Below are positions 1-64,000 of a stretch of DNA of 64,000 bases, piece after piece. The notes under the pieces are model-generated. The model saw only the letters and a program-made list of their open reading frames with translations. It made no database searches and was not told the DNA's origin. Numbering within the stretch: position 1 is the first letter of the stretch; the number at the start of each line of letters is the position of its first letter. This DNA comes from Candidatus Omnitrophota bacterium (GTDB lineage Bacteria > Omnitrophota > Omnitrophia > Omnitrophales > Aquincolibacteriaceae). The DNA lies in assembly GCA_022711115.1 (NCBI GenBank), contig JAKLFP010000001.1, forward strand, positions 389,183-453,182, given 5' to 3'. Both the position numbers and the translations under genes were made by a program.

Positions 1-1157
1 ATCGGCGTTTCCCCAGGGGAATCAACCATGAGACCCATAGCAGGTTTTATGCCGGCTTTCACAGTATTGTTTATTATTTCCTGCACGGACTTTAGCTCAA
101 AACCTTTATTCATTTTTTTAATCACGGATTGAGCGCCGCTTTCCACGCCATAGCTTAGGCAAGTACATCCGGATTTTTTTATTTTTTGCAACAACTCCAA
201 AGATAGATATTTTTCGGGACGGGCTTGTGAGAACCATTGAACATCCGCTTTTTCATTGATCAATAAATCACATGTTTCCGTCAATTGCTTTTCTGAAATC
301 GCCAGTGTGGAATCGGCTTTAAAGAATCTTGAAACGCCATAAGTTTTTTTCTGGTGTATAAATTCATGGCAAATGCTTTGCGGGGATCGCATTCTTGGTC
401 TCCCCCATAATTTGCTTTCATAACAAAAGGCGCATTGATGGGTACATCCTCTTAACCAGGAGATAGTAAGACTGATATAGTCGCGCCCCAGGGTATTTTT
501 ATAATCGTCAATAAAATCGGAAAAATCAGGATAGGGAAGAGAGTCTAGATCTTTTATAAATTCTCTGGGCCCGCCATCAATAATTTCTCCGTTTCTCATA
601 AAAAGCATTCCTGGACACGCCTGGATCTGGTCCGTTTTCTCCAAATTGTTCACTATATCCAGTAAAGTCATTTCTCCTTCACCGACAACGACGATGTCCA
701 CAAGTTGGGATTCTAGAGACGCCCTTGCACGCTCTTGATAACATTGGGGGCCACCGAATATGATGCGGATATTTTTGTTCTTTTCTTTGATTTTTTTAGA
801 AAGATAAAGTGCCATTTGCTCTGTGGAATACGAAATATAGAACCCTATGACTTTGGCTTCTGATTTCAGAATCTTATCTACCCATCCTTCTGTTAAATAA
901 TTCATCCTGGGGATATTTTTTTGAAGAAATTTGCTCTGATTTTCAAGAATACCACGATATTTTTCATACCATTGTTCTTGATCCTTTTTTTTAGCATCCA
1001 TATACGTTTGAATATTCAAATCCATCACAGAGACCTCTTTTCCGTTCTTTTTGAGAAAAGCCGAAAGAGAGGCTAACCCTAAAGGAAGAATACCTTCCGG
1101 TTGCTTGTGATTATTAAATAAATTAACCCATGGTGGGAAAATCAGTAGAGTTTTCAC
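1..1157 (-). CDS. B12-binding domain radical SAM protein (N-terminal part; gene continues beyond window start). Probable GTG start at 1157
   Basis: Manual minus-strand translation gives VKTLLIFPPWVNLFNNHKQPEGILPLGLASLSAFLKKNGKEVSVMD... (B12-binding domain N-terminus), later ...WLRGCTHQCAFC (CX3CX2C radical SAM cluster motif). Not in ORF track because there is no stop in the window. Confidence 0.6.
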   Translation of the reverse strand, partial: MKTLLIFPPWVNLFNNHKQPEGILPLGLASLSAFLKKNGKEVSVMDLNIQTYMDAKKKDQEQWYEKYRGILENQSKFLQKNIPRMNYLTEGWVDKILKSEAKVIGFYISYSTEQMALYLSKKIKEKNKNIRIIFGGPQCYQERARASLESQLVDIVVVGEGEMTLLDIVNNLEKTDQIQACPGMLFMRNGEIIDGGPREFIKDLDSLPYPDFSDFIDDYKNTLGRDYISLTISWLRGCTHQCAFCYESKLWGRPRMRSPQSICHEFIHQKKTYGVSRFFKADSTLAISEKQLTETCDLLINEKADVQWFSQARPEKYLSLELLQKIKKSGCTCLSYGVESGAQSVIKKMNKGFELKSVQEIINNTVKAGIKPAMGLMVDSPGETP

Positions 1158-1232
1158 CTTCTTGTTTTTCGCCTCGTTCTATCATGCCTGACACCCAAAA
1201 GAATCTCGTCAAAGCAATATGTGTTCAAATTA

Positions 1233-2324
1233 TCAAACCTCTCCATATTGACTCGTTTTTTCCAAGTTATAATGGTTCACGAGATATTCACTGAGCCTGT
1301 TGGCTATGATCTCATGCCCTTTTTTATTATAGTGAGGATCAATTTCAAAAGTAATCCCATGGCTTTTCCCTAAAACACCAGAAAGATCCAAATAATCTAT
1401 GTTTTCACGACTTAAAAACGCTTGCAACCACGGAATGGGGCCCTGATCAATATTGACAATTAAGAGTTGCATTTTTCTCTTTTGAAGTTGATTCTTTAAA
1501 TTTTTGAAATTCTTTTCAGCCTCTTCCATAACCATTTTCTTTTGCGCAGAAGTTCTTACCCTATACCCATGCTTACTGCCTTCGGACTCACCTTGTTTCA
1601 TAATATGATTCCAAAGTTCTCGCTCTTTTTTAGCCATAGAATGACGTATCAGAAGGATATTACAATTAACTTTCAGCCAGGAGTAAAGATAGCTAATTCC
1701 CAAAACATGGTTAAATTTTGAATATATGCTTCGCGTGAAAGAATTTATAAAATTATATGATACAATGTTTTCATCGACAATAAATGGTGAGTTTTCCATT
1801 GTTTTATAAATCGCTCTATCTAAATCAACCGCGATAATAGAACAAATAACCAGATCCGGTTTTAGAGAAAAACCATAATTTTCTAACCACAAGAACATCT
1901 GATGAATCCCATATCCGGGAACTCCGGCGTTAATGGAATAAATGCCTTTGACCTTTTTTTCCACCAAATCGGAAAATCGGCTTTCCACAGGAACTCCTAC
2001 TCCAAAAGTTTGGGAGTCGCCTAAAAATATTATTTTGAATTTATCTGTATCGGAAATTTCTTTTTCTCGCAGCCCTAAACTGTTAGTTGTGTAAATAATC
2101 TCATATTCGGAAGTGAAAGCATTTCTGCTGGCACTCGGTAATAATTTATATTGCAAGACGGGGTCTCGCTGATGTAAATGGGGGGTATGGTCAAAAGAGA
2201 AATTCCGATAAACCTCTATTTTTTTATGCGTTAAAAAGAAAAATATACGGGTACAGCCTTCGGCCAGAAGAAAAGTGCATAAAATATTAACGATACAAAC
2301 TAAAATTATTTTGGAGTATTTCAT
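1233..2324 (-). CDS. membrane-anchored SGNH/GDSL hydrolase-family protein (paralog 1 of 4)
   Basis: N-terminal TM helix; GDSQTFGVGV block (GDSx motif); C-terminal DPHYNKKGHEII block (DxxH). Paralogous to 13320-14522, 26102-27190 and 52885-53766. Confidence 0.6.
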   Translation of the reverse strand: MKYSKIILVCIVNILCTFLLAEGCTRIFFFLTHKKIEVYRNFSFDHTPHLHQRDPVLQYKLLPSASRNAFTSEYEIIYTTNSLGLREKEISDTDKFKIIFLGDSQTFGVGVPVESRFSDLVEKKVKGIYSINAGVPGYGIHQMFLWLENYGFSLKPDLVICSIIAVDLDRAIYKTMENSPFIVDENIVSYNFINSFTRSIYSKFNHVLGISYLYSWLKVNCNILLIRHSMAKKERELWNHIMKQGESEGSKHGYRVRTSAQKKMVMEEAEKNFKNLKNQLQKRKMQLLIVNIDQGPIPWLQAFLSRENIDYLDLSGVLGKSHGITFEIDPHYNKKGHEIIANRLSEYLVNHYNLEKTSQYGEV

Positions 2325-2413
2325 ATCATCTTTTTTGATTTAAAAATGCGAAACAGACCAAAAAAATAGAAAAATTTTAAGGAATTTTTTAAAAATTTAC
2401 CTTCTCTAGAAAT

Positions 2414-3603
2414 TTAAACGGGCGGGGTTTGTTCCCGTGTGGCTTCGATATAAAAAACGCCTATCTTTAGCCCTCCCCATAACGCTCCCAGAACATAGGC
2501 CCAGTTAAGAAGATAGCGAAGTAACGTATAGGCAATCCAGCGGCTTTTTTTTGAAGAAATCCAGCTTCGGAAAGTCAGTCTTCCACAAAAAAACAACCAT
2601 ACCAGAAACCACCCTAGAGCAAAGAACATGAGCGCATTATAAGCTTTAAAAAATAAGGAACATACTATGGCTAAAAATAAGAGATGAAGCATGTGGAATG
2701 GTGTCAAAAATATCAGCGCATAAAAAGGGAGGGGAAAACCCAAAAGAGTAGAAAATTGTACGGAAGACCATCCCATGCCTTTGTGCGTTGGCAAAAATAT
2801 CTTGATTGATTTGGAAGTGTGCTTTTTAAAAATATAAGGATGATAATAGCCATATCGAAACCATTGCTTGAGCAAGGCCCCTAGAGTTGTCCTGTGTTTA
2901 TGATGAATGAGAGCTTTCGGCTCAAAAAACAATTCCCATTTTGTTTTCGCCAACCGAATGCCCCATTCCACATCTTCTCCAGTTTGGTACTGCCCATCAA
3001 ATAATCCTACTTCATGAAGCGCTTCTCTCCGAATGGCTAAATTAGCCGTAGCAAATATGGGCTGGATCATTACAGAATCCGTTTTGGGTAGGTAGCCTCG
3101 CTCATAACCTTTGGTGAACAAAATATTCGTGATCATTGTGAATGATTTTCCTTTGAGCTGGATCCTACACGCATGACCGCGTCCGCAATGCAGTAATCCT
3201 CCACCAGCGTTCCTTTCACGCGACAGGCTAGGATTTCCCCTCCGACCATACCAATGGCTGGGTCTCTTAAAAAAGGTAACTCCAGATGATGCAACCATTT
3301 TTTATCCGCAACGCAGTCGTCATCTGTAAAAACGACAATATCCCCTGTCGCATTCAAGATACCAGTGTTTCTAGCTACAGGAATTCCTTTTTTATTTTCA
3401 AATATATATTTAATCGGAAGTTCTTCTTCGAAATGTTTGATGACTTCTCTTGTATGATCTGAGGAACCATTATCAACAACAACCACTTCGTCCGGGAACC
3501 GGACTTGTTGGACAAGAGATGACAGAGCGTCCTCTAGCATGGTCGCTCTATTAAAGGTCACTATGATAACTGAAATTTTTAATTTTTTTTGATCAATTGT
3601 CAT
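2414..3603 (-). pseudogene. family-2 glycosyltransferase with C-terminal TM domain, split by a frameshift into ORFs 3133..3603 and 2414..3298 (pseudogene or sequencing error)
   Basis: 3133..3603 encodes the GT2 N-terminus (ISVIIVTFNR...VVVVDNGSSDHT...FTDDDC). 2414..3298 continues the GT2 fold in another frame (FDGQYQTGEDVEWGIRLAKTKWELFFEPKALIHHKH) followed by TM helices. The two ORFs overlap by 166 nt. Confidence 0.5.
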
Positions 3604-3610
3604 ATTCCAC

Positions 3611-5284
3611 TCAACTATACAATATTTTCAATGTTTTTAAAGTGGATAAAAAATACGTTTCGGTGTCCGATGATTCACCATTGAGGTCTTTTCTATATTC
3701 TTCATGAAAGGTCTTCAACCAAGGCATTTCTGGAAAACTCGATTCAGGATACCCTTGGTAGACTTGGCTGCTGGACAATGGAACAAAAATTCTTTTCTTT
3801 GCCAGCGAGTCTTCAACAAGCTTTAATCGCAATGCTTGCCAGAAAAAAAGCTGAAATTGAATATTCGACAAACGGACAATCGTGGGCTCGGCGAGGATGT
3901 TCAGAATCATTCTCTTGTCTTCCTCCAGCGATCCTAAAAAGTCTTTCAAAAAATGATTCACTAAAATGCTCTGGCTTGTTTGGCATTGTAAAGGCCCTCC
4001 TAAAATTGACGCGTAAGGTGTGCTAACGTACAAAAAAATAAGCGGCATCAGGTTTGGTGAAAAAAGCGCTGACCGCATCAGCGGAGGTTCCTGTTTACTG
4101 AGCGATACCGCGCCGTACGAAGTGATACCATATAAGGACAGCCGTTGTGGAGCTTCATTCTTTGCCATGACTTTATTAAGTTCATCGATCATTTCGAAAG
4201 GAATATTGTTTTTACTTTTAATAAACAGGCCTATATTCGACTCATTGATGCAAACAAGATCTAGAGGGGATATAAAAATAGATTCAATATCCTCTTGATA
4301 TTTTTCATGAATAATCTTAACGATGGAGTCTAATTTTTTCTTATTTTCATGCGAAATAATTATATCGGCCGATTCAAAATCCAGGCGAAGGTTGTCAGGA
4401 CTCCACTCATTACCATCGTCGTAGTCCGCTATCGCGCTTAGAGCTTCGAGGGTTTTGGTGAGTGCCGTCATATAGAATTCATAACTACTGGAAACAAAAC
4501 AAGAATCATATGTTTGGAAGCCGTTTTTTTTAAACGCTAGCAACCTTTCGATATGAATTTTATTTCTTTCATCAAATTCCGGCTGAATGCCTTTTAGGGC
4601 GTCACCTCTGTCAAGCCAGTCCTCATGGTTCTTTGCCGACATAAGTGACCGGCTAACATCCGCATTGACTTTATAGCAGACATAATTTTGCATGCGCTTA
4701 TTCTTGTGGTTTTTTTTAAGGATAAAATGATCTATAAAAAGCGAATGGACAAAAGCGAGGTGGCCTAGGAGCAACTCTTTCCTTTGAGCCCCTTTTAATT
4801 CCGGGTATTGGCTAAAAATATCTTTACCATATAAAAGCTTGCCGTTTTTTTTAGTTTCATTAAAGAGTTTGAATTTGGCATAAAGATGCTTCAGGTAGAT
4901 ATCGCTTTTGTACCGATCGTGATAGATCTTTTCGATTTCCGCTTCAGTAAAGAGACCTCTTTCATCATATTTTATCAAAGGAATAAACCTGCAGAGGCTG
5001 CGGTATGTTTTTTCAACAATTGGTTTATCGTCCGGACCATTGCCAACAATGACAATGAGATCAATGTCGCTTAACCCGTAAAAGCATTCTCCTGTTACGA
5101 ATCCGCCGGTCAGGTAGATCGCTGCTACTTCCTTTTGTTTTTTAAGAATTGTGACGGTCATTCGCAACAAAAAACCGTAACACTGCTTGTAAACCCAAGT
5201 CCACGGCCAATAGTTCGTATGGATAATAAAATTTTGTATCAATCGCTTCAGCATAGAGAGGTTATTTATTTTGTGGCAACACAA
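3611..5284 (-). CDS. large nucleotidyltransferase-fold (Pol-beta/MNT superfamily) protein, unknown function
   Basis: LTGGFVTGECFYGLSDIDLIVIV matches hG[GS]x9-13DhDh of minimal nucleotidyltransferases; 557 aa; paralog at 7324-8871. Confidence 0.5.
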   Translation of the reverse strand: MCCHKINNLSMLKRLIQNFIIHTNYWPWTWVYKQCYGFLLRMTVTILKKQKEVAAIYLTGGFVTGECFYGLSDIDLIVIVGNGPDDKPIVEKTYRSLCRFIPLIKYDERGLFTEAEIEKIYHDRYKSDIYLKHLYAKFKLFNETKKNGKLLYGKDIFSQYPELKGAQRKELLLGHLAFVHSLFIDHFILKKNHKNKRMQNYVCYKVNADVSRSLMSAKNHEDWLDRGDALKGIQPEFDERNKIHIERLLAFKKNGFQTYDSCFVSSSYEFYMTALTKTLEALSAIADYDDGNEWSPDNLRLDFESADIIISHENKKKLDSIVKIIHEKYQEDIESIFISPLDLVCINESNIGLFIKSKNNIPFEMIDELNKVMAKNEAPQRLSLYGITSYGAVSLSKQEPPLMRSALFSPNLMPLIFLYVSTPYASILGGPLQCQTSQSILVNHFLKDFLGSLEEDKRMILNILAEPTIVRLSNIQFQLFFWQALRLKLVEDSLAKKRIFVPLSSSQVYQGYPESSFPEMPWLKTFHEEYRKDLNGESSDTETYFLSTLKTLKILYS

Positions 5285-6057
5285 ATAAAAAATTTACTTT
5301 CTTCTATATTGTTTTCCGAAATGACCAGGTCCTCGAGAGAAGCAACCTTAGGGAAAGGAAGGTTCATGATCTTTTTGGATAAATATTGACGAATGCTATT
5401 GGGGATAAGATTCTTGATCTTATAAGGATTTTCTCTCAAAAATATATTGTTTTTCGTAGCATCTTTGATGGCCCGGGGATAAGCCCCGATTTTTTCTTCG
5501 TAATGATCGGATCGCCTTTGTCCGTACATCTTTTGAATACAAAAATGACGGCCCACCAAAGCCTGAAATTCATCAAGACAATATTCTTTTACATGAAATT
5601 GGTGGGCGTCTCCTTTTAAAAGACCATACACCTTGTTGTTAGGCGTTGAAATCATAATCGTTCCTTGCGGGCATAAAACCCTTTTCATTTCCGCTAACAT
5701 GGAATCTGGATTAGTGATGTGTTCTATGGTTTCAAAAGAAACGATGGTGTGGAAAGCAGCTTCGGAAAATTTAAGACGGGCAGCATCCATAACTTGAAAC
5801 GATAGATTTTCGGAACGATAGTTTTTCTTACAGTAATCAATAGCCTCTTCCGATAGATCCACTCCAACAACACTAGCAGCGCTGTTTTTTGCCAGCAATT
5901 GAGACCCATACCCGCTGCCGCAGGCGACATCAAGGACATTTTTATTTTGCAAGAACTCTTTAGCGAAAAGATATCGCTGCATGTGCTCCCAATAAATTTC
6001 ATCCCTATTATTGGATAGGGTATATCGCTCAGAAGTTTTGTTCATCAATTTAACCAT
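5266..6057 (-). CDS. class I SAM-dependent methyltransferase
   Basis: VLDVACGSGYGSQLLA (motif I GxGxG) and downstream acidic motif. Confidence 0.7.
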   Translation of the reverse strand: MVKLMNKTSERYTLSNNRDEIYWEHMQRYLFAKEFLQNKNVLDVACGSGYGSQLLAKNSAASVVGVDLSEEAIDYCKKNYRSENLSFQVMDAARLKFSEAAFHTIVSFETIEHITNPDSMLAEMKRVLCPQGTIMISTPNNKVYGLLKGDAHQFHVKEYCLDEFQALVGRHFCIQKMYGQRRSDHYEEKIGAYPRAIKDATKNNIFLRENPYKIKNLIPNSIRQYLSKKIMNLPFPKVASLEDLVISENNIEESKFFICVATK

Positions 6058-6571
6058 GGATGTTTTTAAAAAAGCTAAATGAAAACCAAAATTAACTTAT
6101 GAATGGGACTTGGATTTGAATGCCTTTTTATAAGTTATACCGCTTTCCTTATTTGACCGTCAATCTCTTTGATTTTGATGTTCGTCCCCGGTCTTCCTTT
6201 GTTTTTGCTCTCTATTTCGATGTTGCGAAACTTCATAATGTAAAAATTCCGTGCTGCAAGTTAACACACTATAAGATGGAGAATAACAGTTTATTTTTTA
6301 TGTTTCTTTATAAAACAAAAAAACACCTCTAAATAACTTTATCAATTTCGGTGCTTTTCATTTCGCTTAGGATTTGCTAGATTGCTTTTTGGAAACAAAT
6401 CCATTTTGCTCTTAAAAAACTTCACAAAAAAAGATACACGATGAACCGAAAAAAATCCTTATTTAACCATGGCGGTCACGCATAAAAGGGGTTAATTTTT
6501 ATCGGCCTATTATTAAGAGGCTGGAAACTTTTTATCGCTATAAAACATTTGAGATATTCAACGCGATTTAC

Positions 6572-7294
6572 ATGGAAACCATTACCTCTTGTAATAGACG
6601 TTGTTATTATTGCCCAAATTCAAAATTCGACAGAGGGTTGATGAAGAATACGAAAAGAATGGACACGGGATTATTCCATAAGATCATTGATGAGCTAGCG
6701 GCGTTGGGGTGGAGCGGAGAAATTGCTCCGAATTTCTATGGTGAACCTTTATTAGATGATCGCATGGTGGAACTAGTGAAATATGCGCGCAACAAAATAA
6801 ACGGTTCTATGATCACTCTTTTTACAAATGGCGATTTTTTGACCGTAGAATTATACCTGAGATTGGTGAAAGCGGGCGTTAGTGCGTTTTGTATAACGGA
6901 ACATCCGGATGGAACCCCGCCGTTTATTAACGAAATATTAGAGTATCGAAAAGCACACGGAGACGATCATGTTAAGGTGGAGTATAAAAAATTAACCATG
7001 ATTTATAGCCGCGAGGGAGATGTCCCCATTGATGAGGTGGCTCCTAAGGATTGTGCTAACGCCGCATACAGAAAAATCGGCATTGATTGGGATGGGAACG
7101 TCGTGTTTTGCTGTAACGATTATTTCGTTACCGTTAAACTTGGTAATGTAAGAAAGGAAAGATTAATCGATGTGTGGAGAAAACCTTATTACAAAAAACT
7201 AAGGAAAAAACTCTACAGAGGCCAATCAAAGCTTGAGATATGCAGAAAGTGTAAATACGGAACAGTCGCAAAAAAAACACTCTCCCTACCTTAG
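6572..7294 (+). CDS. small radical SAM protein with SPASM/twitch-like C-terminal Cys cluster (paralog A)
   Basis: CNRRCYYC (CX3CX2C) at the N-terminus; C-terminal ...DGNVVFCCNDY...GNV...LIDVW...CRKCKYG. Paralogs at 29396-30229 and the C-terminus of 43065-44966. Confidence 0.65.
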   Translation: METITSCNRRCYYCPNSKFDRGLMKNTKRMDTGLFHKIIDELAALGWSGEIAPNFYGEPLLDDRMVELVKYARNKINGSMITLFTNGDFLTVELYLRLVKAGVSAFCITEHPDGTPPFINEILEYRKAHGDDHVKVEYKKLTMIYSREGDVPIDEVAPKDCANAAYRKIGIDWDGNVVFCCNDYFVTVKLGNVRKERLIDVWRKPYYKKLRKKLYRGQSKLEICRKCKYGTVAKKTLSLP

Positions 7295-7323
7295 GCTGCC
7301 ATTGCAAACATGGAATGTGATTG

Positions 7324-8871
7324 TTAACCCGTAACAAAAGGTTCTAGTTTATCAACCAAATAACGCTGGCAGAGGTAATAATCCCGAGAGAATTCGTCAG
7401 ATTCTTTTAAGTTGCTCGCCTTTTGAAAAACATCTCTTTCTAAAAGCTGAACAATTTTGGATGTCTCAGGCTCCCCTGCAAAGCATTGCTGGTATATTTC
7501 CTTCCCATTATCCATAGAGGGAATGATATCTGTTTCAAACAAAACCCTGTTCACAACAAGATGATTCAAGATTCTTTTTTGGTGTTTAAACAAGTCAATA
7601 CCTCTAAGGCTAAAGCCTTTTTTCATTTCTGACATGGCGTTGAGCATATATAGTTTTCGTATTAACTCTTTATGAGGTTGTATGGCACTCATCAATTGCC
7701 ATGGAGCTTGTCCGACGAGCGTCTGAGCTGATTTTAAGTAAGCTTGATACCAAAAAGGATCGTGTGAGCCGAAAGCTTTGAGTGAATCCTGCATCCAAAA
7801 ATTGACACTTTCGGGATTGAAAGAATCATTGGTTGGGGTGAGGTAATTTTTTTTCGTGATCTGGAGTAATTTTTTGAGGTCTTCCAGGGTCGCTGTGTTT
7901 TTTGCTATAACCAAAAGCTGCGAGTTAAAACAGATAATAGCAGCTATGGCCCCAGCAACATCCCGGTTCAGATGATGCGCATATTCCAGTTGTTTGGGAG
8001 AAATCATTTGGATGTTGTTTTGACAAACAGAAGAAGGCCCTTCCGCATTGGGCATAGAAAAAAACTTCTCAGCCGCAGCGTTGATCCATTTGAATAATCG
8101 AACGCAGGCCTGAGAAATTTCTTCTTCCCCCTGTTTGGAGAAGAAATCGATGCTTTGAATTGATTCGCTTTTTTTACAAATCTCTTTGAGCAAGGGGTCA
8201 TCGACTCTTTCTATAATAAAAGTTTCGTTATTCCGAAAAATGTCATGCCCTTCTGCAACGAGATTCATGTCCGTAAGGATGTGGCAAATTTTAAAAGTGT
8301 TTTTATAGAAGTCCCGTAAACATTCTCGATGAAGTGAGTTGGCTTTTAGATAATCACACACTAAAAGGCGGTGAGCCCATAGGGCTCGAAAGAAAAGACC
8401 AGAAAGCGCGGTTCTTGGCAAAGGGCGCATGACGGAATCTAGGTTAACGGAGTCGCCCGCCACAAGGCGCCATGCGTTGGGGTTGATCAGGAAGAAATGA
8501 TTGCTGAGTTCCTTTACAAATTTTACATCCTGCTGTGAAAAAATGCGTTCAAGCTTGGGAATCTTAAAGAAAGCCGTAAGACGAGCGGTATCTCTAAAAA
8601 TGCGAGAAACGGCTTTGTATTCATTTTCTGGGGACAGGGGGCGAAGAAAAGCAAGCGCATCCATGTCGCTTGTACCAAAAAAATAATTACCTTTCGCCAT
8701 GCTACCGGTCACATATAAAGATTGTATCTCAGGGTATCTTCTTAAAAATTTAATGAAGAGCCAGAGTAAAACTTCCTGAAAATAGCTAAAAACGTGTTTG
8801 ATGATGGAAACTCTCTGAACACCGAGAAGGAAAATCTTAATCTGCCTGGATACTTTTGTTTGCTTTAGCAT
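7324..8871 (-). CDS. large nucleotidyltransferase-fold protein, unknown function (paralog of 3611-5284)
   Basis: YVTGSMAKGNYFFGTSDMDALAFL fits the GSx(n)DxD nucleotidyltransferase motif; 515 aa. Confidence 0.5.
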   Translation of the reverse strand: MLKQTKVSRQIKIFLLGVQRVSIIKHVFSYFQEVLLWLFIKFLRRYPEIQSLYVTGSMAKGNYFFGTSDMDALAFLRPLSPENEYKAVSRIFRDTARLTAFFKIPKLERIFSQQDVKFVKELSNHFFLINPNAWRLVAGDSVNLDSVMRPLPRTALSGLFFRALWAHRLLVCDYLKANSLHRECLRDFYKNTFKICHILTDMNLVAEGHDIFRNNETFIIERVDDPLLKEICKKSESIQSIDFFSKQGEEEISQACVRLFKWINAAAEKFFSMPNAEGPSSVCQNNIQMISPKQLEYAHHLNRDVAGAIAAIICFNSQLLVIAKNTATLEDLKKLLQITKKNYLTPTNDSFNPESVNFWMQDSLKAFGSHDPFWYQAYLKSAQTLVGQAPWQLMSAIQPHKELIRKLYMLNAMSEMKKGFSLRGIDLFKHQKRILNHLVVNRVLFETDIIPSMDNGKEIYQQCFAGEPETSKIVQLLERDVFQKASNLKESDEFSRDYYLCQRYLVDKLEPFVTG

Positions 8872-9857
8872 CGGTTTTTTGTTTTATCAGTAATGGTTGC
8901 GGCTTGATTTTGACAATGCAGTGCTTTTAGATAAAGCCCCAACCAAAAGCTTAAGATGAACAGCATCAGGGCCGGTGAAAAAAATAAAAAGCGAAGCAAC
9001 TTTTTGACCCTCATCGCGGTGCGAAGGAAATCGTAATATGTGACACCTACGGATCTTGGCATGTGCCAAAAAAAAATCATACCGGGATGCTTTAAGGCAT
9101 CGGTAAGTTGTTTTGAAATGATATTTGCTTTTTTGCTCGCCTCAAAGGTGTAGGCGCCGTAACGATATCGTTGATTGAGAAAATCCCAAAAGGATTTTTG
9201 TTCCCAGTGTTCGATCTTGAGCGAAGGAAGATAAAAAGTTGAGATTCCTTTTTTAGCCAAACGAAAAGCAATCTCGGCATCCTCTCCACCCTGGAGGGTT
9301 TCGCTGTACATCCCCACAGCAGAGAAAATGTTCTTGTCGAATATAGGCCCATTGACTGCGGAAATATTATTGCTTTTTATAACCTTATGGTCGGAATACT
9401 CTTCCTGAATACTGCGCCAGAGAGTCAATTCCCGATAAAGCTGTTGAATAATGCTTCCAAGGCCCTGGCCGCAAGAAATAAGATGCGAAGTAAGCACTTG
9501 GGCTTGGGGATGTGTAGTAAAAAATTCTTTTACTTGAGACAAGTAATCGGGCGACAAACAAAAATCGTCATCAATAAATACCAGAAAGCGGCCTCGAGAA
9601 TTCTTGATTCCCTTATTTCTTGCGGCGGCAACGCCTTGATGATCCTGGAAAATATAGGAAATAGGCAGCAATCCTTTAAAGGCATCGACATTTTTCCGGT
9701 TATCGCAGGAAGAGCCGTCATCCACAACAATAACTTCAAACATCTCTTTGCTGAAATCTTGCCTAGCTACGGCTTCTAGGCAGGCCCTTAGCGACCTAGG
9801 CCTTTCATAAGTCAGAATGATGACGGAAAAAAAGAGTTTAGAATGATCCGGTGACAT
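8865..9857 (-). CDS. family-2 glycosyltransferase with C-terminal TM segment
   Basis: FSVIILTYERP...FEVIVVDDGSS...FIDDDF; tandem paralog of 9812-10858. Confidence 0.7.
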   Translation of the reverse strand: MSPDHSKLFFSVIILTYERPRSLRACLEAVARQDFSKEMFEVIVVDDGSSCDNRKNVDAFKGLLPISYIFQDHQGVAAARNKGIKNSRGRFLVFIDDDFCLSPDYLSQVKEFFTTHPQAQVLTSHLISCGQGLGSIIQQLYRELTLWRSIQEEYSDHKVIKSNNISAVNGPIFDKNIFSAVGMYSETLQGGEDAEIAFRLAKKGISTFYLPSLKIEHWEQKSFWDFLNQRYRYGAYTFEASKKANIISKQLTDALKHPGMIFFWHMPRSVGVTYYDFLRTAMRVKKLLRFLFFSPALMLFILSFWLGLYLKALHCQNQAATITDKTKNRC

Positions 9858-10858
9858 CCAAAGTTCTCCCTTCTATTGGACCACCTTGCTTTCAATGCTT
9901 CGATGGCTTCCGGAACGAAAGGCTCTTTCATAAAATCCGAGCAAAAAGAAACAGCAAAAAACCAAAATAAACGGGAAGAAAAAAGAAGTTGTTTGCTTTG
10001 ATTGGTTTTTTTAGCCGTGCTGAATAATTTTCGACACATGGAAAAGAGGGATAAAGGAAATCGGTAAAAGCAAACGGCGAGAAAGGAGAAGCAAGCAGTT
10101 CCGAGACAATTAAATTCTTTTTTCGTTTCTCCTTCAACTTCAAACGCATGCTGTCCATATCGATAGCGTTGATCGAGAAAGCCCCAAAAGGACTTTTTTT
10201 CCCAATGCAAAATGTAAAAATCGGACACGAAATAAACGGGAATGTTGTTTCGCGATAACCGAAAAGTCAACTCCGTATCTTCCCCTCCCACTATCTTTTC
10301 ATTGAACATCCCGGTTTTAGCAAACACATCCCGTTTAAATACTGCGGCCCTTGAGGCGGGAAGGTGGTTGCTCTTGATAATTCTTCCGGTAAGTTCTTCG
10401 TCGGCAATCCTTCCCCAGAGAGCTAGTTGCGTGTAAAGTTGTTGGATGATTCTTCCCAGACCATGCCCGCAGGATAAGATGTTAAATGTCAGAACGCTGG
10501 CGTCGAGATAACGATCAAAGAAATCATGGGCTGTTTTTAAATAGCTTTTGGGAAGGGTATAGTCATCGGCTATGAATACAAGGAATTGGCCCCGGGAATT
10601 TCGGATCCCTTGGTTGCGTGCCGCTGAAATCCCTTGGTGATCCTGATAAACATAGGTAATCGACAAAGGTTCTTTAAACGAGTCAACGACAGGGCGAACG
10701 GCGCATTTTGACCCATCGTCAACAACGATAACCTCGAACTTTGATTTTTCAAAATCTTGTTCCGCAATGGACTGAAGGCAACAGCGCAGGGGATCGGGTC
10801 TATTGTAAGTCAGGACGATCAAGGAAAATAAAGGGGCAGAAGAATCGACTTTTAGCAT
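9812..10858 (-). CDS. family-2 glycosyltransferase (tandem duplicate of 8865-9857)
   Basis: FSLIVLTYNRP...FEVIVVDDGSK...FIADDY; overall collinear similarity to the upstream neighbour. Confidence 0.7.
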   Translation of the reverse strand: MLKVDSSAPLFSLIVLTYNRPDPLRCCLQSIAEQDFEKSKFEVIVVDDGSKCAVRPVVDSFKEPLSITYVYQDHQGISAARNQGIRNSRGQFLVFIADDYTLPKSYLKTAHDFFDRYLDASVLTFNILSCGHGLGRIIQQLYTQLALWGRIADEELTGRIIKSNHLPASRAAVFKRDVFAKTGMFNEKIVGGEDTELTFRLSRNNIPVYFVSDFYILHWEKKSFWGFLDQRYRYGQHAFEVEGETKKEFNCLGTACFSFLAVCFYRFPLSLFSMCRKLFSTAKKTNQSKQLLFSSRLFWFFAVSFCSDFMKEPFVPEAIEALKARWSNRRENFGCHRIILNSFFPSSF

Positions 10859-11009
10859 AGCTCTCTTTTCTGTAAAACGTTTTAATGAATTTTGGGGTTA
10901 TGCATTACAAAACAAATCTGAATCTCAGTCCAAACAAATCTTTCGAGAGTTAATTTTAAAGAATATTTAACAAATATCAATCGCCAGGGGATTTACGGCA
11001 AAAATCTAA

Positions 11010-11948
11010 TCACTCGGCTCTTTCCTCCGCATGGCAAACTGCCTCATGCTGAGCCATCCTCCGGTTTTCACGAATTTTGATGATCCTGCGTTGTTTATTC
11101 TTTTCCCAGTAATATCCCCACTTCAAGGCTAAAATCCTCATTTCTAAAATAATTTTTATGATCAGCGCTTTTTTAAAAGAAAACACGCCTCGCATACTCT
11201 TAAGGCTATCATCATAGTTAAAACGAAAATAATTTCCCCATTTTTGGCGGAGCCAGTATCCTCCCCTCCCGTAATGAAAGAAACGTTTGGTGTCGGCAAG
11301 AATACCCGCTGAAGGTCGATGGATGAGGAGATTGTCGATAAAACCGATCTCGACATTTTCTTTTTCAAGACGTCGAAATAAATCTTCGTCCTCTCGAGTG
11401 ATGAGTTGTTCATCGAATTTCATTTCGAATTTTCCTAATCTTTTTTTATGGACCCCGAGATTCCCCGTCCCTATATACCGTGCTTTAAGTTTTTCCGAAA
11501 AATTATCGGAGGGAACAATGCGGACCTTATCGGCTATGCGTGAGTAATAGTGCGTTGCTTCCAGGAAAATGGATTGGTAATCGCAATAATGACAGCCGGC
11601 TTGGATAAATGCAAAACCGGGATTATTTGAAAATGCCCGAATGAATTTTGCGATCCAATCCGGGGGAGCGATCATGTCATCATCCGCAAAAAGAACGATC
11701 TCCCCTTCCGCAAGCGCGAATCCCCTGTTTCTCGCAGCGCTAGGCCCACGATTTTTTTGGTAGGCATATTTTATTTTTAAGGATGCTGAGAAATTTTCAA
11801 CAAACAGGCGGGTTTGATCCATGCTGCCATCATCAATGACAACGATTTCGTATTGTTCCTTGCTCACACTCTGTTTTTGCAAAGAATTGAGGAGGTCTTT
11901 GAGTTGTTGGCATCGGTTATAGGTGGGAATAACGACGGAAATATTCAT
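11010..11948 (-). CDS. family-2 glycosyltransferase
   Basis: ISVVIPTYNR...YEIVVIDDGSMDQT...FADDDM. Confidence 0.7.
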   Translation of the reverse strand: MNISVVIPTYNRCQQLKDLLNSLQKQSVSKEQYEIVVIDDGSMDQTRLFVENFSASLKIKYAYQKNRGPSAARNRGFALAEGEIVLFADDDMIAPPDWIAKFIRAFSNNPGFAFIQAGCHYCDYQSIFLEATHYYSRIADKVRIVPSDNFSEKLKARYIGTGNLGVHKKRLGKFEMKFDEQLITREDEDLFRRLEKENVEIGFIDNLLIHRPSAGILADTKRFFHYGRGGYWLRQKWGNYFRFNYDDSLKSMRGVFSFKKALIIKIILEMRILALKWGYYWEKNKQRRIIKIRENRRMAQHEAVCHAEERAE

Positions 11949-11959
11949 GAACGTTTGCC

Positions 11960-12964
11960 TTATATTTTTTGGGCCACGATAAGCTGGTCTTTTTGGTGGA
12001 TGGTCTTAAAGCCGCATTCTTTAAGAATTTGGCGCATTTCCCGATACGTGGGTTGCCAACCGCTTTGCCCTTTGCGACCGAGCACGGCAAGGGCTTGAAC
12101 AAGCGCCATGAAAGAACCTTTAAAATTGTCCTCAAGAAAAAATTCCCACACCAGCACTTTTCCTCGACGGGGTAGCGCCCGGTACACCTGTCTCAGGATC
12201 TTTTTTATGTTCGCTTCATTCCAGTCGTGTAGAACATTCGCGAGCAAGACAACGTCTGCCCCTTTCGGAAGGACATCAAAAAACGATCCTGACCATAAGC
12301 GAACCCGTCTTTGCAAATGCGCCTTTTGAATCTCTTTGAGCATAAAAGGATGAACTTCCGGAAGATCCACTAAAATGGCTTTAAGGTGCTTGTGCCTTTT
12401 TAGAATGCTGATGGACCAGCCTGCAGAGGCGCAGCCCAAATCCATTAACGCGATATGCTTTTTGAAGTTATAGATTCTGGCAAGATCCTCCCCCCAAAAA
12501 ACTCTCCGGGCATGAAGCCAGCCGGAATAGAAAGCGGGATCTATTTTTCTTGCCCCTTGTTCCCGCTTAAGCCGGTGCCAGATCTGTTCCGGAGGTCTTT
12601 TTAAATAACGGTTTAACCGGGAAGGAGATTTCCTCAAATCCGAAAGATGCCGAAGCCATGCTAATGAGGACTGATGCTTGCATAAAAGATATCGCCGGCT
12701 TATCGGGGTAAGTTGAATTCGATTTTGAGAATATTTTATTAATTCCAATCGAGCAAGGTATTGCATAAAGACTCGCGTCGACGGGGCCGGCATTTTCAGT
12801 TTTCGGCTTATTTGGAGCAAGGTCAGCTTTGGATGCTCTCGAAACAAGGAAAAAAAGCCCGTTTTAATGGCAAGTTGCAAAAAAGAGTCTGTGAGACCGC
12901 CTAGGGCATAAGACACTAGGCTCTCAGGATAATCAAAATTAGCTGATCTTATGGAATGTTTCAT
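11960..12964 (-). CDS. SAM-dependent O-methyltransferase-like protein (class I MTase with N-terminal dimerisation or winged-helix region)
   Basis: LMDLGCASAGWSISIL (SAM motif I) followed by LVDLPEV, typical of the plant/bacterial O-MTase family. Confidence 0.55.
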   Translation of the reverse strand: MKHSIRSANFDYPESLVSYALGGLTDSFLQLAIKTGFFSLFREHPKLTLLQISRKLKMPAPSTRVFMQYLARLELIKYSQNRIQLTPISRRYLLCKHQSSLAWLRHLSDLRKSPSRLNRYLKRPPEQIWHRLKREQGARKIDPAFYSGWLHARRVFWGEDLARIYNFKKHIALMDLGCASAGWSISILKRHKHLKAILVDLPEVHPFMLKEIQKAHLQRRVRLWSGSFFDVLPKGADVVLLANVLHDWNEANIKKILRQVYRALPRRGKVLVWEFFLEDNFKGSFMALVQALAVLGRKGQSGWQPTYREMRQILKECGFKTIHQKDQLIVAQKI

Positions 12965-13319
12965 AGATGGCTGCAGTCATTAAACGCAATGTTTGCGGGA
13001 TATAATACCCGTAAAGAACTTCCCTGAAAAGGAAAGAAAGAAGTCCCGACGTTTTTCAGCATGCGGCCGAAAGTGAGTCTACCCGTGTTTATCGAGAAAA
13101 AGAAGGCCCATTGAACTGTTCGGAAGTGAAGGCGGGGCCCGGCCAGCACCACTCCTCATGAGATCCGCCTGGGAGATATGAATGAGCGAATTTTCGACGC
13201 CGGCTGAAGGGATTTAGAGGAATCGTTATACTAAAATCTAAAGATTTTTTTATTTACTTGGAAAGAATGCGATGACCACGGCTAAAATGAGCCTTTCTCG
13301 CTGCGCAAAGTTAACTCCG

Positions 13320-14522
13320 TTATGTTTTTGTTGCCGTGACCGTTTCATCATGAAACGGTTTCACTTTATTTAAAACGGATCTGCAAAAAGCAAGAACCGG
13401 TTCTTTGATGGTTTCCGCATAGACGCTATTTCCAATCTCGTTAAAGTGCCCTTCGGGAAAATAGATATCTTTAATTTGGTAACCCTTTTTTTCCATCAGG
13501 GACCTTATCTTGTCCGTGGGATCAAAAAAATAAACCCCTTGTTGTTGCGGGAAAGTTTCAGCTAACAGGGATTTTTTAAAATGTTCGCAAACACCGGGAC
13601 GTTTTTCGTTTTTGGCCATCGCTTTTGAATTCGGCGTCCAGACAATCAACAGCGGTATATGATTTTCCCGGCAAAAAAGGGTCAGGCGACGCACATGCGC
13701 CAAACTGACGCGAGCGGCATCTTGAGGAGTCCTGGTGCTTGCAGGGTATAGGCTACCGGGTGTTTCAGCTGTCACATTTGGGAAACAAAACTTTTTGATC
13801 AAGACAAACAAGTGAGAATGCTGATTGAACCATGGATAAGGCGTACGCGTAAGAAGATATCTCTTAAAAGGAGTAAAGACTTTTTCATCTTTTAATATGA
13901 CTTGGCCGTCCCTGACGGCAAACGAGCAAGCTCGATAGTTAGGATTTTGATTAATATTATCAGCGATATCGTTTGAATTCATGAAATAGATGACGGCATC
14001 AACATGAAACATTTTTTGAAAACGTTTTAAAGCCTTGAAGACATGTCCCGTGGAATAAGTGCTGACCCCCCCATTTAAAAGCTGGATATCTCCTGTCTCC
14101 TTCAAGACTTGGGCTTTAAGGATGCCGTAAAAAGAATTATTGATTTCGACGCCCCAGCCGAATAAAAAGGAGTCCCCTAATGCCAGTATTTTTTTTACAT
14201 GAGCTGCGGGGTTTACGCTCTGATCCATCCTTAAGCCATATTCGTTAGTATCAACCTGGAATGAATAATATTCTTTCGTTAGAACGTCATCATACTTCTG
14301 GTTCGGGCCGTTCACTTGCCCCAAATCTTCATGCGGCATTAAATAGGGCCTCACAAGGGATTGGGGAGAAAACTTTCTAACGATCCATTCCCCCAAGAGA
14401 ATGGACAGGGTGAGAGATAACAGCAGTAAAAAAGAATTCGATGCAAAAACCAGCCCTCGAGATTTCTTTTCAAGAAAATTCATGTTAAACATGATGCGGT
14501 GATTCAAAAAATTTAGAAGCAA
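13320..14522 (-). CDS. membrane-anchored SGNH/GDSL hydrolase-family protein (paralog 2)
   Basis: N-terminal TM; LGDSFLFGWGV; C-terminal EGHFNEIGN. Confidence 0.6.
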   Translation of the reverse strand: MLLNFLNHRIMFNMNFLEKKSRGLVFASNSFLLLLSLTLSILLGEWIVRKFSPQSLVRPYLMPHEDLGQVNGPNQKYDDVLTKEYYSFQVDTNEYGLRMDQSVNPAAHVKKILALGDSFLFGWGVEINNSFYGILKAQVLKETGDIQLLNGGVSTYSTGHVFKALKRFQKMFHVDAVIYFMNSNDIADNINQNPNYRACSFAVRDGQVILKDEKVFTPFKRYLLTRTPYPWFNQHSHLFVLIKKFCFPNVTAETPGSLYPASTRTPQDAARVSLAHVRRLTLFCRENHIPLLIVWTPNSKAMAKNEKRPGVCEHFKKSLLAETFPQQQGVYFFDPTDKIRSLMEKKGYQIKDIYFPEGHFNEIGNSVYAETIKEPVLAFCRSVLNKVKPFHDETVTATKT

Positions 14523-14720
14523 AAAACATGCCGGGGGGAGTCTCCATGAAAGTTATCTCCGCTTTTTTAGGTAATAATAGAGCGCCTGAACAAAGAAGGT
14601 TTTTCATCTTTTTTGATCTTTATCAAAGCGCCTTCAATAGACTGCTTTTAATTTTTTCCCGCTTCATATAATATACGGCGTGTATATTTTCTTTTGATAA
14701 AGAGCGGGCAATAAAACTTT

Positions 14721-16508
14721 TTGAGTAAAAAAACACTTTATTCCACTATGAAGATATCGGCAGAAAAAGAAAAAAAGCTGTCTCCTTTATTTCTCATTAT
14801 TCTTCTTGGAATAGGGCTCTATGCGATGATTCTCAATGCCCCGTTTTGTTTTGATGACAACGCAAAGATCGTCAGCAATTCGGCTTTAAAAGATACGGCG
14901 ACTTTCGAGCAAATATGGAAAATCCCGTATGCAAAAACAAACTTTCTTACCTTCGTCACTTTTGCCCTTAATTACCGTTGGGGGGGCATGAACCCCTTCG
15001 GATTCCATCTTGTGAATATCGTCTTGCATCTTCTCAGCGTCTTTTTAAGTTACCGGCTGGTGCTTATTTTCTTTTCCTGTCCCGCCTTCAGCTTATCCCC
15101 CTTGAGCGCATGGAAAAAATCTTTTGCTCTTATCGCGGCGCTCATCTTCCTATGTCACCCCCTTCAAACCCAGTCCGTCACGTATGTTTGGGCGCGTTCG
15201 GAAATATTATCTGCCATCTTTTGTTTTTTGTCCTTGCTGTTTTATATGAACGGGCGGCTAAAAAATAGGAAGCCGTTGCTTTTTCTTTCTTTCTTTTTGT
15301 TTTTGATCGGCATCTTCGCAAGAGGAAATATGATCATTTTCCCGCTTCTTGTTTTTTTAATCGAGATCACATTTTTCAGATCAACACCTCTGAAAATCAC
15401 TCGTCTATCTTCAAAAGGATGGCTGTTTCTATTGGGTTTAGGCCTATCGGCGATTCTTGTCGGAGTCTTTTTTTCGCAACTGGTGAACTTTTTTAACATC
15501 TCTTACCTTTTCAAGAACAGTTATATGCCCCGCACCCATTACCTCTTAACACAGTTTAGTGTTATCGTGCAGTACATCAAACTTTGTATTATCCCGCTGG
15601 GGCAAAATCTCGATTATGATTTCCCTTTTTCAAACTCTCTGTTCGAATTCCGGACTTTCGGTTCTCTTATGATATTGCTTTCTATTTTGGTTTCGGCCGT
15701 GCTCTGTTTTAAAAAGCATAGATTGATATCCTTTGGAATTTTCTGGTTTTTTATATGCCTCCTGCCGGTTTCCAGCATTATTCCCCTTTCAACCGTAATC
15801 TCTGAAAGTCGCGTCTACTTGCCGCTATTTGGCTTTTCTGTGCTTGTGACGGCTTTCATGTTTTCTTTCATCGCGGAAAAAAAGAAGGTGGTCCGGATTG
15901 CTTTTGTCGTCATCATGGGCTTAAGCGCCCTGACGATTGCCAGAAATTCTGTCTGGCGCTCATCGATCGCCATTATGGAAGACACTGTGAGAAAATCGCC
16001 TTTAAGCGGCCGGGCGCAGGCTAATTTGGGGGTGGCTTACAGCATGGCCGGACTTTATGACAAGGCCCTTGACAGTTATCGTACAGCCTTTGAGTTGGGT
16101 AGTAAAAGAGGCATGGATCGAAAATACTTGGCCCAAATTCTTATTAATTTAAGCTCTATTTACGGGTTGAAGGGCGATTATGAACGTGAAATTCACTATT
16201 GCCAGCAGGCGATTACTTATAATTCCAAAAATCCTCAAGCCTATAGCAATCTAGGACATGCGTATGCGTTAACCGGAGATTATGCCAAGGCGATAACATA
16301 CGGGCGTAAAGCCGTCGAAATTTCCCCGACTTTTGTTGAAGGATTGACAAACCTCGGTGTCGTTTACGGAAGAATGGGAAAGTACCGCGAAGCGGCCGAA
16401 CAGTTTGAGCGCGCGTTAAAACTTGACCGTGAGAATGAAAAGGCAAAACAGAATTTGCTTCTGGCGCAGCAATTGCTTAAAAATTCAAACGAACCTGCCC
16501 CTTTTTAA
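14721..16508 (+). CDS. TMTC/PMT-like GT-C membrane glycosyltransferase (DUF1736-type) with C-terminal TPR repeats
   Basis: Multi-TM N-terminal region with APFCFDDNAKIV and HLVNIVLHLL motifs shared with 39908-41716; C-terminal TPR repeats (AYSNLGHAYALTGDYAKAI...). Confidence 0.55.
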   Translation: MSKKTLYSTMKISAEKEKKLSPLFLIILLGIGLYAMILNAPFCFDDNAKIVSNSALKDTATFEQIWKIPYAKTNFLTFVTFALNYRWGGMNPFGFHLVNIVLHLLSVFLSYRLVLIFFSCPAFSLSPLSAWKKSFALIAALIFLCHPLQTQSVTYVWARSEILSAIFCFLSLLFYMNGRLKNRKPLLFLSFFLFLIGIFARGNMIIFPLLVFLIEITFFRSTPLKITRLSSKGWLFLLGLGLSAILVGVFFSQLVNFFNISYLFKNSYMPRTHYLLTQFSVIVQYIKLCIIPLGQNLDYDFPFSNSLFEFRTFGSLMILLSILVSAVLCFKKHRLISFGIFWFFICLLPVSSIIPLSTVISESRVYLPLFGFSVLVTAFMFSFIAEKKKVVRIAFVVIMGLSALTIARNSVWRSSIAIMEDTVRKSPLSGRAQANLGVAYSMAGLYDKALDSYRTAFELGSKRGMDRKYLAQILINLSSIYGLKGDYEREIHYCQQAITYNSKNPQAYSNLGHAYALTGDYAKAITYGRKAVEISPTFVEGLTNLGVVYGRMGKYREAAEQFERALKLDRENEKAKQNLLLAQQLLKNSNEPAPF

Positions 16509-16595
16509 AAAAGCGGCCATTCCTGCTAACAAAAGACTTCCCTCCGAAAACCAACTCAAATAAAAAGGATTTTGGGATAAGGTGGGTTGAGAGCT

Positions 16596-16650
16596 GCGGA
16601 TTGTTCCTATCGGCAATCCGCGGGGCGGAGGGGAATCGTATTTTTTATTT
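16596..16650. terminator. possible bidirectional terminator hairpin (GCGGATTG...CAATCCGC) followed by a T-rich run
   Basis: Perfect 8-bp inverted repeat between convergent genes 14721-16508 (+) and 16649-17110 (-). Confidence 0.35.
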
Positions 16651-17110
16651 AAACGTTCTGCAGTAAGCCTTGGAGTTTTGCGGGGTGCCGTACATTTTTG
16701 AGAATGATAACAACGCCCGCCGTACCGTACGGGACCAGGAATACATTTCCGTATCTCAGTATCTTTCCCCAAAAATCCTGCTTTATCTGGACTGAAACGA
16801 TCTGTGCCCGTTCGATTTCCACGTTTTTTTTAAAAAATAATCCGGACGTCAATGTCACCTTTTTGGAACTGATTTCATATGTCGCGGTTACCGCCGCATA
16901 GAGCGCTATAACAAGCCAGCTTGGAAGAAATAAAACAAAAAACAGACCTAGGCTCATGAGTCCGATGTACGGGTCGAAAAAGAACGGCGCGATACCCAGA
17001 AGAACAAAAACAAAAAAGCATCCCGGCAGACGGGCCGCTATCGTCGGCTGTCCTTTCCATATTTTTTTATTCACATCTTGCTCCATCGATAAAACCCTTT
17101 CGCTGGACAT
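16649..17110 (-). CDS. membrane-flanked bacterial PH-domain protein (DUF304/bPH_2-like)
   Basis: Two N-terminal TM helices then a beta-rich segment ...YEISSKKVTLTSGLFFKKNVEIERAQIVSVQIKQDFWGKILRYGNV. Confidence 0.45.
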   Translation of the reverse strand: MSSERVLSMEQDVNKKIWKGQPTIAARLPGCFFVFVLLGIAPFFFDPYIGLMSLGLFFVLFLPSWLVIALYAAVTATYEISSKKVTLTSGLFFKKNVEIERAQIVSVQIKQDFWGKILRYGNVFLVPYGTAGVVIILKNVRHPAKLQGLLQNV

Positions 17111-17127
17111 GGAAGTTAAATGGTTTT

Positions 17128-17964
17128 TTAGGGCGTTCCCTTTTCCGCCTTGATTTCCTCCGCTGTGTTGCCGCCAAGCGATCTTAAAAAAGCAACAAGT
17201 TCTTGCTCTCCGAAACGTTCGGCGATATCGAGCGCCGTGTTTCCGTCGGCATTGATCGCGTTGATATCCGCGCCCTTGGAAACAAGGTATTGAATCCCCT
17301 CAAAGTCCTTGCTGTACGCATGCCAAATCAAAGGCGTATTATCTTTAACGCTTCTGGCGTTCACGTCTGCGCCGAAATCTGCCAAAACCTTCATGATGTC
17401 AAGCTCCTGATTAAAAATCGGCGTCATATTGAATTCCTCGTTCCTCGCGTGAACATCAGCACCTCGTCCAATCAAGAACTTCGCCGTTTCCGGATCTTTC
17501 ACCACATGCAGCACGCTTTCTCCGAATTCGTTTTTCGCTTTAATGCTGCCCCCTTGATTGAGGAGCCGGCGGACCTCATCCGTCTGATTGTTCCGTACCG
17601 CTTCGATCAGTTTAATATTCAAATCGGACGCGGACGTCTCCGCTGTTTGCGCTGGTTTTTTCAGGACCGCGGGGATGAAAAAGCTCATGAAGATCAGCCC
17701 CGAGGATAGAAGGACGCTTATCAGGATCAGCAGGATCCGCCAGCGTCCGAATTTGCCGCGGTAAATAAAGCGGCCGGCGATCAGTCCGAGGATCGGGATG
17801 ATCAAGGCGACCGGCCCTTCCGCGCCGCACGGGGCAACGGTCAGACACAGCAGGGCGTAGGTAAATACAAAAACGAGTATAACAACATGCAGAAGAAAAT
17901 AAAGAAATCCGACGATTTTAAAAACCATCGTTCTCAAACCCTCATTTTTATTTGATACAATCAC
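17128..17964 (-). CDS. ankyrin-repeat protein with N-terminal TM helices
   Basis: ANK repeats (NTPLIWHAYSKDFEGIQYLVSKGADINAINADGNTALDIAERFG). Confidence 0.6.
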   Translation of the reverse strand: MIVSNKNEGLRTMVFKIVGFLYFLLHVVILVFVFTYALLCLTVAPCGAEGPVALIIPILGLIAGRFIYRGKFGRWRILLILISVLLSSGLIFMSFFIPAVLKKPAQTAETSASDLNIKLIEAVRNNQTDEVRRLLNQGGSIKAKNEFGESVLHVVKDPETAKFLIGRGADVHARNEEFNMTPIFNQELDIMKVLADFGADVNARSVKDNTPLIWHAYSKDFEGIQYLVSKGADINAINADGNTALDIAERFGEQELVAFLRSLGGNTAEEIKAEKGTP

Positions 17965-18748
17965 ACGCTAAAAAACCTTCTTTTCCCTCCGTCACGCGGT
18001 AAAGGTGGCCGGCAGCGGCCTGGGTAAATAAATGGCCTTGGGGCAGGCATTGCCTGAAAACATCGAGTGCTTTTTTATAATACGCCGCCGCCTTAGCGGG
18101 TTGTCCCATGTCACGGTAAACCTGGCCCATGTTGTGATAGGATCCGCCCAGGTCTGCGTCGGGCTTAGGGTTTTTTTGCCGTACCGCAAGCGCCTGCTCG
18201 TGGAACTGTAATGCTTTTTGGAGTTTGCCCTGTTTACGGTAGAGTTCGCCAAGGTCATGCAGCACCCGGATGGTTTCGAGATGCGTCCGGCCAAGCAGTT
18301 TTTCCCGGACGGTGTAAACGCGGTTAAATTCGCTTTCTGCTTTTTCGTACTGGTGATTGAACAGATGCAAAATGGCCAAGTTGCTTAGTGTCTGTGCCGT
18401 ATCCAAATGATCCTTTCCTAAGGATTTTTCGCGAATGGTCAGAGCTTGGTTAAATAAAGGTTCTGCGACAATGTATTTCTCCTGATAAAAATAAGCCGTT
18501 GCGAGATTATGCAGGATCTGCGCCCGCAGAAGGTTTGCGGGCATTTTCTGGCGCTCCCCTGCCTTCAATGCCTCGAGAAATTCTATCGAAGCCAAGGGAT
18601 AATCATGCTTCTCATAAGAACGGACGCCTCTTTGGTTGAGGTCGGCCACAGAGCTCCATGGATTCTCCGAGGTCATCGATTGGGAGGACATCCCGACAAA
18701 GGTCAAGACCGCCATACCAAGAAGAAAAATCCGCCGCTTCATATTCAT
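17948..18748 (-). CDS. secreted TPR-repeat protein
   Basis: Signal peptide MNMKRRIFLLGMAVLTFVGMSS; repeated TPR units (ATAYFYQEKY..., LSNLAILHLFNHQYEKAE...). Confidence 0.6.
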   Translation of the reverse strand: MNMKRRIFLLGMAVLTFVGMSSQSMTSENPWSSVADLNQRGVRSYEKHDYPLASIEFLEALKAGERQKMPANLLRAQILHNLATAYFYQEKYIVAEPLFNQALTIREKSLGKDHLDTAQTLSNLAILHLFNHQYEKAESEFNRVYTVREKLLGRTHLETIRVLHDLGELYRKQGKLQKALQFHEQALAVRQKNPKPDADLGGSYHNMGQVYRDMGQPAKAAAYYKKALDVFRQCLPQGHLFTQAAAGHLYRVTEGKEGFLACDCIK

Positions 18749-18799
18749 TTATCTTCTCATTGAAAGGTTGTTTGTTTTATATGGATCAAAGTTGTTTCT

Positions 18800-19759
18800 T
18801 TATCTTTTGTTACTTTCAAAAGACATTTGCTCTTGGTATTGTTCACGACGTTTCTGCTTTTGTTGACTCACCGTCTGGCCGTAGGTCGGAGAAAAAAGAT
18901 CTTGATCAATCGCCTGACCCGCTGGCGCCTGTCCCGGTTTGTAGGGAACTCCCATTAGATGGATGCTTTCTTGCTGTGCGGGAGGATGGTTGGAAGATGA
19001 AGCTGGAACAGCAGAAACGCCCAAGAGGGTGATCGTCTTCTCGCCGGAAGACGCTTGTTCCGGAAGCCCTGTGCCGGGATGACCAAAGCCTGGAACAGCC
19101 ATGGAGGGCGGGAAAGGCATTTCTTCGTTTTTGGGTTGCAGCTTAAAAGTGACTTTTAATCCTTTTCTTGGCTGGGTTACTTTATGGATGGGGACCGCCT
19201 TGACCTGCTTCCCGTTAATGTCTGCCACCTTCCATGTGCCAACCTCCATTTCCATGCCGGCGGCTGTTACATATTTAAGTTCCGCAATATCATCCACGGC
19301 CGGCACCCGGTTCCCTTTCAACTCGATCAGAACATCCTCACCAAAAACCCCTGTAACTTCTCCTACTACGTCGTTTTTAGCCGGCACCGAAGTCTTTTGG
19401 GACGATGAAAACGGCTGGCTTTGAGAATTGACAAGCTGGGGCTGCCAGTTAAACGCGGGAACGATATTCACTTTCATTCCCTGACTGGGTCGCATATTCA
19501 AGCTGACAATCTCAAGTGTGTACCGGTTGCCGTTGATCGCGACGATCTTAAAGCGGCCGATGAGCATCTCCATAACTCCGGCCGTGTAGCTCAATTCGAT
19601 CTCGCTCTCAACGGGGAAACTTTCCGGTCCGTCAGTCTCAAGAATCACACTCTTGGAATTTTCTTCAAGTACGGTGCCGGTCATCGGACCGGCAGCAAAA
19701 AGCGGGAGTGCCTTCAAAACAAACAAGGCTGTTATAAAAACAAAAAAGATTTTTTTCAT
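18800..19759 (-). CDS. secreted hypothetical protein with internal tandem domain duplication
   Basis: Signal peptide; two similar ~90-aa modules (SYTAGVMEMLIGRFKIVAINGNRYTLEIV / VTAAGMEMEVGTWKVADINGKQVKAV); Q/P-rich C-terminus. Confidence 0.5.
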   Translation of the reverse strand: MKKIFFVFITALFVLKALPLFAAGPMTGTVLEENSKSVILETDGPESFPVESEIELSYTAGVMEMLIGRFKIVAINGNRYTLEIVSLNMRPSQGMKVNIVPAFNWQPQLVNSQSQPFSSSQKTSVPAKNDVVGEVTGVFGEDVLIELKGNRVPAVDDIAELKYVTAAGMEMEVGTWKVADINGKQVKAVPIHKVTQPRKGLKVTFKLQPKNEEMPFPPSMAVPGFGHPGTGLPEQASSGEKTITLLGVSAVPASSSNHPPAQQESIHLMGVPYKPGQAPAGQAIDQDLFSPTYGQTVSQQKQKRREQYQEQMSFESNKR

Positions 19760-19908
19760 AGATTTCCTTTAAAGTCGTGACAAAAAAATCCAAGAAATGA
19801 TTTTTTAGGCCGCGTCATGGTACGCGATTTCTTTTTATCATGATTTTTCCTGGCCTCGAAAAACTGGCGAACCCAAAAAGCCATTGTTTCAATGAGCGGG
19901 CAGCTCTC

Positions 19909-22900
19909 TTAATTATTAAAGGTAAAGCCGCCCCGGTTACGGTCACCCCAGATACCTTGGAAATTGTTATCGGGACTGCTGCCTCCGGAATGGCTCCCCG
20001 AAGAGGCGCTTCCGGACCTGAATTGCTCCAGAACAGTTTGTCCTCCGCCGCCGCTGCTTACACCCTTACTTCCTGTAGCGCATACGCCCACCAACTCGAT
20101 GGCGCCCGGGCAAATAGCTCCACCGCCCGTTGTCCCGCCGCCACCGCCTGTCGTGCCGCCTCCGAAATTAAACCCTCCGCCTCCTCCGGTATTGACCGGA
20201 GGCTTCCAACCCCCCTGGCTGACGATCTGCGCCTGATTCCGGATATTCTGCAGCATCATGTTGTTGAATTGTTGTTGCTGTTGTTGCTGCTGTTCCCATT
20301 GCTGCTGTTGCTGCTGCCGTTGCCATTCCATCTGCTGCATATCCTGTTGGAACTGAAAATCGTTTTGCTGCTGTTGCTGCTGCAGGGCTGCCGTTGCCGC
20401 TTGCATGGCCGCCAAAAGGTCCTGCTGACCTTGCGGCGCCCACGCGCAATTCATCGCCTGAGCAACCAGTGCATGCGCGGCATCGAATTGCTGGCTGTCG
20501 AGAAGCCCGTAAAAATTATTCTGGTACGAAACGCAGTCGATGCAGGCGGTATTGCTCGTGTTCCAAGTCAGGCCGAGCTGACAGACGCATGCCGGCCGGC
20601 CTTGTGGGTCATAACCGGGCTGCGTTCCAGGGACGGTGCATTGGATCATCGGCCGTCCAAAATACTGGACGATCACACTGCTCCCGGCCTGGGCCTGCGT
20701 GTTAGGACCCGGGCTTTGCGACCGGATCATATACGCGTCCTCCGCGCGCTGGGCGTCGCCGAGCGTCCTGGCGTCCGGATTAAAACCGGCTTGCTGCAAA
20801 ACCCCCATCGCTTGTTCAAATTGCATACCGATCACGTTTGGCACGGGGATCATCTGACCTTCTCCCGGCTGTCCGCCCTGGATCGGAGAATTCATCAGGT
20901 CTTCACCGAGCGTCACGCAAAAAGCCGCGTCCACGGCCGCGTCTTCAACGCGCTTCATATAATCCGCGGCCATCTGCCCGAGGTATTCGACGTTCTCAAC
21001 CGTTTTAAGCATCTGAGAGACCGTACTGCCTTCGGCTTCACCAAAAAGCTGCGTCCATTCGGCGTGCTGCGTCTTAATCTTGGAAAGGTTCGTTTTCATT
21101 TCTGTGATCTGCGTTTTCAAAGGGGCGATCACGGCCGCGGTTTCGTCAGGGCATTTGACCACGTTCTGGGCCGCGCCCTCGACCCGGCTTTGCATCTCTT
21201 CGATCTTGTCCAAGGTTTCCTTCCCTTCAGGGGTATCCTTGATGGGCTGCAGATTTTTCCTGAGATCCGCGGCCACGGTGTCGATCTTCGCGAGGATCGG
21301 TGCGATCGCGGCCACTTTTTCGCGCGCCGCGTTGACCTTCTCATCGGCTGTCGCTATCTTTTGTTCCAGCGCGTTCACTTTTGCGATCAGATTATCAAGC
21401 TCCTGAAAACCCTGGAGTTCCGTCCTTCCCGTTACCGCCTCATCGTAACCGCTCCGGACATTCTTGCTGTTGGTCTGCACGATCTGAAATTTTTCCCGCG
21501 CCTGAGAGAGCATCGGCCTGAGATCCGCTTCATCCGCCCTTACGGACTGCATGATCTTCTGCCGCTCTTCCTGGGATGTTGCGTATTTGATCGATTGCGC
21601 CTTCTCGCAGACGCGCACGCTGAGTTGTTCCATTTGCGATGCCGACGTGGCGAGAAATTTTGTTCCTTCTTCCGCGTCGTCCTGGATCCTGTTTATTTCC
21701 TGCGTGAGTTGTTTGACCCGCTGTGCCTTTATCTCCAGGTTCTTGGCTTTTGATTCGTAGGTCGCCACCTGGGATTTGATTTCCGCGAGCCCGGCCTGAA
21801 CCTCTTTGGTGATCACCGCGCAATCGTTGCAAAGCGCTCTCGCTTCGTTCGCGAGCGCTTCGGCCTGGGCCACAAGCTTCTCAAGCTCCCCAAGTTGATT
21901 CGATGTTCTCATATAATGCTGCTCGAATTCCGCGATCAGTTTATCAAAGGCTTCGTCATGGACCTTGTGCCGCTCGACCGCCAGGTCCTGGTCCGTCGGG
22001 CCCTTAGGCTGTAATTCTTTGTCGCGTTCCGAGGTGTCGGATTCCATGCCTACCGCGATCTGTAAAACCTCTCCCTGACTTGCCGGAATATCGCTTAACA
22101 CCTGCAGCCATGTGTCTCCGGGCTGGGCTTTACCGTTGACCAGTCGCCAAAGCTGCCGCCAAAGATCATGATGGGAAACACCGCCCAGCGTGGCTTGATC
22201 AAAACTTTTCGGATCGCTGTCCAGCGCCGAATCGGGGACATATTTGCGTTTGATCTCGGTCAGCTTTGCCGTCATGTCTTCTCTGATCTTCCCGGGCAGC
22301 TCCGCCCATTGGCCATAGGAAGTTTCGTCGCCCGAAGCTTTGCCCATCAAAAAATAGGGGCCGCTCAGGAGCCGCAGTTTGTCATCTTCTTTGGGATAAT
22401 TCCCGTACTGCTTTTCGGTCTCGTTCCTCGTGTCGCGGATCTTTTTGTAAGTTTTCAGGTATTGATCGATGATGCGCGTCTTTTCCTCAAAGACATCCCA
22501 GACATCCGCCTCGCCCATCATTTCCCGCTTGATCCCGCGGCTCATGTCCCAAAGCCAGACCAGCAGGTTCATGAAATCCCCGCCCGCTTCCTCCGTCAGC
22601 TTGTCCATCATCTGCTTTTTGATCCTGAGGTCTTCCGCGATCTTCTGGAGCTCCTCGAACATCTGGACGACCTGCCCGCTGATCTCCGCCTGTTCGGCCG
22701 CGCGCCGCTGTTCCAGGAGCTCAATCACGTGCTTCACGAATTCCAGCTTCACAACCTCCCATCGCGTGTACCACATGTCGGAAAAATGTTCCTTGAGTTT
22801 CGGCCCGACCAGTTCATGCTTCATCATTTCTTCCATCATCACAAGCCATGGGTCCTGCTCGGCCACTGTCTCACGCAGCATATCGTTGACCTTGAACCAG

Positions 22901-25458
22901 CCCGTGATCCCGTCAAGGGTGTACTCCATCTGTAGCCGCCGCTGCGCCTGAGGCAGTTTCAGCTGCGCGTACATTTCGCGGATCTGCCCCTGCTTTTTGT
23001 CAACAAACGCATCCAGATCGATCTCTTCGCCCTGATAGGTGACGGTGAGCAGTTTCCAGTTCGTCAGTTTGATCTTGTCGCCAACCGTTTCGACGTTAAG
23101 AAGCTTGAACTTCGCGTTTTCATAAAGATCGTCGATGAATTTGTCGACCTCCGTGCTCCAGTACATCTTCCATGTCTTCTCGCCCATGGATTCTCCGATG
23201 CTCTCGGCCACTCCAAGGAGCGCCACGGGAGGTATTAATGTTGTAAGTGTGTCCCAGCCGGCGGCCATGTATTTTCCCATATAAAGATTTGTCGCCGCGG
23301 AACCGAAAGGCACCCTCCGTTTGAAAAATTCACCCGCCAGGGCGCTCCATTCCCCCTGCCAGAAAAGGCCCACATACGCGGGGATTTCGTCGATCAAATT
23401 CATTGTGATTAAAATTTTGGAGGTTGCGCGGCCCGCGGCGCTGGAATTCATGGCGTCCCCGAAAAATTGGTTGGCGTCCTTAATTTTCTGGCGGACCAGG
23501 CTGTCCATAATGTACTTATTGACCCGCTCCGAGCGCCCGCGCCAAAGTTCTTCCTTGATATTGAGCCACTGGGTCCAGCCGTCGCTCAGCTTGCCTCCGG
23601 GCCGGTCCAGAAACTTCGCGACTTTGTCCGCCCAGCGGAACTCCTGAGCTCCCTGAATGTATCCGTCCCATTGAGTCTGCATCTCCCCGCGGAATTCCCC
23701 CATAAGCTTGTCATCAAGAACATCCAGCATCGTGTTGATCGTCTCAGGCATTGAAAGCAGTTTGGCCGCCGCGAGATTGATGGCTATCGGTTTTTTTGCT
23801 TTCAGCATGGAATCGATGAATTTATAGTCCTGCAGTCCCTGGACATCGAGCAGCTGAAATCCCCAGGTTTTCATGAACGATTTGTAGTCCCCGCGGAATT
23901 TCTCGAGCTGGCTCTTGAAGCCCGGGTCGATCTCCTTGATCCCCGCGATCTCGTCATTGAGCACGCGGGATTCGATCTCAATCATCTCATAAAGCTGGTT
24001 GAGCTCTTTCGCAATGCGTTTCGCTTCGGGATTATCCGGCGCTTTGGTCAGATCTTCCGGAGGCTGCGGCAGCCTGCCGATATCCGCGTTGAGCTTTTTC
24101 ATCTGCAGGTCAAATCCCTTGGCGACATTTTTCCACATGAGTTCCGAGCAGGAATTATAAAATTCCTTGATGATCGCCTCTTTGACTTCGATCTCGGGCT
24201 TGGATTGCCCGGTCTCATTCTCCGGCCCTAATTTCACATCAACCGGGAACGGTTTCCCGATCTCCTGGAAGTATTTCCGGATGATGTCGACCTGATTCAT
24301 CCCCTCAGCCCGTTTGTTCTCCTGCAGTAGTTTCGCGAAATCGGAGAGCGCTTTATTATCGGGTTCGGCGCCCGCCTCGCGGAGATATTTATTGCTCCGC
24401 TCAACATATTTTGTGGCCTTCATGAAACACTCGAGATCGGTGTAAACATTTTTCTTCACGATGTCGTGCTCGAAATGCCGGAGCATCTCGAGGCTCATAC
24501 CGGGCTCGACTTCCCATTTCAAGGCAATGAGATCGGCCATGCCGACCTTCGCGAACTTGGCGTCAAGCACCACCTGCGTCATCGCGTCATCCCCCAGGAC
24601 GATCTCGCCGATGGTTCCGTTATCGAGGTCCAGGATCTTGATCTTGGGTTTTTTATCCCGCTCTGTGGTGTACTTTCTGAAATTATCCTCGCCGTATTTC
24701 GAGCCGTGTTTAGCAACGTAAACCTCGTCCTTGCCCATCCCTTGCGGCGTGCACACAGTATCGAACTGTTCGGCTGTCAAATTCGTTCTTTGTTTGATGA
24801 AATCATCGAATTCCTGCTGCATGGCTACCGAAAGCTCAAGGTCGCCGCAGATGAGGGTAAAATCGATATCTCCGGCGAATTGCATCGCTTCAAGGGATTC
24901 GGTCGGCCAGCTCCCGATCTCTCCGAGGAACACTTTGAATTTATAACCGTTGATATTGTTCTTTCCTTTGAATTTCCGCGCCACATGTTCAATGCCTTCG
25001 AGCACGATCTGTCTTCGCCAGGAAAGAAGGTCCTTTTCGACTTTGGACCCTCCTTCCGCGTAGAGTTCGCCGAGAAAATATTTCAGCCCCTTCTGACCGG
25101 TCCTTCCCTGGTAGTCCCCGATCTCTTTTTTGACCTGCATCAGAAGGTGGCGGCGTTCGAGGCCATCCGGCATTTCCATGCGGGATAGTTCGTGATAGAA
25201 AGTTTCCGGCGTCATCGCGCCCGCGGCCACCTTTCGAAAATTCTCCGCGATCTTGATCTTGACATCGGAGTATTCCTGGAAAAGCTCGATCGGCGGGACC
25301 TGGAAAGAGTCTTTATCTTCCTGGTCCGGGTTATCGGGAGACGCCGCGAAAAGATCGCCGGAAGGAATCACTGCGATCAGAAATGCCAGGAAAGGGATAA
25401 GGGCTATTGCGAAGAATATTTTTTGCTGGTGACTGCTTTTCTGCAGGAGGCAACTCAT
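19909..25458 (-). CDS. giant (1849 aa) secreted/membrane-anchored protein: N-terminal TM/signal, long coiled-coil regions, PASTA-like domain, Cys-rich module, polyQ and Gly-rich C-terminal tail
   Basis: Single ORF with markedly higher GC than flanking DNA. PASTA-like VPNVIGMQFEQAMGVLQQAGFNP...IRSQSPGPNTQAQAGSSVIVQY. QQQQQ.. and GGGGG.. tracts at the C-terminus. N-terminal region contains IGSWPTESLEAMQFAGDIDF, a possible nucleotidyltransferase-like GS...DxD motif. Confidence 0.6.
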   Translation of the reverse strand: MSCLLQKSSHQQKIFFAIALIPFLAFLIAVIPSGDLFAASPDNPDQEDKDSFQVPPIELFQEYSDVKIKIAENFRKVAAGAMTPETFYHELSRMEMPDGLERRHLLMQVKKEIGDYQGRTGQKGLKYFLGELYAEGGSKVEKDLLSWRRQIVLEGIEHVARKFKGKNNINGYKFKVFLGEIGSWPTESLEAMQFAGDIDFTLICGDLELSVAMQQEFDDFIKQRTNLTAEQFDTVCTPQGMGKDEVYVAKHGSKYGEDNFRKYTTERDKKPKIKILDLDNGTIGEIVLGDDAMTQVVLDAKFAKVGMADLIALKWEVEPGMSLEMLRHFEHDIVKKNVYTDLECFMKATKYVERSNKYLREAGAEPDNKALSDFAKLLQENKRAEGMNQVDIIRKYFQEIGKPFPVDVKLGPENETGQSKPEIEVKEAIIKEFYNSCSELMWKNVAKGFDLQMKKLNADIGRLPQPPEDLTKAPDNPEAKRIAKELNQLYEMIEIESRVLNDEIAGIKEIDPGFKSQLEKFRGDYKSFMKTWGFQLLDVQGLQDYKFIDSMLKAKKPIAINLAAAKLLSMPETINTMLDVLDDKLMGEFRGEMQTQWDGYIQGAQEFRWADKVAKFLDRPGGKLSDGWTQWLNIKEELWRGRSERVNKYIMDSLVRQKIKDANQFFGDAMNSSAAGRATSKILITMNLIDEIPAYVGLFWQGEWSALAGEFFKRRVPFGSAATNLYMGKYMAAGWDTLTTLIPPVALLGVAESIGESMGEKTWKMYWSTEVDKFIDDLYENAKFKLLNVETVGDKIKLTNWKLLTVTYQGEEIDLDAFVDKKQGQIREMYAQLKLPQAQRRLQMEYTLDGITGWFKVNDMLRETVAEQDPWLVMMEEMMKHELVGPKLKEHFSDMWYTRWEVVKLEFVKHVIELLEQRRAAEQAEISGQVVQMFEELQKIAEDLRIKKQMMDKLTEEAGGDFMNLLVWLWDMSRGIKREMMGEADVWDVFEEKTRIIDQYLKTYKKIRDTRNETEKQYGNYPKEDDKLRLLSGPYFLMGKASGDETSYGQWAELPGKIREDMTAKLTEIKRKYVPDSALDSDPKSFDQATLGGVSHHDLWRQLWRLVNGKAQPGDTWLQVLSDIPASQGEVLQIAVGMESDTSERDKELQPKGPTDQDLAVERHKVHDEAFDKLIAEFEQHYMRTSNQLGELEKLVAQAEALANEARALCNDCAVITKEVQAGLAEIKSQVATYESKAKNLEIKAQRVKQLTQEINRIQDDAEEGTKFLATSASQMEQLSVRVCEKAQSIKYATSQEERQKIMQSVRADEADLRPMLSQAREKFQIVQTNSKNVRSGYDEAVTGRTELQGFQELDNLIAKVNALEQKIATADEKVNAAREKVAAIAPILAKIDTVAADLRKNLQPIKDTPEGKETLDKIEEMQSRVEGAAQNVVKCPDETAAVIAPLKTQITEMKTNLSKIKTQHAEWTQLFGEAEGSTVSQMLKTVENVEYLGQMAADYMKRVEDAAVDAAFCVTLGEDLMNSPIQGGQPGEGQMIPVPNVIGMQFEQAMGVLQQAGFNPDARTLGDAQRAEDAYMIRSQSPGPNTQAQAGSSVIVQYFGRPMIQCTVPGTQPGYDPQGRPACVCQLGLTWNTSNTACIDCVSYQNNFYGLLDSQQFDAAHALVAQAMNCAWAPQGQQDLLAAMQAATAALQQQQQQNDFQFQQDMQQMEWQRQQQQQQWEQQQQQQQQFNNMMLQNIRNQAQIVSQGGWKPPVNTGGGGGFNFGGGTTGGGGGTTGGGAICPGAIELVGVCATGSKGVSSGGGGQTVLEQFRSGSASSGSHSGGSSPDNNFQGIWGDRNRGGFTFNN

Positions 25459-25643
25459 CGTTTTTGGCCGGAACAGCCCTCTTGTTATCTTTTCGATGAT
25501 GTTGAAGCCAGTTTCCGCAATGAGGTGAAAACTGTATCTCTATTATAACAGGAAAGTTGTTTTCCTCATTATCTTTAGAATGAGGCCATTATGATGAACT
25601 TACTGGCGCGTTATTTGCCATGTTCTTCGAATTTATTTAAGAG

Positions 25644-25717
25644 CGCGCCCGGCAGGAGTCGAACCTGCAACCTTCTGATCCGTAGTCAGATGCTCTATCC
25701 AATTGAGCTACGGGCGC
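25644..25717 (-). tRNA. tRNA-Arg (anticodon ACG)
   Basis: Cloverleaf read manually: acceptor GCGCCCG/CGGGCGC, anticodon stem TCTGA/TCAGA, loop CTACGGA, T-arm GGTTCGACTCC; CCA not encoded. Confidence 0.85.
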
Positions 25718-26101
25718 ATGAGACTTAATTATAATGATTACAACAACTTACAGAAAACAAGCTTTTCAAATCCTGATCGCTAAAACAGCTCGTGTGGCAC
25801 ATTTGTGGCAGTCTGTTCGCAGCCCCGTGGGGCACCTGCGAGACAAGACTGTGAGTAGTGGCGTATTATAAGCGTTTTTTTGGGAAATGCAAAAAAATCT
25901 AGACCCGAATTTTCCACACGGGTAAGTTCAAACGTTGGCGGTAGGTCTCGCCTTTAAGTAGGTTTATCTTCCGTTCCGGAAGATCTCCCCGGGCTGTAAG
26001 ATGCTGCCGATGCTTCCCGAGCCAAAGCGATGTCCCGAGATGGAGCGTGTGCTTGCCGTAGGGCCTGTTGATGCCGCCTTGCCATAGATGTGACGTTCAG
26101 T

Positions 26102-27190
26102 TTATAAAACCCCCGCTTCACTTAAAGCCTTATGAAGCTGATGGGCAACAAAGTTATTGCCCTCTAAAGTCATGTGCCCTCTTCGGCCATAAAAAAAGGC
26201 GTCCAAAACTTCCGGGTTTGTTTTTATAATTCCAAAAAAAGGGACTGCCAGATCGACCACTTGAATTGTCTTATCATCAATGCCGCTCAGCACGGCGTCG
26301 ACAATGCTTAGCTCGTCTAAATTCGTGTCATGAGTGTATTGCACAAGAACGATGATGTGTTTCAGGCGATCTGTCGGAATCATGGCCCTGAGGTACCGGA
26401 ACATCAAATAACCGGTGGAAACAGCCTGATCCTGGGAATAGGCCTCGTCATCCCCCCACTTTTCCTGGAGCCAGTGGTCGGGAAAAGCGGTCTTCATGGC
26501 ATAGTGGAGAAAGGCGCTGTAGCCGAATATTTTTCGGGCCAACCAAAGACCGTCTTTCTCAGCGGGAAGTATGGGAACCGGAATATTTTTTGTAACAAGC
26601 CGGTCGCCTGAAAGTTCTATGTAGGGCTTTGCGACACCGTGTCTTTTAGACTGTCTGCAGCGAAGCACATCGTCGGCAATAAAGCTCAAGATCAGAATAT
26701 CCGGGTTGTAGACCCGGACCAATTGGCCGGCCCTGAGAAATATCTGATCAAGCCCGTATGCAAAAACACCGCCGTTCACGACCCGCTTTCCGGATATTTT
26801 TTCCAAAAGCGCCGGCCATGTCTCGCCATCCGATACGTCGGCCCCAAAGGTGAACGAATCGCCCACGGCCAAGATCGATACGGGACCGGAGGCTTCTTCG
26901 GCCTTACCGGTGCCGTTGGAACGAATACCATTTTTAAGGATGGTAACCGTCTTTCCCCACGAATTTTTATCCCCCGAGTAACCTTCTTGGGGGATCCACC
27001 CTAGATGGGAATCATATTGGCAGGGGTAGGAGGACTTCAGGATGTTTATATTTTGCTCCGCAAAATTCACAAAGGCATATTCCCCCTTGATGACGCGAGT
27101 GGCCAGCTCGAGTACTATGAAAACTACCAGCAGGGCAAGCGCGGAGATGAGCGGATTTATAAACGATATCTTCTTTTCAGAATTCATCAA
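26102..27190 (-). CDS. membrane-anchored SGNH/GDSL hydrolase-family protein (paralog 3)
   Basis: N-terminal TM; AVGDSFTFGADV; C-terminal RGHMTLEGN. Confidence 0.6.
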   Translation of the reverse strand: MMNSEKKISFINPLISALALLVVFIVLELATRVIKGEYAFVNFAEQNINILKSSYPCQYDSHLGWIPQEGYSGDKNSWGKTVTILKNGIRSNGTGKAEEASGPVSILAVGDSFTFGADVSDGETWPALLEKISGKRVVNGGVFAYGLDQIFLRAGQLVRVYNPDILILSFIADDVLRCRQSKRHGVAKPYIELSGDRLVTKNIPVPILPAEKDGLWLARKIFGYSAFLHYAMKTAFPDHWLQEKWGDDEAYSQDQAVSTGYLMFRYLRAMIPTDRLKHIIVLVQYTHDTNLDELSIVDAVLSGIDDKTIQVVDLAVPFFGIIKTNPEVLDAFFYGRRGHMTLEGNNFVAHQLHKALSEAGVL

Positions 27191-27448
27191 AAGGTGCCAT
27201 TCTATGATTTCGTCTCTTTCCTTTGGTCAAACATTTTACTCCGAACGCGTTGGGCCGCACGGCCTGAGCCGCCCCTGATGTTTTAAATTATAATCTTTTG
27301 CTTGGCTCATTTGAAGGAATTCGTGTGGAAAACGCCAATGAAAAACTTCAAAGCTCTCCAATTGAGGGGCCTATGATGATTGATTCTCGCAGAAGTGAAA
27401 AAATCTGTTTTTGAAAAACGTTTGCTTTTTAGGACAAGCGCTATAAAT

Positions 27449-28453
27449 TTACTCGACAAGCCTTAACTTTTGCATGGTGGTGTTTATTTGAGAGTTCTCC
27501 CGGACAATAAAAGACGAAGACGTAGATTCTACAATCTCAGCCTGGATGCCGCGTGTACCCATAGCGCCAGTTAAATTGACGGAAAGAATCCGCAAGGCGA
27601 CAATGCTCACGATTGTATATTCGAAAAGACTTCCCTGCTCCACCACTGTTGTGTAAACGGGGTAGTAGGCGATCTTCCCGATCATGTCTGTAAGGTCTGA
27701 TAAAAGGGCCTGCCCCTTGCTTCCTGTTAAACCCGACGCTTGCAGAGACCCGCTCTCGGGAATGACAAAATCCTGATCGAAACCGCTTTCGATGTATTGC
27801 CGAAGTTCCGGGATATCGTTTGATCCTGAATCCAAATCCAGATATCCGAAATTGCCGGGACCTTTCGGCTCTAAAGACAGCGTGATGCGTTGGTTGACGT
27901 CAAAAGAGCCGTCCCCATCCTGATCCACGACGGATTTTAATACCGTAATTGGCATGAGGTGGCCGTTTGCTTTCACCCCCACGACACGTTGGTCCCGGGC
28001 CGCAACAGCACGACGAGAAAGCGCCATCTCTTCTTGCCCAAACATCTTCGCAAAAAACAACGCCACCTTTCCGGCCGGCACATTTTCATCCCTTGTCGCC
28101 CTGACCCTGCATGCATTAAAAGGAGTCTGATTTTCGTGAAATTTCTGGGCATCAAAGTCATAATTTCCCAGAATAACATTGTTGCTGATAAGCCCGACCG
28201 AAGCACTTCCCGCGGAATTTCTGCTGGCGAAGGACATCGCAATCCTATCTGCCTTATCTTTTTCAACTGAGAGGTCCACCATCACCGCTAAGGCTGCGGC
28301 ATCGGATGCGTTTTGCAATTCAGTTTGTGTAGCAATGAGATAACCCGCATCAATAGCCAGAGACATCATACAGAACATGGGTGTTGTAAAAATAAGCGTG
28401 GTCACCAAGGCGGTACCTTTTTGGGTCCTTAAAATTTGATTTAATTTGATCAT
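27449..28453 (-). CDS. TadG/TadE-like pseudopilin family protein (start adjusted to MIKLNQILR... at 28453 to avoid overlap with the upstream gene)
   Basis: KGTALVTTLIFTTPMFCMMSLAIDAGYLIATQTELQNASDAAALA resembles the TadE/TadG N-terminal region; remainder beta-rich. Confidence 0.5.
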   Translation of the reverse strand: MIKLNQILRTQKGTALVTTLIFTTPMFCMMSLAIDAGYLIATQTELQNASDAAALAVMVDLSVEKDKADRIAMSFASRNSAGSASVGLISNNVILGNYDFDAQKFHENQTPFNACRVRATRDENVPAGKVALFFAKMFGQEEMALSRRAVAARDQRVVGVKANGHLMPITVLKSVVDQDGDGSFDVNQRITLSLEPKGPGNFGYLDLDSGSNDIPELRQYIESGFDQDFVIPESGSLQASGLTGSKGQALLSDLTDMIGKIAYYPVYTTVVEQGSLFEYTIVSIVALRILSVNLTGAMGTRGIQAEIVESTSSSFIVRENSQINTTMQKLRLVE

Positions 28454-28457
28454 AAAG

Positions 28458-28886
28458 TCATCCTTCTTTCCGCATAACGGTGCTTGCACTAAGGGCATTG
28501 CCGGGAAAAATGAATGTCGGGATAATCGAATTAAAAGGAAGCGTTGCGGTAACTCTAACCCCCTCCATTCCATCCACATCAATAATCGATGCATTGATGA
28601 CTGCCCCTGCGCCAAGGTTTATGCTCGTCAAACTATATTTACAAGTACTGATTGCTGTTTTTACTGCCTTATCCCCGGAAATTTGCATGGCTCCAGTCCG
28701 GGCCCCTTCACGAACGGCTCTGTCGAGAACATGCTTGACACATATCGCCCGGCCCAAGTCGAACATGAATATCACCATTAGAATAATAATTGGAAGAACA
28801 AGCACAGATTCTACGAGTGCCTGACCGCACGAATTTCTTCTGAAAAACCCTCTTTTACCAGATGAATTGATAACTTCATTTTGCAT
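28458..28886 (-). CDS. TadE-like protein (Flp-pilus-associated pseudopilin family)
   Basis: GQALVESVLVLPIIILMVIFMFDLGRAI matches the TadE-like N-terminal signature. Confidence 0.6.
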   Translation of the reverse strand: MQNEVINSSGKRGFFRRNSCGQALVESVLVLPIIILMVIFMFDLGRAICVKHVLDRAVREGARTGAMQISGDKAVKTAISTCKYSLTSINLGAGAVINASIIDVDGMEGVRVTATLPFNSIIPTFIFPGNALSASTVMRKEG

Positions 28887-29395
28887 GTTTTTGGTTCTTT
28901 CTGGTGTTATTTTTAAATTATCACTTTCTTTATTATTATTATACCATTAAAAACCTTTTATAATATTCAAAAGTTATCTAAAGTATATAATAGTTATATT
29001 TTTATATAAGGATTAACATTAAATTGTTTATCTTGTTGCCAGAATAAAGCCTCGATGGATGAAAAATAATTCTTATCTATAATTAAACAAAAGAGTTACG
29101 TAAAAAACGACGGTTAATGTCTTTGCTGAAATTGTCTTCGAATCTAAGGGGAGAGCGATGGGAATTGCGTAGAAAGTGGATGCTCGTAAAGGGTTTTATT
29201 CATTTATCAGATCGAAGTTTGAGCTGATTGCGGTAAAACTAAAAATCATCAACCCCACCTTAAAAATTCAGGAGCGTTTCTTGCTAGTCATTTATCTATA
29301 GACAGCGACCCGAGAACCGTTTCTTGGGATTTTGAGGGAAGCCATACCGTGCCAAGGTGGCCTAAGCGCCTATTAAAGCAAGCTCGCTGGAGGCG
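28887..29395. promoter_or_regulatory. ~500-bp AT-rich non-coding region upstream of the TadE/TadG-like pair (promoter region; TATAAT-like hexamers present)
   Basis: No ORF >20 aa on either strand when scanned manually; ~25% GC. Confidence 0.4.
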
Positions 29396-30229
29396 CTAGG
29401 CTGGCGGCAAAGGACATTTCCCGCATAGCGGGTATCTTCTTCTCATTCCCTGTTCTAAATCTTTGATCATCTGAATATGCTTTGAAGAATACCAGATATC
29501 TTTAATCGGGATATGAAAGGCATTCCCTAAATGATATGCCGCCTGCATATCTTCGCAGCAAAGCGCCGTCTCGCCGTCATAGTGGACTATAAACCGTATG
29601 GACGGACGCCTGCAGGGCGCTGACGGGTACGCCTTTTTTTCTCTGATCATTCTTCTGTCGTATTCGACAAAGTTCCTTGGATAAACAAATTCCTTTTGTG
29701 AAAAATAAACCTGAGTGTCTTTCAGCTTTTTTTCCCAAAAGGCTTTTTCACCAGAAAGTTCTGCCTCCGACTTGTGGTCATAAAGACCTACAACGATATA
29801 ATCAAAGACCGCGGCGGCTTCCCTTGCCAGCTTCTCATTGGACCTTAGCACATCCCCGTTGGTGTGTTCATAAACACGCATGCCTCTTTTCCGGGCTTCC
29901 CATGCCATAGCAATGATCCGTTCATCCAGAAAGGGCTCGCTATGGTGATGAAAAGAAACCTGCCCGCTAAAGCCCATCTCCCGGGCCTGGTCGAGGATGC
30001 TCAGGGCTTTTTCTGTTGGCATCCTGGCGGCAACATGGCTTCCATCTCCATGTTTTCTCTTTCCCGACGCATCTCCATGACGCGGACAGAAAAAACAGTC
30101 GCGATTGCAATCCGCCTGCAGTTCGAGGAGCAGCTTTTGGAACAAAGCTATTTCGTGTTTTTCTTTTTTAAAAAATTTTTTGCTGAGAACGGATAAACCG
30201 CGCCCTATAAAACCGTGGCTGCTGCGCAT
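29396..30229 (-). CDS. small radical SAM protein with SPASM/twitch-like C-terminus (paralog B)
   Basis: CNRDCFFC (CX3CX2C); C-terminal ...DGETALCCEDM...GNAFH..IKDIW...CGKCP. Confidence 0.65.
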   Translation of the reverse strand: MRSSHGFIGRGLSVLSKKFFKKEKHEIALFQKLLLELQADCNRDCFFCPRHGDASGKRKHGDGSHVAARMPTEKALSILDQAREMGFSGQVSFHHHSEPFLDERIIAMAWEARKRGMRVYEHTNGDVLRSNEKLAREAAAVFDYIVVGLYDHKSEAELSGEKAFWEKKLKDTQVYFSQKEFVYPRNFVEYDRRMIREKKAYPSAPCRRPSIRFIVHYDGETALCCEDMQAAYHLGNAFHIPIKDIWYSSKHIQMIKDLEQGMRRRYPLCGKCPLPPA

Positions 30230-30367
30230 CTTTGGCCGCCCATTTCCTTTCTTGTCTTTCCGGAATTTATTTTTATCCGGTCAAGGCTTTTTGAGCGATC
30301 GGCTTCATTTTTTCGGTTCGTTTTTTAATCAAGGATTTGTCCTCGCATTTCCCGTGCTGGAATTGGG

Positions 30368-31318
30368 TCATTTTCTAGGATTCATTTTTAATTCGAAAGA
30401 CCGGCAACATTTGCTTTGTTCCAAGAAAAAATCATAAAGGTGAAAATGGTTAAAAACAGCCTTGATTTGTTCGTCATTTCCTCCGCCAAAATTATGGTCC
30501 CACAACCTGGTCTTCTGTGATCCCGGCACTACCGGCAGACTATCATCGTTAAACAAAGCTTTTACCTTTCTGTGGGGGATCCTGTTAAGCGCGGCCATGG
30601 CTTTTAGCCAGATATCGTCAGCTTTAGGACACAGTCTTAAAAACAATTCTTTGTTTAGAACCTCCTCGTGCAAAAGCCCGGGAGGATACAGAATGCCTCC
30701 TACCCCTGTGGCAAATAAAAAATGGCTGGGATCCGTGATGCCGGGCGAAAAGAAATTCCATTCGTGATACTTTTTAAAAGTTCCTGAAGCATCCAACAGC
30801 ATTTGATGGGCACGATAACAGATGATGCTTTTGGGATCGCGCCGGTGAGTTTCGTATAGCCCTTCGAGCCAGTCGGGGGCATAAATTCGATCGTCATCGC
30901 AGGTGGCAATGAGATCCTCCGGATTTTCCTTAAAGGCGTAGTAGTATTTTGTGTGAGGGCCTATATCTTCACAGAACCGTATCGTCAGACCGCGCCGGGC
31001 CTGCCGCCGAAGCCATGCCGGGATATCTTGTTCCCGGAGAGACTTGGAAAGCCAAAGGAAAATGGCATTTGGTTTTTTTGTTTGGCGTAGAAGAGACTCT
31101 ATCGTCATATAAAGCATAGGCAAACGGCTTGGGACTGTTGTCAGAGAAATAATAATCCGCGGACCTTTTAAGAGAAGGCTTATTCCGCTTTTTCTTCCTG
31201 TGTTTGCCCTTAAGAAACAAAGGATTTGAAAGAGAAACAGGAGACACGGTAAAACGAATTTTTTTCTGGCCCCTTTGTAAACGGCTTTTGCTGCCTTGGA
31301 GAGGTTGAGGGAATTCAT
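30368..31318 (-). CDS. putative GT-A fold glycosyltransferase (unclassified)
   Basis: N-terminal TM; ISLTTVPSR motif; DxD-like CDDD; no confident family assignment. Confidence 0.4.
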   Translation of the reverse strand: MNSLNLSKAAKAVYKGARKKFVLPCLLFLFQILCFLRANTGRKSGISLLLKGPRIIISLTTVPSRLPMLYMTIESLLRQTKKPNAIFLWLSKSLREQDIPAWLRRQARRGLTIRFCEDIGPHTKYYYAFKENPEDLIATCDDDRIYAPDWLEGLYETHRRDPKSIICYRAHQMLLDASGTFKKYHEWNFFSPGITDPSHFLFATGVGGILYPPGLLHEEVLNKELFLRLCPKADDIWLKAMAALNRIPHRKVKALFNDDSLPVVPGSQKTRLWDHNFGGGNDEQIKAVFNHFHLYDFFLEQSKCCRSFELKMNPRK

Positions 31319-31323
31319 AGCGT

Positions 31324-32247
31324 TTATTGTTCTCGCTTATATTCTTGAATCTTAAAGCCGAAAAGCCCCAGATACATGCCGGCTCCTATCAATAACATTC
31401 TGAGCCCTTTGAGGGTTCGGGCGTAGCCATAAAAAGGGCTCGAAAGAAGAAGTGTTATGCCACCCCACATGAATTGACCTCCCCGTTTAAGGCAAAAGAA
31501 GAGGCCTTCCAGTTCGCGTTGGACCAGATAATCTCCAATCCCGGATCTTAAAAACCGCCTGCAGATCCATCCGAGACGGGCTCTTTCCTCCGGAATCCAG
31601 TCATAAACGATCGCGTTAGCGGCCCAAACCCCCCGATAACCCACCTTGAACAGTCTTCGAAAAAACGACATGTCGCTTCCGCCGCTAACGGCAAGGCAAG
31701 GGTCGAATCTAAAATCTATTTCCTCAAGAAGCTTTGTTCGAATCATGACGTTATTGGTGGCGGCTGTGGTCAAAGGTTTTCCATCAGGATGTCTCGGGGA
31801 CTGCAAAAATCCTCCCTTGATAAGCCATTCCGGAGCTGAGGTTTCAAATTTTGCGACAATAGGCCCGGCGACCACATCCGCTGTGTGTTTTTTCTGCATC
31901 AACAAAAGCTCGTCAAGCCAGTGGGGAGAAGGCTCTTCGTCATCATCTATAAAAGCAACGAAATCCGTTTTTTTTTCGGCCCATTTCAGGGCTAAATTTC
32001 GGGCGTGCGGAATGCCTGGCGCGGATTCTTCCAAACAAAAGATCTTCCAGGGAGAGGTTTTTTCCATCGAATGACATATTTCCCGAACTTTTGGATCCGG
32101 CCCATTATCCACAACAACAATGGCTATGTCCGGGATCTCATTCTTGATAAAAGCAAGTCCCTCTAAAGATGCCAGGAGTCTCCGGAGCGGTTCGGGACGC
32201 TTGTAAGTGCAAATGCAAATGGCTATGCTTATGTTTTGTCCGCTCAT
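31324..32247 (-). CDS. family-2 glycosyltransferase
   Basis: ISIAICICTYKRPEPLRRLLASLEG...IAIVVVDNGPD...FIDDDE; similar to the N-terminal half of 43065-44966. Confidence 0.7.
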   Translation of the reverse strand: MSGQNISIAICICTYKRPEPLRRLLASLEGLAFIKNEIPDIAIVVVDNGPDPKVREICHSMEKTSPWKIFCLEESAPGIPHARNLALKWAEKKTDFVAFIDDDEEPSPHWLDELLLMQKKHTADVVAGPIVAKFETSAPEWLIKGGFLQSPRHPDGKPLTTAATNNVMIRTKLLEEIDFRFDPCLAVSGGSDMSFFRRLFKVGYRGVWAANAIVYDWIPEERARLGWICRRFLRSGIGDYLVQRELEGLFFCLKRGGQFMWGGITLLLSSPFYGYARTLKGLRMLLIGAGMYLGLFGFKIQEYKREQ

Positions 32248-32286
32248 TTTTTATTGAACCATCCTTGCGCTCAAAGACAGAAGGAA

Positions 32287-32652
32287 TTACCGCGATATGC
32301 CGGACCGCCGATAGCGATCTATCGTATCGTCCACAGACGGATAAGAAGCCACCTCTCCGTTCACATCAACAACCGGATAAAGATAGTAGCCGGTGTCCAG
32401 GCCGGCCTTTTCCATGCGCGAATACATTTCGCTTTGTGCGTTCGCATCGTTAATATCTTTGAATGTATAGGGGATTTTTTCTTTATTTAAGGCACGCTTG
32501 AACTTCTGGCAGGCGGAGCAATTTTCCATGCCATAGAGGGTGACGTAGGCATTGCCGGATACCGGCTCTGCAGGGCGGAATTTTCCGTGGGCAACACATC
32601 CCGTCAACATCAGTCCGGTAAGCATGAAAAGAAGCGGCTGTTTGAATATCAT
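32287..32652 (-). CDS. lipoprotein with glutaredoxin/thioredoxin-like CxxC fold
   Basis: Lipobox LTGC; YGMENCSACQKFKRALNKEKIPYTFKDI. Confidence 0.5.
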   Translation of the reverse strand: MIFKQPLLFMLTGLMLTGCVAHGKFRPAEPVSGNAYVTLYGMENCSACQKFKRALNKEKIPYTFKDINDANAQSEMYSRMEKAGLDTGYYLYPVVDVNGEVASYPSVDDTIDRYRRSGISR

Positions 32653-32708
32653 AAAGGTCCTTTTTCTTTTAAGTCTTTCTTCCTGATTCCCGTTTTAAAA
32701 TGAGCCTC

Positions 32709-32975
32709 TCAGAAAAGAGATAGGGGTAAAAGTTTTAATAAAATCCAAAGGATGCCTGCTATGGCAACCATAAAAAGTATCAGCAGAAGGCCTTTGAATA
32801 TGCGGAAAACCCAACGGCCTGCATACATAAAAATGAAAATAAAAAGCGAGATCTTAAAATGAATCCCGGCTTCACTTGAAAAATTTTTTTCCAAAAAAAT
32901 AAAAAGCGACAGTGCGGTGATAAAAAAACCAATAAGGATTAGTCCCTCTCTCACCAAGGCTTTTTTAACATTCAT
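32709..32975 (-). CDS. small integral membrane protein
   Basis: 88 aa, three hydrophobic helices; no other support. Confidence 0.3.
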   Translation of the reverse strand: MNVKKALVREGLILIGFFITALSLFIFLEKNFSSEAGIHFKISLFIFIFMYAGRWVFRIFKGLLLILFMVAIAGILWILLKLLPLSLF

Positions 32976-33171
32976 CCCGTCATCCTATCCCGTTTTCCTG
33001 AGAATAGGGCGATTATACTCCCGCAAAAATAAACTGCCTAGCGCAGATCCATCAAGAAAAGCTTTTAGAACACGATTGGATTAAAACTGGTTTTTGACAG
33101 TCGCTTTTTATTCAATTTCGCGACAAGCGCGTTTGAGAATTCTTTTTGAGGCGTGGGCTCAATGTCGTTTT

Positions 33172-36100
33172 TTAGAAGTCGAACCGTATCGTACCGTAAT
33201 AATTCTGGCTGGAGTATTTTTCTTTGATCTCCCAATCCCAGTTCGCCGTCAGCGTCATATTCCCTTTGCTTAAAAACGCGATCTCGCCGCCAAACAGAAT
33301 GCCGCTTCGCGCCGGTTTCGGACCATTTGTTTTGAAGGAAGGGCCGCCCCCCTGGAAAGAGGAAGTCGTTTCAAACTTGTCGCCGATATAATCATAAAGC
33401 CAGGCAACCTTGAGAGCGGGAATAAGCGTCCCGATGTTGGGCGACACATCTTCCAGCAGGAACGGATAAGCCAACTTCATCCCGAGCCCTTGTTCCAGAA
33501 AGTTGTAGCCCTGGCCGTTTACGTTCAGATTTAAAGCCCCTGCCCCTTTTTCTTTGTAGGCATTCTGGTAAAGATAGCTGTATTGAAGGGACGTAAACGG
33601 AGTCACCTGTAAATTCCTCGTGATATCAAAAAGAAAAGTGTAGCCTAGTTCGTAGCGGGTGGAATATTCCTGCGCATTAGAATCGTTCGTGGCAGTACGG
33701 CTGGTCGAACCGAGATAGATCGAGCGGCTGCCGTCATAGTGATTTTGTGTAAAGGCGGCCATACCGTCCACGTACCACGAATTTTCCCATGGGTCACGAA
33801 ATCCGCCTTTGACGCCTCTTTCAATTTCCGGTTCCTTGTCAAGAAGGAGAGAGTCATAACTCCCGTAAATCTGAGCCTGCCAGCTGTTAATGCTGGTTTT
33901 GGGGGTCCCGGGAGTTCTGGATCTTACATTCCCGTAACCATAGCCGCCCGCAAGGCCAAGTCTCGTGTGGCTGCCGAAAAGCTTATCGATGCCAAGTGTA
34001 GTCCCAAAAGTATAGACCCGGTATCCCTCGATTCCGTGATTGGCGTCTTGATGCGCGAAGCTTCCCAGTCCCTGCGCCCAAAAACCGATTCCATGAAATC
34101 CATCTCCTGTTGAAATGCCGGTACGCACACCCGCCTGCCGGTTGCTTACCATGCCATAAAACTGGTTAGCAATTTCGCGGGCACCTTGCATCGCTGCGCC
34201 ATTCGGGTCTGGGTACAGGGTATCGAGCGCATCTTCCAACTGCGTGCTGTCAAGACCATCCAAGGTCGCAAGGACAGAAAGCATATCGCTGTTTGTGGTC
34301 GTTTCACCGACAACTTCAAGGGCTGTTCCTGCCGCTGCGGCGTTCCCGTTTGTCGCGACATTCGCATAGGGCTGGGCACGATTTGCCGTCAAAATAAGAT
34401 CTCCTGATGAAGCGGCGGCAGAGAAGGTCAAGTGCGATGAGTTGGTTGTGATGGTTGACGGAACATTCATTCCCCCGCCGCCGGCACCGCCGGCGCCGTG
34501 AATGACTGTGAATGTGGTCCCGCTTGGAATATAAGTATTATCAATGGTCAAATTCAGCGTGCTGGTTGTGTTTAAAGCCGCGGTCCCGGTCGCGGCAATA
34601 TTGCCAAATACGGAGGCGCTGTTGATGGTCAGGTTCATTGTGGTGCTCGCCGCAGAGGCATCATAATTACCGTTCACGGTCAATGTATTCGCCCCCAAAG
34701 CAACCCCTCCGTTGGCGGCCACCACAAGATTTCCTGTCACCGCATGAGAACCGCCCATCGAAAGCCTGGCGCCTTTGTTGATCGTTGTGGTGGTTGCATA
34801 GATGTTATGGTTAAGAACAACCGTACCTCCGTCCGTAACTCCATCGCCAAGATTGACGGCCTTCAGGTGATTGGCCACTCCTGTCGCGCCAAGATCCCCG
34901 CCTGTGGCAGAACTTCCTAAAAAGGTCAGTGTTCCGGCCGTCCCTCCTGATGTATTTGTCACTGTTCCAAAAATGCCTTTTCCGGCCGCAAGTTTGACGG
35001 TCCCGTCCGCAGCGAAAACAACATTGGAAGAGGCTGTCGCGCTTCCCACATTCCCGTTAAAATTCGCCGTTCCTGTGCTGTCTATGGTTGTCGTTGTGGC
35101 ATAAATATCTGCGCTAAAAGTAGCCGCCACCAAAGCGGCATCCATTTCAATGGCTTTCAGCCGCGCCCCACCGGTCCCCACTTGTCCCGTGATGGTTGAA
35201 GTCCCTCCGGCCAATTCCAAAGTCCCTGTGTTCGCTGTAGCGGTGGTGACCGCGGCGGTAATGTTTTTTCCGGAAGCTAGTATGACCGTATTGTCCGCCC
35301 CATAATTCAAAGTTGTGCCGGTCAAGCTTCCGTTTAAATTCACATCTCCTGTACCGCTCACGGTGGTCGTAACAGCGTAAACATCGTTTTGGAATGTGGC
35401 GGCAGCCGCCAGGGCAACATCAACCTCGATAGCCTTCAAACGATTCGTAGTAGTCCCTATTTGTCCGTTAATAGTCGATCCGTCTCCAGCCTGCAAGGTT
35501 CCTGTGTTGGTTGTACCGGTTGTGATGGCGGCTGTAATTGTTTTATTGTCAGCCAAATTGACGGTGCCGTCTCCGGCAAAATTCAAGGTTGTTCCGGTCA
35601 GGCTGCCATTCAAGTCGACCGTCCCGGTGCCAGTCACGGAAGTAGTCGTGGCATAAACATCGCCTGCAAAGGTTGCCGTCTTCCCCGTCGCTCCCGCATT
35701 GACTGCCGCGAGAGCTGCATTTCCCGCCGCGCCTACCTGCCCGGTTACGGTGGAGGTCCCGGAAAGTGTTAATGTTCCGGCCGCGCTTCCGGAAGTGTTT
35801 GTTACCGCCGGAGTAATGTTTTTGCTGTCCGCAAGAACGACTGTTCCGTTGCCTCCAAAAACTAATCCCGAAGAAGTTGTCAGACTTTCATTCAGATTTA
35901 ATGTTCCTGCGTTGACGGTGGTGGCGCCAGTATAAAGATTTGCTCCGGCTAAAGTAAGCGTGCCGGCGCCGGTTTTGGTGAGTCCTCCGGTTGTCGCACC
36001 CGAAGCTCCGCTCAAGGTCAGATTATTGGTGGTAATATTAAAAACAGCCGTTTTCCCTGCAACGATAGTGAAGTTGCGGTCCGTACTGGCAGTGCTTCCA

Positions 36101-37812
36101 GTATAAGAAAGAGTGCCTCCGTCAAACACCAGATTGGCTGCAGCATTTGTGGCCTGCCCCAGGTTACCTGCTTCTCCACCATTGCCAATCGTTCCGACGC
36201 TTACGGTCCCATTGCTAAGAGTGGTCACCCCTGAAAAAGTATTGGTGCCGGTTAAAACAAGCGTCCCAGTCCCCGATTTGGTCAAACCTCCTGTCCCGCT
36301 CATGATGCCGGCATAGGTCGTGTTGTTCGTATCGCCAGTCGTCAGGGTGAAGCTTTGCAGATTAACATTCCCGCCACTTGCGCCGCCGCCCGCTAGAGAT
36401 CCTATCGTTTCATTTGCATTCAACTGGAGCGTGGCGCCAGCGGTATTATTTAAAGAAACCGCTCCGCTATCAGCAATGGCCGCACCGCCCGTCAGAACCA
36501 AGGTCCCCCCGCTGACAGTCGTTGTCCCGGTATAAAGATTGGTGCCGCTTAAGGTCAGCGTGCCTGCGCCTGTCTTCGTCAAGGCGCCGTTCGTGGCAAC
36601 CGCCGAGCCTGACATCGTCAGGTTATTTGTTGTGACATCGATCGTCGCTGTCTTGTCGGTATTGATGGTAAAATTGCGGTCCGTGCTTGCGGTAGTGCCC
36701 GTATATTGAAGTGTTCCTCCGTTAAAAACCAGGTTAGCTGCTGCGTTCGTAGCCTGGCCTAAATTTCCAGACGCGCCACCATTTCCAATGGTCGCAACGC
36801 TTAAAGTCCCAGCCGTCATGGTCGTCACACCGGTAAAGGTATTAACGCCGCTCAAAGTCAGCGCCCCGCTTCCTGCTTTAGTAAGGCCAACAGTATCGGC
36901 ACTGCCTCCGCTGCCGTTCTCTATAACACCAGAAAAGACCGTCGAGGTGTTGTCTCCTCCTGCCGTTAAAGTCACAGAGCTTAACGTCCCGCTTCCGCTG
37001 GTAACAGTTCCATTCCCCGCCAATGAACCGATGGTTTCACTAACGCCATTCATGTCCAAAAACGCCCCCCCAGCAACCGTGACTGCGCTAGCATTTGAAA
37101 TCACGTCTGCCGTACCAAGTGACAAAGTTCCTGCACTGATGGTCGTTGCACCAGTGTAGGTATTAGCTCCGGATAGGGTTAATGTCCCTGCCCCGCTTTT
37201 GGTCAAAGCCACTTGACCGCTGGCGCCATCGTCAATAATGCCTCCGATATCGACGCCGCCTGCGGCTGAGGTGACTGCTAGAGTCATAAGATGGGAAGCT
37301 CCTCCTGAGTCTGAACCCGTGATATCTCCATCAATTGTCAGTGAGTTTGTCGTGCTGTTGTTGGTCACGGCAAAAGTTTGGGTCGATCCCTCTGTGCCAA
37401 GAGTCAGATTTGCATCAAATGTTTGGTCTTGATTAACATTGGCATTCATCGTGATAGCGCCGCCGTTAGCTAGTATGAGCGTATCAGCTCCGGCTCCTCC
37501 CGCGCCAATCGTGTAGGCCGCAATAGGGCCATGGGCAGCCCCTCCAGGATCATCATTATCGAAAAGAATATTTAAAACCGTTTGGGTTCCAGCAAGATCA
37601 ATCGTCGTATTTCCATTTCCTGTGCCGTTAAATGTCGCTGTATCTGCGGCGCCCGGCACGGATCCGGGTGCATTGCTCCAGTTTCCGGTGGTATCAGACC
37701 AGGTGGCATCTGTTGTTCCCACCCAGTTGGCACTGGCACCAAAAACGGGAACAGGAACCGCAAGGCTTATAGCGAGAATAGAAAGGATCGCGATGAATTT
37801 TTTCATAATCAA
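33172..37812 (-). CDS. type Va autotransporter (1546 aa) with long beta-helical passenger domain and C-terminal beta-barrel
   Basis: Signal peptide; many repeats like GAGTLTLSGANTYTGATTISAGTLSLG; C-terminal barrel ending ...RFDF; high GC. Confidence 0.7.
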   Translation of the reverse strand: MIMKKFIAILSILAISLAVPVPVFGASANWVGTTDATWSDTTGNWSNAPGSVPGAADTATFNGTGNGNTTIDLAGTQTVLNILFDNDDPGGAAHGPIAAYTIGAGGAGADTLILANGGAITMNANVNQDQTFDANLTLGTEGSTQTFAVTNNSTTNSLTIDGDITGSDSGGASHLMTLAVTSAAGGVDIGGIIDDGASGQVALTKSGAGTLTLSGANTYTGATTISAGTLSLGTADVISNASAVTVAGGAFLDMNGVSETIGSLAGNGTVTSGSGTLSSVTLTAGGDNTSTVFSGVIENGSGGSADTVGLTKAGSGALTLSGVNTFTGVTTMTAGTLSVATIGNGGASGNLGQATNAAANLVFNGGTLQYTGTTASTDRNFTINTDKTATIDVTTNNLTMSGSAVATNGALTKTGAGTLTLSGTNLYTGTTTVSGGTLVLTGGAAIADSGAVSLNNTAGATLQLNANETIGSLAGGGASGGNVNLQSFTLTTGDTNNTTYAGIMSGTGGLTKSGTGTLVLTGTNTFSGVTTLSNGTVSVGTIGNGGEAGNLGQATNAAANLVFDGGTLSYTGSTASTDRNFTIVAGKTAVFNITTNNLTLSGASGATTGGLTKTGAGTLTLAGANLYTGATTVNAGTLNLNESLTTSSGLVFGGNGTVVLADSKNITPAVTNTSGSAAGTLTLSGTSTVTGQVGAAGNAALAAVNAGATGKTATFAGDVYATTTSVTGTGTVDLNGSLTGTTLNFAGDGTVNLADNKTITAAITTGTTNTGTLQAGDGSTINGQIGTTTNRLKAIEVDVALAAAATFQNDVYAVTTTVSGTGDVNLNGSLTGTTLNYGADNTVILASGKNITAAVTTATANTGTLELAGGTSTITGQVGTGGARLKAIEMDAALVAATFSADIYATTTTIDSTGTANFNGNVGSATASSNVVFAADGTVKLAAGKGIFGTVTNTSGGTAGTLTFLGSSATGGDLGATGVANHLKAVNLGDGVTDGGTVVLNHNIYATTTTINKGARLSMGGSHAVTGNLVVAANGGVALGANTLTVNGNYDASAASTTMNLTINSASVFGNIAATGTAALNTTSTLNLTIDNTYIPSGTTFTVIHGAGGAGGGGMNVPSTITTNSSHLTFSAAASSGDLILTANRAQPYANVATNGNAAAAGTALEVVGETTTNSDMLSVLATLDGLDSTQLEDALDTLYPDPNGAAMQGAREIANQFYGMVSNRQAGVRTGISTGDGFHGIGFWAQGLGSFAHQDANHGIEGYRVYTFGTTLGIDKLFGSHTRLGLAGGYGYGNVRSRTPGTPKTSINSWQAQIYGSYDSLLLDKEPEIERGVKGGFRDPWENSWYVDGMAAFTQNHYDGSRSIYLGSTSRTATNDSNAQEYSTRYELGYTFLFDITRNLQVTPFTSLQYSYLYQNAYKEKGAGALNLNVNGQGYNFLEQGLGMKLAYPFLLEDVSPNIGTLIPALKVAWLYDYIGDKFETTSSFQGGGPSFKTNGPKPARSGILFGGEIAFLSKGNMTLTANWDWEIKEKYSSQNYYGTIRFDF

Positions 37813-38295
37813 AGGATTCTTATGAGGATTAAGGATGTTCCCCTTTTTTAATTAAATATTTTCTTTTGATTTCAGTTTGCCGCTTTAAAATTGCCGTTAA
37901 GGGTTCGAAAAATATTTTCCATAGATCTCTGAAATCTTTTTAGAAATCTCTGTGTTTTTATCGTCTTTTATTTGTACCGGCTTAATCAAAATCTTGGCTG
38001 GAAAGGACTTACAACAGTTAGTGCGGAATGTTTTTGGGAGGGAAGCTGTCATGGATACTCCTGCTTTTTCGCACAGAAGAACCTTTTGTAGCTATGATCA
38101 TCTCTCACTGCTGGGCGGTTTAAAAAACGGAGGCGGAGAAATTTGGCTCCTCGGCTTCGCCTCGGTAGGCCACTCGCCCTGCGAATATGCCATCAAGGCA
38201 TTTTCGCTTGCAGGGCTTCTCTTCAAATCCCCTCACGACACCGTAGACGGGCTTCTCTGAAGCCGTCACGGTGCCGTCATTTTTAAAAAGAAAAA

Positions 38296-38389
38296 TGGCG
38301 GAGAGGGGGGGATTTGAACCCCCGGTGACGCTTTCGCGCCACAGCGGTTTAGCAAACCGCCGCACTAAACCGGGCTATGCGACCTCTCC
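38296..38389 (-). tRNA. tRNA-Ser (anticodon GCU)
   Basis: Manual fold: acceptor GGAGAGG..., anticodon stem GCGGT/ACCGC with loop TTGCTAA, long variable arm, T-arm GGGGGTTCAAATCCCCC, encoded CCA. Confidence 0.85.
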
Positions 38390-38538
38390 GCGAATTGTTT
38401 TCTTCCTTGTCCGGACTTTGTCCATTTTGACCTGCCGGCATTATGTTCTTTAAGCCTCCGTTTGGCAGAATCATCATGGCTTGAACCGGCATAATGTTTT
38501 CCTGTTTTTTGACTTCGTAAAATATAAACGCAAGCCAT
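38365..38538 (-). pseudogene. truncated GIY-YIG nuclease-family gene (YhbQ/UPF0213-like); 3' end runs into tRNA-Ser
   Basis: MACVYILRSQKTGKHYAGSSHDDSAKRRLKEHNAGRSKWTKSG matches the GIY-YIG core; expected C-terminal part absent; last 25 nt overlap the tRNA 5' end. ORF track start at 38559 is a TTG. Confidence 0.5.
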
Positions 38539-38585
38539 TTGTTTTCGCACTTCCGCCAAAGGCGGATCCGCCTCCAGCGGAAAAC

Positions 38586-38607
38586 CGGGCTATGCGACCT
38601 CTCCGCA
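38586..38607 (-). repeat. orphan 22-nt copy of the tRNA-Ser(GCU) 5' end (GGAGAGGTCGCATAGCCCGGTT), direct repeat with 38368-38389
   Basis: Exact 22/22 identity with the tRNA 5' end, diverging at the D-loop; followed by the palindrome GGCGGATCCGCC. Confidence 0.7.
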
Positions 38608-38768
38608 AATATCCGTCCTTCATCTGCAAAACAAAGTTCTTTCGAGGTATTTTCTTAGAAACGCTGAAATTATAAGGGTTTCCGTTATTATTGCAAAAGA
38701 TATTCCTTTTTAAATATTCCTTTACAGAGTTTAAGGTAGAATAGCCGCATTAAGGAGTTGCATAAACC

Positions 38769-39902
38769 ATGGACGAACAACCTATTCTCAGTATTATTCT
38801 CCCCTGTCTTAACGAAGAAGCCGGCCTGGAATTCTGTCTGCCGAAGATCCGCACGGTGATTGAACGTATGAAAATTCCTGCTGAGGTCATTGTGGTGGAC
38901 AACGGTTCCTCGGATCAAAGCGTTTCAGTTGCACAAAAGTTCGGCGTTCGCATTGTAAAGGAACCGCTGCAAGGTTATGGCTCAGCCTGCATGAAAGGGT
39001 TTGCGGTTGCTAAGGGAAAGTATTTTTTCCTGGCAGACGCGGACGGAAGCTATGACTTTGAGGAAATACCGAATTTCTTGCGCCTTTTAGAACAAAATTG
39101 GGATTTTGTTGTTGGTAATCGTTTTAAAGGGAATATCGAAAAAGGGGCCATGCCTTGGTCTCACCGCCATATCGGTAATCCTGTGCTCTCGTCTATGTTG
39201 CGTCTCTTTTTTAAAACCACCATTCATGATGTTCATTGCGGCATGAGGGCCATCCGCAAAACCGCTTATCAAAGGCTGACGCTTATGACAACGGGCATGG
39301 AATTCGCATCGGAGATGATTGTGATGGCCTTAAAAAAAAATCTTCGTGTCACGGAGATTCCCATCCACTACCATGTCCGCAAAGGCACGTCCAAACTGAG
39401 ACGCCTCTCGGACGGGTGGCGTCATCTGAGATTTATGCTTCTTTATAAACCTTTTGTCCTGTTTTTTTTACCGGGTGTTTTTTTATTGGCCTGCGGCATT
39501 ATTTCCATGCCTTTTTTTTATCTTGAAGAGCTTGAGGTGTTTCATCTTCAGTTTTACTATCACCCCATGTTCCTTTCCTCGCTTATGATTATCATGGGGT
39601 ATCAACTGGTTCTCTTCTCTTTATTCGCGAAGACATATGCCATTCATCACTTAGGAGATACTCCTGTTTTGGAAAAATTTTACCGTTATTTTAATATCGA
39701 GCGCGCTTGCGCTTTTGGATTGCTGACAGCCGCCCTGGGATGTGTTATCTACCTTGGGATCTTCATGAAATGGCTGCGCACTAATTTCGGGGCGTTGAAC
39801 GAGGTCAAAAATTCTATCTTGGGCCTGACCTTCATGGTCCTTGGGGTTCAAACTGTTTTTTCTGCTTTTATGCTCAGCATCTTGGGAATCAAGAAAAAAT
39901 GA
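38769..39902 (+). CDS. GT2 polyprenyl-phosphate sugar synthase (Dpm1/ArnC/GtrB-like) with C-terminal TM helices
   Basis: LSIILPCLNEEAGL...VIVVDNGSSDQS...FLADADGSYD then 4 TM helices. Confidence 0.7.
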   Translation: MDEQPILSIILPCLNEEAGLEFCLPKIRTVIERMKIPAEVIVVDNGSSDQSVSVAQKFGVRIVKEPLQGYGSACMKGFAVAKGKYFFLADADGSYDFEEIPNFLRLLEQNWDFVVGNRFKGNIEKGAMPWSHRHIGNPVLSSMLRLFFKTTIHDVHCGMRAIRKTAYQRLTLMTTGMEFASEMIVMALKKNLRVTEIPIHYHVRKGTSKLRRLSDGWRHLRFMLLYKPFVLFFLPGVFLLACGIISMPFFYLEELEVFHLQFYYHPMFLSSLMIIMGYQLVLFSLFAKTYAIHHLGDTPVLEKFYRYFNIERACAFGLLTAALGCVIYLGIFMKWLRTNFGALNEVKNSILGLTFMVLGVQTVFSAFMLSILGIKKK

Positions 39903-39907
39903 AGAAC

Positions 39908-41716
39908 TTATATTCCTTCCGCGCCGTTGCGACCGTTCGCCGCAGGCTTACCTAAAAGGGAGTCTGTCGCAGTTAAAAACTCCCGGGCTTTTTGAAGAAT
40001 GTTTTGGGCTCTCTGGTTGTTCGGGTCTAATTTGAGAACAAGTTCGGCGATTTTAACAGCTTCCGCATACTGCCCTCCCGTAAGACAGAATAAACCCAGA
40101 TCATTGATCCGCGTTCGAAGAATGACAGAGCTTCGGACACTAATTTTTTTATAAATAGACGCTTCAGCAAAAGCCTTTTCATAATCTCCGAGAAAAACAT
40201 AGGCGTAAATCAAATTCTGGCGGGCGACAGGTATGTTTGGATTGATATTCAAAGCCTGGACAAAGCAGGAGGCCGCTTTCTCATATTCTCCTAAATCCCC
40301 AAAAACAGCCCCCAGATTTACAAGAATCTGCGCCCTGTCATTATTCTCCGGCATCTTCAGCTTCAGGGCCTTCAGATAGTTAGCGGCTGCTTTTTGATAA
40401 TCTTTCTCCGCCCGGTACACGTGCGCAAGGTTGGCGTAAGGTCTTGCCTTGGCAGGAGATTTTTTGACAGTGTCTTCCCATAACCTCACGGCACTTGTCC
40501 AAACGTTATTCCTTTGATAGGTCAGAAATGAAAAAATCAAAATCATCCCGCAAAGAAATGCAGCGCCAATGCGAGGATTCTTTAAAAGAGAAAAAAGTCC
40601 CGCCGTCACGACAAGCACAAACCCAACTGACGGAAGGTAGAGACGATGTTCGAACATGACATCCCGAATAGGAAGAATGCTTGAAGTAGGCGCCAGAGTA
40701 AGAAAAAACCAGAGGATGCCGAACCCAGCCAGAGGATGCCGGCGAATCAGCTTAAATCCTGAAAAAAGCAAGACTAAGAGACAAAAAAGGCTAAGCAGGG
40801 TCGGACCATCGAACCATCCCGGGGACAAAGGAAAATCATAATCGATATTTTGACGGAAAGGAAAAAACAGCAGGCTTAAGTATTTCATGATAACGCGGAA
40901 TTGTGTCAGAAGATAGGTGCGGCCGGTAATCCCTAAGTCGTCATGAAGCGTAAAGATATTCGGAAGCTTAAAAGAAAAAAAAACGAAAATACTTATTAAA
41001 AAAATCGTTCCTAGAAGCAGCCAGGACTCTTTTAGTTTTGCTGTTCCTTTTTCTTTTGCATGCGCTCCGACGGAAATACCCCAAAAAACCGCTTCGCTTA
41101 AAAAAACTGACGCCGGCAAAGTAAAAACGGTTTCTTTTGTGAACATCCCCAGAATCGCTGCTGCCGCTGAGATAAAAAAAATCCCTGCTTTTTTCAAAAC
41201 CGGCCCTGCGATGATCCTCGCTTTCAGATAACAGCAAAGCGCAGACAGGTAGAAGACCGCAGCCAGGCACTCGAACCTTTGTGAAATGTAAGTGACAGAT
41301 TCTGTTTGAATGGGGTGGGACAAAAACAGCCAGCCGCATAGAAGGGCGATGGTTTGCCTGTGTTGCGAGCAAGGCCCGTCGCGCATCCGCGGGGTCTGAA
41401 ACAACAGCAGTACAAGCCAAACAACGCAAAGGGCTGTAAGGAGATGAATGGTCAGGTTCACGACATGATAACCAACAACATCGAAACCGTGAAAATAATA
41501 GTTTAAAGCGAAAGAAAAAAAAGAAATAAACCGTTTCCGGTATTCCACATTATTCCACAGGGTGTGGCTTTGCAGGCTCTGGATCGCCCGGTTCGTCTGG
41601 ATGAATTTTTCATCGTCAAAGACAAAAGGGGCTTTCAGGGTATTAGAATAGAGGAGGATACCCCATAAGCAGATTCCGATTAGATAAAAGGTGATTGTCT
41701 TTTTTGGGTTTTTCAT
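39908..41716 (-). CDS. TMTC/PMT-like GT-C membrane glycosyltransferase (DUF1736-type) with C-terminal TPR repeats (paralog of 14721-16508)
   Basis: APFVFDDEKFIQTN, YHVVNLTIHLL motifs, ~10 TM helices, TPR repeats at the C-terminus. Confidence 0.55.
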   Translation of the reverse strand: MKNPKKTITFYLIGICLWGILLYSNTLKAPFVFDDEKFIQTNRAIQSLQSHTLWNNVEYRKRFISFFSFALNYYFHGFDVVGYHVVNLTIHLLTALCVVWLVLLLFQTPRMRDGPCSQHRQTIALLCGWLFLSHPIQTESVTYISQRFECLAAVFYLSALCCYLKARIIAGPVLKKAGIFFISAAAAILGMFTKETVFTLPASVFLSEAVFWGISVGAHAKEKGTAKLKESWLLLGTIFLISIFVFFSFKLPNIFTLHDDLGITGRTYLLTQFRVIMKYLSLLFFPFRQNIDYDFPLSPGWFDGPTLLSLFCLLVLLFSGFKLIRRHPLAGFGILWFFLTLAPTSSILPIRDVMFEHRLYLPSVGFVLVVTAGLFSLLKNPRIGAAFLCGMILIFSFLTYQRNNVWTSAVRLWEDTVKKSPAKARPYANLAHVYRAEKDYQKAAANYLKALKLKMPENNDRAQILVNLGAVFGDLGEYEKAASCFVQALNINPNIPVARQNLIYAYVFLGDYEKAFAEASIYKKISVRSSVILRTRINDLGLFCLTGGQYAEAVKIAELVLKLDPNNQRAQNILQKAREFLTATDSLLGKPAANGRNGAEGI

Positions 41717-41806
41717 GGCTTATTTTTTAAAATGAATCTTCTTCTTGGCGCATTTGCTATATTTCCTGTCCAGAAAATCCTCTCTTTGGGAACTTTGCTC
41801 TGGCAA

Positions 41807-43048
41807 TTAGGCTAGAACTTTTTCTTTGGTCTCTCTTTTCTTCGTTTTTTCATATTCACAAACCCATGCGGGCTTTTCATCCATTTTGTCCGGAAAGTAC
41901 TTTTTGAGTCGGCTGTAAACAAAAGGGAGTCTATCTTTGAGGCCCTTCCCGCAAAAACCCAGAAATCTTATATAGGCATCTTTTATGTTTTCCAGAACTA
42001 TAGAAATGTTCTCATCCCTTTGCAAAAAATAATTTTTTACCTCCTGATGCAATTCAGGTTTGTCGGAGGCCCAAACTAAAACACCGTTTTCATCCTTTTT
42101 TACATCCGCATGAAAATCAAAATTATGGTTCATTAAAATTACATTTCGCTCGAAGTAACGTCTTTTTTCAAGGTCCCCGTGCCATAAACAAAGCGCTACT
42201 CCTGGAGTAAACGATACGCTCCCGTTTACTCTAGCATAAACGGCCTTTGCCCATGAGTCCCTGTCTTTTTTAAATGACTCGCCCACGAGTAACATTTGGG
42301 CGATCTCATCGTCTATTCCATAAAAGGCATAGGCCATAATACGATCTCCGCTTCCTATGATCAGCCGGTCGTAAAAACCAAACTCATCAAGAATTTCTTT
42401 TCTTGCGGCCCAGGCTCCCCCAACAACCGGCTTGTTTTTTGATTTCAACATGCACCTCGCATCTGTCTGGGTATAAACAAACCCGTCGCGTTTCTGTCCG
42501 TTCCCTATCCCTTCAGGGATATGCTCCGAGCTTTTGATATCAAACTGTCCTTGCTTCAAACGAACGAGCTGGGAGTAGGGCTGAACGACAAGATATTTTT
42601 CAAGCAAGCTGGCGGTTTCTTTTAACCAATCGTCCTTTTTTAAAAGAATATCACAGTCGAACCATGCGACCTTGTCGCAGTCGTTTGGCAAATGCTTTAA
42701 TCCGATATTGAGTAGCGCCTCTTTTTCCCAAAGAATATGTTTTTTGTCCACTCGCAGTTGAATCAAGCTGTCTGTTTCGTTTTTTTTGATTTCAAAAGGG
42801 TTGTCCCCGTAAGAAAGCTCGACCGTCAGGAGGTTGAGTCCTTGCTTTTTGCTGGCGTTGCGAAATCTTACATAATTCTCATGTTTATTTTTGAAACCAA
42901 CAGGATTAAAAAAAGCGGTTATGCCCCAAAATGTTCCTGTCAATTTTTGAACTCGTTCAGTCGCAGCCTTTAGGAGATCATCATTGTTCTTTGTCCCGAA
43001 CCTATCAGAAACTTCTTTTATTGCTTTCTTCTTATCAGGATACATTTT
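41807..43048 (-). CDS. hypothetical protein, possibly a nucleotide-sugar-dependent transferase (start adjusted to MYPDKKK...)
   Basis: No clear motif; acidic DCDILLKKDD segment; embedded in the glycan locus. Confidence 0.35.
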   Translation of the reverse strand, partial: KMYPDKKKAIKEVSDRFGTKNNDDLLKAATERVQKLTGTFWGITAFFNPVGFKNKHENYVRFRNASKKQGLNLLTVELSYGDNPFEIKKNETDSLIQLRVDKKHILWEKEALLNIGLKHLPNDCDKVAWFDCDILLKKDDWLKETASLLEKYLVVQPYSQLVRLKQGQFDIKSSEHIPEGIGNGQKRDGFVYTQTDARCMLKSKNKPVVGGAWAARKEILDEFGFYDRLIIGSGDRIMAYAFYGIDDEIAQMLLVGESFKKDRDSWAKAVYARVNGSVSFTPGVALCLWHGDLEKRRYFERNVILMNHNFDFHADVKKDENGVLVWASDKPELHQEVKNYFLQRDENISIVLENIKDAYIRFLGFCGKGLKDRLPFVYSRLKKYFPDKMDEKPAWVCEYEKTKKRETKEKVLA

Positions 43049-43064
43049 CCGGGTTTTTCTTCCT

Positions 43065-44966
43065 TTAGTTGCAACCGTGACACATGTTATGCTCTCGTTT
43101 CTTGCCCATTTTTTCATTCTCTTTATAAATTTTACTTTCAAAAATTTCCTTCAAGGGCTTGCCAAAGGCGTTGCCTAAGTTAAGCCTGCTTAATTGGTCG
43201 TGACAGCAGATAGTAACCTTTCCATCCCATTTGACTGTAGGAAGCAAGAAGGCGCATTCCTTTTTTTTAGGCTCGATCCTTTTCTTTTCATCATAAGTAA
43301 AACGCAAATAATCTTTCATTTCATCGGAAACAACGTTTTTAAAAAACTCTTCGCGCTCCTCTGCCGTTGCCTCTGAGGGAACGCAAAACCCGGTAGGGCT
43401 TATCCTTGCCTGCATGGGATCGCCTCCCAATCTGGCGATCAGTTTCGGCAAGTCCTTCCTTTGATGAAAGTTGTCCTTGGTGACATTCATTTTGACCAAA
43501 ACGCGTTCGGGATTATTTTTCGTCAAATCAAAAATTTCTCTCAGATTTTGACATACCAAATCATAGTCGCTTCCCCTCATAATCCGTTCATGCGTTCCTC
43601 TGTCCGTGCCGCCGATATTAACAAAAATGCGCGACACAGGACAGCTTGCCAGTTTCTTCATGTCGATATGGCAACTCAGATTCGTATGAACATCACCGAC
43701 GTTGATCCCTGCCTCATCGGCATAACGGACCATTTCAAAAAAATCCGGGTGAAGCAACGGCTCGCCTCGATGATAAGGAATAATCTTGATCTTGTTTTTA
43801 ATAAAAAACGAACGATTCAGGTTGATGATTTTTTTAAAGTTTTCAAAGTCCATTATCCCGATATCTTTTTTCTCAGAAAAGTACATCCAGCACCAAACGC
43901 AGCGGGCGTTGCACATACTGCTGGTTTCTATGGCTATAGTTTTGTTGCGGTATGGGAAAAATGTTTTTGTAATGGTTTTTTCTGCTTTTAAAAAAAATTT
44001 GAAACCTTTCTCCCAAAACCAGCCTCTGCTCTGATGGTTTGTCGCGTATATCGGGTAATGGAAACCAAAAGCGCCGCTTAGCGTCCCCAAACCCTGAAAA
44101 ACTTCCAAAACACTTCCCGTTTTTGAGCGTTTCTTAAAAACATCGCAAAGAAGATGAAGAGATCCTTTCGCGACAAGTATGAACCCTTCGATTGTTTTCT
44201 TAAAAAAGAATCGGACAACATGCTTGCTTGTGTTTTTTTGATACGATACTCTCAAGCTTCCCCCTCGAAAATAGCGCACGGCTAACCATTTCATGTTCGT
44301 TCGTTCTTTCAAGAACCTTTCATAAACAACAGCTTCTCCTGCGTGAATGATCCGGTATCCCAGCCGATGCAATTTCCGGAAAAATTGCACGTCGCCGCCC
44401 CCTATTTGGGAATCCTTTTTATCAAATAAAAAGTTGATTTCTTTAAAAACTTTGGCACAAATCAAAACATTATTCGTATAAGCCTCGTGATACGGCGTGC
44501 CTGTTAAAAGATGTTTTTGCTGAGGAAAATAGCGGACAAACTCTGCGGAAGCGCACGAGTCGAACGTCCGAATGGTAATGCCTTTTACAACGTCGGCGTT
44601 ATACTCCCTTTGAACAAATAAGAGTTCGTCCAGCCATGTCGGCGTCGCTTCTTCATCATCGTCGATGAAAGCAATGAATTCTGTTCTTGGTGAAACCGAG
44701 GCTATGGCCTTATTTCGAGCCTGACTAATCCCGCGTTCGTTCTCGACGATGTATCGGATCGGCCATGGCGTCTCCAAGGCGATTGCATCGCATATACCTT
44801 GGGTAACTTCGCTGGGTTCATTATCAACAACAATGATCTCTATTTCCGGTATGTTGTTTTTGAGAAACGTCAGCCCGTTGAGGCTTTTTAACAACCTCCT
44901 TAGTTCCTTCGGTCGCTTATAAGTACAGACGCAAAGGGAAACAAATGCCTTTTCGCTCACAGACAA
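43065..44966 (-). CDS. bifunctional GT2 glycosyltransferase / radical SAM (SPASM/twitch-like) fusion protein
   Basis: N-terminus VSLCVCTYKRP...IEIIVVDNEPS...FIDDDE; C-terminus CNARCVWC plus ...DGKVTICCHDQ...GNAFGKPLKEIF...CHGCN, paralogous to 6572-7294 and 29396-30229. Confidence 0.65.
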   Translation of the reverse strand: MSVSEKAFVSLCVCTYKRPKELRRLLKSLNGLTFLKNNIPEIEIIVVDNEPSEVTQGICDAIALETPWPIRYIVENERGISQARNKAIASVSPRTEFIAFIDDDEEATPTWLDELLFVQREYNADVVKGITIRTFDSCASAEFVRYFPQQKHLLTGTPYHEAYTNNVLICAKVFKEINFLFDKKDSQIGGGDVQFFRKLHRLGYRIIHAGEAVVYERFLKERTNMKWLAVRYFRGGSLRVSYQKNTSKHVVRFFFKKTIEGFILVAKGSLHLLCDVFKKRSKTGSVLEVFQGLGTLSGAFGFHYPIYATNHQSRGWFWEKGFKFFLKAEKTITKTFFPYRNKTIAIETSSMCNARCVWCWMYFSEKKDIGIMDFENFKKIINLNRSFFIKNKIKIIPYHRGEPLLHPDFFEMVRYADEAGINVGDVHTNLSCHIDMKKLASCPVSRIFVNIGGTDRGTHERIMRGSDYDLVCQNLREIFDLTKNNPERVLVKMNVTKDNFHQRKDLPKLIARLGGDPMQARISPTGFCVPSEATAEEREEFFKNVVSDEMKDYLRFTYDEKKRIEPKKKECAFLLPTVKWDGKVTICCHDQLSRLNLGNAFGKPLKEIFESKIYKENEKMGKKREHNMCHGCN

Positions 44967-45589
44967 TGCTCCTCATAGTGTTTTTGCTTTTTGTTTTTCT
45001 TTTCTCTTAGGTTTTCTAAGGCTTGGAGGGTCTTGTTGCGCACCTGACAAAAGAATAACTCTAAAGGTCCTGCCGGACCGCTTATGTTCTCATGGGGAAA
45101 GGCAGCTTCCGGGATTTTCTTGCCTAGAAAGGGGCATAAGACTTCCCACCCTTCGCCGCCGCATATATTCAGGAACAGGAGGTCTTTTTCCCTGCCTTTA
45201 AAGTATTTTTTGACGTCTTGGACGTGCGCCTCGTAGGCCATGGCAAATTTCTTCTTGTCAAAAAAATGTGCCCCAAATTGTTCGGCCCGGTATTTTAACA
45301 AAACGTCTTTCTCAGTTTCAGAAAAAACTTTTTTTCTGGAGAAATATTTTTTGCAGGACCTTAGCCATGCGTTTTTGTCTCTGACTGTTAAAATAAATTT
45401 AGACTTCGGATATTTTTTGTCATACTCCGGATATCGGGTTTGAAAAGGCATGTCACAAAACGCCTCGAATCTCTCAAGATCTTTTTCAGGGTCTAATGAA
45501 AAATGGAGGGTTTTAAAACCCAAGATTTCCAAGGCCTTCCGCAAACTGTAGGTGCCTGTTTTCGCCAATCCGATACCAAATATTTTCAT
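44957..45589 (-). CDS. sulfotransferase-family protein
   Basis: IFGIGLAKTGTYSL resembles the 5'-PSB loop (K/R-T/S-G-T-T/S) of sulfotransferases. Confidence 0.5.
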   Translation of the reverse strand: MKIFGIGLAKTGTYSLRKALEILGFKTLHFSLDPEKDLERFEAFCDMPFQTRYPEYDKKYPKSKFILTVRDKNAWLRSCKKYFSRKKVFSETEKDVLLKYRAEQFGAHFFDKKKFAMAYEAHVQDVKKYFKGREKDLLFLNICGGEGWEVLCPFLGKKIPEAAFPHENISGPAGPLELFFCQVRNKTLQALENLREKKNKKQKHYEEHCL

Positions 45590-45739
45590 CCGTTATTTTC
45601 CTAAAAATCTCTCTTTGTTTTAAACGGGGTTTTTGTTTCCTGCGCCACTCATGCGGTTTTATTGATCATCCATATTCGGATGTTTCCGCTATTTATCCGC
45701 ACTTTTTAAGAAACTAAAAACTGCGCTTTCTTTCCCGGG

Positions 45740-46678
45740 TTAAGAAGGTGGCAGTTTTTTGAAAAGATTTGTGATGCGACTTAATTTTATTTTAGCTTCG
45801 ATTCTCGAAGGAAAAAAAGAGTCTTTTTTTAGGTTAAATACAATCGCAAAAAGCTGTTTTGGTTTCCTGATAAAGCTCATTGCTTCGCACAAAACGATCC
45901 ATCCTTTCCGGATGCTGTTCTGCTTTGAATCCATGACCGCATTGGATATGCCTTCCCAGACGGCTCGTTTTTCAAACCAGTCCCTGCAAAGTCTTTCCGC
46001 AGGAATATGATGTTGAATTCTGATATCAGGGGCATAGATAATATCGTATCCTTGCTGTTTTAGCTGCGTCTGTGCAAAAGCCTCTTCCCCTGATAAAAGA
46101 TTATCCCCTTTCCTGCCTAAGTTCGGCAGAAAACCACCTATTTGCTCCAAAGATTCCTTTACAAAAGCCATGTTCCCACCAAAGAGCCTTGCTCGATCCA
46201 AAGACGCCGGTTCATCGCCATAGTCCAATACAGAAAGATATTTCAAAAGGTCATCTGTAATCCACGAAGCCCGTGTGCCGCCCCAAATAGGCTCTATTTT
46301 CCCACCGACAGCCCCGGCGTTTGCATGGGTTTCGAAGGCTTTTAGTATATTTGCAAGCCATAATTTATCCGCAATCGCATCATCATCCATAAAGGCCAGG
46401 TATTTTCCTGAGGCTTTTTTCACGCCGGCGTTTTTCGCGCGGGAAAGACCCTGGAGAGGCTCATAAAGATAGGTGATATGAACAGACTTTTTTTGAAAAT
46501 CCTGTACGATTTCTTTTGCTTTTCCAACAGGCCCGTTCTCAACCACAATAATTTCATACTGTTCTTCCGGCAACGATTGTCCGGTCAGGCTGAGAAGGGC
46601 CTCCGTTAAAAAAACATCTCTCCCGCAGGTGCAAACAACAACGCTGATGCGTGGTAAAAAATCATTTGTATTATTCAA
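45740..46678 (-). CDS. family-2 glycosyltransferase
   Basis: ISVVVCTCGR...YEIIVVENGP...FMDDDA. Confidence 0.7.
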   Translation of the reverse strand: MNNTNDFLPRISVVVCTCGRDVFLTEALLSLTGQSLPEEQYEIIVVENGPVGKAKEIVQDFQKKSVHITYLYEPLQGLSRAKNAGVKKASGKYLAFMDDDAIADKLWLANILKAFETHANAGAVGGKIEPIWGGTRASWITDDLLKYLSVLDYGDEPASLDRARLFGGNMAFVKESLEQIGGFLPNLGRKGDNLLSGEEAFAQTQLKQQGYDIIYAPDIRIQHHIPAERLCRDWFEKRAVWEGISNAVMDSKQNSIRKGWIVLCEAMSFIRKPKQLFAIVFNLKKDSFFPSRIEAKIKLSRITNLFKKLPPS

Positions 46679-46701
46679 TGATGTTTTCCAGAAGTTTAGG
46701 T

Positions 46702-47466
46702 TTATTTAATAGAGGTTGTTTGCTCTTTTTTAGAAAAAACGTAGTCGTTGACCACATCGTCCGGGTTGCCGCTTTTTTGTATCTGTCCTTTTTCGATCCA
46801 AAGGGCCCTATTGCAATACTTCCGAATGATTCCCAGCCTGTGGCTAGCCAGAATGACCGCTGAGCTTTTTCGAACAAATTCATTCAGTTTTTGCATCGCT
46901 TTTTCCTGGAAATCAATATCTCCGGAACTGCCAAGGGCCTCATCAATTAAAAGAATATCCGGATTATGCTTTTCAATGCTATGAATGGTCGTTGAGAAAG
47001 CCAGCCGGTTTATCATGCCCGAAGAAAACTGATAGACCTTGATATGGGTATACTCTTCGAGCCCAGAAAAAGCGATGATCTCATCGAGCTTCCTTCGAAG
47101 GTCCTGCGGGGACAGCCCTCTCATGGTTCCGACAAGCTGTATATTTTCCAGCATCGTCAGCTTGGGAACCAATCCTTGGGCATAGCCCGCCAAATAAACA
47201 GCCTTTCCGTTTATCTCTACAGAGCCCCCATCGGGAAGGTAGATCCCGCCTAAAATTCGCAGCAACGTTGTTTTTCCGGAACCATTGCGCCCGACGAGAC
47301 CGATGATCTCTCCGGAGCCGGCTTCGAACGACACTTCTTGAAGCGCCTGTCGCTCCTGTTTTTCCCCGGCCTTTAAAAGCCTTAAAAAAGCGGCTAAAGC
47401 TCCATCGTTATGGGCGATGTCCAGATCGAATTTCTTGGATAAATTACAGACTTTGATTCGAATCAA
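46702..47466 (-). CDS. ABC transporter ATP-binding protein, polysaccharide/teichoic-acid export type (Wzt/TagH-like)
   Basis: Walker A GLVGRNGSGKTTLL; signature FSSGMINRLAFS; Walker B ILLIDEAL. Confidence 0.75.
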   Translation of the reverse strand: MIRIKVCNLSKKFDLDIAHNDGALAAFLRLLKAGEKQERQALQEVSFEAGSGEIIGLVGRNGSGKTTLLRILGGIYLPDGGSVEINGKAVYLAGYAQGLVPKLTMLENIQLVGTMRGLSPQDLRRKLDEIIAFSGLEEYTHIKVYQFSSGMINRLAFSTTIHSIEKHNPDILLIDEALGSSGDIDFQEKAMQKLNEFVRKSSAVILASHRLGIIRKYCNRALWIEKGQIQKSGNPDDVVNDYVFSKKEQTTSIK

Positions 47467-47475
47467 GTTGTTCTC

Positions 47476-48252
47476 CTAAATCCTGCTTGCAAAATCTTTT
47501 TTCCTTATAGAAAAGGAAAAAAGACCTAAAAAAAACATTAAGACGCTCGACAGGACAACAAACACAGTCGTGCCAAGGTCAAGCGTTTGGCCGTTAATGA
47601 TGATGGCGCGGGCCGTTGAAACAAAATAAAAAATCGGGTTGAATAAATTGATTAGATAAAGGGCCCCTTCTTTGGGAGCAACATAAAAAATAGGCGTGGC
47701 AAACCATAACAAACGGCCCAAGACAGCCCAGACGTTTGAAAGATCCTTGATATAAACACCGATCGTCGCGAACAGAAAAGAGCATCCTAAAACAAACAAA
47801 GAAAAAAATAAAAAAAACAAAGGGTAAACCAAGAAACCGGTCAACGGCACCTTGAGACACAAAGCAAGAAATAAAAGAAGGACTATTTCACAGGCATGAG
47901 AAAAGGAGTATTGGATCAAGCCTGCGATCACAAAGGGTTCTTTGGCAATATCCATGGACTTGATGAAGCTTTCATTCGAGGTGATCGCTTTTATAGAAAA
48001 ATTCGTCGCCGCTAAAAAAAAATTGAAGACCACAAGGCCGACGAGAAGATAAAGAGGATAGTGAGGAATAATATTCTGATAAAGGGCGTGCCCAAATAGC
48101 AAAAGGATCGCAAAGGTTAAAAGCGGTTCCAGCAGATACCAAAAAATTCCGATAAAACTGCCCTCATTCCTCAGCTTAAACCTAACTTTAGCCAAGGACA
48201 GGCTGAGATAAAGAATATGTTTAATTTCATCTGGCGATATTTTCCTTATCAT
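47476..48252 (-). CDS. ABC-2 type transporter permease (Wzm/TagG-like)
   Basis: Six TM helices, 258 aa, immediately upstream of the ATPase. Confidence 0.65.
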   Translation of the reverse strand: MIRKISPDEIKHILYLSLSLAKVRFKLRNEGSFIGIFWYLLEPLLTFAILLLFGHALYQNIIPHYPLYLLVGLVVFNFFLAATNFSIKAITSNESFIKSMDIAKEPFVIAGLIQYSFSHACEIVLLLFLALCLKVPLTGFLVYPLFFLFFSLFVLGCSFLFATIGVYIKDLSNVWAVLGRLLWFATPIFYVAPKEGALYLINLFNPIFYFVSTARAIIINGQTLDLGTTVFVVLSSVLMFFLGLFSFSIRKKDFASRI

Positions 48253-48273
48253 TTTCCCTTTACCTTTTTCTAG

Positions 48274-49395
48274 TCACAAATTGGCCGTCGATAAATGCAT
48301 GGCCGTGCGTATCTTTTCAATAAAAACAGCTGTGGCAAAGCGCCCTGCGCGGGAAATGCACGTCTTCTTGTATTTTTCCGGTTCAACTTCGAGTTCCCGC
48401 CCTACTTGTAAAATAGCCTCTCGTAGCTTCTGTCCGTCGATGGAATCTATCAATATTCCTGTTTGTCCGTCGATAAGGGTTTCCCTGTACCCCCCCTCAT
48501 TTGGCGCAATGACCGGCTTGCCGGAAGCCATAGCCTCCACAACATTCATGCCGAAATCTTCATCCTGCGATGTTGCGATAAAACCTTTGCAGTGAGCGTA
48601 TAATTCTAGCAGCTCTTCTTTGGTCACCCAACTTCTTATCTCAACGTTTTCCGGTTTGTTTTTCATGCAATAGGCCGCATAGGCTTGAAAATGATCGGAT
48701 TGTTCATAGCTCCCCACAATGATCAGCCGTTCGCCCGGCAGCCTGGAAAATGCTTCCAGCTGCAAGTCGATTCTTTTGTGCTTGATAAGCCTGTTGACCG
48801 AAAGCCAGTAGCCGTTGGAAGGCTTGTAGTGAAAATTTTCTGCGTCAATGGGTGGATGGATAACGGTTGCTTTTTTTTGTAAATATTTTTCAACGCGTTT
48901 TTTTGTGTTTTCAGAATTACAAATTATTTGCTCTACGTCTCGAATATATCTCTTGTTCAAAGAACGGTTCAAAGAAACCCATAGATCAAAAAAAGGTCTC
49001 TTCCAAAAAACGACAAGATGGTTTCTTACATAAAGATGCAGGTCCCAGATTTCTCTGATCGGAGAGTGGACATACCAAAGATTGGGTTTGTTGTTGACCG
49101 CTCCGGACATCGCCCAGTCTCCAGCCATGATGAAGAAATCATACTTCCCTTTCAGGTTCAGCCTTCGAAACTTCCATAAGGCCATCTGCTGTCTCCATGG
49201 GGCGTTGACCGGGACTCTTCCAATAGAGAAAATCCTGGGCAACACATCCGAAAAACCCATTTGGTTGATTTTTTCTTTATCCATGTTTGTGGTGTAAAGG
49301 TCCGCGTTCAGTTCCCTGGCAAGCGTTAGAGACACGATCTCTGCACCGCCGATGTTGTCGATAAAATTATGAAAGATTGCGATTTTGTTTTTCAT
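48274..49395 (-). CDS. family-4 (GT-B) glycosyltransferase
   Basis: EDFGMNVVEAMASGKPVIAPNEGG (EX7E motif). Confidence 0.7.
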   Translation of the reverse strand: MKNKIAIFHNFIDNIGGAEIVSLTLARELNADLYTTNMDKEKINQMGFSDVLPRIFSIGRVPVNAPWRQQMALWKFRRLNLKGKYDFFIMAGDWAMSGAVNNKPNLWYVHSPIREIWDLHLYVRNHLVVFWKRPFFDLWVSLNRSLNKRYIRDVEQIICNSENTKKRVEKYLQKKATVIHPPIDAENFHYKPSNGYWLSVNRLIKHKRIDLQLEAFSRLPGERLIIVGSYEQSDHFQAYAAYCMKNKPENVEIRSWVTKEELLELYAHCKGFIATSQDEDFGMNVVEAMASGKPVIAPNEGGYRETLIDGQTGILIDSIDGQKLREAILQVGRELEVEPEKYKKTCISRAGRFATAVFIEKIRTAMHLSTANL

Positions 49396-49398
49396 TTT

Positions 49399-50661
49399 TT
49401 AGCGCCAAGAGGCAAAGACGTCCACGATTTCCTGAGCCGCAAGGGGCGCAACATCTTCTTTCACAAGGCTTGCAGGATAAAGCGTTTTTAGCCACTCCAT
49501 TTCTTTTTGCGTTCCAGGATGTTTGTTGTAATCCCAAACGAGTGTTTTAGGTAACAACCCCATTTCGGCAGCGCAGTGAAGGGGCCCCTTGTTTGTCTGG
49601 TAACTTAACCCGTCGATCGTTAGCGCCTTGCATCCGCGGGTAATAGCTTCATAAGCCGTACTGGAACCGTCCGTCACAATAAATTCATGTTCATCATACA
49701 GGTGAACCAGATCCTCCAACGTGTTTTGTCCTTTCATGTAGTGGCATTGTGTTTTTTGTAATGTTTTAATAAATTCGGACACAGGCTGTTCTGTTGTTTT
49801 GAGCGGCGGCGCAAAAGTAAGAGGATGAAGAATGATTTTGATTTCAAAGTCTTTCGCTAGGCCTTTAACGACTTCGTCAAAGCGGTTGGTGTCCTGGCGG
49901 TTGGAGGCAATACGCCAGTTACAAGAGACGAGCATGGCGCCTAACTTTCTCTTTGTTTTTCTGGCACTATTAAAAATACAGTTGAGTTTAGGCTCAAAAT
50001 GCGTGAAGCGGAGAGGCATGCCATCTTTAAGAATTTGATCACGAGCGAGCAAAGCGTTTTCGCTTAAACTCTCTGTTTTTAAGATGAGATCCCAAGAATA
50101 TTTTGGAATCATGAGTTTAAAATTTTGTTTTTTGACCCAAAGATAAGACTCAATAATTGCTTCTAGCCCAAAACCAGCGCTGTGCTGAAGACGGACAAGA
50201 ACGCGGTGCCAGCGTGTCAGAAAGGGGTTTCTAAAATCTCCCATCCCGCCAAGGACAAGATCCATTGTGTTTGGATCATGAAAACTGAATGTTGAAACCG
50301 TGGGACAATCCTCTACTTCTTTAAAGCGGCGCCAAATGAAACGGTCGTCATTTTTTGTAATTATTTTCAGATATTCCGCCCAATAGTTTCGGTCTTTTTG
50401 ATGAAGAATCGTTATCTTTTGTTCTTTCTTTTTTTTGATTCGTCTTATGACGACAGGTAGAAAATAATTTTTTGCTACTGTTTTTTTAAACAGGTAGGAC
50501 AAGCGGTAGAGTTTTTCAAAAGCTTTTTTAAAAAATCTTGAAAAAAACCTCTTTTTTTTTCCATTTCCAGAAAGGACGGCTTTACAAAGAGGCTCTTTGT
50601 TCATTTCTTTCGATTTCCTGGATGGCTTCCCGTACCTGCGCAATGGTTTGCTGTTTATCAA
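49399..50661 (-). CDS. TagB/TagF-like CDP-glycerol/polyol-phosphate transferase family protein (tentative)
   Basis: KIILHPL...EFIVTDGSSTAYEAITRGCKALTI resembles the Glyphos_transf C-terminal block (HP...LITDYSS...KPII). Start uncertain; the first ~27 codons of the ORF as drawn overlap the upstream gene. Confidence 0.4.
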   Translation of the reverse strand: MINSKPLRRYGKPSRKSKEMNKEPLCKAVLSGNGKKKRFFSRFFKKAFEKLYRLSYLFKKTVAKNYFLPVVIRRIKKKKEQKITILHQKDRNYWAEYLKIITKNDDRFIWRRFKEVEDCPTVSTFSFHDPNTMDLVLGGMGDFRNPFLTRWHRVLVRLQHSAGFGLEAIIESYLWVKKQNFKLMIPKYSWDLILKTESLSENALLARDQILKDGMPLRFTHFEPKLNCIFNSARKTKRKLGAMLVSCNWRIASNRQDTNRFDEVVKGLAKDFEIKIILHPLTFAPPLKTTEQPVSEFIKTLQKTQCHYMKGQNTLEDLVHLYDEHEFIVTDGSSTAYEAITRGCKALTIDGLSYQTNKGPLHCAAEMGLLPKTLVWDYNKHPGTQKEMEWLKTLYPASLVKEDVAPLAAQEIVDVFASWR

Positions 50662-51559
50662 AATTGGAGTTATAAAATATGCTCTTTGCTGAACGGGAGC
50701 TTTTTGCTTTTTTTATAAGCTCTGTATCAAGCCGCATGCCTCGTTTCAATACCGCGCTCTCCGCAAGGACGTTGTGAAAAAGAAGTGGTGCGTTCGTTTG
50801 GCTTGCCCTTCTCCACCGATTCAACCATGGAATGCGCCCCTGATCCATAATAAATATGACGGGTTTGCCCCGAAAGAAAAAGGGGGCGGCTACAGAACTA
50901 AGACCGCCTGCGCAACAGTGACAATACGCGAAAGCCTCCAGCAGTGCTTCCGGCGTCTTTATGAAAGTCAGGTTGTCCTTTTTTTCACATATTTCTATCA
51001 ACCTCTTTAGAGTTTTCTCCTCATTTTCCGGATGAGTGGTCAGATAGCCGTGAACATCATCGCCAAGATTTTCTAACGCATGGATGAGCACCTCCAGGTC
51101 ATCTTTTTTGGGGGATAACTCACAATAAAAAAGAACCGCTCCGGGCCGAACGGGCCTTTCGGGGATCTCAAAAAGCAATGTATAGCCGATTCGCCGAAGT
51201 TTGTTTTTTTTGATGCCGTACCTTAAATAGTCCCATTCGTGCGTCCATCCTGTTAAAAACACCAAATCAATATATTGATTAATAATAGCAACCCGCGGCT
51301 TGTTCTGATCAGCCCATTTTTTAAAGCTAACACCATGAAGTGTAAAGACTTGCCGCCCTTTCAGCTTGGGGTGCAGATTAAAATAAATGTCATTGAAAAA
51401 CCATATCACATCGGACCCGTCTTGTTGAAAGACTTCGTCCGGAAAGTTTTTTTCATCAATCCCGCAGGGATGCGCCACATAGTCGCCTCCCAGGAGCGAA
51501 TGAAAGAAGCGTTGGTGAATCTTTTGATGCGGAAGTCCTACAAAAAATTTATATTTCAT
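50582..51559 (-). CDS. TagB/TagF-like polyol-phosphate transferase family protein (tentative)
   Basis: AVLFYCE...YLTTHPEN...LLEAFAYCHCCAGGLSSVAAPFFFRGKPVIF pattern. Confidence 0.4.
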   Translation of the reverse strand: MKYKFFVGLPHQKIHQRFFHSLLGGDYVAHPCGIDEKNFPDEVFQQDGSDVIWFFNDIYFNLHPKLKGRQVFTLHGVSFKKWADQNKPRVAIINQYIDLVFLTGWTHEWDYLRYGIKKNKLRRIGYTLLFEIPERPVRPGAVLFYCELSPKKDDLEVLIHALENLGDDVHGYLTTHPENEEKTLKRLIEICEKKDNLTFIKTPEALLEAFAYCHCCAGGLSSVAAPFFFRGKPVIFIMDQGRIPWLNRWRRASQTNAPLLFHNVLAESAVLKRGMRLDTELIKKAKSSRSAKSIFYNSNFDKQQTIAQVREAIQEIERNEQRASL

Positions 51560-51562
51560 TTT

Positions 51563-52462
51563 TTATAATTTTTTTAAACGCTTTTTGCGGGGGGATTTTT
51601 CGTCGGTTTTTGAGAATTGAAAGCTTCCGGCTATTCGAGAAAAGGCATCTTGCAAACAGTATTTTATCCAGACAAAAACATCCTTTTGCAGCTCAAGAAA
51701 GATAGCTGTTGCGTAGTTGTTCCAACCGAATTTTCCAAGACGACGAAGAAGAAAAAGCGTCTTAGTTTTGATTCTCAGTTGTTGGGCTCGCTTTATACAG
51801 CCACGCTTGTGAAGAGATCTTTCGGACTTGGAATGCTCTCTATATTTTAAGAGCGGTTCGGAGAATTTATAAATCAAATTTTTATCGCTGCAAAAATGAA
51901 GCCACATCTCATAGTCTTCTCCAAAGTTAGGCAGCTTTTCGTTAAAGCGATATCTCTTTAAAATCTTCGTCCGGACCATAGTGGTCGGATTACAGATACA
52001 ACAGACGCGTTTCATGGTTTTTGTGATTTCTTTGTAAGAAATGCTGTTTTTTTCCGCCTCCCAAACTCTGGACAAAGTCCTGCCTTCAGCGTCAATTAAT
52101 ATCGCTGTGGAGGCGACGGCGCCGATGTCAGGGTTTTGATCTAAATAGGCTACCTGTTTTTCGATCCTTTCTGGAAAGGCTATGTCATCGGAGTTCATGA
52201 TCGCAAGGCATTCCCCTCGGGCCAAGGCGAGCCCTTCATTCATTCTTTGCGCAATGCCTTTATTTTGGCTATGGCTTATAAGACGAATACGGGCGTCGGA
52301 AAAAGAGCGGAGAATGTTGTCCGTTTGATCTTCCGAGCCATCGTCAATGATTAAAAATTCGAAATTCTCAAAGGTTTGATTGAGAACGCTCTCCACGGCT
52401 TCGCGGACGTATTTTTCTCGGTTGTAAACAGGCATTAAAACAGTAACCTTGGGATTTGGCAT
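51563..52462 (-). CDS. family-2 glycosyltransferase
   Basis: VTVLMPVYNREKYVREAVESVLNQT...FLIIDDGSEDQT...MNSDD. Confidence 0.7.
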   Translation of the reverse strand: MPNPKVTVLMPVYNREKYVREAVESVLNQTFENFEFLIIDDGSEDQTDNILRSFSDARIRLISHSQNKGIAQRMNEGLALARGECLAIMNSDDIAFPERIEKQVAYLDQNPDIGAVASTAILIDAEGRTLSRVWEAEKNSISYKEITKTMKRVCCICNPTTMVRTKILKRYRFNEKLPNFGEDYEMWLHFCSDKNLIYKFSEPLLKYREHSKSERSLHKRGCIKRAQQLRIKTKTLFLLRRLGKFGWNNYATAIFLELQKDVFVWIKYCLQDAFSRIAGSFQFSKTDEKSPRKKRLKKL

Positions 52463-52645
52463 TAGTTCTATAATAATTTGGTTGTCAATTTAGTGGAACT
52501 ACTTGTTAAAAGTTTGACTGCGCCGGCTTTATATAAATTGAAGATCTTGGCACGCCTTTTTCTTTTTCGGTCGAATCGCTTTACGCGCCAAAACCGTCGC
52601 TGCGCTAAAGCCAAAAAAGCGCCGTCAGTTTATCCCGCTGTTTCC

Positions 52646-53766
52646 TTAAATATTCGATAGTCTTTTTGTTGGGGTTGTGCCATTTGATACGCTTTCGCTT
52701 AACTGAAATTCATACTTCCTCGACAGCTCTTTTAATATCTCTTTGGCAATGATTTGATTCCCAAGATCATTGTGGTGCCCTTTTTGATAAATAAGTGTTG
52801 AGGACATGTCGTTTTTTTGAAGGAAAGCATTCAGCGCAACCTTGGTGTCCATAAAATCGATTTCCAGTTCTTCAAGCTTGTCCTTTAAAAAAGTCTCCCG
52901 CCAGGTGACCTGATGGAGATCGCGTCGCGCATAAAATAAAACGACAAGAAGAGGGTGTTGCTGTTGAAAACATATTTTTTTATACGTTCAAGAATTTTGG
53001 AGTTAATGGCTTTTTTTTGTTCTTCTTTGGAAAAGCCTCTTTCTAGATCAGGGATCTGGGATAAAATACCTCTCCAAAAAATCCGGAAGGCATAGCTTTT
53101 GATCTGAGGCGGATGGCTTTTGACATACTGGTCCGGATCCTGATTGAGAGGAGTTCCCTGAAGGGTTAAAGTGTTTTTTGAGATAAGAAAGTAAGGCTTC
53201 GCACCGCCTCGAATAGTCAGAATGGAACGGTCGAGATCATCGGATACAAGAATGCCGATGATAATGAAAGGAGCGTGAACTTTTTTATGAGTCATTTCGA
53301 ACATAAGAAGGATCTGGTCCAATCCGTACCCTCCGCAGCCCAGGTCGACTGCTTCCACCCCTGCAAGACGATCCGTCATAAGGTTGCAGATTTTGTTTTC
53401 TTCTCGCCCTGTTCCGCGCACAAAGGAATCCCCGTAAAAAAGGATCTTTTTTTTTGGCGAGGAAAGACGGGCGAGGCTAAGTTTTCGCAACCCTAAAGGA
53501 TTCTCAAAGGTTGTTGTGGCTTGACTCCACCCGAGCAGGGGATGGCGTCTTTTGTCATAAATATCCTTTTCTTTACCCAGAAGACGCCGCAGTTTCCAGT
53601 AGTCATCTTCCGTAGAAGAATTTGCATAGAGTTTGGGATGCCTGAGCTGCGGAATAGGAAGATATGGTGAAAACAAACTAAGACGGATGATTATTTCCAA
53701 AGTCAGCAGGGTCGCAAAGATGCTGCTCCCAATCAAAACCAACCGAATTTTCATTTCTTTTTTCAT
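52646..53766 (-). pseudogene. membrane-anchored SGNH/GDSL hydrolase paralog 4, disrupted: N-terminal ORF 52885..53766 and C-terminal fragment 52646..52852
   Basis: FYGDSFVRGTG in the 293-aa ORF. The conserved C-terminal His block (GHHNDLGNQIIAKEI) lies in the separate 68-aa ORF in another frame. Confidence 0.45.
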
Positions 53767-53949
53767 TTGTTGTTCAATAGCTGTTTCGTCGAAGCCTCGC
53801 GAGCAGTCCTCATAAAAAAGAATGCGTACGCTTCATACCGTTATTGCCGTCTCATGGTGAAGTTTTTTGCATCGTTTCTTTTGCGATCATGCCGCTTCGC
53901 TCGGAAGGAGTTTTGCTTGTTGCATAGTGCTTCTGCGTTTAAAAGTAAC

Positions 53950-54040
53950 TGGCGGAGAGGGCGAGATTCGAACTCGCGAGGCCTTTTGGGCCTACCCGCT
54001 TTCCAGGCGAGCGCACTAGACCAGGCTATGCGACCTCTCC
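53950..54040 (-). tRNA. tRNA-Ser (anticodon GGA)
   Basis: Manual fold: anticodon stem CTCGC/GCGGG with loop CTGGAAA, long variable arm, encoded CCA. Confidence 0.85.
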
Positions 54041-54106
54041 GTGTAAAATGAAAATGCGCTAAAGTTTATTTGTTTCCGTAAAAACGGTCAAGGCATGAAA
54101 TGGGGC

Positions 54107-55378
54107 TTAGGATAAATAGGTTTGTAAAGCTTTCGGGAATTCCACTCTTTCGTTTTCCGTTTGAAAGTTTTCTAAGAGGCAGAGCACGATTCTCGCAAGC
54201 GCTAGACCGGATCCGTTTAAGGTATGGATAAATTCCGCTTTTTTAGTTTTGGCATTTCGGTACCGAATATTCATCCGCCTCGCTTGAAAATCCTTGAAAA
54301 GACTGCAGCTGGAAACCTCAAACCATTTTTTGGTTGCCGGGGCCCAAACTTCCAAGTCATAGCACTTCGCTGCAGCAAAACTCATGTCCCCGCTCCCGAG
54401 CAAGACGACCCGGTAAGGGAGTTCCAGCGCCTGAAGAATGTCTTCCGCATCCTTCACAAGCGTTTCCAATTCATGCTCCGAACCTTCCGGTTTCACGAAT
54501 TTAACCATCTCAACTTTATCAAACTGATGCACCCTCGAAAGGCCGCGTGTATCTTTGCCGTAGGACCCGGCCTCTTTTCGAAAACACGGTGTGTATGCCG
54601 TATATTTGATGGGGAGGTCTTTCTCGTCTAAAATCTCGTCCCTCAAAAGATTGGTCACCGGCACTTCAGCGGTAGGGATTAAAAAATAAGAACCCTTTGC
54701 TTCCGTATCCTCTTCTGCTAGAGCATACATGTCCGCTTCCATTTTTGGGATCTGTCCAGTCCCTTTCATGGAAGCTCGATTCACGATTGCGGGCGGCCAG
54801 ACCTCGGTGTAGCCGTGTTTTTTAATGTGTAGATCGAGCATGAGATTAATGAGTCCTCGCTCGAGACGGGCTCCTTGCCCGAAATATACGGGAAAACCGG
54901 CTCCTGTGATCTTGCTTCCTTTTTCCATGGAAAGCCATCCGAGGCTTCCTGCAAGGTCCAAATGGTCTTTAATTTTATGCGCAAAAGTCCTAGGATTGCC
55001 CCATGACCGCACTACTTTATTGCCCTCTGACCCTTTTGAAACTGGAACATCATTGCTAGGTATGTTTGGGATATAAAGCAATATTTTGTCTATTTTTTCT
55101 GCTATCTCTCCCACCTTAGCATCAATTTCGCCTATTTTTTGGGAAATTGACCTCATTTCTGATATAACAACTTCCGTTTGTTTCCCTTGTTTTTTTAGGG
55201 ATGCAATCTCGTCATTAGCAGAATTGCGCTTGGCTTTGAGTTCTTCGCTTTCTTTTTGCAGGGAGCGTTTTTCAGCATCCAAGGAGAGAACTTCTTTTAG
55301 GTCTAGGGTGACACCTTTCGCAGAAAGCCCCTTTGCGACAGCTTCGGGATTTTCCCGGATGAACTTGAGGTCAAGCAC
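54107..55378 (-). CDS. serS: seryl-tRNA synthetase
   Basis: 423 aa; N-terminal coiled-coil arm MLDLKFIRENPEAVAKGL...; class II core motifs. Confidence 0.9.
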   Translation of the reverse strand: MLDLKFIRENPEAVAKGLSAKGVTLDLKEVLSLDAEKRSLQKESEELKAKRNSANDEIASLKKQGKQTEVVISEMRSISQKIGEIDAKVGEIAEKIDKILLYIPNIPSNDVPVSKGSEGNKVVRSWGNPRTFAHKIKDHLDLAGSLGWLSMEKGSKITGAGFPVYFGQGARLERGLINLMLDLHIKKHGYTEVWPPAIVNRASMKGTGQIPKMEADMYALAEEDTEAKGSYFLIPTAEVPVTNLLRDEILDEKDLPIKYTAYTPCFRKEAGSYGKDTRGLSRVHQFDKVEMVKFVKPEGSEHELETLVKDAEDILQALELPYRVVLLGSGDMSFAAAKCYDLEVWAPATKKWFEVSSCSLFKDFQARRMNIRYRNAKTKKAEFIHTLNGSGLALARIVLCLLENFQTENERVEFPKALQTYLS

Positions 55379-55390
55379 TTAAGGTTCCTT

Positions 55391-57901
55391 TTATTTCTTT
55401 TTATTTTTACTGTCCAGCAGTTCCAGCTGGCTTGCATTCGATGAATCCGAATCTTCGTCTTTGGCAACCACGCGTGTCGCGGAGGAGATTTTGTCTTTGT
55501 CTCTGAGGCGCATCACCTTAACGCCAAGGGCGTTTCGTCCTGATGTGCGGATCTGGTTGACAGGACAACGAACCACCATCCCTCCCGTGGTGACGATGAT
55601 GATTTCATCCTCTTCGGCAACGGTCAGAACATTCACAACTTTTCCGTTCTTTTCAGAAACCTTCACGTTGATGATCCCTTTGCCTCCCCGGGACTGGATG
55701 CGATATTGCGAGAAAAGCGTCTTTTTCCCGTACCCGTTTTCCGTAATGCTGAGCGCTGTAGCCTTAGGATCTACGATCTCCATAGCAATGACTTCATCAT
55801 TTTTCGCTAAATTAATACCTCGGACACCGCTTGCGGTCCGGCCCATGTCGCGAACATCGCCTTCTTCAAATCGAATGGCTTTCCCTGTTCTCGTCGCGAT
55901 AAAGATTTCATCTTTGCCTGAGGTGATCTTGCAGGCAACAAGCTCGTCTTTGTCGCGCAAGGAAATCGCATTTATCCCTGTGGAACGCGGCCTGGAGTAT
56001 TCGATCAGATTTGTTTTTTTGATGACTCCTTTAGCCGTCACCATGACGACATACCGCTTGTCGTCAAATTCCTTGACCATCAGATAACTGGAAACGGTTT
56101 CATTCTGTCCGAGCGAGAGGAAGTTTACAATCGCCTTGCCTTTGGCTTGCCGTGAGGCTTGCGGGATATCGTAAGCCTTACGCCAGTAAACCCGCCCTTG
56201 GTTCGTAAAAAAGAGAATGAAGTCGTGCGTCGAAGCAAGGAACATATGTTCGATAAAATCATCGTCGTCGCGAACGCCCGCGCCCGTCACCCCCGTGCCT
56301 CCGCGATGTTGTCTTCGATACATCGAGACAGGAATGCGTTTGATGTAGCCGGCATGAGAAATGGTGATTAAGACATCTTCCTGAGCGATGAGGTCTTCGA
56401 TATCGATCTCATCTTCCGCCGCAACAATCTGCGTTCTTCTTTCATCTCCATATTTTTTCAACAGTTCCTGGGATTCTTCTTTGATGATGTCCAAAACCTT
56501 TTTGCGGCTTTTGAGTACGGATTTGTAATATTCGATCTTTTTAATGAGTTCCAGATATTCTTCGTCGATTTTTTCACGTTCAAGCTGAGTCAAGCGCTGA
56601 AGCTGCAATTCCAAGATCGCTTTTGTTTGAATCTCAGTGAGCTTCAAAGCAGCCATCAAGCGTTCTTTGGCGAGCTCGGGGCTTTTGGATGTGCGGATAA
56701 TCTTTATCACTTTATCGAGATTCGCGATCGCTTTTTTATAACCTTCGAGAATATGCGCTCTTTTTTCCGCCTTATCGAGCTCGAAGCGCGTTCTGCGTGT
56801 AATCACCGTAACCCGGAAATCGATGAAGTTTTCTATCATCTGCTTGAGCGTGAGCACGCGCGGTTGTCCGTCCACAAGGGCCAGCATAATCACGCCAAAA
56901 GAAGACTGCATCTGCGTATGCTTATAAAGATTGTTTAAAATCACCTGCGGGATGGCGTCTTTCTTGAGCTCTATCACAATCCGCATGCCGTCCCGGTCTG
57001 ACTCGTCGCGTAGGTCAGAAACCCCTTCGATCTTTTTGTCTTCAACAAGCCGCACGATAGATTCGATCAGGCTGGTTTTGTTCACCTGATAAGGGATCTC
57101 GGTGATGATAATGGCGTCTTTTTTGCTGCGCCCTGTCTCGACCGCCGCTTTGGCGCGCATGACGATTTGCCCTCGACCGGTTTCATAAGCCTTCTTGATC
57201 CCTTCGCGCCCGACAATAAGCCCTGCGGTTGGAAAATCCGGCCCCTTCACTATTTTGGCAAGTTCTTTAACGGATGCATCGGGATTGTCGATGACCGCCA
57301 TGATCGCCGTCAATATTTCGGTCAAATTATGCGGAGGAATGTTGGTCGCCATGCCGACCGCAATCCCGCTGGAACCATTTACCAGCAAAGTAGGAAGCTT
57401 GGAAGGAAGCAGGGAAGGTTCGACAAGCGATTCATCAAAGTTCGGCACAAAGTCCACCGTGTCTTTGTCGATATCACTTAAAAGCTCCGCGCTAACGCTC
57501 GAAAGCCGGGCTTCGGTATAACGCATGGCCGCGGCACTGTCACCGTCGATGGAGCCAAAGTTTCCCTGGCCTTCCACCAACGGATAGCGAAGCGAAAAAT
57601 CCTGCGCCATACGCACCATGGAATCATAAACCGCGGTATCCCCGTGAGGATGATACTTGCCAAGCACTTCCCCGACAATGCGGGCGGATTTTTTGTAAGC
57701 TTTGTTATGAGTGATCCCAAGATCATTCATGGCGAACAAGATGCGCCGGTGCACCGGCTTGAGTCCATCGCGGACATCCGGAAGCGCGCGACCGACAATG
57801 ACGGACATCGAATAGTCAATATAAGAATCTTTCATCTCCTCTTCGATGGGCCGGGGAATGATTTTTTCGTTCATTGCATATAAGTTTTTCTCATCCGCCA
57901 T
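55391..57901 (-). CDS. gyrA: DNA gyrase subunit A
   Basis: 836 aa; ...[21 protein letters not shown]..., active-site Tyr region, C-terminal beta-pinwheel repeats. Confidence 0.9.
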
Positions 57902-57937
57902 AATTGCTTTCCTTTTTATCCTTCTTTATGAAATGTA

Positions 57938-60777
<2,840 letters not shown>

Positions 60778-60821
60778 AAAAAATTACTTTATTTGATTTT
60801 ATAAGAACTCTAAAACGTAAA

Positions 60822-61922
60822 TTAATTTATTTGCATGGGCATAATCACGTAAAGATACCCCTCTTTTCCCTTAATGAGCCCGGGCTTATCGGGTTCGGTG
60901 AGAGAAATATTGATTTTTTCTTCATCGAGATTTTTTAAAACATCTAGAAAATAATTTGGGTTAAAACCTATGGTGACCTCATTCCCTTTAAACTCTGCCG
61001 GAATTTCCTCTTTTGCTTCACCCATATTCGGTGATTTTGCGGAAACAATGATTTTATTTTTAATAAAATCAAATTTCATCGCTGGCGCTTCTGGAGAAGT
61101 GAGAAGAGAGGTTCGCCGCACCGCTTGAAGAAGTTCCTCCCTATTGACTAGTATTTGCGTTTTTTCTTCTTTAGGTATCACTTGTTCGTAATTAGGAAAA
61201 TTACCTTCAATAAGACTTGAGGTTAAAAATGTGTCTTCTAAATAAAAAATGACTTTGTTTTGGGTGTGGATAATCCGAACCTTCCCTTCCCAACATAAAA
61301 GTTTTAAAAGTTCGTGTATTGTTTTTGCCGGAACGATGATATCTGTATTTTTAAGACTTTTTTGTTTTACTTCTTTCTTAAAAAAAGCAAGCCTTCTTCC
61401 GTCTGTGGCTACAAATTTAAGGTTGTTTTCTTGTATGGATATAAGAACCCCGTTTAAAACATACCTTGTTTCATCGTGAGAGATCGCGAAGGCTGTTAAA
61501 GAAAGACTTTGTTTAATAATAGCTTGTTCTATCTCTAGTGCATTATCGAGTGAAAATTCCGGAAGTTTAGGATATTCATCCTTATCCAACCCCATAATTT
61601 TAAATTGGGATTTTCCGGTTTTAATATTAACGGTATTGTTTTTAGTAACACTAATCTCAACATCTCCCTCAGGAAGCTCTTTAATAATATCATGAAATTT
61701 TTTAGCTGGGACTGTAACACTTCCTTGTTGTAAAATTTCTAGACTTAATAAAGTAGATATTCCCACCTCCATATCCGTCGCAACAATCTTTAACTTTCCA
61801 TCCTTTTGGGTTTCTAATAATAAATTGTTTAAAATAGGAAGAGTGCTTGGTTTAGAGGCTGCGATATTGACGCATAAAGTTATTTTTTTTAATAATTCAT
61901 TTTTTTCAACCTTAATATCCAT
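60822..61922 (-). CDS. dnaN: DNA polymerase III beta sliding clamp
   Basis: 366 aa, three-domain clamp; downstream of dnaA. Confidence 0.9.
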   Translation of the reverse strand: MDIKVEKNELLKKITLCVNIAASKPSTLPILNNLLLETQKDGKLKIVATDMEVGISTLLSLEILQQGSVTVPAKKFHDIIKELPEGDVEISVTKNNTVNIKTGKSQFKIMGLDKDEYPKLPEFSLDNALEIEQAIIKQSLSLTAFAISHDETRYVLNGVLISIQENNLKFVATDGRRLAFFKKEVKQKSLKNTDIIVPAKTIHELLKLLCWEGKVRIIHTQNKVIFYLEDTFLTSSLIEGNFPNYEQVIPKEEKTQILVNREELLQAVRRTSLLTSPEAPAMKFDFIKNKIIVSAKSPNMGEAKEEIPAEFKGNEVTIGFNPNYFLDVLKNLDEEKINISLTEPDKPGLIKGKEGYLYVIMPMQIN

Positions 61923-62061
61923 AACCCACCCCTTTTGCTTTTATTATTCTATATTAAAAAAAATAGTAACCGTAGTAATAATGATTGTTATTTTGTGAAT
62001 AAGTATACAACTTATTTTAAATAATACATTTATAAAAATAAAACTTGTGGAAAAACCACTC
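61923..62061. promoter_or_regulatory. candidate oriC: very AT-rich dnaA-dnaN intergenic region with two near-consensus DnaA boxes (TGTGaATAA 61994-62002; TGTGGAaAA 62046-62054)
   Basis: Each box is 1 mismatch from TGTGGATAA, both in the same orientation, in ~20% GC DNA between dnaA and dnaN. Confidence 0.5.
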
Positions 62062-63429
62062 CTATTTTTTTAATAAAAAAGAAATCTTTTCTAATAAATC
62101 TCTTGTGTGGATATCACTTTCTTTTTCTTTTGAAATTTTATTACAAGCGTGAAGCACGGTTGTGTGGTCTTTTCCACCAAAAAACTCCCCAATTTCAGGA
62201 AGAGAATGTTTAGTAAACTCTCTTACAAAATACATAGCAATTTGACGAGGCCGTACAATAGAAACACTTCTCTTTTTAGCGCGAAGATCAGCGACCTTTA
62301 CATTAAAATAATCTGCCACCACCTTTTGAATACCTTCAATGGTGAATTTTTGAGCCTCTTCCTTAAAAGAATCTCTAAGGATTTCCTGAGCTAACTTTAT
62401 ATCTAGCTTAGAGTTGGTTAAAGAGCAAAAAGCGACTACCCGAATCAAAGCCCCTTCAAGTTCACGAATATTTGATTTTATTTTACTTGCGATAAAATAA
62501 GCAACATCATCTGGCACCACAACGGTCTCTTTTTCCATTTTCTTTTTTAAAATAGCCACCCGGGTCTCAAAATCTGGCGGTTGAATATCTGTTACAAGAC
62601 CCCACCCGAAACGAGAAACCAATCTCTCTTCTAGTCCCGGAATGTCACGAGGGGGACGGTCGCTTGTCACTACAATTTGTTTATGGGCATCATAAAGAGA
62701 GTTGAAGGTGTTAAAAAATTCTTCCTGAGTGGAATCTTTTTCAGCGATAAAATGGACATCATCTATTAGTAGAAGATCAAGATTTCTATACTTTGTTCTA
62801 AATTGAGGTGTTGAGCGAGTCTGAATGGCTGTGATAAGCTGGTTTGTAAATTTTTCACTAGAAATATATAAAATCTTAAAAGTGGGATGTTTTATTTTTG
62901 TTTCATGGGCAATGGCTTGAAGCAAATGTGTTTTCCCTAATCCTGTCGGACCATAAATAAAAAGGGGATTATATTGTTTTGCCGGTGATTCGCTAATAGC
63001 TAATGCCGCGGCGTGAGCAAAGCGATTTCCTGGGCCGATCACAAAGGCATCAAAAGTATAAGAAGAATTAATGCCTAAAGAGGCATCCTCCTTATCCTTC
63101 GAGGGAAGCATTGGAAGAGATGCAACACTTGCGACTGGCGTTGGGGTAACCACTTGGTAAAAGACCTTGACGGATTTTCCAAGCGTTTCTTCAGAGGCAG
63201 ATAAAATAAGATTTTGATAATGATCTTCCAGCCATTTTCCATAATAATTATCAGGAACACTCAAGGTGATAGAGTCTTCAGAAGCGGATAAAAGGGTTAT
63301 AGGCTCAAACCAAGTTTTAAAAGACCTTTCACTCAACTCCCGGGACAAAATAGAGCAGATTTTCTTCCAAAGATCTGAAAAATTATTATGAACAGCAGAA
63401 GAAGCGGCGTCTTGCATAAAGAAAAACAA
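62062..63429 (-). CDS. dnaA: chromosomal replication initiator protein DnaA
   Basis: Walker A GPTGLGKTHLLQAI; AAA+ domain; C-terminal DnaA-box binding helix-turn-helix. Confidence 0.9.
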   Translation of the reverse strand: MFFFMQDAASSAVHNNFSDLWKKICSILSRELSERSFKTWFEPITLLSASEDSITLSVPDNYYGKWLEDHYQNLILSASEETLGKSVKVFYQVVTPTPVASVASLPMLPSKDKEDASLGINSSYTFDAFVIGPGNRFAHAAALAISESPAKQYNPLFIYGPTGLGKTHLLQAIAHETKIKHPTFKILYISSEKFTNQLITAIQTRSTPQFRTKYRNLDLLLIDDVHFIAEKDSTQEEFFNTFNSLYDAHKQIVVTSDRPPRDIPGLEERLVSRFGWGLVTDIQPPDFETRVAILKKKMEKETVVVPDDVAYFIASKIKSNIRELEGALIRVVAFCSLTNSKLDIKLAQEILRDSFKEEAQKFTIEGIQKVVADYFNVKVADLRAKKRSVSIVRPRQIAMYFVREFTKHSLPEIGEFFGGKDHTTVLHACNKISKEKESDIHTRDLLEKISFLLKK

Positions 63430-63751
63430 AGCTCTTTTTTATTAACAGGTTATCAAGAAGAAAAAAAGAAAATTTAAAAAAAGTTAAGATAGGATAAAAA
63501 AACGAGAAAAAACAATCAAAAGAAAATCCACAGCTTGTAAACAATGTTAAACACGCCTTCAAAAGCCAAAATATAAGGAAAATTCCTCAAAAAAAAGATG
63601 CTTAGAAAAGAGCACCTATTTTACAACAGAAAAAAAATTTGTCTAGAATCTTTGTAAAAATTTTACAAAACAAAGAAGAAAAAAAGAAACACGCAAGAAA
63701 GAAAACAAAAGGCTGGATATTCTTCTTCGAATTAATTATACTTTCCGCCTT
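63430..63751. promoter_or_regulatory. divergent rpmH/dnaA promoter region, AT-rich, with a weak DnaA-box-like site (AAATCCACA at 63524-63532)
   Basis: 320-bp A-rich spacer between divergent rpmH and dnaA. Confidence 0.35.
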
Positions 63752-63892
63752 ATGGTTAAAAGAACATATCAACCTTCCAAACGTAAACGTCGTTCCAAGC
63801 ATGGCTTTCTTGCCCGGACTAAAACAAAGGGCGGACGCAAAGTACTTTGGCGCCGGCGCAAAAAGGGCAGGAAGAAACTGACCCAAGTTTAG
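63752..63892 (+). CDS. rpmH: 50S ribosomal protein L34
   Basis: Manual translation [46 protein letters not shown]; not in ORF track (<60 aa). Confidence 0.85.
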
Positions 63893-63894
63893 CG

Positions 63895-64000
63895 TTGGAT
63901 AGCAAAAAGCGGCTAAGGCCGGATCAGCGGATCCGAAAACAGGAAGCCTTCAAAAAACTCGTCGAGAAAGGATGTTTCACTCGAGGGGAGTTTTTTTATT
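63895..64000 (+). CDS. rnpA: RNase P protein component (N-terminal part, continues past window end). Probable TTG start
   Basis: LDSKKRLRPDQRIRKQEAFKKLVEKGCFTRGEFF immediately after rpmH. Confidence 0.55.
   Translation, partial: MDSKKRLRPDQRIRKQEAFKKLVEKGCFTRGEFFY

Follow-up and report, generated by a model that had tools for sequence, protein, structure and literature searches.

The window (the whole stretch of DNA analysed, 64,000 nucleotides) carries glycan-biosynthesis genes in cluster A (1-16,508), module B (26,102-32,652, ~6.5 kb) and cluster C (38,769-53,766), followed by the origin region. Genes lie on the reverse strand unless marked (+), and domains were assigned to the ORFs by Pfam and NCBIfam profile searches. 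Cluster A extends at least 8.8 kb beyond the window start; the sequence of this left flank was taken from GCA_035390585.1, a MAG of Candidatus Omnitrophota whose contig DAOOUA010000002.1 equals the window sequence. At the other end, tRNA-Ser, serS, gyrA, gyrB, a dciA-like gene, dnaN and dnaA occupy 53950-63429 (serS, the two gyrase genes, dnaN and dnaA within 54.1-63.4 kb). DnaA-box-like sites are present in the dnaN-dnaA spacer.

The first gene of cluster A encodes a B12-binding radical-SAM enzyme (3-1157; Pfam B12-binding and Radical_SAM) whose C-terminus lies past the window start; the full-length protein, whose gene is complete in L016, has 477 residues with CX3CX2C at residue 238. It is followed by a membrane-anchored SGNH/GDSL protein (paralog 1, 1233-2324; Lipase_GDSL_2 E 4.7e-5, NCBIfam LA_2490 family E 2e-9) with an N-terminal TM segment, and by a GT2 that is split over two genes. 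The 156-residue N-terminal half (3133-3603; Glycos_transf_2 E 6e-29) has the DDD motif, and the 240-residue C-terminal half (2414-3136; Glyco_trans_2_3) has the GED and QW(Y/F)xYG motifs and then TM helices. The two genes overlap by ATGA, as read directly from the sequence, and are translationally coupled; their products align consecutively to the full-length GT2 encoded at 8865-9857. Next come a 547-residue ANT-like nucleotidyltransferase (NTase1, 3611-5254, end also given as 5284; NTP_transf_2), the signature gene of the cassette described below, and the class I SAM methyltransferase MT1 (5266-6057; Methyltransf_31/11/25). A compact 240-residue radical-SAM/SPASM protein (6572-7294 (+); Radical_SAM and SPASM), with CX3CX2C at residue 7 and five C-terminal Cys, is a paralog of the protein encoded at 29396-30229 and has compact homologs in L011 and L019. 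The 515-residue NTase2 (7324-8871; NTP_transf_2 E 1e-4) is a remote NTase1 paralog, found with the NTase1 family profile (hmmsearch E 3e-11) and by BLAST matches to family representatives. The remainder of the cluster comprises three GT2 genes (8865-9857, 9812-10858 and 11010-11948; Glycos_transf_2 E 1e-24 to 1e-30), the first two of them 45% identical paralogs, a Methyltransf_2-type O-methyltransferase (11960-12964; Pfam E 3.8e-26), membrane-anchored SGNH paralog 2 (13320-14522; Lipase_GDSL_2 E 9e-6, LA_2490/LA_2486 E ~1e-10; TM anchor) and a multi-TM, GT-C-like protein of TMTC/PMT-style topology (14721-16508 (+); ~11 hydrophobic segments, TPR matches at the C-terminus). The left flank adds the rest of the B12-radical-SAM gene, a second Wzm/Wzt pair, a weakly assigned HprK-like protein (NCBIfam E 6e-5; PDB matches at P-loop level only), a GT2, a flavoprotein and a GmhB-like phosphatase.

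Judged by synteny, cluster A is built around a rare, uncharacterised cassette that is also present in other Omnitrophota and Planctomycetales MAGs. The cassette consists of the B12-radical-SAM, radical-SAM/SPASM, methyltransferase, NTase, two-gene split synthase-like GT2, HprK-like, Wzm/Wzt and GT2 genes and a PRK07208 flavoprotein, and the syntenic core set comprises the NTase, split GT2, HprK-like protein, Wzm/Wzt, B12-radical-SAM and radical-SAM/SPASM genes. Synteny was found in at least ten other loci (L012, L014, L018, L019, L021, L022, L024, L027, L030 and L031) from Omnitrophota, Planctomycetales and unbinned metagenomes. Across the cassette loci identities are 34-46% for NTase1, 29-42% for the HprK-like protein and mostly 44-72% for the split-GT2 halves; the N-terminal half is 62-72% identical in all related loci, and the C-terminal half 44-69% in nine loci where the match spans all or nearly all of its length, with two further partial matches cut by contig ends. 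B12-radical-SAM orthologs (53-56% identity) occur in L012, L014, L021, L022 and L027, and MT1 orthologs (55-59%) lie immediately upstream of the NTase gene in L012 and L018. Beyond the cluster-A core, a small number of cluster-C genes recur, and only in L012, where a single array joins cluster-A orthologs with cluster-C orthologs (GT4 64%, Dpm1-like GT2 49%, and Wzm/Wzt 46-49%, the last placed after the split GT2). Conserved co-occurrence in relatives, whose absence would have counted against the original proposal, is thus seen for the cluster-A core; the 54-kb set as a whole is not kept as a unit.

Most of the ~22 kb at 16.6-38.7 kb consists of non-glycan genes, with module B inside. Between 16649 and 25458 (GC 0.49-0.57) Pfam identifies bPH_2, ankyrin and TPR_12 proteins, and this stretch also encodes a lipoprotein-like protein and a 1,849-residue secreted protein; none is a glycan gene. 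Module B starts with membrane-anchored SGNH paralog 3 (26102-27190; Lipase_GDSL_2 E 1.3e-3; TM anchor), which BLAST links to all three other SGNH paralogs. TadG-like and TadE-like pseudopilin genes, again non-glycan, follow (27449-28886; Tad/Tad_C), the latter label being a by-eye reading of the 142-residue ORF at 28458-28886. The module continues, by Pfam, with a compact radical-SAM/SPASM protein (29396-30229), a weak GT-A/GT2 (30368-31318; E 3e-7), an ExoM-like GT2 (31324-32247) and a glutaredoxin-like protein (32287-32652) whose hydrophobic N-terminus ends in Cys, lipoprotein-like. Beyond it lies a 1,546-residue PATR autotransporter (33172-37812; Autotransporter E 9e-52 and PATR) with a passenger of 16% Thr.

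Cluster C begins with a Dpm1/AglJ-like polyprenyl-phosphate sugar synthase-like GT2 (38769-39902 (+); GT2_TM_C, four C-terminal TM helices; TIGR04182 E 4.5e-41 and dolichyl-P-hexose transferase E 1e-29, neither of the two reaching cut-off). Convergent with it and 5 nt away is the second multi-TM, GT-C-like gene with TPRs (39908-41716). A soluble protein of 436-444 residues (41807-43141) contains WFDCDILL, a GT-A-like DxD motif by sequence reading, and is without Pfam (E<=1), NCBIfam or PDB match. The adjoining gene (43065-44966) fuses an ExoM-like GT2 to a radical-SAM/SPASM domain (Pfam). This 631-633-residue fusion is called in four independent assemblies, and a word-indexed search found it in this species only. 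Its radical-SAM half is 54% identical to an L011 protein and 44% to an L019 protein, and its GT2 half is 38% identical to the ExoM-like GT2 of module B, where the unfused paralogous GT2 and compact radical-SAM/SPASM genes stand one gene apart. The next gene, which shares 10 nt with the fusion gene, encodes a PAPS-type sulfotransferase (44957-45589; Sulfotransfer_4 E 1.9e-34) with a GLAKTGT 5'-PSB-like motif. As a precedent, a trio of sulfotransferase, GT and anSME-like radical-SAM genes adjoins the HS:19 capsule locus of C. jejuni (PMC8743553). By Pfam there follow a GT2 (45740-46678), a Wzt-like ATPase without extra C-terminal domain (46702-47466) and a Wzm-like ABC-2 permease (47476-48252). 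For this permease the best PDB matches are exporters of glycans, among them Aquifex Wzm (6oih/6m96) and, from mycobacteria, an O-antigen/LPS-type permease (9qfx); both it and the cluster A permease in the flank most resemble solved glycan exporters (Wzm and TarG). The cluster is completed by a GT4 (48274-49395; Glycos_transf_1 E 5e-28), two soluble proteins of 401 and 325 residues (49399-50661 and 50582-51559), a GT2 (51563-52462; Glycos_transf_2 E 3e-36) and membrane-anchored SGNH paralog 4 (52885-53766; Pfam E 0.097 only, BLAST E 8e-11 to SGNH paralog 3; TM anchor).

The proposal of a dense glycan-biosynthesis region adjoining dnaA with an atypical enzyme mix stands. Pfam and NCBIfam match the predicted complement of about ten GT2 enzymes, one GT4, Wzm/Wzt and a Dpm1-like synthase, and Pfam likewise confirms two methyltransferases, a sulfotransferase and two large nucleotidyltransferases. 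All four predicted radical-SAM enzymes (B12-type 3-1157; SPASM types 6572-7294, 29396-30229 and 43065-44966) have Pfam domains and an intact CX3CX2C; their best NCBIfam matches are peptide or cofactor maturases, all far below cut-off. The four SGNH proteins, all with an N-terminal membrane anchor, are borne out by Pfam (E 9e-6 to 0.097) and mutual BLAST links, and two of them match the Leptospira LA_2490/LA_2486 SGNH families of NCBIfam. The two TMTC/PMT-like proteins (595 and 602 residues) are indeed multi-TM (~9-11 hydrophobic segments) with C-terminal TPRs, and are 36% identical paralogs with a conserved PFxFDD motif after TM1, but neither has a PMT_2 or PDB match; their putative GT-C assignment follows topology and the loop motif only. 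The suggestion of two TagB/F-like polyol-phosphate transferases, and with it of phospho-polyol chemistry, finds no support: 49399-50661 and 50582-51559 are without match in Pfam (E<=1), NCBIfam or PDB and yield only GT-B-like motifs on reading (DGSSTAYEA..G and GGLSSVAAP), and a TagB/F-like identity is likewise unsupported for 41807-43141.

Nor is the region a single ~54-kb locus, as had been supposed. The supposed locus is broken by the non-glycan genes at 16.6-38.7 kb and cut by the window edge. Two Wzm/Wzt export systems are present, that of cluster A outside the window and that of cluster C inside, and surface-protein genes and two tRNAs, unrelated to the glycan genes, stand between clusters A, B and C; the three modules therefore do not form one locus. 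Pfam found neither classical NDP-sugar genes nor Wzx/Wzy nor RiPP recognition domains in the window, and neither the window nor the 8.8-kb left flank yielded a priming phosphoglycosyltransferase, a ligase or an export component of the outer membrane. On balance, the region is probably a glycan-biosynthesis island in an uncultured bacterium, with two separate Wzm/Wzt-dependent assembly lines, a small accessory module and unusual anaerobic tailoring.

We infer the enzymatic chemistry of this island, including every enzyme substrate, from domain families, topology and synteny. Soluble and membrane-associated GT2 and GT4 enzymes would build a polyprenol-linked glycan at the cytoplasmic face, where SAM methyltransferases and the PAPS sulfotransferase would tailor it. 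The B12-radical-SAM enzyme may act on the glycan, most likely as a C-methylase, and the Twitch/SPASM-type enzymes may perform oxidation or epimerisation-type chemistry, which would fit an anaerobe. In pseudomycoidin biosynthesis an HprK-kinase and then an NTase-fold partner act sequentially on one substrate (PMC6993621); here the ANT-like NTase and the HprK-like P-loop protein would attach a group by a phospho or nucleotidyl linkage, or would serve to activate a residue. After export of the polymer via Wzm/Wzt, the TPR-tailed GT-C-like enzymes would further glycosylate polymer or protein in the periplasm, supplied with polyprenyl-phosphate-sugar by the adjacent Dpm1-like synthase, and the four membrane-anchored SGNH proteins would acylate or deacylate the polymer or protein. 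It is a reasonable inference that the island may encode a heavily decorated, previously undescribed polymer or protein glycan.

All ORFs of at least 150 aa in the window, together with several smaller ones, were searched against Pfam and part of them against NCBIfam. These profile searches largely uphold the enzyme list of the original prediction: GT2 and GT4 glycosyltransferases, a Wzm/Wzt exporter, radical-SAM (rSAM) enzymes, SGNH proteins, a sulfotransferase and nucleotidyltransferases (NTases). The window holds ten GT2 genes (one split in two ORFs, one fused to an rSAM domain and one a weak match), and Pfam identifies one GT4, one ABC-2 permease/ATPase pair, two methyltransferases and two NTP_transf_2 proteins of ~515–547 aa. 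The proposal that these genes form a single ~54-kb super-locus is not borne out, since the glycan-type genes fall into three stretches parted by non-glycan genes: cluster A (1–16,508), module B (26,102–27,190 and 29,396–32,652) and cluster C (38,769–53,766). About 20 kb of unrelated genes and tRNAs separate these modules.

The genes between the modules encode a bPH_2 membrane protein, an ankyrin protein, a TPR_12 protein, a lipoprotein-like protein, tRNA-Arg and tRNA-Ser. A secreted protein of 1,849 aa (19909–25458, minus strand) has one PASTA hit, a middle region that looks largely helical, a poly-Q stretch (CAG/CAA repeats at 20269–20383) and a Gly-rich tail; the GC content of its gene, 0.55, is far higher than that of the neighbouring genes (0.38–0.47). 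TadG-like and TadE-like pseudopilin genes (27449–28886, minus strand) lie within the span claimed for glycan genes. The longest TadG ORF, with a TTG start, runs into the TadE-like ORF, and because of this overlap the true start is probably an internal Met near 28453. A PATR-repeat autotransporter of 1,546 aa (33172–37812, minus strand) has glycan modules on either side; its passenger is 16% Thr, 15% Gly and 8% Ser, and it is a candidate target of O-glycosylation. Where the autotransporter gene gives way to cluster C there is a 23-nt exact copy of the tRNA-Ser 5' end (38582–38604, minus strand), 215 nt upstream of the intact tRNA-Ser(GCT) (38296–38389) and called as a tRNA by neither ARAGORN nor Rfam. 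The copy may be a recombination or integration scar. Rfam returned three tRNAs only over the window, with cobalamin and SAM riboswitches absent. Promoter and terminator scans of the window gave no excess over shuffled expectation, and for that reason no operon structure is claimed. GC content within the 64 kb spans 0.37 (dnaA/dnaN, cluster A) to 0.57 (giant-protein gene), with the glycan genes at 0.38–0.44 as against 0.47–0.49 for gyrA/gyrB.

The right end of the window carries tRNA-Ser, serS, gyrA, gyrB, a DciA-like gene, dnaN and dnaA, and beyond dnaA follow rnpA, yidC, gidA and parAB. Almost all window genes are on the minus strand and the GC skew of the plus strand is negative throughout, which fits leftward replication from an origin near dnaA. 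Counts of DnaA-box-like sites exceed those of shuffles across the window, with only a small group in the dnaN–dnaA spacer. Given the dnaA/dnaN neighbourhood, the skew and the spacer boxes, the description of the region as lying next to the origin is reasonable, and the pattern is consistent with an origin position near dnaA.

Cluster A is cut by the window edge and continues in the adjacent 8.8 kb, which was read from contig DAOOUA010000002.1 of GCA_035390585.1 (= ENA ERZ761563 NODE_20), to which both window ends are identical; window proteins are also present on contigs of several other metagenome and sequencing-run samples. The source samples (ERR7850082-85, ERZ761563) come from digesters. 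The left flank completes the B12-rSAM and adds a further ABC-2 permease with its ATPase, an HprK-like P-loop protein of 341 aa, a GT2 that ends in TM helices, a flavoprotein of 523 aa, a multi-TM protein and a GmhB-like phosphatase. Just past the flavoprotein, at 18324–20090 of the flank sequence (L016), is a 588-aa protein with at least seven hydrophobic segments and without family match, a possible membrane enzyme of ligase-, polymerase- or GT-C-like type.

The best PDB relatives of both permeases (ABC2_membrane) are solved glycan exporters (E 5e-10 to 8e-7). Aquifex Wzm is among them in both cases; the flank permease also matches TarG, and the window permease a mycobacterial permease of the O-antigen/LPS type. 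With the second pair in the flank, the region thus encodes two Wzm/Wzt-type export systems. The ATPases (ABC_tran) adjoin the permeases (46702–47466 and the flank gene), and at 254 and 247 aa they are too short to include a C-terminal carbohydrate-binding domain. Polysacc_synt, MurJ and Wzy-type domains were found by Pfam in no window ORF. An exporter beside many GT2/GT4 genes with no Wzx/Wzy is the arrangement of Wzm/Wzt O-antigen and other glycan pathways [E. coli O8/O9a, Aquifex aeolicus, TarGH of wall teichoic acid], and the permeases match 6oih/6m96, 6jbh and 9qfx best. The region departs from the described pathways in its short Wzt (247–254 aa) with no carbohydrate-binding domain, in having WecA/WbaP, WaaL and NDP-sugar genes not in view, and in its three kinds of rSAM, ANT-like NTases, HprK-like protein and split GT2. 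A WecA/WbaP-type priming enzyme, a ligase and an outer-membrane export step were found in neither the window nor the 8.8-kb flank, and may be encoded elsewhere, as is common. Classical NDP-sugar enzymes (NTP_transferase, SDR epimerase/dehydratase, DegT) are absent from the window by Pfam, which is unusual beside 11 GTs and leaves room for the rSAM, kinase and NTase set to supply or tailor unusual sugars. WbdD is the chain-capping enzyme of a Wzm/Wzt pathway, and the methyltransferase and kinase-like genes found here could cap a chain in the same way.

Comparison with related loci shows that the odd enzymes of cluster A do occur together elsewhere. The cassette they form comprises ~10 genes: NTase1 (3611–5254, minus strand, 547 aa), the class I methyltransferase MT1 (5266–6057), the split GT2, the HprK-like protein, a Wzm/Wzt pair, the B12-rSAM, an rSAM/SPASM protein, a GT2 and the flavoprotein. 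Word-indexed homologue searches are insensitive (18, 5 and 7 hits) and for NTase1 gave four non-self homologues at 37–41% identity; to size the family, a profile was therefore run exhaustively against 1.84 billion cluster representatives, and it returned 511 members at E ≤ 1e-3, 185 at E ≤ 1e-10 and 57 at E ≤ 1e-30. The NTase1 family is modest in size, most of its proteins have ~500–570 aa, and the nearest ones are unnamed or carry the generic name 'nucleotidyltransferase'. Cassette contexts were taken from the encoding contigs, from a scan of GTDB species genomes, which gave two Omnitrophota MAGs and one Planctomycetales MAG, and from metagenomes scanned with the C-half of the split GT2 as seed. 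The related loci were then compared by tblastn with every protein of the window and flank. In every locus long enough (L012, L014, L018, L019, L021, L022, L024, L027, L030 and L031) NTase1 (34–46% identity) is found directly or a short distance upstream of the GT2 N-half (62–72%) followed by the C-half (mostly 44–69%). The B12-rSAM (53–56%), the HprK-like protein (29–42%) and a Wzm/Wzt pair co-occur wherever the sequence suffices, and the loci also contain at least one rSAM/SPASM gene. The flank GT2 (51–59%), the flavoprotein (30–54%) and the class I methyltransferase (55–59%) are frequent, and a GT4 and an SGNH or SGNH-TPR protein are likewise often present. The cassette recurs across phyla (Omnitrophota, Planctomycetales), and no description of it was found in the searchable literature.

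The split GT2 (2414–3603, minus strand) consists of two genes of ~156 and ~240 aa whose reading frames overlap in ATGA. The 4-nt overlap is likewise found in the gene calls of L012 (11643–12820), L014 (13763–14952), L021 (9354–10573) and L022 (10558–11675). A frameshifted pseudogene was considered for 2414–3603 and ruled out, as the two-ORF split recurs in all related loci. Because the split with its 4-nt overlap is seen in every gene-called locus, the protein is predicted to be a stable two-subunit enzyme. The two halves align consecutively to a full-length paralogue, and the C-half keeps the GED and QW(Y/F)xYG motifs followed by TM helices, which by reading of these motifs is reminiscent of synthase-type GT2 enzymes.

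The modules also have genes in common. GT-C-like/TPR paralogues (36% identity) are present in clusters A and C, the GT2 portion of the fusion in cluster C has a free-standing paralogue (38%) in module B, where a compact rSAM/SPASM gene is only one gene away from it, and SGNH paralogues are found in all three modules. In L012 a single array mixes cluster-A orthologues with those of cluster C [GT4 (64%), Wzm/Wzt (46–49%) and the Dpm1-like GT2 (49%)]. The closest relatives of the rSAM half of the fusion adjoin cassette genes, in L019 beside the NTase and split GT2 and in L011 near the flavoprotein and B12-rSAM. Taken together, the shared paralogues, the L012 array and the L011/L019 relatives indicate that modules A, B and C draw on one toolkit; one shared product does not follow. 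The notion of a super-locus is thus rescued in part, as a common set of enzymes. These observations bear on the view that the region is an ordinary patchwork, in which unrelated polysaccharide and protein-glycosylation loci happen to be neighbours in a variable island and the rSAM, NTase and kinase genes serve housekeeping or defence. The two independent Wzm/Wzt pairs, the ~20 kb of unrelated genes and tRNAs between modules, the tRNA-Ser fragment at a module border (a possible recombination scar) and the lower GC of the glycan genes than of gyrA/gyrB all agree with a patchwork. So does the report, in general terms only, that Omnitrophota genomes carry variable polysaccharide cassettes (bioRxiv 10.64898/2026.06.07.730766). 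We nevertheless regard a patchwork as unlikely: in at least ten divergent loci the genes for the rSAM, NTase, HprK-like protein and split GT2 keep tight synteny with Wzm/Wzt, and against it stand also the physical fusion of a GT2 to an rSAM domain, the paralogues common to the modules and the mixed array of L012.

The two GT-C-like proteins (595 and 602 aa) have ~9–11 hydrophobic segments and C-terminal TPRs, and an acidic motif, PFxFDD, after TM1 is invariant in both paralogues. In Pfam and NCBIfam they match TPR families only, with no PMT, PMT_2 or DUF1736 match, and a PDB profile search with the TM domain gave nothing at E ≤ 10. The Dpm1-like GT2 (38769–39902) matches AglJ, dolichyl-P-hexose transferase and PpgS below their cut-offs and carries GT2_TM_C and four C-terminal TM helices. 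Systems that pair a GT-C enzyme with a polyprenyl-phosphate-sugar synthase include Gtr, ArnC/ArnT and streptococcal GacI/GacL, and for proteins PMT/Ppm1 and TMTC. The Dpm1-like GT2 adjoining a multi-TM protein with PFxFDD and a periplasm-facing tail resembles the Gtr/ArnT/PMT-type systems, although unlike in Gtr systems a GtrA-type flippase gene is not seen here. The SGNH assignments are singly weak (Pfam E 9e-6 to 0.097); the four calls are upheld because the proteins are mutually paralogous, two match Leptospira LA_2490/LA_2486 and all are N-terminally anchored. The TagB/F-like polyol-phosphate transferases of the original prediction fared less well, with neither Glyphos_transf (PF04464) nor other support for three candidates. 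The searches with 49399–50661, 50582–51559 and 41807–43141 yielded nothing at Pfam E ≤ 1, NCBIfam E ≤ 0.1 or PDB E ≤ 1, and the likeness to TagB/TagF goes no further than two short motifs of GT-B-like type, DGSSTAYEA..G and GGLSSVAAP, near the C-termini of the proteins of 401 and 325 aa. The third candidate (41807–43141, 444 aa) has a GT-A-like motif, WFDCDILL.

The TPR tails raise the question of protein O-glycosylation, with the GT-C proteins acting in PMT/TMTC style, from polyprenyl-phosphate sugar donors, on the autotransporter, the 1,849-aa protein and the Tad pilins. TPRs bind proteins, the GT-C-like/Dpm1-like pair resembles PMT/Ppm1, the large secreted-protein genes are flanked by glycan modules, and the Thr and Ser content of the autotransporter passenger (16% and 8%) would suit such modification. 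On the other hand, a polymer on a lipid carrier is what Wzm/Wzt and over ten cytoplasmic GTs suggest, PMT, PMT_2 and oligosaccharyltransferase (PglB/PglL/Wzy_C) domains were not detected in the window by Pfam, and other cassette loci have no adjacent giant proteins. O-glycosylation of the autotransporter or giant protein is possible for the GT-C/TPR branch and leaves the Wzm/Wzt-centred cassette unexplained, and as an account of the whole it seems improbable.

NTase1 has the motif YGLSDID, whose S62, D63 and D65 do not vary among 50 family members, and NTase2 (7324–8871, minus strand, 515 aa) has GTSDMD, so that both possess the G-S...D-x-D catalytic motif. NTase2 is a remote paralogue of NTase1 by profile and BLAST comparison. 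Behind the NTase domain lies a helical substrate-binding domain, the arrangement of ANT(3'')(9). The N-terminal half of NTase1 looks like an active NTase of the kind whose acceptors are sugar or cyclitol hydroxyls, and in the secondary structure of the model its C-terminal half looks like a second alpha/beta-plus-helical unit. A first AF2 model, built from 5 sequences, was poor (pLDDT 59) and was set aside. The G-S-D-x-D catalytic motif is shared with ANT(3'')(9)/AadA and AAD(9), which nucleotidylate a sugar or cyclitol hydroxyl. Unlike the aminoglycoside ANTs, to which it is only 12–15% identical, NTase1 is twice as long and is encoded in a biosynthetic cassette, not in a resistance context.

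The HprK-like protein matches the NCBIfam HprK-related kinase B at E 6e-5, and its precomputed Pfam match is a 'weak' one to ScmC. Against TIGR04355 it scores 22 bits with a cut-off of 200, and it therefore has no above-cut-off profile match; PDB searches gave P-loop-level matches only. The conserved pattern HRIHALG...PSGGGKTTL...SEDSPL, read from the sequence, resembles HprK. In pseudomycoidin synthesis phosphorylation by an HprK-family kinase precedes the addition of hexoses by an NTase-fold enzyme whose model is based on ANT(2'') (PMC6993621). The cassette resembles such PsmK/PsmN clusters in that an HprK-like protein, an ANT-like NTase and an ABC exporter are encoded together (PMC6993621); it differs in lacking precursor peptide, cyclase and RRE, in its Wzm-type exporter and in the weakness of the HprK similarity.

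The CX3CX2C motif is intact in all four rSAM enzymes, and three of them match Pfam SPASM. The three SPASM domains [6572–7294 (plus strand), 29396–30229 and 43065–43950 (both minus strand)] have five C-terminal Cys each, arranged C-x15-18-CC-x40-43-CxxC, as opposed to the seven Cys of the full SPASM motif, and may bind one auxiliary cluster of the Twitch type. BtrN is a Twitch enzyme that acts on an aminocyclitol. Two of the SPASM proteins are unusually short (240 and 277 aa), and compact forms also exist in L011 and L019; truncation of the 240-aa protein was ruled out by the ~280-aa compact homologues in these loci. The GT2–rSAM fusion is called as a gene of 631 aa, identically in four independent assemblies, and was found only in this species by the insensitive word-indexed search. 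It argues that glycosyl transfer and radical chemistry may act on the same substrate. The sulfotransferase is above cut-off for Sulfotransfer_4 (E 1.9e-34) and has a GLAKTGT phosphosulfate-loop motif near its N-terminus. In C. jejuni HS:19 a sulfotransferase, a GT and an anSME-like rSAM, whose function is predicted only, are encoded side by side near the capsule locus (PMC8743553). The window combines the same trio as sulfotransferase and GT2–rSAM fusion (43065–45589), with the difference that GT and rSAM are one protein here and that the PAPS-synthesis genes adjacent in HS:19 are not seen (PMC8743553).

Radical-SAM enzymes, an HprK-like kinase, an NTase and an ABC transporter might also mature and export a glycosylated ribosomal peptide, a RiPP-like product comparable to lasso peptides that carry phosphate and sugar groups. 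The best NCBIfam matches of the B12-rSAM are RiPP C-methyltransferases, all sub-threshold, the SPASM proteins match ScmE/ScmF-type and other maturase families, ScmC is the precomputed Pfam match of the P-loop protein, and the PsmK/PsmN pair (PMC6993621) is a precedent. We consider this very unlikely, since the lone candidate precursor among the small ORFs examined (70 aa, 6120–6332) has neither a Pfam match nor a tblastn match in other loci, PqqD/RRE, lasso cyclase, protease and LanB/C-type domains are absent from the scanned window and flank ORFs, the permeases match Wzm/TarG and not peptide exporters, and a carbohydrate product agrees with the 11 GTs and with the SGNH and GT-C-like proteins of the periplasm.

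The flavoprotein is above cut-off only for the uncharacterized family PRK07208.1-2 and has a weak match to UDP-galactopyranose mutase. In L011 its orthologue (10802–13108, 54% identity) carries a SAM methyltransferase domain as a fusion, 768 aa in all, and adjoins a PMT_2 protein, a B12-rSAM and a MurJ-like flippase. Tailoring of a lipid or glycolipid, with the rSAMs, a CrtI/HpnE-like flavoprotein, the methyltransferases and membrane GT2s modifying a polyprenoid, hopanoid-like or ether lipid head group flipped by ABC-2, would accommodate the B12-rSAM matches to the ladderane-lipid, HpnJ and HpnR families, the weak flavoprotein matches to CrtD and HpnE and the L011 methyltransferase fusion, but is highly improbable because the ladderane, HpnJ, HpnR, CrtD and HpnE matches are all far under the family cut-offs, the flavoprotein passes that of PRK07208.1-2 only, with its weak mutase match, and isoprenoid and fatty-acid synthesis genes are absent from the window.

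A bolder reading, possible rather than probable, is that the cassette is a new route by which an anaerobe makes and exports a surface glycan, in which rSAM tailoring (C-methylation, oxidation/epimerization) replaces the NDP-sugar tailoring enzymes and an NTase of the pol-beta fold takes part in assembly, by adding a phospho- or nucleotidyl cap or by activating a residue. In the more general account that we favour, cytoplasmic GT2/GT4 enzymes would build a lipid-linked glycan. The methyltransferases and the sulfotransferase would tailor it, together with the SPASM/Twitch enzymes and the B12-rSAM, which is probably a C-methylase. The HprK-like protein and NTase would add or activate a phospho- or nucleotidyl-linked group, and Wzm/Wzt would export the glycan. 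The GT-C-like/TPR enzymes could then add sugars from a polyprenyl-phosphate donor made by the Dpm1-like synthase, and the anchored SGNH proteins could handle O-acyl groups. We infer the chemistry of all these steps. As precedents for parts of this scheme, besides pseudomycoidin and HS:19, kinase, cytidylyltransferase and methyltransferase form the route to the O-methyl-phosphoramidate decoration of the C. jejuni capsule, and Fom3 requires a cytidylylated substrate. If the bolder reading is true, this would be the first such role of the pol-beta nucleotidyltransferase fold in a Wzm/Wzt pathway.

ABC-transporter-dependent glycan assembly and periplasmic decoration are known in kind. To our knowledge, an ANT-like NTase, an HprK-like P-loop protein, three rSAM types and a conserved split GT2 are not known from polysaccharide assembly, and it is to these that the cassette couples the well-understood Wzm/Wzt machine. 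Omnitrophota are uncultured, very small and probably host-dependent bacteria, and this genome gives over ~40 kb beside the origin to glycan genes. The cassette is compact, conserved across phyla and directly clonable; its chemistry is predicted and the organism is not yet growable. It is a concrete, clonable target for new anaerobic sugar-tailoring chemistry and offers a function for the NTase1 family, roughly 185–500 clusters at 50% identity (E 1e-10 to 1e-3). If the cassette caps or decorates a glycan, the set of chain modifications in ABC-transporter-dependent pathways would be wider.

Follow-up and report, generated by a model that had tools for sequence, protein, structure and literature searches.

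The characterised relatives of the Pol-beta/ANT nucleotidyltransferase (NTase) fold use hydroxyl nucleophiles. GlnE-type adenylyltransferases carry two NTase-plus-helical modules in one polypeptide, and the NTase-fold proteins LicD, fukutin and FKRP occur beside glycosyltransferases in glycan pathways, with a DxD metal site and phosphodiester-linked substituents derived from CDP-X. The aminoglycoside and lincosamide O-nucleotidyltransferases (AadA/ANT(3'')(9), AAD(9), ANT(4')/KNTase and LinB) combine a Pol-beta sheet and a helical bundle with a G[GS]...DxD motif and a glutamate on strand beta-3. HalB of the Hailong system (216 aa) synthesises oligodeoxyadenylate and has HalA as its effector partner. 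In the pseudomycoidin cluster, the HprK-like kinase PsmK acts before the ANT-like NTase-fold protein PsmN, whose DxD-dependent step follows phosphorylation, and a lasso peptide thereby receives a phosphate and then a hexose (PMC6993621).

Here we describe two proteins, NTase A and NTase B, encoded in the window, the whole 64,000-nucleotide stretch of Candidatus Omnitrophota DNA that was analysed. We tentatively regard them as divergent members of a family of cytoplasmic nucleotidyltransferases (~500-550 residues) that is very rare and has not been described before.

NTase A lies at 3611..5254 on the minus strand and comprises 547 aa from its likely start, the ATG at 5254, as called in public assemblies. 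From the first TTG the reading frame spans 3611-5284 (557 aa), a start that would run into the methyltransferase gene. The start of NTase B (7324..8871, minus strand, 515 aa) overlaps the stop of an upstream GT2 gene by 7 nt. Both proteins pass the Pfam NTP_transf_2 gathering score (cut-off 21 bits), A with 30 bits (E 7e-7) and B with 23.1 bits (E 9.7e-5). The nucleotide-/metal-binding motif of A (5057..5107, minus strand) translates to GGFVTGECFYGLSDIDL and includes D63 and D65, while that of B (8656..8706, minus strand) translates to GSMAKGNYFFGTSDMDA and includes D69 and D71. Both minimal-NTase motifs quoted in an earlier sequence-only reading are present, although the spacing in A is GGx3Gx6SDIDL, the x5 of that reading being a miscount. 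The A family keeps G60, L61, S62, D63, I64 and D65 without exception, and G66, S68, D69 and D71 of B are nearly invariant in the superfamily alignment (A2). The SDxD carboxylates, on whose conservation in homologues that reading had staked its proposal, are kept in 17 of 17 superfamily members.

The third acidic residue that it had suggested looking for has a candidate in each protein. In A this is E98 (codon at 4961..4963, minus strand; KYDERGL), which lies on strand beta-3 and may be a third carboxylate or the catalytic base; it is invariant within the A family, and a profile alignment pairs its region with 'FEFHIL', a strand of the minimal NTase AF0614 (PDB 1ylq). In B the candidate is E108 (8548..8550, minus strand; PKLERIF). 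The beta-3 glutamate resembles E87 of AadA. Across the superfamily the third carboxylate varies: of the 17 members, 11 have E and 3 have H in the column of B E108, and P0012, the closest relative of B, is without E there.

NTase A has six homologue clusters among 5.8 billion protein clusters, and their full-length identity of 36-41% supports it as a real gene. For NTase B, 10 matches and a fragment of itself were found among 1.84 billion (1.84e9) representatives; the best of these, P0012 (24% identity, E 3.8e-39), is the sole full-length homologue and likewise supports B as a real gene. Thus the two long minus-strand reading frames of more than 500 aa noted before are genuine, but their supposed paralogy is weakly supported. 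Similarity is detectable in ~80 N-terminal residues (BLASTP, 26% identity across 69 residues; hhalign, 93% probability across 80 columns), direct homology sought in the middle and C-terminal parts gave no signal, and overall identity is ~14% (MAFFT). A and B are distantly related proteins, each in a different conserved gene module, rather than close paralogues.

The ~400 residues after the N-terminal motif, left unassigned by the sequence-only reading, have no Pfam, NCBIfam or PADLOC match in either protein. AF2 models of A (pLDDT 65, pTM 0.63; medium quality) and B (pLDDT 78, pTM 0.73) predict a Pol-beta/ANT-like fold for both, the outcome that structure prediction had been expected to confirm or deny. 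Foldseek against the PDB gives AAD(9)/AadA as the top matches of A (E 4e-3, probability ~1) and HalB, ANT(3'')(9), ANT(4'), LinB and AadA as those of B. Across ~270 columns both models match two-domain O-nucleotidyltransferases of sugar-like hydroxyls at a probability of 0.97-1.0, with modest E-values (4e-3 to 1e-1) and TM-scores of 0.4-0.5 when normalised to the target. The element pattern 'a-b-b-a-b-a-b plus five helices' is found twice in each model. When the element order of the N-module and C-module is compared, z is 4.2 in B, where none of 500 shuffles scored as high as the real order, and 2.4 in A; an internal duplication sought at the sequence level gave no signal in either protein. 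The second alpha/beta module of A (residues ~290-400; 4055..4387, minus strand) is predicted to have NTase-like element order with no GS/DxD motif, and its family-invariant polar residues include S301, N304, S329, E338, E354, N360, Q370 and S384. That of B (residues ~292-393; 7693..7998, minus strand), also without the acidic motif, is modelled confidently (block pLDDT mostly 74-91, one block 61). In the models, therefore, the residual 400 aa correspond to the helical ANT-type domain and a second, degenerate ANT-like module: each protein is predicted to be an ANT-type NTase plus helical-bundle module followed by a motif-less copy with the same element order. The whole protein is probably a fused pseudo-dimer with one active site.

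A and B differ from the described systems in several respects. They share sheet, bundle, motif and beta-3 glutamate with the resistance O-nucleotidyltransferases but are twice as long, carry the second degenerate module and an extra N-terminal helix, and have their genes in glycan operons instead of resistance cassettes. By sequence they do not belong to those families, with no Pfam match beyond NTP_transf_2/Polbeta, and PDB sequence searches return only minimal NTases. In GlnE both modules are active and the target is a protein tyrosine, whereas the second module of A and B is without the catalytic motif and no GlnE Pfam match was found. Compared with LicD, fukutin and FKRP the motif context differs, no LicD (PF04991) match was found, and the fold matches are ANT/MNT enzymes, not LicD. 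HalB, the top Foldseek match for B, is likewise an NTase with a helical domain, yet at the A/B locus there is no partner like HalA and no defence context.

The prominence of HalB and resistance ANT enzymes among the fold matches could mean that A and B are defence or signalling proteins (CBASS CD-NTase-like or HalB-like), resistance ANTs or MNT antitoxins lying in a glycan locus by chance. This is extremely improbable given their doubled size, the lack of plasmid or phage matches, and a linkage to glycosyltransferases (GTs) and exporters that is conserved across distant loci. PADLOC finds no match, no effector, HEPN or ion-channel partner is adjacent, and the context is not CBASS-like, in line with the earlier remark that no CBASS-type effector is nearby. 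A role as inactive scaffold or regulator, in which pseudo-enzymes organise a GT/exporter complex or sense nucleotides, would accommodate the clear loss of the motif from the second module, the variable third carboxylate and a fusion to a GT half (see below) that fits a structural role. We hold it to be very doubtful, since members at 14-40% identity all keep SDxD and the glycine/serine loop unchanged, the pattern expected for retained catalysis.

The genes around A and B place them in a glycan locus, as the sequence-only reading had assumed. Directly upstream of A in the same operon, across an 11-nt gap, lies a class I SAM methyltransferase (5266..6057, minus strand, 263 aa; Pfam Methyltransf_31/11/25, 1e-22 to 1e-24), whose orthologue adjoins A in loci L005 (55% identity) and L016 (59% identity). 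Starting 7 nt after A is GT2N, the donor-binding, DxD-containing N-terminal half of a GT2 (3133..3603, minus strand, 156 aa; Pfam Glycos_transf_2, 6e-29), which is 68% identical to equivalent separate genes in L005, L008 and L009. Its gene is overlapped by 4 nt by GT2C, the acceptor and membrane half (2414..3136, minus strand, 240 aa; Pfam Glyco_trans_2_3; called in public assemblies), which has a hydrophobic C-terminus (KD19 = 2.2) and is 54-61% identical to its partners in the same three loci. There follow an SGNH/GDSL-like protein with an N-terminal membrane anchor (1233..2324, minus strand, 363 aa; weak Pfam Lipase_GDSL_2 match) and a gene for a B12-binding radical SAM methylase (477 aa in full), of which the window holds the 5' part (1..1157, minus strand). 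The methylase shares 52-53% identity with the B12-rSAMs of L005, L008 and L009. Just beyond the window start are Wzm, Wzt, an HprK-like ScmC-like protein, a GT2, an FAD protein and a GmhB-like phosphatase (L001/L022 gene tables, NCBIfam). The B operon contains, on the minus strand and by Pfam, three upstream GT2 genes (8865-9857, 9812-10858 and 11010-11948) and an O-methyltransferase (11960-12964); 8865..12964 is collinear with L019 (OMT-GT2-GT2-NTase508-Wzm-Wzt-ScmC-like) at 37-44% identity. No nucleotide-sugar synthesis genes were recognisable in the ~28-kb cluster, so it is the GTs, Wzm/Wzt, the SGNH proteins and the GmhB-like phosphatase that mark the cluster as a glycan one.

The methyltransferase and radical SAM gene reported between the two NTases are both there by Pfam, but the radical SAM protein (CNRRCYYC, partial SPASM/twitch domain; 6572..7294, plus strand, 240 aa) is short, and its gene runs convergently with B on the opposite strand. 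The protein covers positions 2-107 of 166 of the Pfam Radical_SAM model, plus SPASM, and misses ~85 core residues relative to its homologues. Homology to the 367-aa rSAM/SPASM protein of L009 already starts 17 codons before the ATG, at a point without a start codon; the gene looks truncated and is possibly decayed. Elsewhere in the window a GT2-rSAM/SPASM fusion ties SPASM enzymes to GTs in this organism.

Across the superfamily, a GT gene lies within three genes of the NTase in 11 of 12 distinct loci. Where the available context allowed, 6 loci contained Wzm/Wzt, 7 the HprK-like ScmC-like protein and 9 radical SAM genes. Every one of the six A loci keeps A together with GT2N and GT2C, and in one metagenome-assembled genome (L016) A and GT2N are joined in frame into a single 701-aa reading frame, on a contig of 1.3x coverage where a sequencing error at the stop codon could mimic fusion. 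The informative partners are the split GT2 and the HprK-like P-loop protein rather than the adjacent short radical SAM gene.

These partners bear on what the substrate might be. The P0019 locus adjoins PqqD, S24 peptidase and radical SAM/ScmC genes (ScmC fusions) and carries an NTP_transf_5 gene, and such peptide-maturation-type genes in related loci mean that the substrate could be a peptide. The NTases would then nucleotidylate or help glycosylate a ribosomal peptide or protein, in the manner of PsmN with PsmK or of GlnE-type AMPylators, within a glycosylated RiPP-like system instead of a polysaccharide pathway. The ScmC-like/HprK-like protein that accompanies the A/B family, the usual role of SPASM radical SAM enzymes in peptide maturation, NCBIfam best matches to RiPP methylases and the PsmK/PsmN precedent all agree with this. 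The PsmN (NTP_transf_5)/PsmK system likewise has an ABC exporter in its biosynthetic cluster and combines an ANT-like NTase fold with an HprK-like P-loop protein; however, the PsmN substrate is a peptide serine, neither A nor B has a PF14907 match, and their locus has GTs and Wzm/Wzt but no lasso cyclase or precursor. We consider a peptide substrate quite improbable: neither the window cluster nor the A loci showed a PqqD or precursor-like gene, the best matches of the Wzm/Wzt-type exporters are galactan and teichoic-acid exporters, GT2, GT4 and GT9 genes predominate in every locus, and the window itself holds the GT2-rSAM/SPASM fusion.

Alternatively, the HprK-like protein could phosphorylate an unusual building block (e.g. 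a radical-SAM/B12-methylated sugar or polyol) and the NTase, with NTP, could convert it to an NDP-activated donor that A passes to the donor half of the split GT2, a Pol-beta-fold route to nucleotide sugars. The position of A, fused to or directly before the DxD donor-binding half and not the acceptor half, fits such a route, as do the kinase-like partner in 7 loci and the lack of canonical sugar-1-phosphate nucleotidyltransferase, dehydratase or epimerase genes in the cluster. We nevertheless judge it unlikely, because the kinase assignment comes only from a Walker-A-like 'PSGGGKTT' and weak HprK matches (6e-5, 7e-3), housekeeping UDP-sugars could feed the GT2 enzymes, and we know of no Pol-beta/ANT-fold enzyme that makes NDP-sugars.

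Our preferred, still tentative, explanation is that A and B are catalytically active ANT-like transferases that work with the neighbouring GTs on a glycan intermediate, in a Wzm/Wzt ABC-transporter-dependent glycoconjugate pathway; that they could adenylylate a sugar or lipid, as the sequence-only reading proposed, is a reasonable inference. The first module, with its Pol-beta sheet, G[GS]...SDxD motif and third carboxylate followed by the helical bundle, would be active, and the second, of the same element order, would have lost catalysis with its motif and may bind the acceptor. Using an NTP or NDP-X donor with Mg2+, they would attach a nucleotidyl or phospho-linked group to a saccharide intermediate made by the neighbouring glycosyltransferases, either at a hydroxyl or at a kinase-installed phosphate. 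The tight gene packing, with the 7-nt overlap of B and its GT2 and the short gaps on either side of A, lends support. A may act in a physical complex with the adjacent two-piece GT2, and B with the GT2 set of its own operon.

The two long nucleotidyltransferase (NTase) proteins, A and B, are encoded on the minus strand and separated by a class I SAM methyltransferase gene (5266-6057, minus strand) and a radical SAM/SPASM ORF (6572-7294, plus strand). The frame of A extends over 3611-5284 when read from the first TTG; the ATG at 5254, which is the start used in public assemblies and leaves no overlap with the upstream gene, yields 547 aa. B occupies 7324-8871 and has 515 aa. Translation confirmed the NTase motifs quoted in the sequence-only reading, GGFVTGECFYGLSDIDL in A and GSMAKGNYFFGTSDMDA in B, except that the spacing given for A as x5 is in fact x6. 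In both proteins an hG[GS] loop is followed on the next strand by [DE]x[DE], giving GGFVTG...SDIDL in A and GSMAKG...SDMDA in B. Pfam NTP_transf_2 (PF01909, gathering cut-off 21) matches A with 30 bits and B with 23.1 bits, as well as 10 of the 12 members scanned of the superfamily formed by A, B and their relatives. No further Pfam, NCBIfam or PADLOC family matched A or B, and at E <= 1 the Pfam scan of the 12 members returned no recurrent family except NTP_transf_2/Polbeta. The only protein cluster member named at NCBI, HOW58726.1 from a Candidatus Omnitrophota MAG, is called "nucleotidyltransferase domain-containing protein".

The catalytic residues were followed across the superfamily. The SD[IMLV]D signature is invariant in all 17 sequences assembled. 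All A-family sequences keep D63, D65 and E98, whose equivalents in B are D69, D71 and E108; profile alignment places the strand of E98/E108 on the 'FEFHIL' strand of the minimal NTase AF0614. The candidate third-carboxylate column, located on strand beta-3 by alignment rather than by superposed coordinates, holds E in 11/17 sequences and H in 3/17; P0012, to which B is closest, lacks the carboxylate. A rival explanation holds that these proteins are non-catalytic scaffolds; the metal-binding motifs of A and B are intact and conserved. Structure prediction returns a Pol-beta-type (ANT-like) fold and the catalytic Asp residues are conserved, so that the NTase assignment, which a missing fold or variable Asp residues were to have overturned, stands.

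AlphaFold2 produced a model of medium quality for A (pLDDT 65, pTM 0.63) and a good one for B (pLDDT 78, pTM 0.73). In both, an N-terminal helix leads into an a-b-b-a-b-a-b NTase sheet that bears the motif; five helices follow up to about residue 275, then a second a-b-b-a-b-a-b unit lacking the glycine loop and the acidic residues (the two strands in B are IAAIICF and QLLVIA), and finally five more helices. The element order repeats within each protein above shuffled order (z = 4.2 for B and 2.4 for A). At the sequence level no repeat was detected when the two halves of the A family were compared by hhalign. The two modelled modules may have arisen by tandem duplication. The relatives measure 499-567 aa, and in the models of A and B an NTase and helical module with the active motif precedes a motif-less module of the same order. 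The second module of the A family retains invariant polar residues (S301, N304, S329, E338, E354, N360, Q370 and S384). A transmembrane reading of the hydrophobic peaks of A and B was rejected, as the peaks fall within predicted core helices and strands.

The predicted two-domain plan, an NTase sheet with a C-terminal helical bundle, fits that of the ANT-type O-nucleotidyltransferases AadA, ANT(4') and LinB. Foldseek matched such enzymes with a probability of 0.97-1.0, E of 4e-3 to 1e-1, about 270 columns and a target-normalised TM of 0.37-0.52. However, ANT-type enzymes are single modules of about 250-290 aa, whereas A and B measure 547 and 515 aa and have a second module. Sequence and profile searches of the PDB with A and B matched no ANT chain; with single sequences and the superfamily profile, only minimal NTases (1ylq, 2rff) were found and the C-terminal 400 aa had no match. 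NTP_transf_5 (PF14907), the PsmN-like family, matched none of the 12 superfamily members at E <= 1, and the LicD/FKRP phosphotransferase family (PF04991) gave no Pfam match either. In MNT-HEPN toxin-antitoxin systems, an MNT of about 100-140 aa has an adjacent or fused HEPN; A and B exceed 500 aa and have neither a HEPN Pfam match nor a small partner gene, the HEPN motif Rx4-6H having been judged by eye. If our main reading of A and B is right, they represent a new architecture in the Pol-beta superfamily, in which an active ANT-like module is fused to a dead copy of itself.

A role in defence or resistance would place these proteins beside the CBASS CD-NTases and other defence NTases, which combine a defence-model match with an adjacent effector; A and B have neither. 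PADLOC assigned them 0 families, tblastn found no match of A in plasmids or of B in phages, and the neighbouring genes encode glycosyltransferases (GTs), methyltransferases and exporters. We therefore disfavour this role, and the earlier remark that no CBASS-type effector lies nearby is borne out.

The description of A and B as paralogous has to be revised, since the two are no close relatives: BLASTP similarity is confined to 69 residues with 26% identity. In the profile comparison the N-terminal 80 columns reach 93% probability, and direct hhalign comparison of the middle domains and C-halves gives no signal. A third group of about 500 residues (P0014, P0017, P0019 and P0021) has a weak C-half link to B (E 8.5e-5) and to A (2e-3). 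In predicted secondary structure, A and B follow a similar element order from end to end (z = 5.5 versus shuffled), a likeness to be read knowing that the alignment behind the B model contained four A-family sequences. Given the limited N-terminal similarity, the weak C-half links and the like element order, we place A and B in one superfamily, as remote relatives rather than recent paralogues.

Both families are rare. Of 5.8 billion clusters, six are homologous to A, aligning full-length at 36-41% identity, and in GTDB species genomes the A family is limited to another Omnitrophota MAG and a Planctomycetales MAG. With B as the query, a word-independent HMMER scan covering 1.84 billion representatives produced 11 hits, one of them a fragment of B itself and only one, P0012 (24% identity), a full-length relative. 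Searching for homologues with the superfamily alignment recovered B alone, and scanning metagenomes with a B-family seed yielded no hit.

The genes for A and B belong to a cluster that runs on past the start of the window, as the loci L001 and L022 show; from the O-methyltransferase to the GmhB-like gene it spans about 28 kb. In transcription order it comprises an SGNH-like protein, an O-methyltransferase, three GT2 genes, B, the short radical SAM gene on the opposite strand, the methyltransferase, A, the N-half and the C-half of a GT2, a second SGNH-like protein, a B12-radical SAM methylase, Wzm, Wzt, a 341-aa ScmC-like protein, a further GT2, a PRK07208-type FAD protein, two proteins without assigned function and a GmhB-like phosphatase. 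The best NCBIfam matches of the exporter are galactan and teichoic-acid Wzm/Wzt. What the cluster makes is probably a surface glycan with unusual decorations. Two tandem GT2 paralogues (8865-9857 and 9812-10858, minus strand) have reading frames overlapping by 46 nt; the upstream one is called with 348 or 328 aa in public assemblies of the organism (L001 versus L002), a difference that points to variation between strains or to an alternative end.

The radical SAM/SPASM ORF between A and B (6572-7294) is convergent with B and only 240 aa long. Its homology to a 367-aa radical SAM/SPASM protein of a related locus (L009) begins 17 codons upstream of the ATG, in a stretch that has no start codon, and about 85 core residues are missing, the Pfam match ending at model position 107 of 166. 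Judged from its sequence, this gene may be decaying, and neither NTase has it as a conserved partner; at the cluster level that place is taken by full-size SPASM and B12 radical SAM genes. The AT-rich spacer of 514 bp at 6058-6571 contains a 70-aa ORF (6120-6332) called without annotation in public assemblies. A promoter and terminator scan of 5900-7500 gave nothing above shuffled background.

Other parts of the window were also annotated. The gyrB and gyrA genes (55391-60463, minus strand) and three tRNA genes (Arg-ACG, Ser-GCT and Ser-GGA), located at 25643-25717, 38296-38389 and 53950-54040, mark the window as chromosomal. A second Wzm/Wzt-type glycan cluster at 41807-52462, with GT2, GT4, a sulfotransferase and three proteins without assigned function, contains no long NTase or ScmC-like gene. 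Within this second cluster, at 43065-44966 (minus strand), a 633-aa protein fuses a GT2 domain to radical SAM and SPASM domains. An 1849-aa ORF (19909-25458, minus strand), whose sole Pfam match is one PASTA domain, lies in a stretch of GC 0.54-0.57 as against 0.38-0.45 in the glycan cluster, and a 1546-aa autotransporter (33172-37812, minus strand) contains five PATR repeats and ends in a beta-barrel domain.

Comparison with related loci resolves the cluster into two modules. The B-type module, OMT-GT2-GT2-NTase-Wzm-Wzt-ScmC-like, is collinear at the protein level with the locus of P0019 (L019) at 30-44% identity. The A-type module consists of a methyltransferase or radical SAM enzyme, A, the two GT2 halves and a B12-radical SAM gene, and recurs in the loci L005, L008, L009/L010 and L016; in the window it looks like an insertion between B and the exporter. 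Across the 12 distinct loci with usable context, a GT (GT2, GT4 or GT9) lies within three genes of the NTase in 11, radical SAM genes occur in nine, the ScmC-like protein in seven and Wzm/Wzt in six. The long NTases are coupled at the operon level to GTs and show conserved co-occurrence with Wzm/Wzt, radical SAM enzymes and the ScmC-like (HprK-like) protein.

The GT2 adjoining A is encoded by two overlapping genes in every A locus: one half, of about 156 aa, contains the donor-binding DxD, and the other, of about 240 aa, the acceptor region together with membrane segments. These genes lie at 2414-3136 and 3133-3603 in the window (minus strand), at 11643-12820 in L005, 10558-11675 in L008, 9354-10573 in L009 and 1997-4839 in L016, where the donor half is fused to A. 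Because the halves remain 54-68% identical between loci, the split is conserved and not an assembly error, and a GT-A fold in two polypeptides is unusual. In L016, from an Omnitrophota MAG, A continues in frame into the donor-binding half through the linker FEFDSSELEADPLKKK, forming a 701-aa ORF on contig JBAZGA010000044, which has only 1.3x coverage. By a Rosetta-stone argument, this candidate fusion suggests that A works physically with the split GT2.

The same fusion fits a rival in which the NTase activates a donor, synthesizing NDP-X for the fused GT2 half, and so does the absence of canonical nucleotide-sugar genes, but such an activity is without precedent in this fold. In its fullest form, the two-piece GT2 would join with the long NTase and the HprK-like P-loop protein in a self-contained machine for donor activation and transfer, a previously unknown route to nucleotide-activated glycosyl donors confined to Omnitrophota/Planctomycetota-type bacteria. 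A sugar or polyol tailored by radical-SAM/B12 enzymes would be phosphorylated and then converted to an NDP-ester by the Pol-beta/ANT-fold enzyme, bypassing the canonical sugar-1-phosphate nucleotidyltransferase fold, and the donor would be channelled into the GT2 donor half. We consider this scheme improbable.

The ScmC-like family, about 340 aa, carries the HPr-kinase-like P-loop motif 'HRIHALG...LPSGGGKTT...SEDSP' and has weak ScmC, HprK and HprK-related-kinase-B matches. It accompanies long NTases and Wzm/Wzt in seven loci, with genes at L022 14195-15220 (just outside the window start), L005 2349-3431, L009 10577-11584, L013 9590-10609, L019 11495-12511 and L023 10001-11023. The last of these loci was newly found by a metagenome scan seeded with a three-sequence alignment of the family, a five-sequence one being too divergent; in it, the gene of a 499-aa long NTase overlaps one for a GT9 and is oriented divergently to that of the ScmC-like protein.

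At L019 12541-17527 a SynChlorMet-like cassette adjoins the P0019 NTase cluster on the opposite strand and comprises a radical SAM gene, an S24 peptidase, PqqD, another radical SAM gene and a 646-aa radical SAM-ScmC fusion; the opposite end of the locus has an NTP_transf_5 (PF14907) gene, separate from the NTase. Such a layout hints that glycan-type clusters of this sort may be connected with peptide maturation, and the PqqD, S24 peptidase and ScmC genes near P0019 would fit a rival in which the NTases act on a peptide substrate. A literature search yielded no papers on 'SynChlorMet' or on the combination of cluster components.

For the chemistry of A and B we favour a transfer reaction, in which the N-module would bind Mg-NTP (or NDP-X) and a nucleotidyl or phospho-linked group would pass to a hydroxyl of a saccharide intermediate or to a phosphate that the kinase-like partner has added. 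ANT(4') forms its sites between subunits; by analogy, the motif-less second module may supply acceptor binding in a fused pseudo-dimer. In the lasso-peptide (pseudomycoidin) cluster, the HprK-like kinase PsmK phosphorylates the peptide, and PsmN, which has an ANT-like NTase fold with an essential DxD, is needed for hexose addition to the phosphate (PMC6993621), in vitro activity of PsmN still lacking (PMC11912497). This is the only experimental precedent for the pairing of a kinase-like protein with an ANT-like NTase. The nucleotidyltransferase feature first noticed is real, and the accompanying idea of a possible sugar or lipid acceptor is compatible with all the evidence.

A and B are an architectural variant within a conserved, previously uncharacterised glycoconjugate cluster. 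Practical significance is modest until the chemistry is established, but with DxD residues, a fusion partner and fewer than 20 sequences the family offers enzymologists a defined target. Omnitrophota are thought to be ultra-small, host-dependent cells, and surface chemistry therefore likely matters for their lifestyle. If our reading is right, a double-module NTase is tied to glycoconjugate assembly in uncultured PVC-group and Omnitrophota bacteria, in clusters that also hold a GT2 kept as two polypeptides, B12 and SPASM radical SAM enzymes and an HprK-like kinase, and the family could be used to explore roles of NTase-fold enzymes in glycan pathways other than those of LicD and FKRP.

What the first reader, a model, noticed from the sequence alone, without database searches (positions are those of the whole stretch)
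16600..25720. Higher-GC segment ending at tRNA-Arg that carries a 1849-aa giant surface protein and eukaryote-like repeat proteins
From ~16.6 to 25.6 kb the nucleotide composition and codon choice shift sharply relative to the AT-rich glycan genes (GC-ending codons, ~55% versus ~38% GC). The segment ends exactly at tRNA-Arg(ACG), a classic integration site. It encodes a bPH-domain membrane protein, an ankyrin-repeat membrane protein, a secreted TPR protein, a secreted duplicated-domain protein and the giant protein. This looks like a horizontally acquired island encoding a host- or cell-interaction module.
Basis: partly seen in the sequence, partly recalled or inferred. Interest (0 to 1): 0.65.

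Follow-up and report, generated by a model that had tools for sequence, protein, structure and literature searches.

The report
Exported giant-protein operon, not an island
Next to a tRNA gene lies a five-gene operon for a rare, uncharacterised 1,849-residue exported protein and its exported helper proteins. It is an old, conserved cassette, not a freshly inserted foreign island.

Summary
The window is from a Candidatus Omnitrophota MAG, near oriC. The composition claim is overstated. The segment is 51.8% GC against 40.6% on the left and 45.7% on the right. Only the 1849-aa gene is a clear outlier (54.2% GC, GC3 0.68, atypical codon usage along its whole length). The genes beyond the tRNA match the four small genes in GC.

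I found no integrase and no repeat of the tRNA. A related Omnitrophota species carries the same five genes in the same order (40-80% amino-acid identity), so this is not a recent tRNA-targeted insertion.

The big gene belongs to a rare family: about 210 clusters among 1.84 billion proteins, and 42 loci among 185,579 species. It is scattered across phyla. A conserved ~1,050-aa N-terminal module has no Pfam, NCBIfam or PDB relative, and the C-terminal binding domains vary (PASTA here).

The first ~490 residues model confidently (pLDDT 91). They carry an invariant GS...DxD...D pattern on a Pol-beta nucleotidyltransferase-like topology, but every similarity score is non-significant. Exported partner genes (a duplicated beta-domain with or without PDZ, TPR/Sel1, ankyrin) recur downstream in distant phyla. 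GC3 excess is a trait of the whole family (33 of 37 loci).

The parts
25865..25893 (-). Promoter-like site (TTTGCA-17-TATAAT) about 150 bp upstream of tRNA-Arg. It is a possible shared promoter for the tRNA and the five genes downstream.
   Evidence: 10 of 12 consensus matches. No terminator-like site was listed on the minus strand between the tRNA and the big gene. This is a consensus match only; co-transcription is inferred.
25643..25717 (-). tRNA-Arg(ACG), 184 bp upstream of the big gene on the same strand.
   Evidence: ARAGORN; Rfam RF00005 at 71.3 bits. No copy of 12 nt or more of it exists elsewhere in the window.
19909..25458 (-). Gene for the 1849-aa exported protein (annotated 'PASTA domain-containing protein'). 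It belongs to a rare, uncharacterised family.
   Evidence: ORF. The identical protein is found on 11 contigs from several samples. There are 14 clusters among 5.8 billion proteins, 210 representatives among 1.84 billion and 42 loci among 185,579 species genomes. GC3 is 0.678 and Karlin B 0.41.
25342..25458 (-). N-terminal signal peptide or signal anchor (aa 1-39, ...DLFA/AS).
   Evidence: It is the only strongly hydrophobic segment of the protein (aa 11-41). Homologues have matching N-terminal hydrophobic stretches that end in A-x-A-like sites (alignment). Cleavage is inferred.
23824..25293 (-). N-domain (aa 56-545). It is a confidently folded alpha/beta plus helical domain with Pol-beta nucleotidyltransferase-like motifs: G182-S-W, D197-x-D199 and D233.
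   Evidence: AF2 model: pLDDT 91.3, pTM 0.90. Residues invariant over 39-68 family members are E141, R148, G182, D197, D199, D233, T237, P319, R327, H328, K347, K350 and R354. The highest-probability Foldseek local matches are Pol-beta NTases, but none is significant. The best hhalign alignment to an MNT family puts all three motifs in register, but probability is 0.3%.
22129..23823 (-). Conserved helical middle module (aa 546-1110). Invariant residues include L578-D579, D582-D583, E710-x-F-x-R-R-x-P717 and P743-P744, and there are two moderately hydrophobic helices (aa 681-700 and 732-759).
   Evidence: Alignments; hydropathy. The AF2 model is mostly helical with low confidence here. No Pfam or PDB match was found.
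21019..21981 (-). Coiled-coil stalk (about aa 1160-1480).
   Evidence: Weak SMC, Rad50 and LmuB coiled-coil matches; syntaxin, keratin and designed coiled-coil hits in PDB.
20665..20847 (-). PASTA domain (aa 1538-1598).
   Evidence: Pfam PF03793: E 4.2e-7, 30.3 bits against a cut-off of 23.2.
19912..20391 (-). Q-rich then G/S-rich low-complexity C-terminal tail (about aa 1690-1849).
   Evidence: Translation; CTG/TTG-type short repeats at 20269-20383.
18800..19759 (-). Exported 319-aa partner with a duplicated beta-rich domain (aa ~25-100 and ~128-206) and a P/Q/S-rich tail. It is orthologous to the duplicated-domain plus PDZ proteins found downstream of family members elsewhere.
   Evidence: BLASTP against the L007 PDZ protein gives E 2e-18 across both copies, and against L006 E 5e-14. 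A custom HMM finds the domain within 3 kb of the big gene in 8 loci, directly downstream in most, plus a partial hit in L018. Signal peptide.
17948..18748 (-). Exported 266-aa TPR_12 protein. It is conserved in the sister species. Its role may correspond to the Sel1/TPR modules fused to the duplicated domain or to ankyrin repeats in other loci.
   Evidence: Pfam TPR_12 at E 3.8e-58; 55% identity to the L012 orthologue; Sel1-repeat fusions in L016 and L025 (my reading of those sequences).
17128..17964 (-). Membrane-anchored ankyrin-repeat partner. The ORF is 278 aa; gene callers start it at M13, giving 266 aa. It has three TM helices, and the ankyrin domain is predicted to face outward.
   Evidence: Pfam Ank_2 at E 1.2e-26. 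It is 36-41% identical over its full length to the ankyrin genes downstream of family members in L006 and L007 (E 3e-44 and 6e-50), and 69% identical in L012. TM helices and a positively charged TM2-TM3 loop. Homologues with a single signal peptide or anchor. Topology is inferred.
16649..17110 (-). bPH_2 membrane protein (153 aa, two TM helices). It is the last gene of the block and is conserved only in the sister species.
   Evidence: Pfam PF03703 at E 3.3e-12; 50% identity to the L012 orthologue, which also has bPH_2; TM helices.

Best explanation
The segment is a co-oriented, operon-like five-gene cassette: giant, duplicated-domain protein, TPR, ankyrin, bPH. It lies immediately downstream of tRNA-Arg, and it is not an integrase-borne island.

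Its core is a Sec-exported 1849-aa protein of a rare, uncharacterised family. The domain order is: signal peptide; a ~490-aa head with a Pol-beta-nucleotidyltransferase-like active-site pattern; a ~560-aa conserved helical module; a ~320-aa coiled-coil stalk; a PASTA domain; and a low-complexity tail.

I infer that it works outside the cytoplasm, in the periplasm or on the cell surface. The enzyme-like head would be held on a long stalk whose variable C-terminal domain binds a wall or glycan ligand (peptidoglycan through PASTA here; PKD, discoidin, LamG or vWA in relatives). The exported protein-interaction partners encoded downstream would help it assemble or hold it in place.

The cassette has moved between phyla in the past but is old in this Omnitrophota lineage. 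The high GC3 of the big gene is largely a property of the gene family, not a scar of recent import.

Shown: gene content, cassette conservation, rarity and distribution of the family, absence of island hallmarks, and a composition anomaly confined to one gene.
Inferred: export topology, nucleotidyltransferase fold, function in the envelope, and the partner roles.
For: Island hallmarks absent:
- No tRNA-derived repeat.
- No recombinase domains.

Block conserved:
- The Omnitrophota relative L012 has the same order. Amino-acid identities are giant 80/74%, dup 40%, TPR 55%, Ank 69% and bPH 50%.
- Nucleotide homology is limited to window 16962-25118.

Cassette partners recur in other phyla:
- Giant, then duplicated-domain/PDZ, then Ank in Syntrophotaleaceae L006 and in L007.
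- Giant, then Ank, then PDZ in Omnitrophota L021.
- The duplicated domain in 8 loci and the specific Ank family in 5.

Family traits:
- The family is rare and has no curated model.
- GC3 of the family gene exceeds the flank ORF mean in 33 of 37 loci (mean +0.07, Wilcoxon p 6e-7).
- In L012 the gene's GC3 (0.77) is ordinary for that GC-rich locus.

Export:
- There is a single N-terminal hydrophobic segment.
- The C-terminal domains of relatives are typically extracytoplasmic types.
- The partners carry signal peptides or outward-facing topology.

NTase-like head:
- The model has pLDDT 91 with an alpha-beta(GS)-alpha-beta(DxD)-alpha-beta(D) order.
- These residues are invariant in 68 sequences.
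- The highest-probability structural matches are Pol-beta NTases in both libraries searched.
- The motifs align in register with an MNT profile.
Against: - The big gene's GC3 excess here (+0.21, z 3.2) is near the top of the family range, and its codon usage is clearly atypical for the window. A foreign component is therefore not excluded.
- At four-fold sites the giant and Ank genes are less diverged from L012 than dup, TPR and bPH (0.49 and 0.55 against 0.27-0.36). They are also GC-richer there (0.75 against 0.53-0.57). This could mean later allele replacement rather than selection.
- The upstream side in L012 is cut by the contig end, so conservation of the tRNA junction is untested.
- A second Omnitrophota locus (L021) also has a tRNA just upstream.
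- All NTase similarity scores are non-significant: Foldseek E 0.09 or worse, hhalign probability 0.3%.
- An NTP-using enzyme outside the cytoplasm has no obvious substrate supply.
- The flank GC3 test used mechanical ORFs, which may include spurious ones in GC-rich loci.
Confidence: 0.6

Rival explanations
1. This is a classic tRNA-targeted genomic island. A mobile element carrying the five genes integrated recently into the 3' end of tRNA-Arg(ACG). The GC shift marks its foreign origin.
For: The block lies on the 3' side of a tRNA gene. It is the highest-GC 9.1-kb stretch of the window. The family is patchily distributed across phyla. Homology with L012 ends at the distal gene. L021 also has a tRNA just upstream.
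Against: No repeat of the tRNA at the far end or anywhere in 64 kb. No integrase or any mobility gene. The small genes have ordinary composition, and the genes beyond the tRNA have the same GC. The block is shared with a diverged relative at 40-80% amino-acid identity. 19 of 21 scanned family loci have no tRNA nearby.
Confidence: 0.06
2. This is an older lateral transfer or allele replacement from a GC-rich Omnitrophota relative, independent of the tRNA. The cassette, or just the giant and ankyrin genes, came from an L012-like lineage (~60% GC) and is only partly ameliorated in this ~45% GC genome.
For: The L012 locus is GC-rich throughout (GC3 0.67-0.81). The window's block genes all sit above the window mean GC3, with giant and Ank highest. 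Giant and Ank keep more silent-site identity to L012 than dup, TPR and bPH. The flanks differ between the two genomes. Omnitrophota family members are not monophyletic.
Against: Giant and Ank are not adjacent, so a single replaced fragment does not explain the mosaic. Silent sites are far from identical (49-55%), so any transfer is old enough that amelioration should have equalised the genes. The GC3 excess of this gene family recurs in unrelated genomes, which points to an intrinsic cause. The evolutionary distance between the two genomes is unknown.
Confidence: 0.25
3. The protein is a secreted AB-type toxin or effector used against other cells. The N-terminal nucleotidyltransferase-like enzyme would be delivered into a target cell. 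The helical module with hydrophobic helices would act as the translocation device, and the variable C-terminal domains as receptor binders (PASTA targeting peptidoglycan). The downstream repeat proteins would be immunity or chaperone factors.
For: The domain order is enzyme-like head, helical module with conserved hydrophobic helices, then variable binding domains. An NTP-dependent fold makes most sense inside a target cell. Partner genes lie immediately downstream and are sometimes duplicated. Omnitrophota are proposed predators or parasites (PMC10066038).
Against: No recognisable toxin, translocation or secretion-system domain. The partners are exported, which is not where immunity to a cytosol-acting enzyme would be needed. 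The family occurs, often in two copies, in Thiobacillus and Gallionellaceae, which to my knowledge are free-living chemolithotrophs. In those members the ankyrin and duplicated-domain partners were not detected.
Confidence: 0.2

Closest known systems
tRNA-linked genomic islands (integrase-mediated pathogenicity or symbiosis islands, integrative elements)
   Same: A block of accessory surface-related genes lies on the 3' side of a tRNA gene, has raised GC, and belongs to a family with patchy phyletic distribution.
   Different: There is no integrase, no direct repeat of the tRNA end and no other mobility gene. The anomaly is confined to one gene. The block is shared with a diverged relative.
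Pol-beta superfamily nucleotidyltransferases (minimal MNT-type enzymes, CCA/A-adding enzymes)
   Same: The hG[GS]-x13-DxD motif, a third Asp on the next strand, and the alpha-beta-alpha-beta-alpha-beta order followed by a helical body. These are the highest-probability, though weak, structural matches.
   Different: No significant sequence, profile or Foldseek similarity. The domain sits behind a signal peptide at the head of an 1,849-aa exported protein. Extra conserved R/H/K residues have no assigned role.
Large AB-type exotoxins with the order enzyme, translocation region, receptor-binding region (large clostridial toxins, diphtheria toxin; from my own knowledge)
   Same: An N-terminal enzyme-like domain, then a helical region with hydrophobic helices, then a variable C-terminal binding region. 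The protein is Sec-exported.
   Different: No homology to any toxin domain, no autoprocessing domain, exported partner proteins and no evidence of toxicity. The resemblance is one of architecture only.
Giant ORFs of Omnitrophota (over 20 kb; PMC10066038, bioRxiv 10.1101/2023.11.21.568195)
   Same: The same phylum. Predicted extracellular proteins with few annotated domains. Relatives of this family carry the discoidin and laminin-G domains also noted in those giant ORFs.
   Different: This gene is only 5.5 kb. It has a well-conserved N-terminal module shared across many phyla and a conserved partner cassette. Those papers do not mention PASTA, ankyrin or nucleotidyltransferase.
PASTA-domain proteins (class B penicillin-binding proteins, PknB-type kinases; from my own knowledge)
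   Same: One PASTA domain above Pfam's cut-off, presumably outside the cytoplasm.
   Different: There is no transpeptidase or kinase domain. PASTA is one of several interchangeable C-terminal modules in the family.

Membership tests
tRNA-integrated genomic island | tRNA gene at one boundary | tested here: met
   tRNA-Arg(ACG) at 25643-25717(-), 184 bp from the start of the big gene.
tRNA-integrated genomic island | Direct repeat of the tRNA 3' part (attL/attR) at the distal boundary | tested here: not met
   No match of 12 nt or more to the tRNA exists anywhere in the window. The 10-11 nt matches are scattered and at chance level. No direct-repeat family pairs ~25.6 kb with ~16.5 kb.
tRNA-integrated genomic island | Integrase or recombinase gene inside the element | tested here: not met
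   The five genes have other assignments. Seven further ORFs on both strands have no Pfam hit.
tRNA-integrated genomic island | Atypical composition across the whole element | tested here: not met
   Only the big gene is an outlier (GC3 0.678, B 0.41). dup319 and TPR266 are typical and Ank is mildly raised. The genes beyond the tRNA have the same GC as the small genes.
tRNA-integrated genomic island | Absence from close relatives at the same site | tested here: inconclusive
   The block is present, in the same order, in relative L012. That contig starts inside the big gene, so the tRNA side cannot be seen. A search through the flanking 362-aa protein found no syntenic orthologue.
Pol-beta-like nucleotidyltransferase superfamily (N-domain) | hG[GS] x9-13 Dh[DE]h motif | tested here: met
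   The sequence is EIG182S183W, then 13 residues, then D197-I-D199-F. G182, D197 and D199 are invariant in 68 sequences.
Pol-beta-like nucleotidyltransferase superfamily (N-domain) | Third carboxylate on the following beta-strand, and an alpha-beta-alpha-beta-alpha-beta core | tested here: met
   In the AF2 model (pLDDT 91) the order is helix, strand 121-126, GS loop, short helix, strand 143-149 (with D142/D144 at its start), helix, strand 179-183 preceded by invariant D178. That is model numbering; add 55 for protein numbering. This rests on a predicted structure.
Pol-beta-like nucleotidyltransferase superfamily (N-domain) | Statistically significant sequence, profile or structure similarity to known members | tested here: not met
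Pol-beta-like nucleotidyltransferase superfamily (N-domain) | Nucleotidyl-transfer activity | not testable with these tools
   This needs biochemistry on residues 56-545.
PASTA domain (PF03793) | Match above Pfam's gathering score | tested here: met
   30.3 bits against a cut-off of 23.2, E 4.2e-7, aa 1538-1598.
Polymorphic or AB toxin system | Recognisable toxin domain, and a dedicated secretion or translocation component nearby | tested here: not met
   No toxin, T1SS, T5SS, T6SS or T7SS domain was found in the protein or within 10 kb. Only TadE/TadG-like pseudopilin genes lie at 27.4-28.9 kb.
Polymorphic or AB toxin system | Cognate immunity gene immediately downstream | tested here: inconclusive
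   Conserved downstream genes exist, but they are exported repeat proteins. Neutralisation cannot be tested here.
Omnitrophota giant ORFs (over 20 kb) | ORF longer than 20 kb | tested here: not met
   The gene is 5,550 bp. The definition is taken from PMC10066038.
Ankyrin, TPR and bPH_2 partner proteins | Pfam matches above the cut-offs | tested here: met
   Ank_2 at 93.6 bits, TPR_12 at 194 bits, bPH_2 at 46.9 bits.

The most novel reading that the evidence does not exclude
The big protein would found a new class: exported, stalked enzymes headed by a Pol-beta-type nucleotidyltransferase-like domain. The enzyme would work outside the cytoplasm, either on the producer's own envelope polymers or on a neighbouring or prey cell that it contacts through interchangeable C-terminal binding domains (PASTA, PKD, discoidin, LamG, vWA). 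A dedicated set of exported partners (ankyrin, TPR/Sel1, and PDZ with a duplicated beta-domain) would assist it. On this reading it is a previously undescribed envelope or contact-dependent system, spread by lateral transfer among sediment and groundwater bacteria.
Probability: 0.2. Interest if true: 0.75.

Novelty: new variant of a known kind. Interest (0 to 1): 0.42.

Why it matters
As an 'island', the finding is ordinary and mostly wrong. The tRNA adjacency and the GC rise do not add up to an integration event, which shows that a single long gene with its own codon bias can mimic one.

What is worth keeping is the cassette itself. A ~1,050-residue module is conserved from Omnitrophota to Desulfobacterota, Betaproteobacteria, Acidobacteria, Planctomycetota and Kiritimatiellae. 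It has no curated family and no structural relative. Its head folds confidently and carries an intact nucleotidyltransferase-like catalytic pattern behind a signal peptide, and it has recurrent exported ankyrin, TPR and PDZ partners.

If the head is an active enzyme outside the cytoplasm, that would be an unusual piece of envelope or cell-cell biochemistry in poorly known, possibly predatory, ultrasmall bacteria. It is directly testable with a 490-residue construct.

Tried and rejected
- Search for a tRNA-derived att repeat (k-mers of 10-16 nt on both strands, and a general direct-repeat scan): nothing beyond chance.
- Search for integrase or transposase in the genes and long antisense ORFs: nothing.
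- Pfam, NCBIfam, PADLOC and PDB sequence searches of the conserved module, with single sequences and profiles, down to E = 10: only coiled-coil noise.
- Structure of the whole 1,065-aa module: pLDDT 62, and Foldseek against PDB was uninformative. I therefore re-predicted the head alone with a deeper alignment.
- hhalign of the head against one MNT sequence and then an MNT family: not significant.
- Sister-genome synteny through the right-flank 362-aa SGNH protein. Its family is large, the closest non-self hits are only 49-54% identical and on short contigs, and the one examined (L054) is not syntenic.
- The idea that the two SGNH genes flanking the block are a split duplication was rejected. 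They share only 29% identity, over the catalytic block.
- My custom HMMs for the partner domains were too narrow to find the divergent Ank and PDZ genes in L021, which Pfam did find. The partner counts are therefore minimum values.
- The literature on Omnitrophota giant ORFs does not cover this family.
Full report
**Source and setting.** The exact 1849-aa protein is encoded on 11 public contigs. One is NCBI GCA_035390585.1 contig DAOOUA010000002.1 (361,822 bp), where the protein is named 'PASTA domain-containing protein [Candidatus Omnitrophota bacterium]'. From the first residues of their translations (my reading), the window also appears to carry dnaA, dnaN, gyrB, gyrA and serS at 54-63 kb, so it lies next to the replication origin. 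Most of the rest is glycan and surface-biogenesis genes: GT2 glycosyltransferases, a methyltransferase, SGNH-type esterases, a radical-SAM/SPASM gene, TadE/TadG-like pseudopilins and an autotransporter.

**Checking the observation.** The composition claim is only partly right.

| Region | GC | Source |
|---|---|---|
| Segment 16600-25720 | 51.8% | |
| Left 16.6 kb | 40.6% | |
| Right flank | 45.7% | |
| Whole window | 44.8% | |
| Big gene | 54.2% (GC3 0.678) | |
| 16600-19850 (four small genes) | 48.3% | |
| serS-gyrA-gyrB | 48.2% | |
| Two genes just beyond the tRNA | 49.0% and 47.9% | |

- The signal comes from the big gene. The small-gene stretch cannot be told apart from serS-gyrA-gyrB or from the genes beyond the tRNA.
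- Karlin's codon-bias distance to the other window genes is 0.41 for the big gene, and 0.44-0.51 in each 300-codon chunk. Typical genes score 0.21-0.30, and the similarly long autotransporter scores 0.15. The TPR and duplicated-domain genes are unremarkable.
- The compositional step therefore sits at the start codon of the big gene, not at the tRNA.
- The genome is patchy in any case: dnaA and dnaN are 35% GC, and the autotransporter is 52.7%.

**Testing the island model.**
- No stretch of 12 nt or more of the tRNA recurs anywhere in the 64 kb. No direct repeat brackets the segment.
- None of the five genes, and none of seven further ORFs on either strand, has a recombinase or other mobility domain.
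- A scan of one genome per species (185,579 species) with a profile of the conserved module returned 42 loci.
- The closest is L012, from another Omnitrophota MAG. It has the same five genes in the same order. Identities are giant 80% (N-module) and 74% (C-part), duplicated-domain protein 40%, TPR 55%, ankyrin 69% and bPH 50%.
- Nucleotide homology between L012 and the window covers only 16962-25118. After bPH, L012 continues with an M48 peptidase, whereas the window continues with glycan genes.
- The block is thus an old unit in this lineage with a real left boundary. The L012 contig starts inside the big gene, so the tRNA junction could not be compared. Trying to reach it through the flanking 362-aa protein failed.
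- Of 21 family loci scanned for tRNAs, only one other (L021, Omnitrophota) has a tRNA (Phe) just upstream. It too lacks a repeat or an integrase.

**Why the big gene is GC-rich.**
- Across 37 other loci from many phyla, the family gene's GC3 exceeds the mean of its flanking ORFs in 33 cases (mean +0.07, Wilcoxon p 6e-7). The gene's GC tracks its host, from 40% to 71%. The excess is therefore largely a family trait. One caveat: the flank ORFs were called mechanically.
- The window's excess (+0.21) is near the top of the range.
- In L012, all genes are GC-rich (GC3 0.67-0.81) and the big gene is ordinary there.
- At four-fold sites under conserved residues, identity between the window and L012 is uneven:

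| Gene | Observed identity | Chance | GC at these sites in the window |
|---|---|---|---|
| Giant | 0.49 | 0.33 | about 0.75 |
| Ankyrin | 0.55 | 0.36 | about 0.75 |
| TPR | 0.36 | 0.27 | 0.57 |
| Duplicated-domain | 0.29 | 0.26 | 0.54 |
| bPH | 0.27 | 0.25 | 0.53 |

- This mosaic fits either constraint on silent sites in the two core genes, or a later allele exchange with a GC-rich relative. It does not fit a one-step island insertion, and the two genes are not adjacent. I cannot decide between the two readings without the whole genomes.

**What the big protein is.**
- The family is rare: 14 clusters among 5.8 billion proteins by word-indexed search, and 210 representatives among 1.84 billion by exhaustive profile search. 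Almost all members are 1,200-3,700 aa.
- Members share a ~1,050-aa N-terminal module (window residues ~46-1110) with dozens of invariant residues.
- The C-terminal parts differ between members: PASTA here, and PKD, discoidin, laminin-G, vWA or Ig-like domains elsewhere.
- The module has no match in Pfam, NCBIfam, PADLOC or PDB sequences.
- The only strongly hydrophobic segment is N-terminal (aa 11-41). Homologues have the same, ending in A-x-A-like sites, and the C-terminal domain types are typically extracytoplasmic. I therefore infer that the whole protein is exported.
- Residues ~1160-1480 are coiled coil. PASTA is at 1538-1598. A Cys-rich stretch and a Q-rich then G/S-rich tail follow.

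**The head domain.**
- A model of residues 56-545, built from a 39-sequence alignment, has pLDDT 91.3 and pTM 0.90.
- Its core runs: helix; strand; G182-S-W loop; short helix; strand starting at D197-x-D199; helix; strand preceded by D233. From my own knowledge, this is the order and motif spacing (hG[GS]-x13-DhDh, with the third carboxylate on the next strand) that define Pol-beta-type nucleotidyltransferases.
- G182, D197, D199 and D233 are invariant across 68 sequences, together with E141, R148, T237, P319, R327, H328, K347, K350 and R354.
- Foldseek found nothing significant in PDB or BFVD. The highest-probability local matches were, however, Pol-beta enzymes in both libraries: A-adding enzymes at E 0.09, MNT antitoxin at probability 0.28, a Catovirus 'Polymerase beta nucleotidyltransferase domain' protein at probability 0.63, and a phage RP12 nucleotidyltransferase at probability 0.33.
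- hhalign against an MNT family is not significant (probability 0.3%), but its best alignment puts all three motifs in register.

**The partners.**
- In Syntrophotaleaceae (L006) and in L007, the family gene is followed on the same strand by a protein with the same duplicated beta-rich domain as the window's 319-aa protein, there fused to PDZ. An ankyrin protein 36-41% identical over its full length to the window's comes next.
- In Omnitrophota L021 the order is giant, then ankyrin, then PDZ.
- A domain HMM finds the duplicated domain next to the big gene in 8 loci, plus a partial hit in L018. The specific ankyrin family is found in 5.
- In Acidobacteria (L016) and a deltaproteobacterium (L025), the duplicated domain appears fused to Sel1-type repeats. 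In L025, Sel1 and ankyrin repeats appear to share one signal-peptide protein (my reading of the sequences).
- The window's separate TPR protein therefore looks like one variant of a recurring set of exported interaction modules.
- The ankyrin protein has three TM helices with a positively charged TM2-TM3 loop, and homologues have a single signal peptide or anchor. The ankyrin domain is thus predicted to face outward.
- The more distant subfamily (27-29% identity; Thiobacillus, Gallionellaceae and others) lacks detectable partners.

**Distribution.**
- The 42 loci come from Omnitrophota (7), Desulfuromonadales, Desulfatiglandales, Desulfarculia, Syntrophaceae, Thiobacillus, Gallionellaceae, Hydrogenophilales, Anaeromyxobacter, Acidobacteria, Kiritimatiellae, Scalindua, Chromatiaceae and others. 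Some genomes hold two copies.
- In a neighbour-joining tree the Omnitrophota members fall into at least three places. The window groups with L012 and L013. L019, L021 and L024 group with a Desulfatiglandales member. L015 groups with Desulfuromonadales (no bootstrap support was computed).
- This argues for lateral transfer over long timescales, not for a recent event here.

**Mechanism, with likelihoods.** My preferred reading (about 0.4 for the functional part) is an extracytoplasmic, stalked enzyme-adhesin. The enzyme-like head would sit on a long helical and coiled-coil stalk whose C-terminal module binds a wall or glycan ligand. The exported repeat-protein partners would help it assemble or hold it in place. 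The five genes are co-oriented with short gaps, and a promoter-like site lies upstream of the tRNA with no terminator between the tRNA and the big gene, so co-transcription is plausible but not shown. The main functional rival (about 0.2) is an AB-type toxin or effector whose head acts inside a target cell. That would solve the NTP-supply problem, but exported 'immunity' proteins and the absence of any toxin or secretion signature count against it.

**Verdict.** The island interpretation is not supported, although the idea of a 'module' is. The thing itself is a member of an undescribed, rare, cross-phylum cassette. It is a new variant among large exported multidomain proteins and moderately interesting. 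The testable core is the 490-residue head.

Noticed in passing
window 60822-63429: The ORFs that read as dnaN and dnaA from their N-terminal residues are very AT-rich (35% GC, GC3 0.29-0.30). They lie directly beside the gyrB/gyrA-like ORFs at 49% GC (GC3 0.54-0.57). That is a striking compositional jump among core genes at the origin.
   Followed up: no
window 33172-37812: A second GC peak (52.7%) falls on a 1546-aa autotransporter with PATR repeats. Here the excess is at codon position 2 (0.55), which points to amino-acid composition, and codon usage is typical (B 0.15).
   Followed up: partly
window 14721-16508 (+): The convergent neighbour is a multi-pass membrane protein (about 11 hydrophobic segments) with C-terminal TPRs. 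Homologues lie within 6 kb of family genes in L019, L025, L026 and L042, which come from different phyla. It may be functionally linked to the cassette, for example by glycosylating the exported protein, or it may simply be a common gene type.
   Followed up: partly
L021 9465-9539: In Omnitrophota HK-STAS-OMNI-3, a tRNA-Phe sits about 270 bp upstream of the family gene's ORF on the same strand, mirroring the tRNA-Arg arrangement in the window. There is no integrase or tRNA repeat there either. By my rough estimate, two of 21 loci is more than chance would give. This is unexplained.
   Followed up: partly
window 16649-25458 compared with L012 3-8196: Silent-site identity to the sister species is uneven within the block. 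Giant and ankyrin are clearly above chance and GC-rich at four-fold sites. The duplicated-domain, TPR and bPH genes are near saturation and AT-richer, although the genes are interleaved.
   Followed up: partly
window 19840-21753 (+): A 637-aa ORF runs antisense inside the big gene, along with several others of 100-255 aa. None of the longest ones tested has a Pfam hit. They are most likely by-products of the gene's GC-rich third positions.
   Followed up: yes
window 13320-14522 and 26102-27190: SGNH/GDSL-type esterase genes lie on both sides of the block, so glycan-modification genes continue on either side of it. The two are only distantly related (29% identity over the catalytic block) and are not a split duplication.
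   Followed up: yes
L010 19406-21964: In one metagenomic locus, an 852-aa protein with an anthrax-toxin-type adenylate cyclase domain (PF03497) lies 6.5 kb downstream of the family gene, which is split there into several ORFs.
   Followed up: no
L033/L045, L034/L047, L030/L046, L022/L049: Four MAGs each carry two family loci on different contigs: a Gallionellaceae MAG, a Thiobacillus MAG, a Proteobacteria MAG and a deltaproteobacterial MAG. In the NJ tree the two copies are diverged from each other (where the L033 copy appears as L009).
   Followed up: no
window 18800-18940 (aa 1-46 of the 319-aa protein): The N-terminus weakly matches NCBIfam 'ExtJ', a small protein of selenite/tellurite reduction operons (E 2.3e-5, below the cut-off). 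The match probably reflects the signal peptide plus the start of the beta-domain.
   Followed up: no
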